Shown here piece after piece: positions 1-64,000 of a DNA stretch of 64,000 bases (positions within the stretch are counted from its first letter, which is position 1; each line of letters opens with the position of its first letter). Under the pieces are notes generated by a model. That model was not told the DNA's origin, did no database searches, and saw nothing but the letters and a program-made list of their open reading frames with translations. The translations under genes and the position numbers were made by a program. The DNA lies in NCBI GenBank assembly GCA_965203275.1, contig OZ241865.1, forward strand, positions 736,001 through 800,000, read 5' to 3'. This DNA comes from Bdellovibrionales bacterium (GTDB lineage: Bacteria > Bdellovibrionota > Bdellovibrionia > Bdellovibrionales > JAUICD01).

Positions 1-2147
1 TTTGAAATTAAAAAATCAATATTGTGGGCCATCTTCCAATTAAGGTCTATAGAATTTTTAAATATTTTAAAACATACTTCCCCACGGGTTAATTTTTCTT
101 TGAATAGGTTTTCTGACTGTTGATAGATTTGATCTTGTAAATCTCTCTCCATTGCATCTATTAAATAAGCTTTATTAAGATGGATTTGTTCTTCAGAAAT
201 ACCCTTTAATTTAAGAGCTTTGATGGTTTCTTCTAAAATTCTAGCAGCCTGCCAGGGGTTTGGAATAATATTTGAAAGCCTCTTAACCATATAGGTAAAG
301 TCCAAAGAGGATATATTTTGCCTTTTTTGCGTGGCAGAGGATAAATGAATAAAACTTTCTTGGTCTTGTCCTATATCTAATTGAATATGACTTGATTTAA
401 AGGCATTGAGATTTGCTGGTAAAAAAGCATTCCCTTTATTGTAAGAGAGTTTTGAAAAATCAAGATGTCTTAAAATATCGGCTTCATAAATAATGGGCCT
501 CCATGCCCCCATATCTTTATGTAATACTCTAGGTAAAAAGATAGACGTGTCTTTAAATTGCTTTCTACGAGGGATCGTTTGTCTTGTGAGTTGATCGTTA
601 TCAAATTTAATATGATCTACCAAATCATCCATGCCTTCTTGTTGTAATCCTTTTGTTATGCCAGAGACCACGTCGGACACAGCTTGATTATAGCAAAAAA
701 CATAGCTTTCATTTAAAGCTTTTATAGGAGTGCTTTTAGCATAAGGTTGTCTTAAGATACGGCCAATCAACTGTGTAAGAGCTGTTTTAGATTGGGTGTT
801 GGCTAAGATCACAAGAACATACGCAAATGGGCAATCCCAACCTTCTTGCAATGCTTGTTTTGTTAAAATAAATTTTACAGGTGAGGTATTACTTAAAAGA
901 TTTTCATCTTTGAGTTCATTTTTTTCTGCTGTTTTTGCACGGATCGATTGATTGTCAACCCCTAGTGTTTCTACAAGATATTTACGTACATTTTCTGCAT
1001 GGATGAATTTTTTATCTTGTTGATCTTCTGATGTACGTTCCACTTGAATAAGCATAATAGGACGAATGTATTTTTGAGATTGATGGTGATATGTCTTTGC
1101 GTGTTGTTCTAAGTCTTTTAGCTGATCATAAGCTAAGCACAGTGTTTTTTTCCAGTCTGTTCGATCTAAGGTTGTTAGATTGATAGGCATTTTGATCATT
1201 TCTTCTTCTTTGAGCCTAAGACCTGATACATTCACTAAAACATTGCTCAAATGTTGTTGAGGAGTAGCAGATAGTTCTAAAATAAACTTTGGATTAAGTC
1301 CTGTTAAAGTATCTCTTGCTTTTTGAGAATAAGCTCTATGTCCTTCATCTAAGACCACGATAGGTCTTGTCAGACGAATGGCATTGCCTAAACTCTGTTT
1401 AATATAACGTCGTTTAAAACCTCCTAATTTTATTTCATCACCATACCAATCAAGGTTGGGGTATTTAGCAAGAAGCTTTTCAGTTTGAGGATGATCATTA
1501 GATGGATGGAAGAAGTTCATAAAATGCCCTGAATCTTTAAAGACTTTTAAATATTCTTTTGTTTTTTCTCTATTGGTAGATTGCAACATAATAACCATTA
1601 CGCAAAGGTATTCTTGAAGATCCTGTCGAGAGAATGCATCTGTTTTTTCTAAGATTTTTACTCTCCCGGCAGAAGCTCTTTCAAAAACCTTTCTGTAATT
1701 ATGACTTTTGTTTTTAAAATTTTTGATGGTTTGCTGATAGATGGCATCGGTAGGAACAATCCAAAGAACAAGGCCTGTCCCAGGGAGGCCTGTGGTCTTG
1801 GAAAAATAATTAGCATTTATTCTTTCCACAGCACAAACGCCTAATAAAGTTTTACCTCCTCCAGTAGGCACTTTAAGGCATATATTCGGGATGATATTTC
1901 CAAGTCCATCTTTTTTATTTAAATAGTTAGGAGCTTGTATTTGGCCATTTTTATCTCTTAATGTAGGAAGGTGTCCTGATTCATAAAGTTTGTCCCATGT
2001 TTCCTGGCAATATCTTTTGATTGTGTTTTCTATACCTTTGCGTTTATGAAATTCCACTGTGTTTTTTTCTATAAAATATTCCTCTCTTAAAACCTTTAAG
2101 TAGTTATCGAGTTTTTCTAAAACAAAATCTTGATATTCTTTAAGCAT
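1..2147 (-). CDS. res: Type III restriction enzyme Res subunit (DEAD/DEAH helicase-nuclease), 3' end runs off the window
   Basis: Not in the ORF track; read manually. ATG at 2147 overlaps the mod stop (TGATG), giving MLKEYQ. Motifs seen: NICLKVPTGGGKT (Walker A), VLDEGH, QEGWDCPFAYVL, TQLIGRILRQP. Confidence 0.9.
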   Translation of the reverse strand, partial: MLKEYQDFVLEKLDNYLKVLREEYFIEKNTVEFHKRKGIENTIKRYCQETWDKLYESGHLPTLRDKNGQIQAPNYLNKKDGLGNIIPNICLKVPTGGGKTLLGVCAVERINANYFSKTTGLPGTGLVLWIVPTDAIYQQTIKNFKNKSHNYRKVFERASAGRVKILEKTDAFSRQDLQEYLCVMVIMLQSTNREKTKEYLKVFKDSGHFMNFFHPSNDHPQTEKLLAKYPNLDWYGDEIKLGGFKRRYIKQSLGNAIRLTRPIVVLDEGHRAYSQKARDTLTGLNPKFILELSATPQQHLSNVLVNVSGLRLKEEEMIKMPINLTTLDRTDWKKTLCLAYDQLKDLEQHAKTYHHQSQKYIRPIMLIQVERTSEDQQDKKFIHAENVRKYLVETLGVDNQSIRAKTAEKNELKDENLLSNTSPVKFILTKQALQEGWDCPFAYVLVILANTQSKTALTQLIGRILRQPYAKSTPIKALNESYVFCYNQAVSDVVSGITKGLQQEGMDDLVDHIKFDNDQLTRQTIPRRKQFKDTSIFLPRVLHKDMGAWRPIIYEADILRHLDFSKLSYNKGNAFLPANLNAFKSSHIQLDIGQDQESFIHLSSATQKRQNISSLDFTYMVKRLSNIIPNPWQAARILEETIKALKLKGISEEQIHLNKAYLIDAMERDLQDQIYQQSENLFKEKLTRGEVCFKIFKNSIDLNWKMAHNIDFLIS

Positions 2148-3826
2148 CAGACACCTACCATTCTGTGGATGGCAAAGGGTAACTGTGCAAAAGTGATCTT
2201 TTCATTAGAGAGTTCTTCTGGTGGATAAAAGCAAGCTGAAGCAAATACAATAGCTTGACTACATTTTTTTTGTTTCATTATTTCTTGCACCCTTCTCTTA
2301 CGATCTAAATGCAAAGCAGAGGCATCAGTCCTTAAAAACTTTTGATCTGGCTTATAAATAACAAAAAAAGCTGTATCCTCACGTACTTTAGTGACATAAA
2401 AGTCTTTGTTCTCTTTGACGCGATGGATGGCTTGCCCTGTAGCTGTGTAAAATACATATTTTGAAAGCACTTCATAACTAGGTAAGGATTTTCCTTGTAG
2501 CAGAGTTTCTTCTGTGATCTTATCTCCAAGTGTACAGTAAGTAAACGAACCGCCTAAACCTTCTTTTAATTTGTCGTCTTTAGCTGTGGGGATGCCTCGA
2601 ATAACCCGACGGACTCGCTCAGAGGTGATTTTATGAGCATAATCTTCACACTCAACTAAAATAAATTTACGATTTCCGTTATCTTCTTTATTTAGCTCTA
2701 AGACAGCGTGTGCCGTTGTCCCGCTACCTGCAAATGAATCTAAAATAATGGCATTTTTATCTGATGCCACAATAGCATGAATGCAATCATAAACATTATA
2801 AAATGATTTTGGGAAGTTAAATGGGCAACTAGGCAGAATGGATTTGAGTAGCTTGGTACCGTATTCATTAGAATCATATTTTGTACCTGTCCAAACAGTA
2901 CGATGTGTTCTAAAATCCTTGCCTATTTCAATCTCATTATTTTTTGTAACTCTTAATAGATGTTTTATAGATTCTACGCTTTGTCTTGCATATCGCCATT
3001 TTCTTTCAATCCTACCTTTATCTATAGGCCATATTTCAAATAGGTTATTTTTCTTTTTTAATACCCGATCTTTTGGATGTTTGTTTTTTTCTAATACATT
3101 TCCAAAACTTATAATCTTCTTATCTTTGACGTAGATAGGGTAAAAACAATTTTTAGCGTCAGTCCTTAAGGCCTCCCCTCCATGATCTCTTAAGTTACGC
3201 CACACAATATCTTTTTGTTCTATTTTTTTCTTTCCAATAACTTTTTGATTAACAGGTAAAACAAAATAAGCATACTCATGAGTATAAGAAAAATTTTTCC
3301 CCTGTATGCCTCTAGGGTTATGGATCACAGTGACACAATTTATATCTCTTCCAGGGAAAATTTCTTTTAATAAAAGCCCTAAATTTTCTTGCTCATTGTG
3401 ATCTATAGCACAAATCAAAACACCGTCATCAGAGAGTAACTCTTTGAGAAGATGTAGCCGCGGCCACATCATGCAAAGCCATTTGTCATGCCTTTCAAGG
3501 TCATCTGAATCGATGGTTTTATGAAGCCATTCTCTCATTAAAGGAGATGTGACATTATCATTAAAAACCCAATTTTCATTCCCTGTGTTATAAGGTGGGT
3601 CAATATAAATACACTTCACCTGGCCCGCATACTGAGGCAAAAGAGCCTTGAGAGCATAAAGATTATCCCCATGAATAATAAGATGATCATCTAATGAAGG
3701 GGTCCATTTGGATTTGCTTTTGCCATTAAAAAAAGATTTTTTCTGATCAATCCTTAGATCACAAAACGGCACCCCTAAATGATGGGAATGAATTTCTGAT
3801 TTCCCTTTAAAATCCAAAGTGGGCAT
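2147..3826 (-). CDS. mod: Type III R-M DNA methyltransferase Mod subunit, res-proximal copy
   Basis: IHGDNL, IYIDPPYNTG (motif IV), central variable region, ILDSFAGSGTT (motif I); translationally coupled to res. Confidence 0.92.
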   Translation of the reverse strand: MPTLDFKGKSEIHSHHLGVPFCDLRIDQKKSFFNGKSKSKWTPSLDDHLIIHGDNLYALKALLPQYAGQVKCIYIDPPYNTGNENWVFNDNVTSPLMREWLHKTIDSDDLERHDKWLCMMWPRLHLLKELLSDDGVLICAIDHNEQENLGLLLKEIFPGRDINCVTVIHNPRGIQGKNFSYTHEYAYFVLPVNQKVIGKKKIEQKDIVWRNLRDHGGEALRTDAKNCFYPIYVKDKKIISFGNVLEKNKHPKDRVLKKKNNLFEIWPIDKGRIERKWRYARQSVESIKHLLRVTKNNEIEIGKDFRTHRTVWTGTKYDSNEYGTKLLKSILPSCPFNFPKSFYNVYDCIHAIVASDKNAIILDSFAGSGTTAHAVLELNKEDNGNRKFILVECEDYAHKITSERVRRVIRGIPTAKDDKLKEGLGGSFTYCTLGDKITEETLLQGKSLPSYEVLSKYVFYTATGQAIHRVKENKDFYVTKVREDTAFFVIYKPDQKFLRTDASALHLDRKRRVQEIMKQKKCSQAIVFASACFYPPEELSNEKITFAQLPFAIHRMVGV

Positions 3827-3925
3827 TATATCACCTTTATTACGTCTAATGAACTGTATTTATTTTACCTAACACCTGCCTACTCTCTCTTAAAAGTAAA
3901 ACTTAATCAAGAAAAAAATACCAAG

Positions 3926-5620
3926 TCAGGCACCTACTATCCTGTGGATGGCAAAGGGTAACTGTGCAAAAGTGATCTTTTCATTAGAGAGTTCTTCTGG
4001 TGGATAAAAGCAAGCTGAAGCAAATACAATAGCTTGACTACATTTTTTTTGTTTCATTATTTCTTGCACCCTTCTCTTGCGGTCTAAATGCAGGGCAGAG
4101 GCATCACTCCTTAAAAACTCCTGATCTGGCTTATAAATAACAAAAAAGGCTGTATCCTCATGTACTATGGTGACATAAAAGTCTTTGTTCTCTTTGACGC
4201 GATGGATAGCTTGACCTGTAGCTGTGTAAAACACATATTTTGAAAGCACTTCATAACTAGGTAAGGATTTTCCTTGTAGGAGAGTTTCTTCTGTGATCTG
4301 ATCTCCAAGTGTGCAGTAAGTAAATGAACCGCCTAAGCCTTTTTTTAATTTGTCGTCTTTAGCTGTGGGGATGCCTCGAATAATCCGACGGACTCGCTCA
4401 GAGGTGGTTTTATGAGCATAATCTTCACACTCAACTAAGATAAATTTACGATTTCCGTTATCTTCTTTATTTAGCTCTAAAACAGCGTGTGCTGTTGTCC
4501 CGCTACCTGCAAACGAATCTAAAATAATAGCATTTTTATCTTCATTGGTGATCGTTTTAATCAAAAATTTAATAAGAGATGTTGGTTTGTTATAATCAAA
4601 TACTGCTCTTTTGTTAAAAATATTAATTAATTCTTGAGTAGCATCTTCATTTGTTCCTACACCATAATCCATATTAATAAGGGTGGATGGTGCTTTAACT
4701 TTGTTTTGTTGATTGTATCTTAAAACATTAAAACCAAATTTTTTAGATAAATGAATTTCTGTTTTATTGGCTATCTCTTTGTCTAAAAATGATTGAGTCC
4801 ACACAAATCTTCCTTTCACTTTTAATTCCGTATGAATGAAACCATCTTTGACTTCAAAGTCTTTTAAAAATTCAATTCCTGTTCCATCTGTTCCTTTTTT
4901 GCCTTTTTTATATATTCCATTATTTAATGTTGTCTGCACTGTATGAGGTGATAATGATAGCAATTTTATACTATTTGTTCTCTTTACAATAGGCTGTTGT
5001 TTTTCTGTGTATGCAGGTTCTCCATAAAGTCTTAAGTTTGCATTATTTTTTTTATAACATAAGATAAATTCAGTCATTTTTCTTATTTCAGAGGACAAAA
5101 AAGATCCTTTTTTCTTTCTTACCCAAGTAAACAAACAGACAAAGTCTTTAAATATTTCATCCATGATTGTCATCAGTCGGCCTTGCTCATTGCTATCAAT
5201 ACTTACAAAAATAACGCCATCTTCAGAGAGTAACTCTTTCAATAAGTGTAGCCGTGGCCACATCATGCAAAGCCATTTATCATGTCTTTCAAGATCATCT
5301 GAATCGATAGTTTTATGAAGCCACTCTCTCATTAAAGGAGAATTGACATTATCATTAAAAACCCAATTTTCATTTCCTGTATTGTAAGGTGGGTCAATAT
5401 AAATACACTTCACCTGACCCGCATACTGAGGCAAAAGAGCCTTGAGAGCATAAAGATTATCTCCATGGATAATAAGGTGATCATCTAAGGAGGGTGTCCA
5501 TTTGGATTTGCTTTTGCCATTAACAAAAGATTTCTTCTGATCAATCCTTAGATCACAAAACGGCACCTCTAAATGATGGGAGTGGATTTCTGATTTCCCT
5601 TTAAAGTCCAAAGTGGGCAT
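3926..5620 (-). CDS. mod: Type III R-M DNA methyltransferase Mod subunit, distal copy with a different target recognition domain
   Basis: Same motifs; N- and C-terminal parts nearly identical to 2147..3826, central part unrelated. Confidence 0.92.
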   Translation of the reverse strand: MPTLDFKGKSEIHSHHLEVPFCDLRIDQKKSFVNGKSKSKWTPSLDDHLIIHGDNLYALKALLPQYAGQVKCIYIDPPYNTGNENWVFNDNVNSPLMREWLHKTIDSDDLERHDKWLCMMWPRLHLLKELLSEDGVIFVSIDSNEQGRLMTIMDEIFKDFVCLFTWVRKKKGSFLSSEIRKMTEFILCYKKNNANLRLYGEPAYTEKQQPIVKRTNSIKLLSLSPHTVQTTLNNGIYKKGKKGTDGTGIEFLKDFEVKDGFIHTELKVKGRFVWTQSFLDKEIANKTEIHLSKKFGFNVLRYNQQNKVKAPSTLINMDYGVGTNEDATQELINIFNKRAVFDYNKPTSLIKFLIKTITNEDKNAIILDSFAGSGTTAHAVLELNKEDNGNRKFILVECEDYAHKTTSERVRRIIRGIPTAKDDKLKKGLGGSFTYCTLGDQITEETLLQGKSLPSYEVLSKYVFYTATGQAIHRVKENKDFYVTIVHEDTAFFVIYKPDQEFLRSDASALHLDRKRRVQEIMKQKKCSQAIVFASACFYPPEELSNEKITFAQLPFAIHRIVGA

Positions 5621-5845
5621 TATATCACCTTTATTACGTCTGATAAACTGTATCTATTTTATCTAGCACTTAAGGCCCACTTTCTCTTAAAAATAAAACT
5701 TAATCAAGAGAAAAGCCAATGAAGATCAAGTCCAACTGCACTTTGGCATTTGACATTTGTCATAAGATATTTATTAAAGGTTGTGATGGCTCTGTTTATA
5801 TGAAGACTTTCAATAAGTAAGGCGAATGAAACTTGCTTTAAGAAA

Positions 5846-6826
5846 TTATACTTTGAATTCATTGAGTTGAATCCATTTTTGGGAGACAGCAGCAAACCCT
5901 AACATTTTGTAAAGAATTCTCATGGCCACATTGCCGTTCCATTGCCTGTCATTTACAGAAGCTCCGATTTCTACCAGATCCATACCAATAATTTTTTTAC
6001 AAGAAGCAACCTGTTTAAGTAAGGTGATGAGTTGATCAAAATCCAATCCACCTGGTACGGGTGTTCCTGTGTCTGGACAAAGCCAAGGAGACAAACCATC
6101 TATATCTAAAGAAATATATACATTATAAGGTAGGGCATCAACAATCTTTTGACAAAGCGATTGCCATGTCTTGCCTTCATGTAAAGCACACTTTAAATAT
6201 CTATCATAAAATATCATTATTTGGCCTTTGAGTTGCTGTGCAAAGATTTTTTCTTCTTCACAAAAGTCACGTATGCCTACTTGTACAAGCTTTTGAGGTG
6301 CAAAGTGGCTAGTTAATAAATTGTAAAAAACAGAAGCATGAGAATATACATAACCTTGATAAGCTTTTCTGAGGTCTTTGTGAGCATCAATTTGTAAAAC
6401 ACCATAATCATTATTTGTTTTTTGTGCTACTGTTTGAAATCCACTCAGAGCAATAGAGTGTTCTCCTCCTAAAAGTACAATGAGAACATCTTGAGAAGAA
6501 TACTTTTGGCATTGATTTAAGATCCATTTGTTGATTTTTTCAGAAAGAGTATTGATTTTTTGTATACGATTTTCTTGAGATGAGGTTTTTATAGCAAGGG
6601 CTTGTTTATTCCATTCTAATAGTTGTGGATGAATAGCTTGACAGTGGATACCTAACGATTTTAATGAACCAAATTCTACGTCCAAAAGATCTATTTGAGG
6701 ACTTGCTTCAATCAAAGCTTGAGGTCCAAGAGATGTCCCTGTCTGATAAGAAACCGTTCCCTCCCAAGGCACAGGAATAACTATAACTCGAGGATTGGGT
6801 CTTTCTTTTAGGCTAAAAAGTGTCAC
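5846..6826 (-). CDS. speB: Agmatinase / ureohydrolase family protein
   Basis: GGEHS, DAHKD, SHAS, GIR, SLDIDG and PDTGTPVPGG motifs. Confidence 0.85.
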   Translation of the reverse strand: MTLFSLKERPNPRVIVIPVPWEGTVSYQTGTSLGPQALIEASPQIDLLDVEFGSLKSLGIHCQAIHPQLLEWNKQALAIKTSSQENRIQKINTLSEKINKWILNQCQKYSSQDVLIVLLGGEHSIALSGFQTVAQKTNNDYGVLQIDAHKDLRKAYQGYVYSHASVFYNLLTSHFAPQKLVQVGIRDFCEEEKIFAQQLKGQIMIFYDRYLKCALHEGKTWQSLCQKIVDALPYNVYISLDIDGLSPWLCPDTGTPVPGGLDFDQLITLLKQVASCKKIIGMDLVEIGASVNDRQWNGNVAMRILYKMLGFAAVSQKWIQLNEFKV

Positions 6827-6850
6827 AAATTTGATCCTTTCTATAGAAGC

Positions 6851-7450
6851 TTACTTAAAGTAATAATAAATAAGAATCAATACAAAAATCAAGCCTATCA
6901 ATAAAGTCGCTTTTTCAAAGTGTCTTTCAACATACACTTTGATCTTTTCTCCAAAAATAAAAAAGAGTCCTCCTAGAAGATAATAACGCAGTCCTCTCCC
7001 CACAATAGAGCCTAAAACAAAAGGCAACAAAGGGACGTGCAACATACCTCCTACGACTGTAAAAACCTTAAATGGGATAGGTGTGAATGCAGCTAACACA
7101 ATAGCAGTAAATGTATTAGACTGAAAAAGAAGCTGTACTTTTTGAAACTGCTCCTGAGTTAAAATATATGCAAAAAAGAAATCTTCGATAACAGTCCAAA
7201 ACATAAAGCCAAGTAAATATCCAAACAAAGCTCCTAAAACAGAAAAAAGTGTACACCAATGGGCATAAGTTAAAGCTTTTTTAGGTTGACTAGCTCCCAT
7301 AGCGATCAATAGCACGTCTGGAGGGATCAAAAAAAAACTAGATTCTGTAAATGCTACTATACACAAGGCTGGTAGAGCTACCTTGGTATTTGATAAGCCC
7401 ATTGTCCATTCATAAAGTCTGTGCATAAAATTTAAGCTTTTTTTGTACAT
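6851..7450 (-). CDS. DedA/YqaA family membrane protein
   Basis: AFTESSFFLIPPD, FTPIPFKVF, GRGLRY; hydrophobic profile. Confidence 0.85.
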   Translation of the reverse strand: MYKKSLNFMHRLYEWTMGLSNTKVALPALCIVAFTESSFFLIPPDVLLIAMGASQPKKALTYAHWCTLFSVLGALFGYLLGFMFWTVIEDFFFAYILTQEQFQKVQLLFQSNTFTAIVLAAFTPIPFKVFTVVGGMLHVPLLPFVLGSIVGRGLRYYLLGGLFFIFGEKIKVYVERHFEKATLLIGLIFVLILIYYYFK

Positions 7451-7663
7451 GATGTATCACTTTCTTTTTTTATCGTCACGTAAAAATGAGTCTATAAATA
7501 TCATCATAGACCATTTTAAGTGAAAAAAAAAGTGTTAGAAATAATACAAAAAATGTGATTTTTTGATCAAAAGCAAGGGCAAGAGCATAGAACCATTAGA
7601 AATAAAAAAGCTCAGAAAATCCATTTATTTTTTAATTACAGGTTGTTTTTTTGATGTTCTTTT

Positions 7664-8602
7664 TCAAGTTTCACTTTTAAATGGAGGTATTTTAAAGAGG
7701 AGAGGTTGGAATTCTTGAGGAGTTACCACTTTAGCACTGTCTTTTGTGGCACTTAAAACAAGTAAACCATTATCTTGGGCATGTTGGATAATTCCTCGCT
7801 TTTCTTTTTTATGAAGATTCACATAACCTACAGCTCCATAAATTTTTTTACCTTGAAGTAATTTAAGTAACGCTTGACCACGACCATCTAAGTCTTTATG
7901 TGTGCGGGGATCTCTTATAAGATGTAGAAAACGCTTAAGCTTTTTTGTAAAATCATTAATATGACTTCTAGCTAATGTGGTTTTGACTTCTATCGGAATA
8001 GCTATTTTGTGTTCATGGCTAAAAGCAATGACGTCAAACTCCCAACACCTACTTTTTTCTGGATGTTGAATGTTTTCATAAGCTGCCTTTTCATTTGCAT
8101 AATAATGATCGACAGGAAAGCCTACTGAATTAAAAGCTTTGATAGCTCCTTCTTTAATACAAGTTTCAGAAAAATCACCCCAGGCTTTTGAATGTTTCCC
8201 ATCCACATTAAAAATTTGCCTCTCTGTTCTCTCGTACAATTTATCCAACTCCTTATTTTTTTCTTTCTGCTCCTTTCGCCATTTTGCTAATTCTTCTTTT
8301 CTCTCTGCTACTTCTTCTTTCCTTCTTTTTGCTTCTGCTTTTCTCTCTGCTACTTCTTCTTTCCTTCTTTTTGCTTCTGCTTTTCTCTCTGCTACTTCTT
8401 CTTTCCTTCTTTTTGCTTCTTCTTTCCTTCTTTTTGCTTCTTCTTTCCTTCTTTTTGCTTCTTCTTTTCTTCTCTCTGCTGCTTCCTGCCTTCTTATTTC
8501 GACTTCCATGTTGAATCTTTCTTCAAAATTCTTTTGATTTTCTGCAATTTTTTGCAAAATTTTATGTATTTCTTCAAAATCTAAACCTTTACCATTGGCC
8601 AT
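7664..8602 (-). CDS. Coiled-coil repeat protein with C-terminal PD-(D/E)XK nuclease-like domain (DUF3782-like architecture)
   Basis: Heptad repeats EEAKRRK/EEVAERK followed by WEFDVIAF...IPIEVKTTL. Confidence 0.65.
   Translation of the reverse strand: MANGKGLDFEEIHKILQKIAENQKNFEERFNMEVEIRRQEAAERRKEEAKRRKEEAKRRKEEAKRRKEEVAERKAEAKRRKEEVAERKAEAKRRKEEVAERKEELAKWRKEQKEKNKELDKLYERTERQIFNVDGKHSKAWGDFSETCIKEGAIKAFNSVGFPVDHYYANEKAAYENIQHPEKSRCWEFDVIAFSHEHKIAIPIEVKTTLARSHINDFTKKLKRFLHLIRDPRTHKDLDGRGQALLKLLQGKKIYGAVGYVNLHKKEKRGIIQHAQDNGLLVLSATKDSAKVVTPQEFQPLLFKIPPFKSET
8288..8490 (-). repeat. Coding 21-bp tandem repeat (7-aa coiled-coil units)
   Basis: Repeated TTCTTCTTTCCTTCTTTTTGC and TTCTGCTTTTCTCTCTGCTAC units. 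Confidence 0.9.
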
Positions 8603-8788
8603 TTTCTGCTCCTTTTAAATTTGTTTTATTAAATTGATTTGTTTCTTCTATCAATCATCCGATCATCTAAAACATCAATAAAGGTGAAAAAAATGAAATT
8701 TTCTACCTTGACTAATATTAAACAACCTTAATTTAAGCTATCACAGAATATGTGTCAAAGCAAGCTTTTTTATAAAGTTTATGGAAAC

Positions 8789-10966
8789 TTACCTAGTACA
8801 CAATATGCGAATATTTGTCCATCGCAATGTCAATGCCTGCAAAAGGTTCACAAAACTTAATTTATTATTTTGCATCACTTGTTTGTATGTGAGTTCAGAA
8901 GAGTCTGTTTGTTGTGCTATGTTGTTAGCAATAAGGATTTGTATATCATCATGGCAGATCAAAGGTTCTAAAAGTCTTATGACCATATCCCTGACTTCTT
9001 GTGGGTTTTCTGGCTGGCGACCGTCTATAGTCACACTTTGCAACTGATTATAATGTGTTTGAGCTGAAAAATAATAAGCCAGCACATTATATGCAACCTG
9101 AAATACTCTACCTGCGATTTGTCTATTCCACTCTAAATAAGGTGGCAAATGATCATCTTTATTGTGTGTCAGTAGATATAAAATCTCCTGTAGTTCTCGA
9201 ATAAAGTTACGCAGTGGATCTGATGTATTATCAAAGGCCGTGCATTCTGGAGATTGGGTGCCTTGATGTGGAGGACCTAAATAACGCTCTATACTATATC
9301 TATCATGACAGGCAATATCTATTTCATCAGGTAGAATATCAAAGTAACCATAAGCAATAGCTCTTTGATCACGTAGGCCAGATGACGGTTTATAAGCCTC
9401 TTTACCTTCCATTATATCCATCACTGTATTGGATGAATAAATGCCCTGGGCAAAAAGAGTTCCATTAAAAGCATGCTCAAGTCCAAGAGTGTGACCTAAT
9501 TCATGAGCTACTATATTTCTTAAAAATCCAAATATGTGTTCCTCAACAGTGATTTGAGGAAAATTAATTTCAAATTCAGGAATATTAGATAAGACAGTCA
9601 TCTGTTGAAACCATTCTTGTTCTCTATTTACTAACTGGGGACCTTGTATTACAACATCGGACATAAGCATTTCACCTGTATAAGGTATTGTTTGTATAAA
9701 GCTTATTGCATGAACATAATCATCTTGGTAATAAACATTCCATTCTAATACATTAAAACGAGGATCCCCTAGCATAATTTCTTGCTCTCCATCATAGTCT
9801 CCTTGGATAAATTTGTAAGACAAAGCTGGAGAGCCACCTAGTTTTACAAAGATATCATTCCAATATTCAAAACCTTCTTGAAAAGCTGTATGATAAATAG
9901 GTGGAACATTTTTTATATAGTAGATTTTAAATTGACCATCTTTATTACGCCTCTGATATGTAATATAATTTTGTTCTGACTCTAAGTTCACGTCACCATA
10001 AAGTGTTGTTCGATAGTATTCAGCTTTTGTTGGAGAGGGATTCTTTTTGAGAAAGCTTTTTTCTAATTCGAGGATATTAAATTTTAAAAACCATCTAGTG
10101 GTGATCTCTGGTAGAGGTAAGGGTCCGATCAATATAAGTGGTGAAATCACATCAAAGACAAAAGTTGAGTCAGAAAAACCAACTATGTGTATTTTAGATT
10201 CTGGTACATTGGGCATGAATACAAACCGTCTATTATTATTAAGCCTGAATTGCCAAGAAGAAGACTGATATTGTCTTTGCAAGTTATTTCCTAGGTCAAT
10301 AGGATCAATAAGAAGTACTTGGTGTTTTTGTGATAAACCCAGAAAAGGAATATGCATGTAAGGTTCCAATAGATCGTTGTTTGTCATACAACTGCCATCG
10401 TTAGGACAAAACACTAAAGTTAAAAAGCAATGACCCTCATGGGAGCCTGTGATTTTTGCCTGCACTCTTGACAAGGGGAATTTGGACATCCAATATTCAG
10501 CTAGAATACTTCGAGGTCTGGAGCGTTGAAAGTAGCGATTGTCATGATCTGATACCCTATTTACGGTTGCACCTATCAATAGAGTTGTATCTAAAGCTGT
10601 CAAGGGGAAGCCTAACAATTGATGAAGATTGTCTGAAACAGTATCTTGTAATGGAGTTTGATTATCAAAGATATTTTTGTGAATAGGGATGTCTGCTAGA
10701 GAATCCTCACTTGAGGAACATCGCAATATATCACTTGAATCAGTTAAAATAGAAGGGTTTAAAAGCAAGAAGGGTAAAGAATCATCACCTATTTGTTTGA
10801 CCAAGTTATTTTCTGTTGGCTGGGATTGAGTTAGTTGAGATTCTTGAGATGGATTGGACTGAGGCTCTACAAAGATCGCTAATCCTTGACAGGGCCAATA
10901 ACTAAATAGCAACAAAGAGCCTGCTATAACAATTGCTAAGTTGATTTTATTGGTTATTATATTCAT
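8789..10966 (-). CDS. Secreted zinc-dependent metalloprotease (metzincin, EcxA/DUF4953-like)
   Basis: N-terminal hydrophobic signal; HELGHTLGLEH (HExxHxxGxxH) and Met-turn TVMD. Confidence 0.75.
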   Translation of the reverse strand: MNIITNKINLAIVIAGSLLLFSYWPCQGLAIFVEPQSNPSQESQLTQSQPTENNLVKQIGDDSLPFLLLNPSILTDSSDILRCSSSEDSLADIPIHKNIFDNQTPLQDTVSDNLHQLLGFPLTALDTTLLIGATVNRVSDHDNRYFQRSRPRSILAEYWMSKFPLSRVQAKITGSHEGHCFLTLVFCPNDGSCMTNNDLLEPYMHIPFLGLSQKHQVLLIDPIDLGNNLQRQYQSSSWQFRLNNNRRFVFMPNVPESKIHIVGFSDSTFVFDVISPLILIGPLPLPEITTRWFLKFNILELEKSFLKKNPSPTKAEYYRTTLYGDVNLESEQNYITYQRRNKDGQFKIYYIKNVPPIYHTAFQEGFEYWNDIFVKLGGSPALSYKFIQGDYDGEQEIMLGDPRFNVLEWNVYYQDDYVHAISFIQTIPYTGEMLMSDVVIQGPQLVNREQEWFQQMTVLSNIPEFEINFPQITVEEHIFGFLRNIVAHELGHTLGLEHAFNGTLFAQGIYSSNTVMDIMEGKEAYKPSSGLRDQRAIAYGYFDILPDEIDIACHDRYSIERYLGPPHQGTQSPECTAFDNTSDPLRNFIRELQEILYLLTHNKDDHLPPYLEWNRQIAGRVFQVAYNVLAYYFSAQTHYNQLQSVTIDGRQPENPQEVRDMVIRLLEPLICHDDIQILIANNIAQQTDSSELTYKQVMQNNKLSFVNLLQALTLRWTNIRILCTR

Positions 10967-11012
10967 ACAAACCTCCTATTGATTATCTTAATTATAATTA
11001 TCTTCATCTTCA

Positions 11013-12398
11013 TTAAAGCTCATTAAAACTCATCGCAACAAGTGACTTGAGTTGCTCTCTGAGATAAGAAGCTAACTGAGATATATCTAAACGTTCTTGT
11101 TGCATGGAATCCCTCTCTCTGACAGTTATTTTATGATCTTCTAAAGAATCAAAATCTACAGTGACACAAAAAGGTGTTCCAATTTCATCTTGCCTTCTAT
11201 ATCTTTTACCAATGCTACCTGTCTCATCATAATCAATAAATATATCTTCTAAGGTCAACTCCTTCTGCAAAGAGGTATACACTTGATCGGCTAATGCCTT
11301 GAGTTGAGGCTTTTTAGAAAGAGGTAAAATAGCTACAGTCACAGGAGCCAACAGAGGATGTAGTTTTAAGACCACACGTATTTCTGTTTGATCTTCTTGA
11401 GAGGTTGGTGCATTTTCTTCTTTATAGGCATCACACAAAACCATCAACATTAACCTATCACAACCAACAGATGTTTCAATCACATAAGGTAAAAACTTTT
11501 CTTTACTTATTTCATCAAAAAATTCAAGTTTTTTACCTGAAAGCTTTTGATGTTGTTTTAGGTCAAAATCCGTGCGATTATGTATACCTTCCACTTCTTG
11601 CCACCCTATCGGAAAAGCATATTCAATATCAAAAGCTGTTTTTGCATAGTGAGCTAACTGGTCTGGTCCATGCTCCTTTAATCTGATATTGTGATGAATA
11701 TTTAAACTTTGATAAAATTTTTGACGAAGAGTTTTCCATTCCTCAAAATATTGCTGATCTGTTCCGGGTTTGACAAAATATTGCATTTCCATTTGTTCAA
11801 ACTCTCTGGTACGAAATAAAAAATTCCCTGGTGTGATTTCATTTCTAAACGATTTACCTATTTGAGCAATACCAAAAGGGATCTTCTTACGAGAGCTGAT
11901 GTAAACATTTTCAAAGTTGACAAAGATGCCTTGAGCTGTCTCTGGTCTTAAATAAACTTGAGACGTAGAATCTTCCATAGCTCCCATAAAGGTTTTGAAC
12001 ATAAGATTGAATTGTTTAGGCTCTGTAAGGCTTGTACTTTGACAATAAGGACATGTATTTTTTGAAGCCTCTGTATCAGGTCGGTATCGCATTTTGCAGT
12101 CTTTACATTGGATCAGCGGATCTGAAAAACCATCAATGTGACCTGAAGCCTTCCATACTTGGGGGTGCATTAAAATAGCTGCATCAATGCCTATGATATC
12201 CCTTCTTTGTGTCATAGCCTTCCACCAAGCTTTTTTGATATTTTGCTTTAGTTGCACCCCTAAAGGTCCATAATCATAACAGGCATTAAGCCCTCCATAT
12301 ATTTCACTACTAGGGAAGATAAACCCTCGTCTTTTACATAAAGACACAAGGGTTTGCATATCTTTAAGCTGTGTGGACGTTGAGGATAAATTCTTCAT
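11013..12398 (-). CDS. glyQS: Glycine--tRNA ligase, alpha2 type
   Basis: [53 protein letters not shown]. Start uncertain (ORF track gives 12467). Confidence 0.95.
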
Positions 12399-12726
12399 TT
12401 TTTGTTCTTTTCTTTTGAAGGTACATGAATTATTTTTAAATACATTTTTTCCCTTTGATTGTTTCACTCAATTGCATTTTCAATTGCATTTTCTAATGAC
12501 ACCTATCATTATTTCACTTGAGGATCATTGATCAGTTTGCCTCTAAATATAATCATTTTTGTTCTCTTTGTCAAAAAAGTATCCTTCTGCTCTAAATGAA
12601 TGGAGCATTTGTCCCTTAAAATGCCCTTAAAATAAAGATATAATAAAACTTTAAAAGAATATATGCAGTTTTTTAATATTTATGTTAAGAGATGAGAATA
12701 TTCGTTTTGAATAAAAAGGCCCAACA

Positions 12727-15700
12727 ATGACAGATTCAACATTTGTACATCTTCATACACACACACAGTATTCTCTTTTAGAAGCTACTTGCAAAGTCGA
12801 TGACCTTGCACAGCTGGCAGTCAAATACAAAATGCCTGCTATTGCCTTTACTGATTATGGCAATATGTTTGGAGCCATAGAAAGCTATTTTGCCTGTAAG
12901 AAAAAAGAGATCAACCCTATCTTAGGCATAGAAATCTTTATTACAGAAGATCGCTTTGCAAAAGGTGACCATCTCAGAGTCCCCTTAAGACATCTTGTGC
13001 TTTTAGCTAAAAACTTCAAGGGCTATCAACAGCTTTGTCAAATTAATACAAAAGGGCAACTCGAAGGTTTTTATTATCGCCCTCGTGTAGATATGACAGT
13101 GTTGAAAGAACTTTCCACAGATTTAATTTGTTTAACAGGTGGATTGAGGGGCATCATTCCTGCCATATTTTTAGAGCAAGGTAGTCAATCTGCATTGAAA
13201 GAAATAAGCAATCTCAAAGAGATTTACAAAGAAAATCTTTTTTTAGAAATGCAAAAGCCTTCTATCTCTCAGTGGGATTCCATCAATGACTTTCTTTTAG
13301 AAGCTTCCAAACAACTTGACGTGCCTGTTGTTGCTACCAATGATGTGCATTTCACACACAAGGAAGACAGCATCGCTCAAGATGTCCTCAATTGCATCAG
13401 AACCAATACCATCATTCAAGACCCCTCACGTCATAAAATGGAATCAGATGAATATTATTTTAAATCACCTGATGAAATGCAAACATTATTCAAGGATATT
13501 CCTCAAGCTTTATCTAACACTTTAGAGATTGCTCGACAATGTCAAGTAGAATTCCAGTTAAAAGATACAAAAGGTCAACCTATATATCACTTACCAGGCT
13601 ACAACATAGATAACGACAGAAATATTCTAGAAGAGATTACTTTTCAAGCAGAGCAAGGGTTACAAACACGCTTTGTCCAAGCAGAACAAAACAAAGAGCC
13701 TGTTTTAGATAAAGATAAATATTATAAGCGATTAAAGCATGAGCTAGAAATTATTCATTCTATGGGTTTTTCAGGTTATTTTTTGATTGTTCAAGATTTT
13801 ATAAAATATGCTCGCACCCAAAATATTCCTGTAGGTCCAGGGAGGGGATCAGGTGCAGGTAGCCTTGTGGCATATAGCTTAACCATCACAGATTTGGATC
13901 CCATTAAATATAATTTAATTTTTGAAAGGTTCTTAAACCCTGAACGTATTTCTATGCCTGATTTTGATATTGATTTTTGTCAAGATCGAAGGCAGGAGGT
14001 CATAGAATATGTGACCAACAAATATGGTAAGGCTTCTGTTTCACAAATCATTACTTTTGGAAGATTGCAAGCCCGTGCTGCTGTCAGGGATGTCGGCCGT
14101 GTGTTGGGTATGACCTTTGCTCAAGTCAATGTGATCGCTCAACTGATACCTGACACATTAGGTATCACATTAGATGCAGCTATCAAACAAGAAGCTCGAT
14201 TGCAGGAGCTTATAGATAGCGACCCGAAGGCTATGCAAGTTTTAGAACTTGCTCGTAAAATTGAAGGCCTTCACCGACATGCAAGCATTCACCCTGCTGG
14301 AGTTGTGATCTCTGATCAGAGCCTTGTTAATTTAGCTCCTCTTTATAGAGGGAAGGAGGGGGAAAATGTCATCCAGTTTGATATGAAGTCTGCTGAAAAA
14401 ATAGGTTTGATTAAATTTGACTTTTTAGGATTAAGGACCCTCACTCATATTGATAAGACTTTAAAACTCATTGCCCAAAATAAAGGGAAAAATATTTCTC
14501 TCAATCAAATAAGTCTTTCTGATAAGGGTATTTATGAGCTGATGAGCAGTGGGGATACTTCTGGAGTATTTCAATTTGAAAGTGCAGGTATCACGGATCT
14601 TATATGTAAATTTCGTCCTAAGTCCTTTGAAGATATCACAGCAATTAATGCTCTTTATCGCCCAGGCCCTATGCAAATGTTAGATGAGTTTATTGCCAGA
14701 AAGCATGGTCAATCCAAAATACAATATTTATTTAAAGAACTAGAGCCTATACTGAAGGAAACCTACGGGATCATTGTTTATCAAGAGCAGGTTCAGTTGA
14801 TTGCTGCTCGCATTGCTAATTATTCTTTAGGTGAAGCTGATATTTTAAGAAGAGCTATGGGTAAGAAGAATGTGCAGGAGATGGCCCAACAAAAAGCTCG
14901 GTTTTTAAAAGGAGCTGTTGAAGAAAACAAATATCCACTTAAAAAAGCTGAGGAGCTTTTTTTATTGATGGCTAAATTTGCAGAATATGGATTTAATAAG
15001 TCACATGCTGCGGCTTATTGTGTGGTGGCTGCTCAAACAGCATGGTTTAAATTTTACTATCCCCATGAATTTTATACAGCTCTTTTAAGTGTAGAGATGT
15101 CACACATCAAAAAACTCCTCAAATATCTTAAAGATGTTCAAACAAAAGGTCTTGACTTAGAAGCTCCTCATGTCAACTTTTCAGAGTATGAATTTTCTAT
15201 CCAAGGTGAGAAGATATTTTTTGGTTTAGGGGCTATTAAAGGTGTAGGACAAGGGGTCGTGGATTCCATTATAGCGACAAGGAAATCTAAAAAACAATTT
15301 AAAGATGTAAAAGATTTTTTTGATTCTGTAGATGCTAAAGTTTTAAATAAAAAGACAATTGAGTGTCTCATACAGGCAGGGGCTTTAGATAACTTAGGAG
15401 CTTCCAGAAGGCAAATATGGGAATCTTATGACAAGCTCATTGCTCTATCAGAAGAACGTCGTAGAGATCAAGAGATAGGACAGATCAATTTATTTCAAGA
15501 TTCAAAACAACAGCAACAAAGTTATTTTTTAGCTGATGTAAAACCTTGGAGTCAAAGAGAGCGATTAAAGAGAGAAAAAAGTGTGTTAGGTTTCTTCTTA
15601 AGTGATCATCCTGTAGAGGCCTTTCAAAATTTGCTAGATCAAATAACTTCTTGTCATATTAGTAGGTTATCCGACAAGTTTCATAAAAAGAAAGTCACTG

Positions 15701-16173
15701 TTGGAGGCTTAATCACTAGTCTAAGAGAAAGGCTTACCAAAAAAGGTACTCTCATGGCTTTTGCTACTTTAGAAGACTCAACAGATGAAGTAGATTTAAT
15801 TATTTTCTCTGACTGTTATAGCAAAACAAAAGTGATAAAAGATGAAGTGTATATAGCCACAGGTATTTTAGAAAAAGAAGAAGATGTTACCAAAATCATT
15901 GTAGAGCAACTAGAGTCATTAGAAGATAAAATAAAACATTTTAAAGAAATTTGCATTTTAATTAAAGAGTCTGAACAAGACAAGCTTGAAGAACTCCAAG
16001 CACTTTTGAAAAAGCATAAGGGTCAAACTCAAGTTAAAATTAAATTACAAACCTCTCAGGGTTATCTTGTAAATTTCTCGATAGCTTATTCTGTCCTACC
16101 TACAAGGCAATGGATAGATGACCTCTATGACCTTTTTAAAAGGCGTGATATATGGGCATCCCATATATTCTAA
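12727..16173 (+). CDS. dnaE: DNA polymerase III alpha subunit
   Basis: FVHLHTHTQYSLL (PHP domain), GPGRGSGAGS, PDFDIDF, KFDFLGL, FNKSHAAAY. Confidence 0.97.
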   Translation: MTDSTFVHLHTHTQYSLLEATCKVDDLAQLAVKYKMPAIAFTDYGNMFGAIESYFACKKKEINPILGIEIFITEDRFAKGDHLRVPLRHLVLLAKNFKGYQQLCQINTKGQLEGFYYRPRVDMTVLKELSTDLICLTGGLRGIIPAIFLEQGSQSALKEISNLKEIYKENLFLEMQKPSISQWDSINDFLLEASKQLDVPVVATNDVHFTHKEDSIAQDVLNCIRTNTIIQDPSRHKMESDEYYFKSPDEMQTLFKDIPQALSNTLEIARQCQVEFQLKDTKGQPIYHLPGYNIDNDRNILEEITFQAEQGLQTRFVQAEQNKEPVLDKDKYYKRLKHELEIIHSMGFSGYFLIVQDFIKYARTQNIPVGPGRGSGAGSLVAYSLTITDLDPIKYNLIFERFLNPERISMPDFDIDFCQDRRQEVIEYVTNKYGKASVSQIITFGRLQARAAVRDVGRVLGMTFAQVNVIAQLIPDTLGITLDAAIKQEARLQELIDSDPKAMQVLELARKIEGLHRHASIHPAGVVISDQSLVNLAPLYRGKEGENVIQFDMKSAEKIGLIKFDFLGLRTLTHIDKTLKLIAQNKGKNISLNQISLSDKGIYELMSSGDTSGVFQFESAGITDLICKFRPKSFEDITAINALYRPGPMQMLDEFIARKHGQSKIQYLFKELEPILKETYGIIVYQEQVQLIAARIANYSLGEADILRRAMGKKNVQEMAQQKARFLKGAVEENKYPLKKAEELFLLMAKFAEYGFNKSHAAAYCVVAAQTAWFKFYYPHEFYTALLSVEMSHIKKLLKYLKDVQTKGLDLEAPHVNFSEYEFSIQGEKIFFGLGAIKGVGQGVVDSIIATRKSKKQFKDVKDFFDSVDAKVLNKKTIECLIQAGALDNLGASRRQIWESYDKLIALSEERRRDQEIGQINLFQDSKQQQQSYFLADVKPWSQRERLKREKSVLGFFLSDHPVEAFQNLLDQITSCHISRLSDKFHKKKVTVGGLITSLRERLTKKGTLMAFATLEDSTDEVDLIIFSDCYSKTKVIKDEVYIATGILEKEEDVTKIIVEQLESLEDKIKHFKEICILIKESEQDKLEELQALLKKHKGQTQVKIKLQTSQGYLVNFSIAYSVLPTRQWIDDLYDLFKRRDIWASHIF

Positions 16174-16494
16174 TTTTCACTCAAAATGAGCGGATTTTTG
16201 AGGCAATGACCATTTTGTCAACGGCGAAAGCCAAAAAGTGTAAGAAAGAACTTTTTCCTTAACATGGAGTAAAAAACGAGGAGATCCTCCCTACTAAAAG
16301 TAAACGAACTTTTGAGGTTGCCAGCATTTAAGAAGGCGAATAGCCTTCGGCTGGCAACCCAAAAGTGACCAGAGGTCAGTTTACTTTTAGTGCAAAAGAC
16401 GGCTGGTTTATTTTTAGTGAGACAAACGCCCAAAAACACACCAGAGGTGTGGCTCATTTTGAGTGAAATGTTAAGGAATGAGGAGATCCTCCTT
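16174..16494. repeat. Modular palindromic repeat cluster 1
   Basis: Starts TTTTCACTCAAAAT directly after the dnaE stop; complete branched hairpin at 16292-16392. Confidence 0.9.
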
Positions 16495-16866
16495 ATGAAA
16501 AAGGTATTAAATGTAGAGAAGAATTAATGACAGGTCAGAATAAACAAGCAAGGCAACTGAGTGTTTCAGAAGCAATGTTAAAGTTAAAAGAAGTCAGAGC
16601 AGTGCCTGTCACATTAAAAGATAAGACCCTGTGGATGAGAACAGATATCACAGGTCATGCAACAGATGTATTTAAAGCAGTCAAAATACCAGCAAAACCC
16701 ATCAAAGCTTAAAAGTAAAAGTAGAATCATCACAATCTTAATTAATCTTAATAGATTGTCCAAAATTCTGCCACAAAAACAAAAACCTAGTGGCACAAAA
16801 TCCCTTTCGACTCATAATCTACTGCTCAACTTTATTTTTGCAGGCTATCAAACTCAGGAACTCAGG
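16495..16866 (+). mobile_element. Remnant of a transposase C-terminus and element end, possibly IS1634-like
   Basis: ORF 16527..16712 (LKEVRAVPV...WMRTDITGHATDVFKAVKI) resembles DDE transposase tails from memory; the segment ends in a duplicated AACTCAGG (16851-16866). Confidence 0.5.
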
Positions 16867-17005
16867 AACCTTGAGCAGACAGGCAATAACCTCTCAATAT
16901 GGCCTGCACAACAAAGGTGACATCATCTGTTTTAAATCTTGGAGAATTTTGAGCATACACTAAATTCCCCCACAGCAAACTTAAAATAAAAATATAAACT
17001 TTCAT
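16862..17005 (-). pseudogene. Short signal-peptide ORF (47 aa), probably truncated by the IS remnant
   Basis: AGGAGG RBS, MKVYIFILSLLWGNLVYA signal; the stop codon falls inside the CCTGAGTT duplication. Confidence 0.5.
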
Positions 17006-17168
17006 GGTTTCCTCCTGCTAGCATTGTTGGTTGTTATTTATCTATATCAATTTTATTTGTTACAAGATATAAATTGTGGCTTGTCAAGTATGAATATTAT
17101 GACTTTGATGTTTTAAACATGAGGCGTTTTTCATTGCATTCTCTCAACTGAATGTTATTTTTTAATCT

Positions 17169-18044
17169 ATGAATAATATTTTAGTTACAAAAATATCTGG
17201 TACACAGAATACTTTTTTAATCTTGGATGCACGTTCTGAAGATTTCAATGCCTGTTTACATCAAATTTCTGGTGGTTTATCTCGCCCTCAAATAGCTCAA
17301 AAGCTATGTCAGTCGTTTTTACCTTCAAATTCTAAAACAGATGGGTGTATTTTTATAGAAAAAGACACTGTAGTAGATTTTCAATGGGATTTTTATAATG
17401 CCGATGGCTCACAGGCACAGATGTGTGGCAATGCAGCCAGGTGTGTGGCCTGGTTAGCTTATAAGTACAAGTGGGTTTCAACATCTGTTGTGCGGTTTCG
17501 CTCTGCATCAGGAATTATTCAAGCCCATGTTGATTTTCATAAAAATTTTGTGCAGGTGATCATGGCTAGCCCTCAGATTTTAGAGCAGGAAAAAACTTTT
17601 CAATACAAAGATCAGCAGATTAAAGGTTTATATGTCAATACAGGTGTTCCTCATTTTGTGACACAAGTAGGTTATCAAGGCTTTAATAAAAATAAACTCA
17701 AAGGCATAGCTAAGTATTTAAGAGATCATATTGATTTTAAACCTGAAGGAAGTAACATTTCTTTTGTTTACCTTTCTGACAAGAAGGTTCAGGGTTTAAC
17801 TTTTGAGAGAGGAGTTGAAGATTTTACACAATCTTGTGGAACGGGTGCTGTAGCTATGACTGCTTTTTTGATTTCAAGATCGGTATACTCATTTAATGAG
17901 GATATAGTTATTGAGCTACCTGGAGGCAAGCTTATAGTCAAAATCACTGATCATTATCAACAGGCTTTTTTGTCCGGTGATGTGGAGTATTTAAATCAAT
18001 TTTTATTGACTGCTCATATTTTTAATTCGACGCTCTCAAAGTAA
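17169..18044 (+). CDS. dapF: Diaminopimelate epimerase
   Basis: FYNADGS.AQMCGNAARC, NTGVPHFV, TFERGVED.TQSCGTG. Confidence 0.93.
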   Translation: MNNILVTKISGTQNTFLILDARSEDFNACLHQISGGLSRPQIAQKLCQSFLPSNSKTDGCIFIEKDTVVDFQWDFYNADGSQAQMCGNAARCVAWLAYKYKWVSTSVVRFRSASGIIQAHVDFHKNFVQVIMASPQILEQEKTFQYKDQQIKGLYVNTGVPHFVTQVGYQGFNKNKLKGIAKYLRDHIDFKPEGSNISFVYLSDKKVQGLTFERGVEDFTQSCGTGAVAMTAFLISRSVYSFNEDIVIELPGGKLIVKITDHYQQAFLSGDVEYLNQFLLTAHIFNSTLSK

Positions 18045-18101
18045 TAGAGTCTTTTTTATTTTTAACGTAAGTGTTTATCTTTAGCATAATGGAGTGAAAA
18101 A

Positions 18102-18177
18102 TGGTGGCTTAGGACGGAATCGAACCGCCGACACAAGGCTTTTCAGGCCTCTGCTCTACCGACTGAGCTACCAAGCC
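18102..18177 (-). tRNA. tRNA-Phe(GAA)
   Basis: 76-nt cloverleaf GGCTTGGTAGCTCAGTCGGTAGAGC...CTGAAAA...GGTTCGATTCC...CCA. Confidence 0.96.
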
Positions 18178-18311
18178 ACCTGATCTATATTTATCTTAAA
18201 TTCTTAAGATTTAACTATTATGGTATATTATTATATATTATGTATTTCAAGGCAAATGATAATTAAGAATGTAATAGACAGAGCTTAGGATAATTTTTTT
18301 AGCATGCTGTT

Positions 18312-21268
18312 TATCCGGGATCCGGGATCTGGCAACCCGGCAAGCGGGTGTAAGAAGGAGCTTTTTCCTTAACATGGTGTTAAAAGAGGAAAGGATCCTC
18401 CTACTAAAAGTGGTCAAGCTTTCTAGGTTGCCAGCATTTAAGAAGGCGAATAGCCTTCGGCTGGCAACCAGAAAGTGACCAGAGGTCAGACCACTTTTAG
18501 TGAACCAACTAACTCCCTAACCCCACCCACCGCCCTTCGATTCTGCTTTTCCATTTTGTTTGTATGATTATGAGTGGGAGGCGGAGGCAGGCTTCCGAAG
18601 TCCTCAATTGAGCTTGCTCCTTAAAAGCAAGCTCAATTTGCGGAAGATCTTCAGCCTGCCTCCGCCTCCCACTCATAATATTCATGCTTTTTTGAAAATT
18701 ACGCAGAATCTAAAAAAGAATAAAAAAAACAAAAAAAGGAAATTTTTCCTTAACATTTCACTCAAAATAAATCATGCCTCTGTTTCCCTAAAATTGAACT
18801 AGCCTCTGGCTACTTTTGGGCAGTTAGCCCGACGACTGTCGTCGTCGATCAAAGGCTAACTGCCTCAAAAGCCTGTTCAATTTTAGGAAGAAGGATGTCC
18901 CCATTTCTTGACACCATGTTAAGGAAAATATCCTTCTAATACCAGTTAGCCCGACGGCTACTGCCGTCGATCAAAGGCTAACTGCCTAGAAAATTCATTT
19001 ATTTTGAGTAGAGGAGGATCCTTTTATTCCTTTACACCATATTAGGGAAAATTTCTTTTATTACCTCAAGAGCAAGTAGGCTTACAAATGAAACTCTTTT
19101 TCCTTAACATGGTATTTATCTGGGATCTGGCATCCGGGATCTGGGATCTGGGATCCGGGATCCAGCAACCCGGCATCAGGTCCTAAAGCATTGATTGTAA
19201 TGAATTTTTGCATCTAAAAAATTTCCTCCTGAGCCCTTGGCGGGTTTTTAGAAAGGAGGAAATTTTTATGACGATGAAAAAATTCAAAACTTACCAATTA
19301 GCTACTCAATTTTATCGTAATTCTAAAAAATTACATCTGAAAGAGCCTCATAGAAGTCAATTTCGAAGGGCTGTCTCAAGTATTGTACTTAACTTAGCTG
19401 AAGGATCTGCTAAACCTACAGCAAAAGATCGTAGGAAATTTTACTATATTAGTCTTGGCTCTCTAAGAAATCTCAATGAAACTCTTTTTCCTTAACATGG
19501 TGTTAAAAAACGAAGAGATCCTTTCTACTAAAAGTGGTCAGGCTTTCTAGGCGATGACCATTTTATCGATGGCAAAAGCCATCGTGGTCATCGCCAGAAA
19601 GTAGCCAGAGGCCAGTTCACTTTGAGTGAAACAGACCCTTAACATGGTGTTAAAAAATGAGGAGATTCTCCCTACTCAAAATAAATGGATTTTCTAGGCA
19701 GTTAGCCTTTGATCAACGGCGATAAGCCGTTGGGCTAACTGCCAGAAAACATGCCAGAGGCATGATTTATTTTGAGTGAAACAAACCGGCAACCCGGCAT
19801 CAGAAGGAACTGTTTCCTTAACATGGTGTTAAGAGACGAGAGGATCCTCCCTACTAAAAGTAAACGGACTTTTGAGGTAGCCAGCATTTAAGAAGGCGAA
19901 AGCCTTCGGCTGGCAACCCAAAAGTGACCAGAGGTCAGTTTACTTTTAGTGAAAATCAAATGAGACGATGACCATTTTGTCAAAGGCGAAAGCCTTTGCG
20001 GTCATCGTCCAAAAGTGACCAGAGGTCAGTTCACTTTGAGTGAAACAGACCCTTAACATGGTGTTAAGAAAAGAGGAGATCCTCCCTACTCAAAATAAAT
20101 GGATTTTCTAGGCAGTTAGCCTTTGATCGACGGCGGTAGCCGTCGGGCTGGCTACCCAAAAGTAGCCAGAGGCTAGTTTACTTTTAGTGAAACAATGCAC
20201 GTATCTCTGAAAGAGGTTCGTACGGGTAGACGAAGATCACCGAAATTAGATAATAATAGGTCCAACAATAATATATACAACAAAGAGTATATATTTAGGA
20301 TGTTATGCAATGAATTTCTGACCGATCACCTCAAAATTGACCTTCCAGTTCTCTGAAAAGAGTTTGACCTGGTGGATCCATGAAATTAGAAATAGAATAT
20401 TCAAGGAGGGGAAATTTTGAGGGACACAACTCACGTATCTCTGAAAGAGGTTCGTACGGGTAGACGAAAATCATCGAAATTAGATAATAATAGGTCCAAC
20501 AATAATATATACAACAAAGAGTATATATTTAGGATGTTATGCAATGAATTTCTGACCGATCACCTCAAAATTGACCTTCCAGTTCTCTGAAAAGAGTTTG
20601 ACCTGGTGGATCCATGAAATTAGAAATAGAATATTCAAGGAAGGGAAATATTGATAGAAGGAGCTTTTTCCTTAACATGTAGTTAAGAGACGAGAGGATC
20701 CTCTCTACTAAAAGTAAACGGACTTTTGAGGTAGCCAGCCTTTGATCGACGGCGGTAGCCGTCGGGCTGGCTACCCAAAAGTAGCCAGAGGCTAGTTTAC
20801 TTTTAGTGAAACAATGCACGTATCTCTGAAAGAGGTTCGTACGGGTAGACGAAAATCATCAAAATTAGATAATAATAGGTCCAACAATAATATATACAAC
20901 AAAGAGTATATATTTAGGATGTTATGCAATGAATTTCTGACCGATCACCTCAAAATTGACCTTCCAGTTCTCTGAAAAGAGTTTGACCTGGTGGATCCAT
21001 GAAATTAGAAATAGAATATTCAAGGAGGGGAAATATTGATAGAAGGAGCTTTTTCCTTAACATGTAGTTAAGAGACGAGAGGATCCTCTCTACTAAAAGT
21101 AAACGGACTTTTGAGGTAGCCAGCCTTTGATCGACGGCGGTAGCCGTCGGGCTGGCTACCCAAAAGTAGCCAGAGGCTAGTTTACTTTTAGTGAAACAAT
21201 GCACGTATCTCTGAAAGAGGTTCGTACGGGTAGACGAAGATCACCGAAATTAGATAATAATAGGTCCA
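18312..21268. repeat. Modular palindromic repeat cluster 2 (~3 kb), including a truncated four-helix-bundle gene and a 385-bp tandem duplication
   Basis: Multiple A hairpins (e.g. 18402-18502, 19672-19778, 19852-19951), B hairpin ~18507-18745, heptamer runs near 18315 and 19120. Confidence 0.92.
19268..19495 (+). pseudogene. Truncated four helix bundle protein (IVS/Avd-like)
   Basis: Nearly identical to 49660..49965 up to SLGSLR, then replaced by the repeat module AATGAAACTCTTTTTCCTTAAC. Confidence 0.85.
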
Positions 21269-21382
21269 AATAAACTTGCTAAGTAAAATCTCGACCTCTA
21301 TAATAAGTTAATGAATAATGGAATACTAAAAAAGTTTATTTAAGTTTTAATTTAACAAAAGATACAAGAAAGATACATAATA

Positions 21383-22696
21383 ATGAAAGAACTACTTAAA
21401 GACATTAAAGAAGACACATCAAAGGCACTCACTCACTGGAGTGATCTCGACTTGCTTAAAACTCGTGCTGTTTTGTGGTTGGGGGCTATACTTGTAGGAG
21501 CTGTTTCTGCTGGCTTTGCAGTTGTCTGTCATTGGGCATCCAGAACAAATGCCACTTGGTATACAGATAAACCTTATTTGCCTTATATCCTTTTACCTTT
21601 TGGCTTATTGGCTCTACATTGTTTAACAGTTCTTGTGAATCCGACTTGTAAAGGAAGTGGTATTCCTCAGGTTATTGCAGCAGCTAAAGTTTCTAAGTCA
21701 ACACTTTTATCTTGGCATCTTGCCATCACTAAATTCATACTTACTGCTGGAGGGCATCTTGTAGGAGCTTCTATTGGAAGGGAAGGCCCGACTGTTCACA
21801 TTAGCTCTTCTATTTTATGCTCTTTTGCAAAGTATGCTAAGATTGACAAAAAAGACATTGAACAGGGTATTATTGTGGCAGGAGGAGCCGCTGGATTATC
21901 TGCTGCATTTAACACCCCACTTGCAGGGATTGTTTTTGCCATAGAAGAGCTAAGCCGTAAATTTGAAGAAAGAATGAGTTACTTAACCTTAATCACTGTG
22001 GTCATTGCTGCTCTTGTGTCTATGCTTCTTTTTGGTAATCATTCTTACTTTGCTCTGAGTGCTTCAAGTATTGCCATCTCATGGGATCAAGCATCTTACA
22101 TAGCTATTGTCGTAGGCGTGATCTGTGGTTTGTTAGGAGGACTGTTTTCAAAAATTTTGCTTTACTTAAAAACACAGGTACAATCTTTTTCTTCCAATAA
22201 AAATATGATGTTGGCTTTCTTTTGTGGTTTAGTGATCGCTGTTTTAGGTCATATCACTGGTGGCTTTGTTTTTGGTACAGGTTATATTCAAACATTGGAT
22301 ATTTTAAGAGGTGATGCAACACATTCTTCTTTATTTTTTCCTATTGCAAAAATGTTTTCTACATTAGCATCTTACATGAGCGGTATTCCGGGGGGAGTAT
22401 TTGCTCCATCTCTTGCTATAGGAGCTTCTATTGGAGATTATCTTTCTTCAGTTTATTTTGTAGATGTTGTGGGACCTGTAGTAGCCATATTAGGTATGGC
22501 AGCATATCTTTCTGGTGTTGTAGGAGCTCCCATTACATCCTTTGTGATTGTTTCAGAGTTGGTTAGAGATCAATCGATGATTATCCCCTTGATGATTGCC
22601 ACTGTTATTGCAAGTGTGGCTTCTAAAAGTGTTTGTCCACAGCTACTCTATCATACTCTCTCCTATAATTATTACGATAAGCTACAATTAAAATAA
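21383..22696 (+). CDS. ClC family chloride channel / H+:Cl- antiporter
   Basis: GSGIP, GREGP and GGVFAP signature motifs. Confidence 0.92.
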
Positions 22697-22718
22697 GGCT
22701 TTTAAAAGGAGGTTTATT

Positions 22719-23609
22719 TTGAAAAAAACTCAAATTCTTGGAGTTTTTGGAGCTGGTCAGATGGGTCAAGGGATCACTCAAACTGCAGCAAGTTTTGGTT
22801 TTTCTGTTCATTGTTTAGATAGCTCTTTAAAAATGTTAGAAAAGACACAAGCTCAAATAGAAAAAAACCTTACTCATTTAGTAAACAAGCAAAAGATCAC
22901 TCAGGAAGAAAAGGCTCAGACCATCGAAAGAATTCTGTATGTTCATTTCTCTGGCACATTTAATAGGTCATTTTTTAAAAATTATCAAGTGGTTATAGAA
23001 GCCATCACAGAGGATGTTCGAACAAAACTTGAGCTTTTTGCTCAACTTGACAGTTTACTTCCTCCAGAGTCTATTTTATGTTCTAATACTTCTTCAATTT
23101 CTATTACTCGCTTAGCATCGGCCACTAAAAGACCTGATAGGGTAGCTGGTATGCATTTTATGAACCCTGTTCCTGTGATGCGATTGGTGGAGGGCATTCG
23201 AGGATTGCAAACATCTGATGTGACTTTTTTACAAGTGAAAGCACTAGCTGAGAAGATGGGAAAAGTTTTTGTTGAATCTATTAAAGATAGCCCTGGTTTT
23301 ATTGTCAATCGCATTTTAATGCCGATGATCAATGAAGCTTTTTTTGCATTAGACGAAGGTATTGCTTCTGCTAAAGATATTGATGCAGCTATGAAGTTAG
23401 GTTGTCGTCATCCCATGGGGCCTTTGGAGTTAGCAGATTTTATTGGATTAGATGTGTGCTTAGCTATTATGCAGGTATTACATAAAGACTTAGGAGATCC
23501 TAAGTATAGATCAAGCCCTTTGCTTATAAAATATGTAGAAGCTGGTTGGTTAGGTAGAAAGACCCTTAAAGGAGTATTTAACTATGCTGACTCTTTTCAC
23601 TCAAAATAA
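22719..23609 (+). CDS. hbd: 3-hydroxybutyryl-CoA dehydrogenase
   Basis: [44 protein letters not shown]. Confidence 0.92.
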
Positions 23610-24256
23610 ACCTTCATCCCTAACCCCACCCACTCTTTTCACTCAAAATGCATCATGCCTCTGTTTCACTCAAAGTGAACTGACCTCTGGTCACTTTCTG
23701 GCGATGACCACGATGGCTTTCGCCATCGATAAAATGGTCATCGCCTAGAAAGCCTGTTCACTTTGAGTAGAAAGAATCTCTTCGTCTATTAACACCATGT
23801 TAAGGAAAAAGTTCTTTCTTACACCTTGGGCATGTTTTTGGGCAATGACCGCAAAGGCTTTCGCCTTTGACAAAATGGTCATTGCCTCAAAAATCTATGC
23901 ATTTTGAGTAGGGAGGATATCCTTGCTTCTGACACCATGTTAAGGAAACAAGACGTTCATATTTTTTTGTTTTTTTATTCTTTTCTAGATTCTGCGTAAC
24001 CTTCAAAAAAGCATGAGTATTATGAGTGGGAGGCGGGGGCAGGCTGAAGATCTTCCGCAGACCCGCTTGCTCCCCAAAAGCAAGCGAAGGTTGAGGACTT
24101 CGGAAGCCTGACCCCGCATTCCACTCATAAAAACATACAAATGGAAAAGCAGAATCGAAGGGCGGTGGGTGGGGTTAGGGAGTTGATTCACTCAAAATGC
24201 ATCATGCCTCTGTTTCACTCAAAGTGAACTGACCTCTGGTCACTTTTAGTGAAACA
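23594..24256. repeat. Modular palindromic repeat cluster 3
   Basis: A hairpins in minus orientation and a B hairpin (~23960-24190, minus); bounded by TTTTCACTCAAAA and TTTTAGTGAAAC. Confidence 0.9.
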
Positions 24257-24257
24257 A

Positions 24258-25013
24258 TCATCGGTAACTTCTTTCTATAAAGCAAGGAATATCTTGCCAT
24301 GCCACAATTCCTGTAGAAGTTTTTAAAGAACCATCAATTAACACTGCCTGATAGTAAGGACTTTTACTGTTGAATGCACAATATTTGTTTAAAGCATTTT
24401 TAATTTCTTCTCTTTGAGATAAAGCTAATTGACAAACAAAAGATTGCGATAAAGCAAAATCAAGCCCTTGTTTTAAAGAAGACAAAAAATGCATTATATC
24501 TTGCTTATGAACCTTGCAAACCTCAGCAGATAAGTGCGTAGCCTTTAATCCTGCAAAGGGTAATTGAGGTGAAGAAAAAATATTTATACCAATACCTATA
24601 AATATTTTTGTTTCTTTTCCCTGTTGAATGATCTCAATTAAAATACCTGCTAGTTTTCCATCTTTTAAATAAATATCATTGGGACTTTTTAAACTTAAAA
24701 CCTTTTGTAATGGCCATGTTTTTAAAAGAGCTTTGTAAAGTACTAAACCCACAAGAGGTGCTAAAATAGGTTGCACAGCTTGAGATACCACAAATATCCA
24801 TGTCGTTGCAATGCTATCCCCATAACCAGAACATATCCATTTATTTTGACCTCTTCCTCGCCCTTTTGTTTGTTCATCTGTAATAATCAAATGCGATCGA
24901 CTTTTTTTAGCATAGTCACTGGTACTCTCTATTTTTTCAATATACTCTGCTTTAAGGTCAGAAATATCTGCCCACTCTTTAATTATTTGGCCTACAGGTT
25001 GTTTTTGATCCAT
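24258..25013 (-). CDS. birA: Biotin--protein ligase
   Basis: STSD, QTKGRGRGQNKW, LKSPNDIYL, KLAGILIE, GIGIN. Confidence 0.88.
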   Translation of the reverse strand: MDQKQPVGQIIKEWADISDLKAEYIEKIESTSDYAKKSRSHLIITDEQTKGRGRGQNKWICSGYGDSIATTWIFVVSQAVQPILAPLVGLVLYKALLKTWPLQKVLSLKSPNDIYLKDGKLAGILIEIIQQGKETKIFIGIGINIFSSPQLPFAGLKATHLSAEVCKVHKQDIMHFLSSLKQGLDFALSQSFVCQLALSQREEIKNALNKYCAFNSKSPYYQAVLIDGSLKTSTGIVAWQDIPCFIERSYR

Positions 25014-25073
25014 GGGCTGTTTTTTCCTACAAAAATTCTATTTTTGTCATTTGTAAACATCTTGCTGAAATAT

Positions 25074-26597
25074 TTAATTACTTGAATTCTTATTTGAATC
25101 GTACTCTGAAAGCAAGCGAGAAATTTCTTCTTTGATTTGTTTTTTAGCCATTTGAGGTAGTTCTTTATTGAGTATTCTCTGGATTTGATTTTGAGCAATC
25201 TTTCTAACCTCTTCTTGAACTAACTGAGCAATTTCTTCTTTGGAATACATTGCAGAAGGATATGATTTTTGTTCTTTAGAATCTCCTGTGATCTCAGGGG
25301 GTAGCGGAAAGCTAATAGGAGTCATTTCTTCTTCCTCCTGAGGTTCTATAAAGTTTATTGTTGTTTCATCTTTGATCGCATCCTCTGTTGAAATATCTAC
25401 TTTGAAAGCGTCAGGAATAACCTTTGATGGTTTTTTAGTACTAGACTTATTAATATTAAGTGTATCTTGAGAAGATGATGATTTTTGTATATCTAAAACC
25501 TTTGCAGGTGGCTTAGATGGTATATCTTTTTTAATGTTTGAAGTATCGGTTGTTTTTAATTTGAGAGTATGAGAGGTATCAGGTGAGGTTTTTGTATCTT
25601 GTTTTTTCTTATAAATATTAGGGCTGACAGCTTTGATATTTTTTGGAGAGGTTGTAGTAGATTTTGTTGAATATGAAGATATAGGCTCTGGAGCTTTTTC
25701 TATTTGAGGTACATCTTTTTTCTTTGATTCTTGTGAATTGATCAAACGCACATCTTCTAAACCAATATCAGAAAAGTCAAGTGTATCTTTTGATGGAGAT
25801 GCTTGTGATGGAGGGGGGTCGGCTTTTTGAGATGACTTTAAAGTATCCGAAGAAAAAAGCTCTACTTTTTTAAAATCTTCTTCCCCGTCTAATTCAGATA
25901 AAGATTTTTGTAATTCTTTGAGTTCTACATCGCTATTAATAAGTCCTTCAGGTTGTTGATTTTTAGTCTCTGTAGATAAATCAGTAGATTTTTCTATCGG
26001 TCCTTTATTTGGATGTTGTTTTTGAGGTAGAACAATTACATTTTGTGAAGTAGCATCTTGTATAGGCATAGAATTTTGTGAGGGTGAACCTTGTTGAGGT
26101 AAATCTTTTATATCAGAGAGTATATCTTGATCTAAATCTTCAATAGCAGGAAGTTGCATTTCTTCTCCCAACTCAGCTAAAGGTGAATCTTCTAAATCAA
26201 GACATTTTGTGACAAGAGATCGTAGCCTTTTTTGTGTAAATGGTTTTTCTAAAATATCATCTGCTTCTGAGTTTTGAAATTTTTCTTGATCAATGCCTAT
26301 GATGCTACTGTACATAAGTATAATAGGAACAGATTTAAAACGTTCATCTGCTTTAAGAGTTTTTGCTACCTCATAACCATTGACTTTCGATAAAAGGGTA
26401 TCTAAAAAAATCAAAGAAGGTTTAAATGAACTAACTATTTCTAAAATATTTTCTTCTAAGGAAAGTGATTTATCACGTACCTGTGATGCATCATCAGGAA
26501 TAAAAGATTGCATTTTCACTGCAAAATCTTTTAAAGAAAGATGAATAGCTTTTGAAATACTCTCACTGTGATCTGCAACTAAAATTCGCAATGCCAT
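25074..26597 (-). CDS. romR: RomR-like response regulator (receiver domain, long low-complexity linker, C-terminal helical domain)
   Basis: N-terminal RILVAD...KPF receiver; C-terminal VRKIAQ...ELPQMAKKQIKEEISRLL resembles the RomR C-terminal region. Confidence 0.65.
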   Translation of the reverse strand: MALRILVADHSESISKAIHLSLKDFAVKMQSFIPDDASQVRDKSLSLEENILEIVSSFKPSLIFLDTLLSKVNGYEVAKTLKADERFKSVPIILMYSSIIGIDQEKFQNSEADDILEKPFTQKRLRSLVTKCLDLEDSPLAELGEEMQLPAIEDLDQDILSDIKDLPQQGSPSQNSMPIQDATSQNVIVLPQKQHPNKGPIEKSTDLSTETKNQQPEGLINSDVELKELQKSLSELDGEEDFKKVELFSSDTLKSSQKADPPPSQASPSKDTLDFSDIGLEDVRLINSQESKKKDVPQIEKAPEPISSYSTKSTTTSPKNIKAVSPNIYKKKQDTKTSPDTSHTLKLKTTDTSNIKKDIPSKPPAKVLDIQKSSSSQDTLNINKSSTKKPSKVIPDAFKVDISTEDAIKDETTINFIEPQEEEEMTPISFPLPPEITGDSKEQKSYPSAMYSKEEIAQLVQEEVRKIAQNQIQRILNKELPQMAKKQIKEEISRLLSEYDSNKNSSN

Positions 26598-26680
26598 ACA
26601 TATATATTAAGCTTTTTAATTTGAGAGTCAAAACAAAAACAATAATAATATTTTACCTTTGTATTCTATATCCTAGGTAT

Positions 26681-27358
26681 TTAAAATTCTTTAAAAGCTA
26701 TAAGTAAGCCTTCTTCTGTAGGTAAAATGGTAGATGTGTACTTTTGAGGATCAGAAAGTCTTTTGTTGAACTGATGCATAGAAGTCCATGCCTCTGAGCT
26801 TATTTCTGTTGATTTGGACTCTTTATAAATATGACCAAATAAATAAGCATTATCTCCTATAATCAAGCCCCCTTTTTTTAAATATTTTTCTGCCCAATCT
26901 AAATATTGAGTATACCCATCCTTATTAGCATCAATAAAAATAGCATCTATAGGGGCATACTTTTCTAACTTTTTCAAAGATTCAAGAGCCGGTCCCTCTA
27001 TGACGTCATAATGACAGGCAGGTTGCATTTCTGATAAAGAGAGCCTTGCAAGATCAGCGTGTTCTTTTTGAATATCTAATGTCCAAAAGAAACCTTGAGA
27101 AGGTAAGGCTTTGACAATCCATGAAGCAGAATATCCAGTAAAAGCTCCTACTTCTATGACTTTTTCTGCTTGAATGGATCTTATGAGGCATTGAAGTATT
27201 TTACCCTCTTGTGGGGTGATCATCATTTCTGGATGAATTTCTTCTGCTCTCCTTTTGGCGTTCAGTTGAGCTTGGTTTTCTTGGCAAAAAAGATTGTGAA
27301 CATACTCAGATCTTGCATGGAAATCTTTAGAATGTATTTGTTCTCGTCTAGCACTCAT
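26681..27358 (-). CDS. O-methyltransferase (caffeoyl-CoA OMT / YrrM-like)
   Basis: VIEVGAFTGYS, IFIDANK, GGLIIGDN. Start moved to 27358 because the longer ORF overlaps the tRNA. Confidence 0.88.
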   Translation of the reverse strand: MSARREQIHSKDFHARSEYVHNLFCQENQAQLNAKRRAEEIHPEMMITPQEGKILQCLIRSIQAEKVIEVGAFTGYSASWIVKALPSQGFFWTLDIQKEHADLARLSLSEMQPACHYDVIEGPALESLKKLEKYAPIDAIFIDANKDGYTQYLDWAEKYLKKGGLIIGDNAYLFGHIYKESKSTEISSEAWTSMHQFNKRLSDPQKYTSTILPTEEGLLIAFKEF

Positions 27359-27373
27359 TTCGGGTCCTTCAAT

Positions 27374-27449
27374 TGGAGCTGACAATAGGAGTCGAACCTA
27401 CAACCTGCTGATTACAAATCAGCTGCTCTGCCAATTGAGCTATGCCAGC
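27374..27449 (-). tRNA. tRNA-Thr(TGT)
   Basis: 76-nt cloverleaf GCTGGCATAGCTCAATTGGCAGAGC...TTTGTAA...GGTTCGACTCC...CCA. Confidence 0.96.
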
Positions 27450-27763
27450 TTTAAACACTATTAAACGTAATTTATAATATCTCATAGTTCATAATACCTG
27501 TCAATGATCAAAGAAAGCTTTGACTTATGATATGGATATGTTATCAGTAAATCAGTGGAATCAACAGGAGGTAACACACAAATATTTTTGATAGATATCA
27601 CAAGAGGATACTAAAAGATTGTAATTATTAGAGTTTCTTGTAATTATGGATAGGGATTATTTGAGTGTTTTCCAAAAATATTATAAAAAGTTTTGCTTTA
27701 GAATATAAATGTATGTTATTCTTTAAAGTAAGGATAAAAGTTTAATTTTAGAGGAGGAATATA

Positions 27764-27982
27764 ATGGCTAGAGATGATCTGGCTCAATTAGAAGGACAAG
27801 TCGTAGATGCCTGTGTAGGAGGTATTTACAAGATCAAGCTAGACAATGATGTTCAAGTGCAGGCTAAGCTTTGTGGTAAAATGCAAAAGTTTAATATTCG
27901 TATTGTAGTAGGAGATAAAGTTACAGTAGGTGTTTCGCCTTATGATCCTACACATGGCTTGATCATGTACCGCCACAAATAA
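27764..27982 (+). CDS. infA: Translation initiation factor IF-1
   Basis: 72 aa, GKMQKFNIRIVVGDKVTV.VSPYD; GAGGAG RBS. Confidence 0.95.
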   Translation: MARDDLAQLEGQVVDACVGGIYKIKLDNDVQVQAKLCGKMQKFNIRIVVGDKVTVGVSPYDPTHGLIMYRHK

Positions 27983-28245
27983 TTCTTAGACCTTTTATGT
28001 CATGTCATTTTTCTTACTAACTTCTCATATCTTCTTTGGAAATGACTAGACCTGTGTCTGTATTCTATTACTATTTTCCTAATTTCTTAGAGATTACCAA
28101 TTCTCATCTTTATGAAAGGTCATATTCTCCCGATATAAAAACAGAGGCTTTACTAAAAACATTTACAAAGAAAAGGAAAGAATCTTGCTTCTGGGATATG
28201 GCAATCAGGCGAGGGTGAGGCAAAAGGATTATCCCTAACCTTATT

Positions 28246-28692
28246 TTTTCACTCAAAATGCATCATGCCTCTGGCATGTTTTCTGGCAGTTAGCCCGACG
28301 GCTACCGCCGTCGTAAAAGGCTGGCTACCTCAAAAGCCTGTTCATTTTGAGTGAAACAACTAACTCCCTACTAAAAGTGGTCAGACAGCAAGCTTCTCTG
28401 AAGCTTGCCATGTAACAACACTAGGTGATGACCATTTGATCGACGGCGAAAGCCGTCGTGGTCATTGCCAGAAAGTGGCCAGAGGCCAGACCACTTTTAG
28501 TGAAACAGAATCTAAAAAAGAATAAAAAAACAAAAAAAGGAAATCTTGTTTCCTTAACATTGTGTTAAGAGACGAGAGGATCCTTTCTACTAAAAGTGGT
28601 CAGGCTTTCTAGGTTGCCAGCATTTGAGAAGGCGAATAGCCTTCGGCTGGCAACCAGAAAGTGACCAGAGGTCAGACCACTTTTAGTGCAAA
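28246..28692. repeat. Modular palindromic repeat cluster 4
   Basis: A hairpins in both orientations; bounded by TTTCACTCAAAA and TTTTAGTGCAAA. Confidence 0.9.
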
Positions 28693-28695
28693 AGG

Positions 28696-31335
28696 ATGTG
28701 TATGGATAAACGAAGATTTTTAAAATTGCTTGGCCCCGTCCTTACCTTATTGATTTTTGCCTATATCCCTGGTTCGGTGAAATCGTATGATATGCAAAAA
28801 TTAACTAAATGGGAAAGTGCTTACCTTAGTGAAATCAATCAATCCAGTCTTGCTTCAACAGATGCTACACCTCCACAAACACAGGTAGAATGTGCTAAGG
28901 ATCGTTATTCTCTTGTAGAAATCCAAAGGGATATTCACAAACTTTTGTCTGAAAATAATTTGTTAGAACCTTACAGTGGTGAGCAGACACAATGGCGAGG
29001 GATCTTCTTACAAGGACTACCGATAGGTCATGTTAATTATTTTTTAGGAGCTAGTGAAGCCTTATCAGACAGTATTGATGTGTCTAGTTGTCAAACAGCT
29101 CCTTGTATTTTCAACACAATTTACAATGAACCTCAAAATGATAAAAAAGGTTATATAGCTTTTTTATTTTTTCTTAAGACAGGTTATATACTTTCTGGAA
29201 TTAATAATCTTCCATCAGTCAGAGGTATTCATTTAAATACTACGGAAATTCCATTAGAAGCTTATTATTTTAAAGAGCGTGAATTTCATTGGATGTGGTT
29301 ATGGCTTCAAAACAATCCAGAAAGTCTTTTTAATCTTCAACATTTAAAAACAATGTATCGATTTCCTCAAAATTATTCTACAGGAATTTTTGGATGTGCT
29401 CTCGCCAGTAGTTGGGGGTGGGCATTGTTCAGCGATCCCTGTTTAAAAACTCAACTCGCATATTATAATAATCGAGAATGGTGGCAAGAAGACTCCATAA
29501 GCGAATTTGTAGGAGCAGAAGCAATAGAAACTATTTCTCATGAGATAGGTCATCATTATGATTATTCAGCTTTTGATGGTTATACTTGGCATGGGATTTC
29601 TGGTAAGGATGAATGGAGAGAGTTATCAAATTGGATACTTAATGAATACCATGACGATCAAGGAAGATTGGTAAGAGAATGGAACCATTCAGGAGGTGAA
29701 AGTGAATATGATGACTTTGTGAATAATTATGCTTCTACAAAACCCAGTGAAGATTTTGCAGACAGTCTAGCGGCCTTTCGCTTTTTCCCTGAAAGATTAA
29801 AAAGCCGTTCACCAAGAAAATTCGAATATTTAAAACAAAATGTTTTTAACAATAGGTCTTATACTTATGAGGGTACAAATGAATTCCTTAATACAAAAAT
29901 AACAACATTACTCCAATCAAAACAAAGCCAATGGCTTTCAATGTGTTTGCAACCAGAAGACCCTCAGTCTTTAACACCTGCTGAGTCTTTTGCAAATTTG
30001 CGTTTAGAATTTACAAACAGAAACTTAGACCATCAAATTTTTAATTGTTTTATACAAAATATGACTGTTAATGTAGAGGCAGAGCTTGCAAACTTTAAAC
30101 GTGAGGAAATAGAAGCTTGCTCTTTTCTTTCCACCAAGGACAAAAATTGGTGGCATAGTCTTTTTCTTCAAGAAACAATGCTATCTTCTTTTATGGTACT
30201 GTTAGATGATTTAGAAAGAACAAAACAAATCAATGAACAACTCCAAGCTTTCCGTCAAGTATTTAAAAGCAGATTTGATGCAGCCCGCATTGCTATTAGT
30301 TGCTACTCAAATGAAACAAGAGACTTATCTGTTGACCCATCTCCTCAACCTTTACAAAATGAAAGTTGCTTTGAATATAAATTAAATTTTTATATTGATT
30401 TGATTTTAGAAGGTTATGACTTGATCGACCAGAATACCCTTGCAGAACAAGGGGAAATGGAAATTTTAAACCAAAATTATAATTATTCTAAGTCCTACAC
30501 TGAGGCTAAAAATAGAGTCAAAAGGGTTATGCAAATCACTCCTGTAGATCTCAAGACAAAAGCCGATGGTTTAATCAGTCAATGCTCTCATACATCATTA
30601 AACTTAAATGAAAATCTTCGTGACCCTTATACAGGTCCTGAAGATACAGTATTGCAACCATGGTTTCTTAATTGTCTTAACCATAAATATAAAGACACAT
30701 TGACTGCCTTTTTACAATTATCACGAGGAGGTTATCGTACCCTAGACTTAGAGTTTCAGGAGTTTATTTATGGGATTTATAGTAAAGAATTTTTGCCTAT
30801 TTTAGATAGTAGCGTTCGAGATCTTATAGAAGCACAATATCCAAGATTAAACTTACTTAAAACCAATATTCTTTCTACTTTAAAGGCAGATTCGAAGTGG
30901 TATCTTGGGGCCAGTGCTACCAATGAAACTATTTTGGAATCTTGTTTAAGAAAGAGCAGAGAGCTAACATCTCGTCGTATGACAAGATTGATATTTGATC
31001 CCACAGCTTCTTTAACTTCTTTGCCTACAGAGATTTGCTCTGAGCTTTCCAGTCTAGAACCTTATAAGAGTTTCTTTAATCAAGGGTTGGTTTCATTGTA
31101 TGGAAAGATCGTTGAGCAATTATGGCATACTGTGGTACAGGAATGGAATATAGCTAAGGCTGATTGTAACTTAAAGAAATGGTGTTTAACTCTAAAAGTT
31201 GTTCCTGTTGTGATGAGTGCATGGCGTGTATGGAGCCAATCGAATCAAACAGTTATAGAGCAATACACAAAAAAAGAAAGACGTAGAATCATTCGATCGT
31301 TGATTTTAAAAGTCAAAAATAGCCTATTAAATTAA
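28696..31335 (+). CDS. Large exported Cys-rich protein with HExxH zinc metallopeptidase motif
   Basis: Signal-like N-terminus; HEIGH followed by YASTKPSEDFADS. Confidence 0.6.
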   Translation: MCMDKRRFLKLLGPVLTLLIFAYIPGSVKSYDMQKLTKWESAYLSEINQSSLASTDATPPQTQVECAKDRYSLVEIQRDIHKLLSENNLLEPYSGEQTQWRGIFLQGLPIGHVNYFLGASEALSDSIDVSSCQTAPCIFNTIYNEPQNDKKGYIAFLFFLKTGYILSGINNLPSVRGIHLNTTEIPLEAYYFKEREFHWMWLWLQNNPESLFNLQHLKTMYRFPQNYSTGIFGCALASSWGWALFSDPCLKTQLAYYNNREWWQEDSISEFVGAEAIETISHEIGHHYDYSAFDGYTWHGISGKDEWRELSNWILNEYHDDQGRLVREWNHSGGESEYDDFVNNYASTKPSEDFADSLAAFRFFPERLKSRSPRKFEYLKQNVFNNRSYTYEGTNEFLNTKITTLLQSKQSQWLSMCLQPEDPQSLTPAESFANLRLEFTNRNLDHQIFNCFIQNMTVNVEAELANFKREEIEACSFLSTKDKNWWHSLFLQETMLSSFMVLLDDLERTKQINEQLQAFRQVFKSRFDAARIAISCYSNETRDLSVDPSPQPLQNESCFEYKLNFYIDLILEGYDLIDQNTLAEQGEMEILNQNYNYSKSYTEAKNRVKRVMQITPVDLKTKADGLISQCSHTSLNLNENLRDPYTGPEDTVLQPWFLNCLNHKYKDTLTAFLQLSRGGYRTLDLEFQEFIYGIYSKEFLPILDSSVRDLIEAQYPRLNLLKTNILSTLKADSKWYLGASATNETILESCLRKSRELTSRRMTRLIFDPTASLTSLPTEICSELSSLEPYKSFFNQGLVSLYGKIVEQLWHTVVQEWNIAKADCNLKKWCLTLKVVPVVMSAWRVWSQSNQTVIEQYTKKERRRIIRSLILKVKNSLLN

Positions 31336-31444
31336 GTAGTCATTTCAAAAGTAATTTTTTCTGCCTTCTTCTGCGGATCATGTTTATTAAATAACCTGGC
31401 ACTTGTTTTAAGGTATGTGTCATAATGATTTTTTGTATATTGTT

Positions 31445-32875
31445 TTACTCTACATCAGGAATCAACAAGACCTGTCCAGCTCGCAATCGATTGGGATTAG
31501 AAATTTTATTTGCTTTTATCAGATGACGAAAAGGGATTTTAAATTTTTTAGCAATTTCTGAAAAAGTATCCCCTCTAGCCACTTTATATATAGTTGGCTC
31601 TGGAGGTACTTGTTGAGGGATATTTTGGACAAATTTCTGAGTTGTTCCTTGTTGGAGATATAATTTAGTCCCTTGAGGAATATTTTGATAACCCTTTCGG
31701 ATGCTCCTAGCTAAATGAGGGTTATATAAAAGAGCAAGCTGTCGATTGCCTTCAAAAAAGGAAAGTAAATAATTAAATGAAACAGGTTGTTGAATGCGAA
31801 TGGAGTCATATTTAAGTTTGTGAGCCCAAAGAGGTACTTTATTGTTTTCTTCTTTAAAATACTTATTAGCATTTTGTTCTACATACACAGCAGCTAAAAA
31901 ACTTAAATAAAAGTTGGCAGAAGCAAAACCAAATCGACGAGATCGTTTTTTGCTATCTATAATTTCAAAAAGATCAGAAGTGCCACGTCTTTTGAGTAAG
32001 CGTCGGACCCCATAAAGTCCGAAGTTATAAGCTGTGACAGCTAGAGACCAATCTTGTAATTTGTTAAAGTTATGTTTGAGTATTTTAGCAGCAGCTTGAG
32101 TGGCTGCAATAGGGTCGTTTCTTTCATCAATAAAAGGATTCACAATCATATATTGACGGCCTGTCCTAGGCATTAGTTGCCAAATACCACTGGCACCCAC
32201 TTTGGAGCGAGCTGCAAGATTAAAAGAGCTTTCTACAAATGGAAGTCTAGTTAGCTGTAATGGGAGGTCTGCCTTTTTAAAAATATCTTCCATTTCTTCT
32301 AAATAGCGTCCTGAATAAAAAATACCACGTAAAAAACGATCTTTTTGACCTAGTTGGAATCTCATGCGTTGGTCAGTAGCTGCTTTTTTGTATTTTTGCT
32401 TTTCTTCAATACGTTCAAATAATGTCCAGAGTCTCTTTTTTTTAGGAGACCATTCATCTTTTTGTTGTGATTCTTTGGATAAAGAAAGAATAAGTTTTTT
32501 GATATGTTCTTTTCTGTTTTTGACAAATTCTCGTTTTTTTGTGGCACGTTCTTGTGCCGTCAATTCAGGATTTTGTTCTATGTTAGAAAAATCAATTTTT
32601 TCGTACACAAGGTGTGGATAAAGAGAATCATGAATCACCCCTTGATGTGTTGTATGTTGAGAGTAAATATCAACCCAAAATTGCCAATTTTCTTTAAGCT
32701 TTTCCGGTACGGCAAATAATTCTGTTGTCTGATATGTGGGAGGTTGCCAAGCTCGAGATTCTTCTTCTTCTAAACTATGTGTGTATTCCTGATGGTTGAC
32801 AACAGCCCCCCAGGCCACAGAAGTACTAAAGATCATATAAATACTTAGTTTGAAACACATTTTAAACATCATCAT
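31445..32875 (-). CDS. Lytic transglycosylase with C-terminal LysM domain (MltD-like)
   Basis: LPFVESSF, SKVGASGIWQLM, AYNFG; LysM YKVARGDTFSEIA. Confidence 0.9.
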   Translation of the reverse strand: MMMFKMCFKLSIYMIFSTSVAWGAVVNHQEYTHSLEEEESRAWQPPTYQTTELFAVPEKLKENWQFWVDIYSQHTTHQGVIHDSLYPHLVYEKIDFSNIEQNPELTAQERATKKREFVKNRKEHIKKLILSLSKESQQKDEWSPKKKRLWTLFERIEEKQKYKKAATDQRMRFQLGQKDRFLRGIFYSGRYLEEMEDIFKKADLPLQLTRLPFVESSFNLAARSKVGASGIWQLMPRTGRQYMIVNPFIDERNDPIAATQAAAKILKHNFNKLQDWSLAVTAYNFGLYGVRRLLKRRGTSDLFEIIDSKKRSRRFGFASANFYLSFLAAVYVEQNANKYFKEENNKVPLWAHKLKYDSIRIQQPVSFNYLLSFFEGNRQLALLYNPHLARSIRKGYQNIPQGTKLYLQQGTTQKFVQNIPQQVPPEPTIYKVARGDTFSEIAKKFKIPFRHLIKANKISNPNRLRAGQVLLIPDVE

Positions 32876-33210
32876 TATATTATAACAAAGATCAAAAAAA
32901 ATACAATAGGGTATATGAAAACGCTTATATTTTTTTTAACTATAGATATTAAATGTCTAATTTATTTATACATTCATACGGGTGCATTCATTAAATATGT
33001 AAGAAAAATGAATTTTTATAAGGCATTATCTTTATTATGTCAAAATTTATGTCAAAAATAATATTTATGGCACAAAATTTGCTTTTATTTACTGCACAAT
33101 TGCTTCTTGAAATAGAAAGAGATCATCATTGATCGAATATAGCTTATACAGATGTATTCACCAATCGATAGGTTTGTTTGATATAGTTCTTAGAGAGCAA
33201 TATCTTAGAT

Positions 33211-34647
33211 CTATAATGAATACAAACTCAGTATAAGTTGATCTATAAATTGAATTACTTTATGATTGGGTTTTTTGCCGTTGTATATAACAGCAAAAGT
33301 TTTGATCCCTTGGTTTTGAGTTTGAACATACCCTGCAAGTCCAATGACACCATCAAGCTGTCCAGACTTTGCACGTACTTGGCCTTTAGCAGACTTCATA
33401 CGATTTTTGAGTGTGCCGTCCTGTCCTGCAATAGGCAAGGATGAAATAAACTCATAACTAGAAGAAAAATGGCTATGGTATATTTGAAGGAGCTTGACAA
33501 GACTGTGAGCTTTTAAACGATTTTGACGAGAAAGTCCTGCTGCATTGGATGTTATAAAATCTTTTGATGAAAATCCCAGTGATTGTATATGTGAATGAAC
33601 AACTCTTAGGCCGTCTGATAAATTGCCCACTTGTGACCCAGCGACTAATGCTAATTGATTTGTGAGCATTTCAGCGATGAAATTATTAGAATATTTCATC
33701 ATCAGACGTATCAATTCAGAGACAGTCTCTCCTGAAGAAGAGGCTACAACTTGAGCATCAGAAGGTACTTGGCCTTTTTTAATTTGTCCTTGTACATGGA
33801 CACCTCTTTGTTTTAAAAAAGCTTTTAAATTAGCTCCTGTCCAAAGATCTGGATGATTGATTTTTCTGTAATAAGCTTTTTCTTTATGACCTAAAGGAAT
33901 ACTCCCTGAAACTTCCACAAGATTTATTTTTTCTGATGGTTGCGATAAAGTAGCAGTCCGAATAGTGGCTTTTAATCTTCGGCCTTTTGTTTTTATTTTG
34001 TTAATTAATTGAATGGGTTCGTCAATAGGATCTAAATAAATAAAAGCAGGTGCGTTCTTTTTAGGTCCAGGAGATAAAAAGATATTGATGGCATTCCAAT
34101 TAAAAGATAAAGCTCCAATAGGAGCATCGTATGCCCTGTCAGTGGGTTGAGGCAATCTATGAGGGTCTCTTCTTATTGAATCAAACAAGGAATCATCTAT
34201 AATAATGTCCCCTTGAATTTGACTGATTTGTTTCCGCATTAGCTCATTAACAAGATACCACATTTTTTCTGAAGTAAAGGAAGGATCTCCAAAACCCTTT
34301 AAATATAAAGGACCTTGCAATAGACCCTCTTTAATTTTGTTTTTAATTAAAAGCTGTGTTTCAAAAGTATGGCCCGGATCAAAAGTATTCAGCACAGCAC
34401 CTGCTATCAGAATTTTAGTAAGAGAGGCTGGTATTCTAGGGATTTCACCGTGGAGAGCATAATTAAAATGGCCTGTAGATATATCTTTAATGACCAAACT
34501 TAAATCTGATGAACGAATGCGATGTTGTTTTATGAGCCGATGGATATTTTTTTGAAAGATAGAGTTTGTATTGGTTTTTGTGTTCGTTGTATAAGCCGGA
34601 GTCACATACAAAAGAAAAATTATAAAATATATTATTTTTTTCATCAT
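33211..34647 (-). CDS. dacB: D-alanyl-D-alanine carboxypeptidase/endopeptidase (PBP4)
   Basis: PASLTK (SxxK), GFGDPS, SNN (SxN), AKSG (KTG-like). Confidence 0.9.
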   Translation of the reverse strand: MMKKIIYFIIFLLYVTPAYTTNTKTNTNSIFQKNIHRLIKQHRIRSSDLSLVIKDISTGHFNYALHGEIPRIPASLTKILIAGAVLNTFDPGHTFETQLLIKNKIKEGLLQGPLYLKGFGDPSFTSEKMWYLVNELMRKQISQIQGDIIIDDSLFDSIRRDPHRLPQPTDRAYDAPIGALSFNWNAINIFLSPGPKKNAPAFIYLDPIDEPIQLINKIKTKGRRLKATIRTATLSQPSEKINLVEVSGSIPLGHKEKAYYRKINHPDLWTGANLKAFLKQRGVHVQGQIKKGQVPSDAQVVASSSGETVSELIRLMMKYSNNFIAEMLTNQLALVAGSQVGNLSDGLRVVHSHIQSLGFSSKDFITSNAAGLSRQNRLKAHSLVKLLQIYHSHFSSSYEFISSLPIAGQDGTLKNRMKSAKGQVRAKSGQLDGVIGLAGYVQTQNQGIKTFAVIYNGKKPNHKVIQFIDQLILSLYSL

Positions 34648-34676
34648 TTAACTCCTGTCATATCCCATAAAGTTGT

Positions 34677-35498
34677 TTAAATATCTTCTTTTAGGTTGAT
34701 TTTGTGTTTTTCTGCTTTGATGCCTTTTTGAAGAATTTTAATAATATGTTGAGTCAACAAATCCTCAAGTGGTTTTATATTTCCTACATCAGAAAAAACA
34801 ATAGCTTTAATATACTCATTGCGATCATTTAAAATAATAGGCAAAAAGTCTAAACGGATGAGTATATAATTCATAAGTAGTCTGATGACTCGTCCATTGC
34901 CATCATCAAAGGGATGAATTAAAATAAATCGCCTGTGCAATTCAGAAAGAAAAGTCACAATGTTTTGACATTGATCTTCTGTGCTTTGATGGAGCCACTT
35001 TCTGATCCATTCTGTAATTTCTGCCATAAGTATTGGTGTTTCTTCAGGAGAAGCAAATTGAAATATTTCTCCTGTTTCTGTTAATACATGGTTAGGGTGT
35101 GTTTTATATTGACCAGGGATGATCTTTTTACGTGTGGGTTGTCCAGTAGGACTTTGGGCTATTGTATAAAATGGTTCTTTTAAGCAGATTTTATTCAAGT
35201 CTCGTATATCTACCTCTCTTATAATATGTTTCTCTTTGGCAAGACGACATATATAATCAAAAGCTACGTTATGGGCTTTCATTTCTTCATATTCTCTCAG
35301 CTTGTGGTCCCCTGTTGCACGGCCATGGATTAAAAGCAATTGAGTTTCGCTATAAGTCAGAGTATTACCTTCAAAATGATTGGATGTGTAATTAAACTGC
35401 ATACGAATCCATTGCCATAGAGCCTGATGATGTAGCTTAGGTAGAGGCAAGAGGTCCAACCATTGATTACGTAATTGAGAAATTTGTTCTAAAGTCAT
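34677..35498 (-). CDS. Fic family protein (class II, N-terminal inhibitory motif)
   Basis: HPFDDGNGRVIR catalytic motif; SNHFEG inhibitory (S/T)xxxE(G/N) motif. Confidence 0.92.
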   Translation of the reverse strand: MTLEQISQLRNQWLDLLPLPKLHHQALWQWIRMQFNYTSNHFEGNTLTYSETQLLLIHGRATGDHKLREYEEMKAHNVAFDYICRLAKEKHIIREVDIRDLNKICLKEPFYTIAQSPTGQPTRKKIIPGQYKTHPNHVLTETGEIFQFASPEETPILMAEITEWIRKWLHQSTEDQCQNIVTFLSELHRRFILIHPFDDGNGRVIRLLMNYILIRLDFLPIILNDRNEYIKAIVFSDVGNIKPLEDLLTQHIIKILQKGIKAEKHKINLKEDI

Positions 35499-35555
35499 AT
35501 CATTTCTCTTGTTAATTTATATTTATTATATTTATTATATTTACTGTTATATTTG

Positions 35556-38246
35556 TCATTGTGTTATCAAACTAGCTCTGGCAGCAGCAAGTCTAGCAAT
35601 AGGTACACGATAAGGTGAACAGCTCACATAATCTAATCCCACTTGATGAAAAAACTCAATGCTTTGTGGATCACCTCCATGTTCTCCGCAAATGCCCATC
35701 TTTAACCCTGGCTTAGCTTTACGACCTAGATGCACAGCTAACTTCACTAGAGCTCCCACACCTTTTTGATCTAAACTGACAAAAGGGTCTCTCTCATAAA
35801 TACCACGAGTAACATAATTGCTCAAAAACAAAGTGGCATCATCCCTTGAAAGTCCTAAAGCTGTCTGTGTTAAATCATTTGTACCAAAGCTAAAGAAATC
35901 TACAACCTCAGCAATTTCATCAGCTGTCACAGCAGCTCTTGGTAATTCAATCATTGTTCCTATTAAAAAAGAAAATGACACTCCCTTGATCTTTTGAACA
36001 GATAAGATCTGACTGCGAATTTCTTGCTTAATGACGTCAACTTCTTTCCGAGTAGAAACTAAGGGGATCATAATTTCTACAAGAGGTTGCTCTTGAGAGT
36101 TATCCTGAAAAAGATTAACAGAAGAAGAAAGCATCACCTTTGAAACAGCTTCTGCAATAGCTTGGGATTGCATTTTATAAATCTCAGGATAAGTAATAGC
36201 TAGACGACAACCTCGATGCCCTAACATAGGATTGCTTTCTCTTAAATTCTGCACACGTAAGTGTAGTTTCTTTTCATCCATTTGCAATCGCCTTGCAAGA
36301 GCCATTATTTGCTCTTTTGTTTGAGGTAAAAACTCGTGTAATGGAGGATCTAATAAGCGAATAGTCACAGGTAATCCCTGCATTTCTTGGAATAAAGCTA
36401 TAAAGTCATTTTTTTGTATAGGAAGTAGCTCATTTAAGGCTTCTTGTCTTTCTGATAAGGAGTCGGCAAGAATCATTTTTCTGACAATATCAATCCGTCG
36501 AGGATCAAAAAACATGTGTTCTGTACGACATAAACCAATACCTTCACTGCCAAAGCTTCTGGCTTGTCTGGCGTCCTGTGGTGTATCTACATTGCTACGA
36601 ATTTTAAGCTTTCTATAACGGTCGGCAAGCTCTAATAATTTTTGAAAATCTCCTGCTAGTTGCGGTGGACAGGTTTTACTCTTCCCTTTAAGTACCTGGC
36701 CAGAACTTCCATCAATTGTAATAAAATCCCCTGCTTTGAGGGTTTGACCATTGACTTTTAATAGTTGTTTCTCTTCATCTATGTCAAGATCTCCACAACC
36801 TACAATGCAAGGTTTGCCCATCCCTCTAGCCACAACAGCTGCATGAGATGTCATACCTCCTCTTGCAGTTAAAATACCAGTGGATGCAATCATACCATGG
36901 ATATCCTCTGGCGAAGTTTCAAGTCTCACCAAAATAACACTCTCATTTTGCATCTTTAAAGCTTCTGCCTCTTGATTTTTAAATGTAATTCTTCCTACAG
37001 CTGCCCCTGGACTGGCTGGCAAGCCCTGTGCTAGAACAGCTTCTAAATCTATTTGAGAATCTAAAGTGGGATGCAAAAGTTTATCTAAACTTGCAGGGTC
37101 TATACGTAAAAGGGCTTCTTTTTCTGTAATTAAACCTTCTTTGAACATATCCATAGCAATCTTCAATCCTGCCTGAGGTGAACGCTTTCCACTACGAGTC
37201 TGCAAAAGCCAAAGATAACCCTTTTCAATAGTGAATTCTATATCCTGCATATCTCGAAAATAAATTTCTAACTTATGAGCAATAGACAGTAACTGTTTGA
37301 AAATATCTGGCATAAGACATTCGAGTGATTTCTGATGAGGTTTTTTAACAGAGGCTTTTGTAAGAGGATCTGGAGTTTTTAAACCTGCAACTACATCTTC
37401 CCCTTGAGCCTTCAATAAATATTCTCCAAAAAACACTTTTTGACCTGTAGAAGGATCACGTGTAAAAGCCACACCTGTTGCTGAGTGATCTCCTAAGTTA
37501 CCAAAGACCATAGACTGTACATTGACAGCTGTACCCCACTGATCACTATAGCCATGGAGTTTACGATATGTTTGAGCCCTAGAAGTATTCCAACTTTCAA
37601 AAACAGAACAAATAGCATTCCAAAGCTGTTCGTAAGGATCATCGGGGAATATTTGCCCTGTTTCAGTTAATATTTGAGATTTAAATTGTTTCACAATAGA
37701 CTTTAAATCCTCTACATCAAAGTTGTCACCTTTTTGAGCTTGTATATCTTCTACAATAACCTCTAAGGCACTATAGTTCATACCCATCACTACATTGGCA
37801 TACATTTGAATAAATCGACGATAAGAATCCCATGCAAAAAAAGCATCTCCAGAAATTCTAACAAGAGATTCTAGTGTTTGGCTGTTGAGTCCTAAATTAA
37901 GGATGGTATCCATCATCCCTGGCATACTTACTCTAGCTCCTGAACGTACGCTGAGTAGTAAAGGATTTTGGGTGCCTCCAAAAGACTTTCCTGTGATTTG
38001 TTGAATATAAGAGAGGGCTTTTTTGACCTGTGATTGCACTTCTGTTGGCAGGGTTTTGTTGTTCTCATAATAAATATGACATATTTTTGTAGATATAGTA
38101 AAGCCTGGTGGGACAGGCAAACCCAGAGCAGACATTTGAGCTAAATGACTCCCTTTACTGCCTAAAATATTTTTCATTTCTGCATGGCCGTCTGTTTTTT
38201 CTTTTGAGAAAAAATATAAAAACTTTTCTGTTAGGTGGATACTCAT
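35556..38246 (-). CDS. ppdK: Pyruvate, phosphate dikinase
   Basis: SVRSGARVSMPGMMDT, GGMTSHAAVVARG, GIGLCRTEHMF, FSFGTNDLTQ. Confidence 0.97.
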   Translation of the reverse strand: MSIHLTEKFLYFFSKEKTDGHAEMKNILGSKGSHLAQMSALGLPVPPGFTISTKICHIYYENNKTLPTEVQSQVKKALSYIQQITGKSFGGTQNPLLLSVRSGARVSMPGMMDTILNLGLNSQTLESLVRISGDAFFAWDSYRRFIQMYANVVMGMNYSALEVIVEDIQAQKGDNFDVEDLKSIVKQFKSQILTETGQIFPDDPYEQLWNAICSVFESWNTSRAQTYRKLHGYSDQWGTAVNVQSMVFGNLGDHSATGVAFTRDPSTGQKVFFGEYLLKAQGEDVVAGLKTPDPLTKASVKKPHQKSLECLMPDIFKQLLSIAHKLEIYFRDMQDIEFTIEKGYLWLLQTRSGKRSPQAGLKIAMDMFKEGLITEKEALLRIDPASLDKLLHPTLDSQIDLEAVLAQGLPASPGAAVGRITFKNQEAEALKMQNESVILVRLETSPEDIHGMIASTGILTARGGMTSHAAVVARGMGKPCIVGCGDLDIDEEKQLLKVNGQTLKAGDFITIDGSSGQVLKGKSKTCPPQLAGDFQKLLELADRYRKLKIRSNVDTPQDARQARSFGSEGIGLCRTEHMFFDPRRIDIVRKMILADSLSERQEALNELLPIQKNDFIALFQEMQGLPVTIRLLDPPLHEFLPQTKEQIMALARRLQMDEKKLHLRVQNLRESNPMLGHRGCRLAITYPEIYKMQSQAIAEAVSKVMLSSSVNLFQDNSQEQPLVEIMIPLVSTRKEVDVIKQEIRSQILSVQKIKGVSFSFLIGTMIELPRAAVTADEIAEVVDFFSFGTNDLTQTALGLSRDDATLFLSNYVTRGIYERDPFVSLDQKGVGALVKLAVHLGRKAKPGLKMGICGEHGGDPQSIEFFHQVGLDYVSCSPYRVPIARLAAARASLITQ

Positions 38247-38379
38247 AATGAGTTTTCCTTTGTGAATTTGTCCTTTGTGAATTTATTTTTTAAAAACTAG
38301 GGTTTCGAATATAAGTAGTTTGTAAAAGCATATATCATTCTATATTTTATCCGTCAATTGTCTTTTTTACTCACTGTCT

Positions 38380-39281
38380 TTTTCACTAAAAGTGGTCAAG
38401 CTTTCTAGGTTGCCAGCATTTAAGAAGGCGGTAGCCTTCGGCTGGCAACCAGAAAGTGACCAGAGGTCAGACCACTTTTAGTGAAACAACCCGGGATCCG
38501 GGATCTGGCAACCGGCATCAGGTCCTAAAACTGAACTTTTTCCTTAACATTTCACTCAAAATGAGCCACACCTCTGGTGTGTTTTTTGGTGTTGCCTGCA
38601 AAGGCTTTCGCCTTTGACAAAATAGGCAACACCTAAAAAATCCACTCATTTTGAGTAGGGGAGGATCCTTTTATTCTTTTACATCATGTTAAGGAAAATT
38701 TCTTTTATTACCTCAAGAGCAAGCAGTTTGCGATAAAGGAACTTTTTCCTTAACATGATGTTTATCCGGGATCTGGGATCCGGCAACCCGGCATCAGGTC
38801 CTAAAACTGAACTTTTTCCCTAACATCGTGTTAAAAAAACGAAGGGATCCTCTTTACTAAAAGTAAACGGACTTTTGAGGTTGCCAGCCTTTGATCGACG
38901 GCGGTAGCCGTCGGGCTGGCTACCCAAAAGTGACCAGAGGTCAGTTTACTTTTAGTGAGACAAACCCTTAACATGGTGTTAAAAGAGGAAAGGATCCTTC
39001 CTACTAAAAGTAAACGGACTTTTGAGGTTGCCAGCCTTTGATCGACGGCGGTAGCCGTCGGGCTGGCTACCCAAAAGTGACCAGAGGTCAGTTTACTTTT
39101 AGTGAGACAAACCCTTAACATCGTGTAAAGAGACGAGAGGATCCTCCCTACTAAAAGTAAACGGACTTTTGAGGTAGCCAGCCTTTGATCGACGACGAAA
39201 GTCGTCGGGCTGGCTATCCAAAAGCAACCAGAGGTTGGTTTACTTTTAGTGAACCAGAGGCATGATGCATTTTGAGTGAAA
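38380..39281. repeat. Modular palindromic repeat cluster 5, with three head-to-tail ~147-bp units at ~38820-39251
   Basis: Bounded by TTTTCACTAAAAGT and ATTTTGAGTGAAA; heptamer runs near 38490 and 38765. Confidence 0.92.
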
Positions 39282-39316
39282 AAAAATACTTGCTATAAAG
39301 AAGTAAATCCTATAAT

Positions 39317-49177: not shown

Positions 49178-50109
49178 TTTTCACTCAAAATGAGCCACAC
49201 CTCTGGTGTGTTTTTGGGCATTGCTCTGACAGCTATCGCTGTCCAAAAAGAGCAATGCCACAAAAAACTGCTCATTTTGAGTAGGGAGGATCTCCTCGTT
49301 TTTTAACTTCATGTTAAGGAAAAAGTCCTTTTGTTTCACTAAAAGTAAACTAGCCTCTGGCTACTTTTGGATAGCCAGACCGACGGCTACCGCCGTCGAT
49401 CAAAGGCTGGCTATCTCAAAAGTCCGTTTACTTTTAGTAGGGAGTTAGTTGGTTCACTCAAAGTGAACTGGCCTCTGGCCACTTTCTGGTTGCCAGCCGA
49501 AGGCTATCGCCTTCTCAAATGCTGGCAACCTAGAAAGCCTGTTCACTTTGAGTAAGGAGGATCCCTTCATTTTTTTACTTCATGTTAAGGAAAAAGTTCA
49601 TTTCTGTGATCTGATGCCGGGTTGCCGGATCCCAGATCCCAGAAAAATCAAATTTAGCTTTAAGTATTTTTACATAACTTGTATAAAAAAGCCCCTAATG
49701 TATCCGCTTGTTTTGCTAATTCTATACAGCCAATAAGTTCTAAGTTTAATATTGCCTGAACCTCTCTTAGAGAACCAAGACTAATATAGTAAAATTTCCT
49801 ACGATCTTTTGCTGTAGGTTTAGCAGATCCTTCAGCTAAGTTAAGCACAATACTTGAAACAGCTCTTCGAAATTGACTTCTATGGGGCTCTTTCAGATGT
49901 AATTTTTTAGAATTACGATAAAATTCAGTAGCTAATTGATAAGTTTTGAATTTTTGCATCGTCATAAAAATTTCCTCCTTTCTAAAAACCCGCCAGGGCT
50001 TGGGAGGAAATTTTTTAGATGCAAAAATTCATTACAATCAATACTCTAGAACCTGATGCCGGGTTGCCGGATCCCAGATCCCGGATCCCAGATAACCATG
50101 ATGTTAAGG
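49178..50109. repeat. Modular palindromic repeat cluster 8 containing the intact four-helix-bundle gene
   Basis: Three A hairpins (minus orientation); heptamer runs at 49611-49642 and 50053-50092 flank the gene as direct repeats. Confidence 0.92.
49660..49965 (-). CDS. Four helix bundle protein (23S rRNA IVS protein / Avd-like family)
   Basis: FKTYQLA...SQFRRAVSSIVLNLAEGS...FYYISLGSLREVQ; AGGAGG RBS. Confidence 0.88.
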   Translation of the reverse strand: MTMQKFKTYQLATEFYRNSKKLHLKEPHRSQFRRAVSSIVLNLAEGSAKPTAKDRRKFYYISLGSLREVQAILNLELIGCIELAKQADTLGAFLYKLCKNT

Positions 50110-50672
50110 TTTCCTTACTTTCTTTATCCTTTTTTTAGCAAATGCAAACTTTAAATAACATATTATAGACTTAAAAATTACCAAATCAATACCTATTTTC
50201 TTTTTTAAAATATATTCCCTAATATATCCCCCATTGTTTCATTAGCAGGATAAATCTTTTTGTGTTATGACACTTTGTTCTTAACTTTAACTAATCGCTC
50301 TAAGTATTAAGCACTCTCTTGCATTTTTAACAAAGTTAATGATTATAAAATAATCTATCAAATTAAAATATTGCATTCAAGTTAGAGTTGACATTATATA
50401 GCTTAGTGACATAGCAAAATAAAGATAGAGAATGAAATAGTCGCCCTTTTTAAGGTTGACAGAGAATCTTATAACCTAAAATATCTATCAAGCCATTTCA
50501 TTATGACAAATTCAAAGCAAAAGAGTAAAAGTGATATTCATAGCAAGGAATAAAGATAGACATTTTATAGTTTGTAGTAATGAATTTCTAGTCAATCACT
50601 TTAAAATTGACCATTTATTTCTCTAAAATATTTTTGACTTGTGGATGTATAAAATTAGAAAAAGGATATTCA

Positions 50673-52052
50673 ATGAAAGTGCCACCACATAATACAGAAG
50701 CAGAAATGTCAGTGCTTGGAGGATTGATGCTAGAATCCCAAGCTATGGACGATATAGAAGGTCTTTTAACTCATACAGACTTTTATAAACCCGCCCATCA
50801 AAAAATTTTTGAAGCTATAGAAAACCTATATCAAAAAAGACAACCTTTTGATATTGTCATGGTCTCTAACTATCTTTCCGAACAGGGAGAACTTGAAGCT
50901 ATTGGAGGAGCCAGTACCCTCACTCAACTTTATGATACGACATTTTCCATAGCTAATATTCATTCTTATGCACAGGTTGTCAAAGACAAAGCCCAATTGA
51001 GGAAAGCCATATCAACCTTGACAGATCTGACCTCACAGGCTTATGAACCAAGCCAACATGAATCCGTCAATGATTTTATTCGTTACATGGAATCTTCTGT
51101 TTATGCCTTAGCTGATGAAAAATCTATCTCCGGATTGCTCTCTGCAACTGATGTGATCAAAAGCAGTATGGATCGATTAGAAAGCCTAGCTTCTCAAGAA
51201 ACAGAAGTGACAGGGATACCTACAGGTTTTGTTGATCTCGATAAAATGACAGCAGGCTTTCAACCACAAGAACTTTTGATTTTAGCTGCCCGTCCTTCTA
51301 TGGGTAAAACAGCCTTCAGTTTAAATATTGCTGTCAATTCTGCTTTAAGGGCAGATAAAAAAGTGGCTTATTTTTCTCTAGAAATGTCAAAGGAACAACT
51401 GATGCTACGTATTTTAGCATCTGAATCTCAAATGGATCTTGCAAAGCTACGTGTAGGTAAAATCCCTGACGCTGGCTGGTCACAACTCATTTCTACAGCA
51501 GCTATGATCTCAGAATCTGAACTTTATATTGATGACACATCAGCGATTAGTCCTTTTGAAATTTTAGCAAAATGCCGAAGGTTGAAAAATCAAAAAGGCT
51601 TAGACTTAATTATTATAGATTATCTTCAACTGATGGATTTAAAACAAAAAGTAGAAAGTCGAGAAAGAGCTGTATCTGAAATTTCTAAAACTTTAAAAAA
51701 AATTGCTAAAGAACTCAAAGTTTCTGTAATGGCTTTAGCACAACTCAACCGCTCTGTAGAAACCCGCTCTGATAGAAGACCAGTGCTTTCAGATCTAAGA
51801 GAATCTGGTTCTCTTGAACAAGATGCTGATTTGATTATGATGATCTACCGAGAAGACTATTATGATGCTCAAGCAGACAACAAAGGTGAAGCAGAGATCA
51901 TTATAGCTAAGCAGAGAAATGGCCCTGTAGGGACAGTTAAACTCGCTTGGAAACCACAATTTGGTACTTTCATGAACTTAGCTCCTACAAGCCTAGAAAA
52001 GATGAACCCTCATCCTTACCTCCCATCTTCACCAGACTTCCATTTGACATAG
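50673..52052 (+). CDS. dnaB: Replicative DNA helicase
   Basis: PPHNTEAE, AARPSMGKT, IIIDYLQL, SDLRESGSLEQDAD, KQRNGP. Confidence 0.97.
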   Translation: MKVPPHNTEAEMSVLGGLMLESQAMDDIEGLLTHTDFYKPAHQKIFEAIENLYQKRQPFDIVMVSNYLSEQGELEAIGGASTLTQLYDTTFSIANIHSYAQVVKDKAQLRKAISTLTDLTSQAYEPSQHESVNDFIRYMESSVYALADEKSISGLLSATDVIKSSMDRLESLASQETEVTGIPTGFVDLDKMTAGFQPQELLILAARPSMGKTAFSLNIAVNSALRADKKVAYFSLEMSKEQLMLRILASESQMDLAKLRVGKIPDAGWSQLISTAAMISESELYIDDTSAISPFEILAKCRRLKNQKGLDLIIIDYLQLMDLKQKVESRERAVSEISKTLKKIAKELKVSVMALAQLNRSVETRSDRRPVLSDLRESGSLEQDADLIMMIYREDYYDAQADNKGEAEIIIAKQRNGPVGTVKLAWKPQFGTFMNLAPTSLEKMNPHPYLPSSPDFHLT

Positions 52053-52159
52053 ACTCTGTAAATTTTACTATAATCAATAAAAAAAGTTTATAATCAAGCA
52101 TAAGCTGATATTATGAAACTCCTATAAAACAACTTGCTTATTTATAATTTTGTGGTATA

Positions 52160-53151
52160 TTTCACTCAAAATGCATCATGCCGTCTTTTGCACTTGAAAT
52201 GAACCACACCTCTGGTGTGTTTTTGGGCATTGCTCTGACAGCTCACGCTGTCTAAAAAGAGCAATGCCTCAAAAATCTGTTCATTTCAAGTAGGGGGAGG
52301 ATATCCTTCCTACTCAAAGTGAACAGGCTTTCTAGGCGATGACCATTTTATCGATGGCGAAAGCCATCGTGGTCATCGCCAGAAAGTGACCAGAGGTCAG
52401 TTCACTTTGAGTGAAAATCAAATGAGGTAGCCAGCCTTTGATCGACGGCGAGAGCCGTCGTGGTCATCGCCAGAAAGTGACCAGAGGTCAGACCACTTTT
52501 AGTGAGCCAATGTCCAAAAGTGACCAGAGGTCAGTTTACTTTGAGTGAAACAGAGAGGTGTGGTTCACTTTGAGTGAAACAACTCCCTAACCCCACCCAC
52601 CACCCTTGATTCTGCTTTCCATTTGTATGTTTTTTATGAGTGGAATGCGAAGGCAGGCTTCCGAAGTCCTCAACCTTCGCTTGCTTTTAAGGAGCAAGCG
52701 GGTCTGCGGAAGATCTTCAGCCTGCCTTCGCATCCCACTCATAATATTTATATGTTTTGGAAAATTACGCAGAATCTAAAAAGAATAAAAAAACAAAAAA
52801 ATGAAACTCTTTTTCCTTAACATGGAGTTTTTCCGGGATCCGGGATCCGGCAACCCGGCAGTCCGGCATCAGTGAAGCAAACGTCTTGTTTCCTTAACAT
52901 GGTGTTAAGAAAAGAGGAGATCCTCCTTACTAAAAATAAACGGATTTTTGAGGCAATCAGCCTTTGATCGACGGCGAGAGCCGTCGGGCTGATTGCCCAA
53001 AAACAGCCAGAGGCTGGTTTATTTTTAGTGAGATAAACGCCCAAAAACATGCCAGAGGCATGATGCATTTTGAGTGAAAATGACGGCTAGACCACTTTTA
53101 GTGAGCCAATGTCCAAAAGTGACCAGAGGTCAGTTTACTTTTAGTGAAACA
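52160..53151. repeat. Modular palindromic repeat cluster 9
   Basis: A hairpins in both orientations, B hairpin ~52580-52805, heptamers ~52833; bounded by TTTCACTCAAAAT and TTTTAGTGAAAC. Confidence 0.92.
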
Positions 53152-53240
53152 AGTATTGACTTTTGAAGATAATATGACATAAAGTCAATACAAATAATAA
53201 AAAAATAACCTAGAACCTAGAATGTGCAAAAGGATGACAA

Positions 53241-54230
53241 GTGAGTGATGAAACTATTTTATCTGTAAAACATCTTAAGAGACACTACAATATTAAAGGC
53301 TTTTTTTCATCAAAAGGGACAGTGAAAGCAGTAGATGACGTGAGCTTTGATCTGATAAAAGGGGAAACTCTCTCTATTGTAGGAGAATCAGGTTGCGGAA
53401 AAAGTACACTGGCTAAAGTTTTAATGAAAATAGAACCTCAAGATGGAGGTACATATCAAATCTGCAATAAAGACATAAATTCTAGTCAATGGACTCCAAA
53501 AGAATTTTATCAAACCATCCAAATGATTTTTCAAGATCCATACAGCTCTATTAACCCAAGAAAAAAGGCATGGCAAATTATTGCAGAACCTCTTTTCGTC
53601 AATACCAATCTATCTACTAAAGCATGTCGTCAAAAAGCTCTAGAAACTCTTCAACAAGTAGGGCTAATGAAAGAATATGCCAACCGCTATCCTCACATGT
53701 TTAGTGGAGGACAAAGACAACGTATTGGCATTGCAAGAGCTTTGATTTTAAAACCTAAAATATTAATTTGTGATGAACCCGTCTCTGCACTAGATGTGTC
53801 TGTTCAAGCACAAGTTTTAAATCTCTTGATGGACCTTCAAGAACAAATGACTCTAAGTTATATTTTTATTTCGCATGATCTTTCTGTCATTAGGCATATT
53901 TCCGATCGTGTTTTGGTCATGTATTTAGGTAAAGTAGCAGAATTTGGTAGTCGAAATCATATATTTGAAGACCCTATTCACCCTTATACAAAAGGGCTTT
54001 TAGCCAGTAGACCTCAAGTCTTAGATAGTCAAAAGACATATAGCCGCCCCCTTAAAGGGGAGTTACCCTCTCCTATAAATCCTCCTCCTGGGTGTGTTTT
54101 TCACTTAAGATGTCCTAAAGCTACAGAAATATGTAAAACAAAAATCCCTGTCTTAGAAAATATCAAAGGCCGTCAAGTGGCCTGCCATCATGCCAGACAA
54201 ATTGTCAAAGAACATGCCCACAATCCTTAA
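53241..54230 (+). CDS. dppF: Dipeptide/oligopeptide ABC transporter ATP-binding protein (DppF-like)
   Basis: GESGCGKST, FSGGQRQR, CDEPVSALD, GELPSPINPP.GC.FH.RC. Confidence 0.88.
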   Translation: MSDETILSVKHLKRHYNIKGFFSSKGTVKAVDDVSFDLIKGETLSIVGESGCGKSTLAKVLMKIEPQDGGTYQICNKDINSSQWTPKEFYQTIQMIFQDPYSSINPRKKAWQIIAEPLFVNTNLSTKACRQKALETLQQVGLMKEYANRYPHMFSGGQRQRIGIARALILKPKILICDEPVSALDVSVQAQVLNLLMDLQEQMTLSYIFISHDLSVIRHISDRVLVMYLGKVAEFGSRNHIFEDPIHPYTKGLLASRPQVLDSQKTYSRPLKGELPSPINPPPGCVFHLRCPKATEICKTKIPVLENIKGRQVACHHARQIVKEHAHNP

Positions 54231-54236
54231 ACTGAT

Positions 54237-54325
54237 TTTAAAAGTAAGCACTTTACAAGTAAACACTTTAGAAGTGAACACTTTAGAAGTAAACACTTTA
54301 AAAGTAAGCACTTTACAAGTGAGCA
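54237..54325. repeat. 15-bp tandem repeat, six units
   Basis: TTTA(A/C/G)AAGT(A/G)A(A/G)CAC units between convergent dppF and murE. Confidence 0.92.
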
Positions 54326-54333
54326 AGGCAATA

Positions 54334-55887
54334 TTATTGAGCTTGAAATGTTTGAGCTAAAGCTTGCAAATGCTTTTGATCAGAAAATGGTATTTTTTCC
54401 CCTTGAATTATTTGATGGTTTTCATGTCCTTTACCCGCTATCAATAAAATATCTTCTGCTTGAGCTAAACGAATACCCTTTAAAATAGCCTCTTTTCTGT
54501 CAGGGATACAAAAAACTGGCTTTGTATCTTTTGCTAAGCCTGATTTGATTTGCTTTATGATCATCAATGGGTCTTCATTTCTCGGATTATCTGATGTGAT
54601 AATAATGATATCACTATACTTTTGTACCACTTGAGCCATTAAAGATCGCTTTGTTTTATCTCGATTGCCTCCGCATCCAAAAACAGTAATAATGCGAGAG
54701 GTTGGCTGTGACTTTATTTGATCAAGGCTTTTAAGAGTTTGTTCAAGGGCATCACTGGTGTGTGCATAATCTACAAATCCATAAAAAGGCTTTCGGATGA
54801 CTAACTCTAATCGACCTGGAACACCCTTAATCTGCTCTGATGCTTTTAAAATATCTTCTATGGCATATCCCATTTTTAAAAGGAGTGACAAGCACCCTGT
54901 GAAATTCCAAGCATTGTGGCGGCCGACTAAGTTTAAATGAGCTTGGTAATACTTTTCCTTATAACACAAATTAATCTGTAATGCTTGCAGTGTAGATTGA
55001 ATGCGTATAATTTGCACATCTGTCTTATGCTGACGGCCATAAGTGATTATACGTTGTGGTTGTTCCTTTAAGGAAAGCTCTTTTAAAAGAACTTGTCCCC
55101 AAGGATCATCTTGATTGATGGCTATTGTGCCATTTTTTTTTATGAGAGGTTTAAAAAACAGTCTTTTTTTAGCTTTAAAATAATTTTCCATCGAATGGTG
55201 ATAATCAAGATGGTCTTGTGTGAGATGAGTCCAAAGTGTTGCTGTAAATTGCAAATGATCAACTCGGTGTTGAGATAAAGCATGACTGGAAACCTCCATC
55301 ACTAACGTTGTTATTTTATATTTTTGACTCATCTCGAAGATTCTTTGGTGAAGTTGAAGTGGGAAAGGTGTTGTTAAATGAGATGGCCATGTTTGATTCC
55401 CAACATGATGATCTATTGTACTTAAAACCCCTACTTGTTCTCCAAGGGCTTTCAATAAGGTTTCTAACATATAAACACTTGTGGTTTTACCGTTAGTGCC
55501 TGTGACAGCAATACATTGAATGTTTTTTGAAGGATCACCATAAAAATGTGTAGCCATTTGACTCAAAAGTACACGTGTATTATTGACCAAAACCACAAGG
55601 CCATCATAATTTTGAGTTTTATATAGATTGCCAATAAATTTTGACTCTAAAATAAGAACAGAAGCTTCTTGAGCCATAACTTCATCAATAAAGTCATGCC
55701 CATCGGTCTTATGACCTGATATAGCTATAAACAAACTGCCTTTTTTTACTTCTTTTGAGTGACAAGTGATATGAGAAATAAATATTTGATCGCATATTTG
55801 CTGATATGAATGGAGTAGCCTTCCTCTCAAAAATATTTGTTTTATAGATGTATCTGCTAACAGGTCTGTCAGTTTTACTTTTGGCAT
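54334..55887 (-). CDS. murE: UDP-N-acetylmuramoyl-tripeptide synthetase
   Basis: VTGTNGKTT, MEVSSH, DHLDYH, VDYAHT, DNPR, AGKGHE. Confidence 0.95.
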   Translation of the reverse strand: MPKVKLTDLLADTSIKQIFLRGRLLHSYQQICDQIFISHITCHSKEVKKGSLFIAISGHKTDGHDFIDEVMAQEASVLILESKFIGNLYKTQNYDGLVVLVNNTRVLLSQMATHFYGDPSKNIQCIAVTGTNGKTTSVYMLETLLKALGEQVGVLSTIDHHVGNQTWPSHLTTPFPLQLHQRIFEMSQKYKITTLVMEVSSHALSQHRVDHLQFTATLWTHLTQDHLDYHHSMENYFKAKKRLFFKPLIKKNGTIAINQDDPWGQVLLKELSLKEQPQRIITYGRQHKTDVQIIRIQSTLQALQINLCYKEKYYQAHLNLVGRHNAWNFTGCLSLLLKMGYAIEDILKASEQIKGVPGRLELVIRKPFYGFVDYAHTSDALEQTLKSLDQIKSQPTSRIITVFGCGGNRDKTKRSLMAQVVQKYSDIIIITSDNPRNEDPLMIIKQIKSGLAKDTKPVFCIPDRKEAILKGIRLAQAEDILLIAGKGHENHQIIQGEKIPFSDQKHLQALAQTFQAQ

Positions 55888-55901
55888 AATATAAAACCTT
55901 T

Positions 55902-56984
55902 TTACTTCAACTTTTCTAAGTCAGATGCCTTTTGAGTGAGGCGTTCTAAAATCTCATTCACTTTGAGAAGTGCTTGAATAGAATCTTGTGAAACAGATAA
56001 AAACTCTTGAGAAATAAAATCCCATTGAGCTTGTTTCATGGAATTCTTTATATAAGGTTCACATTGCTTATATGTTGAAAGAACAGTCAATACTTGCTTG
56101 ACCCTGATAAAATAATCTCTAAGTTTTTGAGTGTTGTTTAAAGATTTTAAAATATAAGGATGAGCTTCGTAAGCCACTTGATGAATCAAATGATTCCATG
56201 TTTCCATTTCTTGTAAATGTTTTTGTTGTTTTAGGTCAGGATCACTTTGTGATAAATGCAGTTGTTTTGTAAAGCTTTTGTCTTTGGATGTAAGTTTTTT
56301 GTATTTTGCAAGATCTTTTTGAGCTTTTTCTAAAGAGTGAATTAATTTTTTCACGAGAGGATCTTCCATTAAACCTACATCTTTTATTTGATTTGTTTTA
56401 TGATTTTCAAAAAAAGAAGCCTGTTGATTTTGCCATACCACACGGATTGTTTTATCTTCCCAAGAAACTTCTGCCATATTGTGATGAATATAGGTTGGTA
56501 GGGCCTCTAAAGCAGCCTTTAAATAAAGAGCAAAGTGAGGGTAATCATTAGCACTTAAATCTAAACAAAAAGACAAATGAAAAGAATTATTATTTTTTTG
56601 TTTTTGATGATCTGTCTTTATTTTAGTCAGATGAGGGGTAGGAGAAATAAAATAAGACAAAAGATTAGCTGGCTTTACATAAAATTGCTGTGGATGTCGA
56701 ATCATTTTGATCACATCATCAAGTGGTCCCCAAGCTTGTAGATGAACACATTCATGTCCAACATGCTGAATAAGAGGGATATTTGAAGACAAAGGGATTG
56801 TATGACTAAAAAGAGATTGAAATTTTTCTAAAAAAAACTCTACGCTTTGAGCTGACTGCCATGAAAAAGGATCTTTTAAAAACTCCTCTGGTGTATTGAC
56901 AGAAGAATAAAGAATCTCTGCATCTAAATCTTTAGATTCTAAAAAGTTTAAAACAGAATGTGTGATTTTACTGCTCAACAACAT
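55902..56984 (-). CDS. Hypothetical protein
   Basis: 360-aa ORF apparently co-transcribed with murE; no motif recognised. Confidence 0.7.
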   Translation of the reverse strand: MLLSSKITHSVLNFLESKDLDAEILYSSVNTPEEFLKDPFSWQSAQSVEFFLEKFQSLFSHTIPLSSNIPLIQHVGHECVHLQAWGPLDDVIKMIRHPQQFYVKPANLLSYFISPTPHLTKIKTDHQKQKNNNSFHLSFCLDLSANDYPHFALYLKAALEALPTYIHHNMAEVSWEDKTIRVVWQNQQASFFENHKTNQIKDVGLMEDPLVKKLIHSLEKAQKDLAKYKKLTSKDKSFTKQLHLSQSDPDLKQQKHLQEMETWNHLIHQVAYEAHPYILKSLNNTQKLRDYFIRVKQVLTVLSTYKQCEPYIKNSMKQAQWDFISQEFLSVSQDSIQALLKVNEILERLTQKASDLEKLK

Positions 56985-57060
56985 AAAAAACTCTTTTAAG
57001 CCATACTTCTATATTTAAAGATGCTTATTCTAATATATAAACTGTTAAAGTCAATAAGTT

Positions 57061-57942
57061 TTAAGACTTAAAAGAGCGTTTGACAAAAAGTTCTAAAATA
57101 AAAGGGGCAAACCTATTGAGCAAGTATGCTACTTTAGAATCAAAAGAAGGGTTAATTAAAAACCTACGTGATCTCAATTGTTTAAGGGTTTCTTGAGCTA
57201 CTTGATCAGCAGTCAAAATGGTTGCCTTTTTTTCTATATCAAAGATTTCTTGGGGTTTGATTTTGTTTTCTTGATCGAAACCTGCTGTTTGAGTTGCAGG
57301 AGGGCATAGAACAGAAACAGAGATATTATAAGGTTTTAGTTCTCTTTTAAGAGCTTCTGATAGTCCTATAACGGCAAATTTTGTACCACAATATCCTGAA
57401 TATCCAAAAAGTCCTAAGTAACCTGCCATTGAAGACACATTTAAAATTTGGCCCTTTTTGTTTTTGATCATATAAGGGATCATGACTTTAAGTACATTGA
57501 CTGTGCCGAAGTAGTTTACATTCATCATGTCGTGGAAAGTCTCAATAGGAGTGTCTACAAAAAAAGCAGGATGAGAATATCCAGCAGAATTGATCACAAG
57601 ATCAATGTGGTGATTTTCTTTTTTAAATATGTTATTGAGTGTTTTTTCTACATTCGAAAAATGACTTACATTTAAGGAAATAGCTTGAAGTATTTGATGA
57701 GAATCCTGACGTAAATCCTCCATATTTTTCATCGCTATATTTAATTTAGATGGATTGCGAGATACAATAAAGACATTTGCACCTAAAAGAGTCAAATATT
57801 TAGCTAAAGAAGCCCCTATACCTTCTGAACCACCTGTAATTAAAACAAACTGACCTTTATAATACCTCCTTAAAGCTTGTTGTTTTGTGATAGAAGAGTT
57901 TTTTTGATTTTTCATGATGACCCCTTGATGCTCCCTTGACAT
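57061..57942 (-). CDS. Short-chain dehydrogenase/reductase, 3-ketodihydrosphingosine reductase-like subgroup
   Basis: ITGGSEGIG, YCGTK (YxxxK), PPATQTAGFDQENKIKP. Confidence 0.8.
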   Translation of the reverse strand: MSREHQGVIMKNQKNSSITKQQALRRYYKGQFVLITGGSEGIGASLAKYLTLLGANVFIVSRNPSKLNIAMKNMEDLRQDSHQILQAISLNVSHFSNVEKTLNNIFKKENHHIDLVINSAGYSHPAFFVDTPIETFHDMMNVNYFGTVNVLKVMIPYMIKNKKGQILNVSSMAGYLGLFGYSGYCGTKFAVIGLSEALKRELKPYNISVSVLCPPATQTAGFDQENKIKPQEIFDIEKKATILTADQVAQETLKQLRSRRFLINPSFDSKVAYLLNRFAPFILELFVKRSFKS

Positions 57943-58043
57943 TATAAACTTGCTATTTTACTTAAAATAAGTCAAAATAAAAGTAAACTATTTTTTATAC
58001 TTATTAATTATCATCTAAAACAAAATAAGAAAGGAGTTTAACA

Positions 58044-58739
58044 TTGAATAATTTAACTGGAGATCTTTTGAAAAAGTTAAAAGAAAAGTGGGAAGACTTA
58101 GAAGGCTGGAGAGATAGAAATAAACTCTATGCAAAGCTTTATGGCATACATGCTAGAATTAATGAAGAAAAGTCTCATGTCAAGCAAAGAGCTAAAAAGT
58201 TTATTAAAAGCAATCAAGATACAGCACAAGAGCTTTTGTTTTCTCTTTTAGCAAATAAAAAAATTCAGCAAATTATAGTTAAGGCTCAGGATACTGTTGA
58301 AAAAAACAAAGCCATCAATTATTTATTTCCATATATTGATAAAGTTAATAAAGCTAAAAACCAATTGATCAAGGATATAAAGGGCATTATAAATATTTTA
58401 GATATTTTAAAGGAATCTAAAGATTGTTCGTTTGAGGTTTCAAGTGAAAAACCTAAATGTCAACCTGATCTTTCTAACTTAGAATTTCATTATTCAGATA
58501 CAAAGCCAAAAGTAGAATCAGAGTCAAAAGTAGAATCAGAGCCAAAAGTGGAATCAGAGTCAAAAGTAGAATCAAAGTCAAAAGTAGAATCAAAGCCAAA
58601 AGTAGAATCAAAGCCAAAAGTAGAATCAGAGTCAAAAGTAGAATCAAAGTCAAAAATGGAGGTAGAAGATCAGCCATCTGCTTCTAAAGGCAAAAAGAGA
58701 AGAAAAAAGAAAAAAACAAAGGCAAAAAAATCATCATAA
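58044..58739 (+). CDS. Hypothetical protein with 6-aa (18-bp) KVES(E/K)(S/P) tandem repeats and a basic tail
   Basis: AGGAG RBS; repeats at ~58503-58655. Confidence 0.7.
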   Translation: MNNLTGDLLKKLKEKWEDLEGWRDRNKLYAKLYGIHARINEEKSHVKQRAKKFIKSNQDTAQELLFSLLANKKIQQIIVKAQDTVEKNKAINYLFPYIDKVNKAKNQLIKDIKGIINILDILKESKDCSFEVSSEKPKCQPDLSNLEFHYSDTKPKVESESKVESEPKVESESKVESKSKVESKPKVESKPKVESESKVESKSKMEVEDQPSASKGKKRRKKKKTKAKKSS

Positions 58740-59794
58740 TGTCTAAAAAATATGACGTAGCAATTATTGGCGGTGGCTTTTATGGTATGTTAATGGCTCT
58801 TTATATGCAAAAACAGGGTCAAAAGACATGCCTTATTGAACAAGCATCTACATTGGGAGGACAGCTGAATATATCTGAAAGTCCATTTCAATTAGAACGC
58901 AAATTTCCTTTGTGCTTCAAAAATGATGAAACCCTTTCTGCTCTTAATTTTTTAAATGATTTTTTAGATATGGACATATCTTATATTGTCAAAACTATGC
59001 GTCCTTTGATTTTTGACAAAAGAGCAAATCCTCTCAAAGAAGATAGTCCTGCTTTAAAACCATTTGCTTTTTACACCCAATGCAATCGCCTTATATTGTC
59101 ACAATATGGTCATCAGTGGCTTTGTGTCTTATTGAAACATTATGTGGGAGATGTATTTAAAAGCCATAAAGTCACAAATATAGAGATCAAAGATAAAAAA
59201 GCTATTTGTTGTGTGTGCCATAATGGTCAAAAGATATTTGCTGATAGATTTATTTTTTGTATTTCTTTCTATGAGCTTCAATTAATATTAAAAAATCATT
59301 CTCTTTTATTATCACAGCAAAAACTCTGTAAAAGCAAAACGTTGACAGTGATCTCTATCGATTTTGTTCATCCTAAAAAAATTGCAGAAATACTGGATTT
59401 ACATATTTTATTGCCTGAATATAAACGAGAAATTCATCCTATTTTTGGTCTTTTTTATTTTCTACAGTCTGATCAATTAAATGACCATCAAGTATCACAA
59501 TGGTTGACTTTTTTTAAGGCCAATACAATTAAAGAAGAAGAAAAACATACAGAATGGATACTTAAAAGTGTCAAAAAACATTTGCAAACCATTTACCCTC
59601 ATGCTTTAGATAGACTTGTTTTTGAAAGACTTTCTGTAACACAGCACTATGAACACACTAAGCTTAAGATGGGACACAAGATGACTTTACCTGGGATGGA
59701 CAATGTGTATATCCCCTTAGTTAATACAAGTTATCAGTCTTATCATCGTCATTGGATAGACTGCATAGCAAATTTAAAATCATTCAAAATATAA
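58739..59794 (+). CDS. FAD-dependent oxidoreductase
   Basis: YDVAIIGGGFYG...IEQ...LGG dinucleotide-binding motif. Confidence 0.7.
   Translation: MSKKYDVAIIGGGFYGMLMALYMQKQGQKTCLIEQASTLGGQLNISESPFQLERKFPLCFKNDETLSALNFLNDFLDMDISYIVKTMRPLIFDKRANPLKEDSPALKPFAFYTQCNRLILSQYGHQWLCVLLKHYVGDVFKSHKVTNIEIKDKKAICCVCHNGQKIFADRFIFCISFYELQLILKNHSLLLSQQKLCKSKTLTVISIDFVHPKKIAEILDLHILLPEYKREIHPIFGLFYFLQSDQLNDHQVSQWLTFFKANTIKEEEKHTEWILKSVKKHLQTIYPHALDRLVFERLSVTQHYEHTKLKMGHKMTLPGMDNVYIPLVNTSYQSYHRHWIDCIANLKSFKI

Positions 59795-64000: not shown

Follow-up and report, generated by a model that had tools for sequence, protein, structure and literature searches.

A polar noncoding hairpin repeat at gene boundaries of a Bdellovibrionales genome, and how its right end may come to abut genes

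The gene-abutting repeat clusters in the 64,000-nt stretch of Bdellovibrionales DNA analysed here (the window) may be understood as pile-ups of a polar, noncoding hairpin repeat of about 150 nt, whose sole sequence-defined terminus, ...TTTKAGTGAAA, would be the part that touches unique DNA. The outward polarity of this terminus, the right end (RE) of the unit as opposed to its leader end (LE), is real genome-wide. As to its cause, we lean towards insertion into spacers that measured no more than tens of bases beforehand, combined with selection, over any stepwise stripping of intergenic DNA.

The repeat unit and its clusters in the window

The window contains the motif TTTCACTMAAA 37 times where 0.53 would be expected, a count reached in 0 of 100 shuffles; the whole 2,567,810-bp genome of the window (G000), for which a sister genome (G001) served as comparison, contains it 943 times. 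In G000, 368 units extend for 142-148 nt between CCTTAACA and AGTGAAA; the complete unit, with its leader and a three-way fold, measures about 145-160 nt, is noncoding and intergenic, and folds singly as DNA at -46.1 kcal/mol (z -9.25). Profile searches with nhmmer return 1344 non-overlapping hits, equivalent to 6.3% of G000, and only 5 elements in the genome are solo. The terminus reads ...TAGTGAAA or ...GAGTGAAA, and conservation ends 2-4 nt beyond AGTGAAA, the right end being the sole sharply defined terminus. A permissive Rfam scan of 18200-24400 yielded chance-level hits only. Repeats were masked as 16-mers present at least three times (a 12-mer mask, which covered 60% of the genome, was rejected), and ends were classified with mismatch tolerance on the basis of nhmmer, an initial regex classifier having overlooked variant ends. 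Genes were called with a custom ORF and codon-score caller, the start codons of which are uncertain.

A sequence-only reading of the window had reported element ends lying very close to genes, and the six distances that it named were recovered when reread from the sequence (1 nt, inside an ORF, 3, 4, 11 and 3 nt). The dnaE stop codon (16171-16173) is separated by 1 nt from the motif starting at 16175, where the dnaE-adjacent cluster (16175..16468, + strand) opens with TTTCACTCAAA; this cluster is composed of a leaderless left-arm fragment, a full unit (16243-16395) and a short right-end fragment to 16468, and repeated DNA runs on beyond it to 16865. The TTTCACT at 16175 was ruled out as an inverted right end, since it is part of the left arm of a hairpin oriented + (profile positions 55-110, with no CCTCTGG bulge). 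The hbd-birA cluster (23595..24254) occupies the entire gap between both genes and presents its right end outward on both sides: the last 15 nt of the hbd ORF (22719-23609), TTT CAC TCA AAA TAA at 23595-23609, come from the element, which thereby provides the stop codon of hbd together with its final 4 codons; the motif ends at 24254, 3 nt from the birA stop (24258-24260). The same hbd/RE and RE/birA junctions are found in other strains, in Logan contigs of the sequencing runs X2, X6 and X7, identical to the window, and of X10 and X11, a few per cent divergent; these contigs break off inside repeats, and neither an empty allele nor a bridging joint was seen in them. An inverted right end, adjoined on its outer side by 26 nt of a different repeat, opens the cluster at 28247..28691, which closes with ...TTTTAGTGCAA, 4 nt ahead of the ATG at 28696. 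Units upstream of DUF366 (49179..49603, - strand) place their right end, at 49179, 11 nt upstream of the likely start ATG (49167-49165), the DUF366 Pfam domain starting at residue 37 of a longest ORF that begins inside a repeat. Lastly, units in the same orientation as tRNA-Ser (45268..45560, - strand) place theirs, at 45268, 3 nt from the tRNA 5' end (45264).

Closeness to genes holds at the six named junctions and fails at other outward ends in the window, which lie at 134, 65, 107 and 91 nt. The left boundary of the units upstream of an HTH-repeat ORF (38381..39253), TTTCACTAAAA, is separated from the neighbouring gene's start by 134 nt, and a truncated unit on the 3' side of tRNA-Ser (45028..45106, + strand) has its right end 65 nt from the tRNA. 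The dnaB-side cluster (52160..53149), which contains a head-to-head pair joined at the GGATCC-type palindrome of the leader and stacked right-end fragments, turns a right end to the flanking DNA at either side, the distances being 107 nt to the dnaB stop and 91 nt to the start that follows. Four units or fragments at 41813..42364 (- strand) face the stop codon of ORF 39317-41779 with a right end at 41814, 34 nt off, and a further group beyond the span of the sequence-only reading (62126..62975, + strand) is preceded by a heptamer array and closed by a stacked right end. The large mixed cluster (18307..21270) combines heptamer arrays, units in both orientations, a small Avd-like ORF and a 234/385-bp tandem repeat that occurs with and without a unit. 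It has the AGTGAAA end at neither outer boundary: the end at 18756 has half a leader (..CCTTAACAT) ahead of it, as well as repeats that begin at 18307, and the end at 21196 is followed by the 234-bp repeat, to 21270. The proposal that the AGTGAAA end bounds five of the clusters on both sides stands for three of them, where it truly touches unique DNA (23595-24254, 52160-53149 and, roughly, 28247-28691, by 16-mer mask and nhmmer orientation), and not for the remainder. Counting all 20 boundaries that clusters have in the window, AGTGAAA ends make up 10-12.

Polarity of the right end and its closeness to stop codons

Among the 299 repeat-bearing intergenic regions of G000, the right end faces outward on both sides in 100 and the leader end in 6 (p 4e-23), with 193 mixed, and it occupies 393 of the 598 outermost positions (binomial p 1e-14). 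The sister genome shows the same pattern, with 17 regions bounded by right ends against 1 bounded by leader ends. Contact with unique DNA beside a gene was counted 150 times for the right end and only 16 times for a full leader end; leader-to-leader neighbours within 60 nt number 17, and right ends lie within 40 nt of each other once. Orientation shows no dependence on the direction of replication (Fisher p 0.31), paired tests in single-element regions are not significant, and in convergent regions the right-end side is the nearer one in only 26 of 39 (p 0.049), a weak paired test. A regex search for units meeting head to head at the leader palindrome retrieved nothing relevant and missed even the example in the window.

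The right end is also the one found next to stop codons. About 49 of 176 outward right ends (~28%) lie at most 10 nt from a stop codon, as opposed to about 2 of 75 full leader ends (~3%; Fisher p 7e-7), and the corresponding figures in the sister genome are about 23/88 and 5/115. The median distance from right end to stop is 6 nt (n=107), and from right end to start 60-85 nt. In 33 of the 107 RE/stop junctions the host ORF terminates inside the repeat, and these negative distances are quantised at -9, -15 and -20, values that correspond to the antisense reading of the repeat, TTT CAC TAA, and its equivalents in other frames. ORFs ending in the repeat differ from their orthologues by a few residues and are slightly short (median tail difference 2 aa, p 0.039). 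Gene ends show replacement at small scale only, with the loss of a few native codons. Sharp terminus, outward bias and closeness to stop codons together uphold, genome-wide, the suggestion that the AGTGAAA end is the special one.

The sequence-only reading had proposed comparing junction positions with a random model. Genome-wide, they are nonrandom: the spacing model rejects random placement at RE-stop junctions (50% with p<0.1, KS 6.5e-17). Where the orthologue in the sister genome has a spacer of at least 40 nt (n=24, median 132), 62% of right ends lie within 10 nt of the stop, compared with 28% under uniform landing, the figures for non-RE boundaries being 36% and 25%. This comparison uses an unbiased gene set, an earlier test on spacers of at least 60 nt having been dropped for its biased choice of genes, and, even once short spacers are allowed for, right ends specifically are about twice as common at stop codons as uniform landing predicts. 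Right ends at stops involve 68 genes in G000 and 26 in G001, of which 2 are common against 1.5 expected (p 0.66), and 0 of 336 syntenic intergenic regions are occupied in both genomes; judging from these loci, insertions in the two genomes appear to be independent.

Native spacers and the origin of gene-abutting ends

The sequence-only reading went on to propose that the AGTGAAA end is reactive, and that repeated one-ended insertion or adjacent deletion erodes the spacer until a gene is reached. Several observations are in keeping with such a process, which we consider unlikely: the entry of ORFs into the repeat at 33 of 107 RE-stop junctions, the slight shortness of those ORFs, the excess of right ends near stops over uniform landing, the shorter outer unique flanks of occupied divergent regions (126 vs 220 nt in free ones, p 0.002), and the loss of 11 nt, read by eye, in the occupied copy of one occupied/empty pair within the window. 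Several syntenic comparisons, also read by eye, give deficits of 15-45 nt, which fall inside the scatter of free spacers (-26 to +18 nt between quartiles). Against erosion, repeat-free spacers are already short, with medians of 47 nt between convergent stops and 29-39 nt in tandem pairs, and right ends stand 60-85 nt off start codons. The proposed comparison with empty orthologous loci leads to the same result, the 20 syntenic empty counterparts ranging from -56 to 377 nt (median ~40 nt), with 4 negative values representing overlapping genes. Moreover, the outer unique flanks of occupied convergent regions do not differ from free ones (31 vs 47 nt, p 0.58) and those of tandem regions are larger (the occupied set comprises 75 convergent and 145 tandem regions), the unmasked DNA of occupied regions totals 202-310 nt, more than free spacers, and orthologues of RE-abutted genes in the sister genome have ordinary 3' spacers (46.5 vs 43 nt, p 0.93). 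Because native spacers were already tiny and occupied regions hold no less unique DNA, progressive deletion is unsupported.

The excess near stops could also reflect retention by function, whereby copies behind stop codons are kept because their hairpin modulates the 3' end of the mRNA, be it in stability, in termination or in control of translation. The two-fold excess fits this idea, as does published precedent: many E. coli REPs lie 1-20 nt from ORF 3' ends, with ribosome stalling at those no more than 15 nt behind the stop (PMC12306157), and REPs, whose termini often provide stop codons, are found preferentially between tandem and convergent ORFs (PMC3733652). We nevertheless hold it to be improbable, since positions are not common to orthologues of the two genomes and right ends are met beside start codons and a tRNA 5' end as well. 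A further reading takes pairs of inverted right ends as the terminal inverted repeats of a cut-and-paste transposon, so that whole clusters would move. The 100 RE/RE against 6 LE/LE regions, and internal modules common to the clusters (such as heptamer arrays, a GC-rich palindrome and the Avd-like ORF), speak for it; we regard it as very unlikely, given that RE/RE regions do not exceed the 129 expected by independence from the overall outward bias and that 22 RE/RE clusters lack target-site duplications, their direct-repeat lengths equalling those of shuffled flank pairs, in agreement with the original claim that no consistent duplication is visible. Furthermore, neither an IS110 transposase nor a Y1 transposase (PF01797; 0 matches among 6 candidates scored) was found in G000, and the HTH_Tnp_Tc3 repeats have no catalytic domain attached. 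Lastly, the AGTGAAA end might be a leading end that integrates end-first, with neither target duplication nor a known transposase or reverse transcriptase, and is actively drawn behind stop codons, attracted for instance to DNA left accessible at the point where transcription or translation stops; to this we assign a low probability.

The sister genome has one PF01797 match, IS200-like, flanked by unrelated hairpins of its own and at least 1.8 kb away from any element. Reverse transcriptase (PF00078) gave 0 candidates in G000 and three in G001, namely a group II intron RT, a fragment and a retron St85 fusion; that the last of these has an element 437 nt further downstream was judged a coincidence. 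Rep/Y2 (PF04986) matched in neither genome, the control genomes being likewise silent, and TnpB zinc-ribbon matches were set aside as part of a conserved ~1350-aa ORF of both genomes that is not a TnpB. Of the six families searched (PF01797, PF00078, PF07282, PF04986, PF02371 and PF01498), none fits as an autonomous insertion sequence with the termini of the repeat.

In the favoured model of insertion into short spacers, right ends would come to abut genes because copies landed in native spacers only tens of bases long and because those cutting promoters or more than a few codons would be lost to selection. The right end would probably be joined first, and precisely, to the target, with the leader side carrying extra DNA and receiving later copies. 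Such leader-side landing would make clusters grow at their middle and leave right ends at the rims, beside genes.

That one end touches genes and the other almost never does sets a hard constraint on how this abundant repeat spreads. The repeat has altered the ends of dozens of genes, the ORF finishing on repeat-encoded codons at 33 of 107 RE/stop junctions, and it misleads start calls in annotation, as in the longest DUF366 ORF; the tRNA and several genes are left with no space for a native promoter. The compact genome was tight before the repeats arrived, which argues against deletion. If active targeting were true, the element would represent a new class of polar bacterial repeat, with an insertion machinery reading gene ends.

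Comparison with known repeat systems

Rolling-circle, one-ended elements (IS91, ISCR, Helitron) have a precise end near a hairpin, no target duplication and a variable other end carrying neighbouring DNA. The window element resembles them in these respects and differs in being confined to one genus; a Rep/Y2 search gave no match, in the control genomes either. Target-primed reverse transcription of SINEs and LINEs yields a fixed 3' end, 5' truncations and extra 5' sequence, all of which have their likeness here; unlike those elements, the repeat has no A-tail, no target duplication and no reverse transcriptase in G000.

The repeat also resembles REP, BIME and REPIN elements, whose cognate RAYT (TnpA-REP) transposase typically has the repeats on its flanks. 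In the Di Nocera superfamilies of REPs the palindrome ends in a conserved tetranucleotide, GTAG or CGTC, the terminus here being ...TAGTGAAA or ...GAGTGAAA. REP/BIME elements cluster in alternating orientations (PMC2817692), and REPs lie near or overlap ORF 3' ends, preferentially between tandem or convergent ORFs, their termini often giving stop codons (PMC3733652); in E. coli the distance to the ORF 3' end is 1-20 nt for many of them, and ribosomes stall at those within 15 nt of the stop (PMC12306157, citing its reference 17). The window element is likewise high-copy, intergenic, hairpin-forming and clustered in alternating orientations, lies behind or overlaps stop codons between tandem and convergent genes, and supplies stops. 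It departs from them in its unit of about 145-160 nt with leader and three-way fold, against a 20-40-nt palindrome, in its strong polarity with one defined end, and in the absence of a cognate RAYT (Y1 HUH) from G000, the Y1 of G001 being IS200-like with unrelated hairpins. Among bacterial MITEs, Coxiella QMITE1/QMITE2 and enterobacterial RU/ERIC are described as noncoding elements reaching 1-50 bp into the 3' ends of functional genes, to whose products they can contribute C-terminal residues (PMC5896051; PMC2759123). The window element is similarly noncoding and overlaps gene 3' ends, whereas MITEs have terminal inverted repeats and flanking direct repeats in place of its unlike ends and unduplicated target. 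Repeats that abut and supply stop codons are already known from REP, BIME and MITE elements.

The repeat unit and its setting

The motif TTTCACTMAAA, found in 37 copies in the window against 0.53 expected and in 943 copies in the closed genome under study (G000; 2,567,810 bp, 35.1% G+C), is the right terminus (RE) of a repeat unit that runs from CCTTAACA to AGTGAAA and measures 142-148 nt in 368 units and 171-172 nt in a further 44. The unit is made up of a leader (AAGGAnCTTTTTCCTTAACATGGTGTTAAGAAACGAAGAGATCCTCC), a long hairpin that is bulged and whose central stems are interchangeable, and a right arm (CCAAAAGTnnCCAGAGGnnnGTTyACTTTkAGTGAAAca), with sequence conservation stopping 2-4 nt past AGTGAAA; the single-stranded DNA fold of one unit reaches -46.1 kcal/mol (z -9.25). 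A profile built on the 368 units yields 1470 matches in G000, the 1344 non-overlapping ones making up 6.3% of the genome, and all repeat kinds together (16-mers present at least three times) account for 21%. No family matching the unit was found in Rfam, and the RE pattern was confined to G000 and its same-genus sister genome (G001) among 31 relatives, and to G000 in a phylum sample of 401 genomes that includes G000 and excludes G001. Stacked right-end fragments of 26-29 nt (CAGAGG...AGTGAAA) occur at window 23633-23689, 52526-52581 and 62949-63004; since AAGTGAC before the internal CAGAGG resembles the terminus GAGTGAAAC, slipped-strand duplication could have built these stacks with no need for new insertion.

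Heptamer arrays of ATCCGGG or ATCTGGG are found at the leader side of clusters, several of whose boundaries they make up (window 18310-18340, 19118-19162, 42104-42137, 44958-45007, 50067-50093, 52830-52870 and 62025-62124). A small in-cluster ORF (19208-19495, plus strand), which appears to travel with the repeats, matches PF05635 (23S rRNA intervening-sequence protein, Avd-like four-helix family; E 3.7e-12), and between clusters sits an 820-aa ORF (39317-41779, plus strand) with about eight tandem 72-aa (216-nt) repeats that jointly match the HTH_Tnp_Tc3_2 transposase DNA-binding domain (E 1.5e-22), the catalytic domain being absent. A 61-aa ORF (16527-16712) is, like the Avd-like one, a small multi-copy ORF that accompanies the clusters. 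DNA near-identical to window 21301-31300 is present in sequencing runs (X1-X13) that stem from five studies and cover several host organisms, and sponge metagenomes contain copies that diverge from it; the bacterium is probably host-associated.

Outward polarity of the right end

Polarity was assessed on 1912 G000 genes from our own ORF and codon-score caller and 38 tRNA genes, from which 1531 retained anchors gave 1513 intergenic regions, 299 element-bearing and 838 repeat-free. The right end faces outward at 393 of 598 outermost positions (p 1e-14), extending to the whole genome the outward-facing AGTGAAA end proposed in the sequence-only reading of the window. Among the outermost pairs of the 299 regions, 100 turn right ends outward on both sides (RE/RE), 193 are mixed and six turn leader ends outward (LE/LE; binomial 100 vs 6, p 4e-23). 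At a 66% outward bias, independence predicts 129 RE/RE pairs, above the 100 observed, and what stands out is how rarely LE/LE occurs, not any RE/RE excess. The 445 non-overlapping matches of G001 give 17 RE/RE against a single LE/LE. Right ends adjoin within 40 nt in one case and leaders within 60 nt in 17, and solo elements number only five in G000. Exact right ends face unique DNA in only 200 of 943 cases; when loosely matched (n=1370), the sequence that follows is CAGAGG, which belongs to the side loop of the element itself, in 158 cases and a half-leader in inverted orientation in 103. A full leader end meets unique DNA beside a gene in only 16 cases, versus 150 for the right end, and other repeated or extra DNA nearly always follows on the leader side. 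The polarity of the right end is real, and as a trait of this repeat family it is newly described.

Within the window, the proposal that the same end faces out on both sides of a cluster holds strictly at 23595-24254 and 52160-53149 and roughly at 28247-28691; the clusters are wider and more mixed than first drawn. At 16175, TTTCACT belongs to a left arm that lacks a leader and is no inverted right end; half a leader precedes the end at 18756, with repeats from 18307 on; and repeated DNA follows the ends at 16468 and 21196, up to 16865 and 21270, respectively. All six end-to-gene distances originally read from the sequence are correct: the stop-to-motif gap is 1 nt at dnaE and 3 nt at birA, the final 15 nt of the hbd ORF are repeat sequence, an element end lies 4 nt from the ATG at 28696, and the motif lies 3 nt from the tRNA-Ser 5' end and 11 nt from an internal DUF366 ATG (49167) that coincides with the Pfam domain start (residue 37). 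Other outward ends in the window lie 65-134 nt from genes. At window 28680-28705, two candidate ATG starts (28696 and 28702) are closely preceded by an AAGGA that the right end ...AGTGCAAAAGGATGTGTATGG creates, and their ribosome-binding site may be provided by the repeat end. The right end beside tRNA-Ser (minus strand; 45172-45592) lies 3 nt upstream of the tRNA 5' end in the same orientation, which would leave room for a promoter only within the repeat cluster or on its far side.

Right ends at stop codons and random placement

The claim that AGTGAAA ends abut genes is borne out genome-wide at stops, where the median RE-to-stop distance is 6 nt (n=107, motif-anchored ends), with 33 negative values, 37 of 0-9 nt, 14 of 12-19, eight of 21-28 and 15 larger ones. 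The negative distances fall on discrete values, -9 (15 cases), -15 (eight) and -20 (six): a host ORF that crosses the right end into the repeat reads TTT CAC TAA or TTT CAC TCA AAA TAA, or meets TAG in another frame, and the stop codon is therefore supplied by the repeat. The median distance to starts is 85 nt, or 60 nt without another repeat intervening. Of the outermost elements beside a stop, the share lying within 10 nt is about 49 of 176 for right ends and about 2 of 75 for full leader ends (Fisher p 7e-7), and the G001 values are about 23 of 88 and about 5 of 115, respectively (p 9e-6), all four counts being back-calculated from rounded fractions. Strains diverging by up to a few per cent keep the same repeat/gene junctions. 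Genes with a right end at the stop in both G000 and their G001 orthologues are at chance level (2 observed, 1.5 expected), which points to independent insertions in both lineages rather than conserved ones. One of the two is dnaE, with the right end 1 nt from the stop in G000 (window 16171-16185) and 7 nt in G001 (C1:2067034-2067047).

Against random models, non-random proximity held for RE-stop gaps in a spacing model, but paired tests against the other side were weak. Conditioned on the unique DNA and the gap number of each individual region, and with the caveat that unique DNA inside clusters may be passenger DNA, that model finds RE-stop gaps far too small (50% with p<0.1; KS 6.5e-17) and RE-start gaps larger than random (median p 0.76). 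Where a clean G001 orthologue 3' spacer was available (n=38), the median RE-stop distance was 9 nt, compared with 54 nt for the native spacer, and uniform landing in [-30, spacer] places it at a median quantile of 0.48. With orthologue spacers of at least 40 nt (n=24), 62% of right ends fall within 10 nt against 28% expected, compared with 36% against 25% for non-RE boundaries. In convergent regions the RE side was the closer in 26 of 39 (p 0.049, weak), and the paired test in single-element regions was not significant. Much of the abutment is hence accounted for by short spacers; what they leave over at stops is an excess of roughly two-fold, specific to right ends, and this could stem from a preference in landing, from replacement of small stretches of target, or from copies being kept for a role like that of REPs.

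Spacer loss, mechanism and known repeats

The sequence-only reading proposed that the AGTGAAA end is reactive and that repeated one-ended insertion or adjacent deletion takes away intergenic DNA up to a gene. Native spacers are tiny, with repeat-free medians of 47 nt (stop-stop), 29-39 nt (tandem) and 220 nt (divergent), and similar values in G001. In occupied regions, outer unique flanks total 31 nt against 47 nt when convergent (p 0.58), about 100 nt, above the free value, when tandem, and 126 nt against 220 nt when divergent (p 0.002), with 202-310 nt of unmasked DNA per region. Comparison with the whole of G001 (1171 reciprocal best hits, median amino-acid identity 64.6%) gave 336 syntenic regions, 10 occupied in G000 only, 10 in G001 only and none in both. 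Their 20 empty counterparts are -56, -8, -4, -4, 6, 13, 14, 27, 28, 39, 40, 44, 75, 80, 134, 161, 161, 240, 255 and 377 nt long, so that clusters of 0.3-2 kb sit between genes that overlap or lie a few bases apart in the sister genome. The G001 orthologues of 68 G000 genes with a right end at the stop have ordinary 3' spacers (median 46.5 vs 43 nt, p 0.93). Stepwise deletion is unneeded and mostly contradicted.

Small target losses are possible. ORFs ending in a repeat are slightly shorter than their orthologues (median tail difference 2 aa, p 0.039), and the listed pairs read as a few native codons apparently swapped for 2-6 repeat-encoded ones; hbd is untruncated, its Pfam C-terminal domain being complete at residue 289 of 296 (287 aa in the G001 protein). 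A tandem repeat at window 20198-21269 (periods 234 and 385 bp) carries its 234-bp segment both with and without a 157-nt unit, and by eye the occupied junction lacks 11 nt (GGGACACAACT) of the empty copy, with no duplication. Deficits of 15-45 nt, likewise judged by eye, are seen in several of the syntenic comparisons and do not exceed the ordinary scatter of free spacers.

As first noted, no target-site duplication was found, and the flanking sequence is only weakly biased just outside the right end (C/A-A-A/G-A, 0.16-0.40 bit). Element orientation shows no bias relative to replication direction. Searches of G000 for Y1 transposase, reverse transcriptase and IS110-type transposase found none. 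G001 carries an IS200-like Y1 transposase gene (1839424-1839918) with its own hairpins, a 590-aa fusion of a retron St85-family effector-like N-terminus and an St85-family reverse transcriptase (C1:2650522-2652294; L133:10522-12294, minus strand), a group II intron reverse transcriptase (L097:8475-9872) and a reverse transcriptase fragment; the fusion, the intron enzyme and the Y1 transposase are absent from G000. In the reading we propose, the right end would be the one that meets target DNA, and the leader side would gather extra DNA and later copies, so that right ends would stay at cluster rims, beside genes already close together. Selection may underlie the difference between stops, which lie 0-10 nt away or are themselves taken from the repeat, and starts, which lie 60-85 nt away.

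Similar arrangements are described for other repeats. REPs and BIMEs cluster in alternating orientation (PMC2817692), frequently reach into the ends of ORFs, to which they give the stop codon, and favour tandem and convergent gaps (PMC3733652); many E. coli REPs lie 1-20 nt from stop codons, where ribosomes stall (PMC12306157, citing its reference 17); and in Coxiella, MITEs share 1-50 bp with the 3' ends of genes (PMC5896051). The present finding is a polar variant of this familiar pattern, in an unusual, enzyme-less repeat family.
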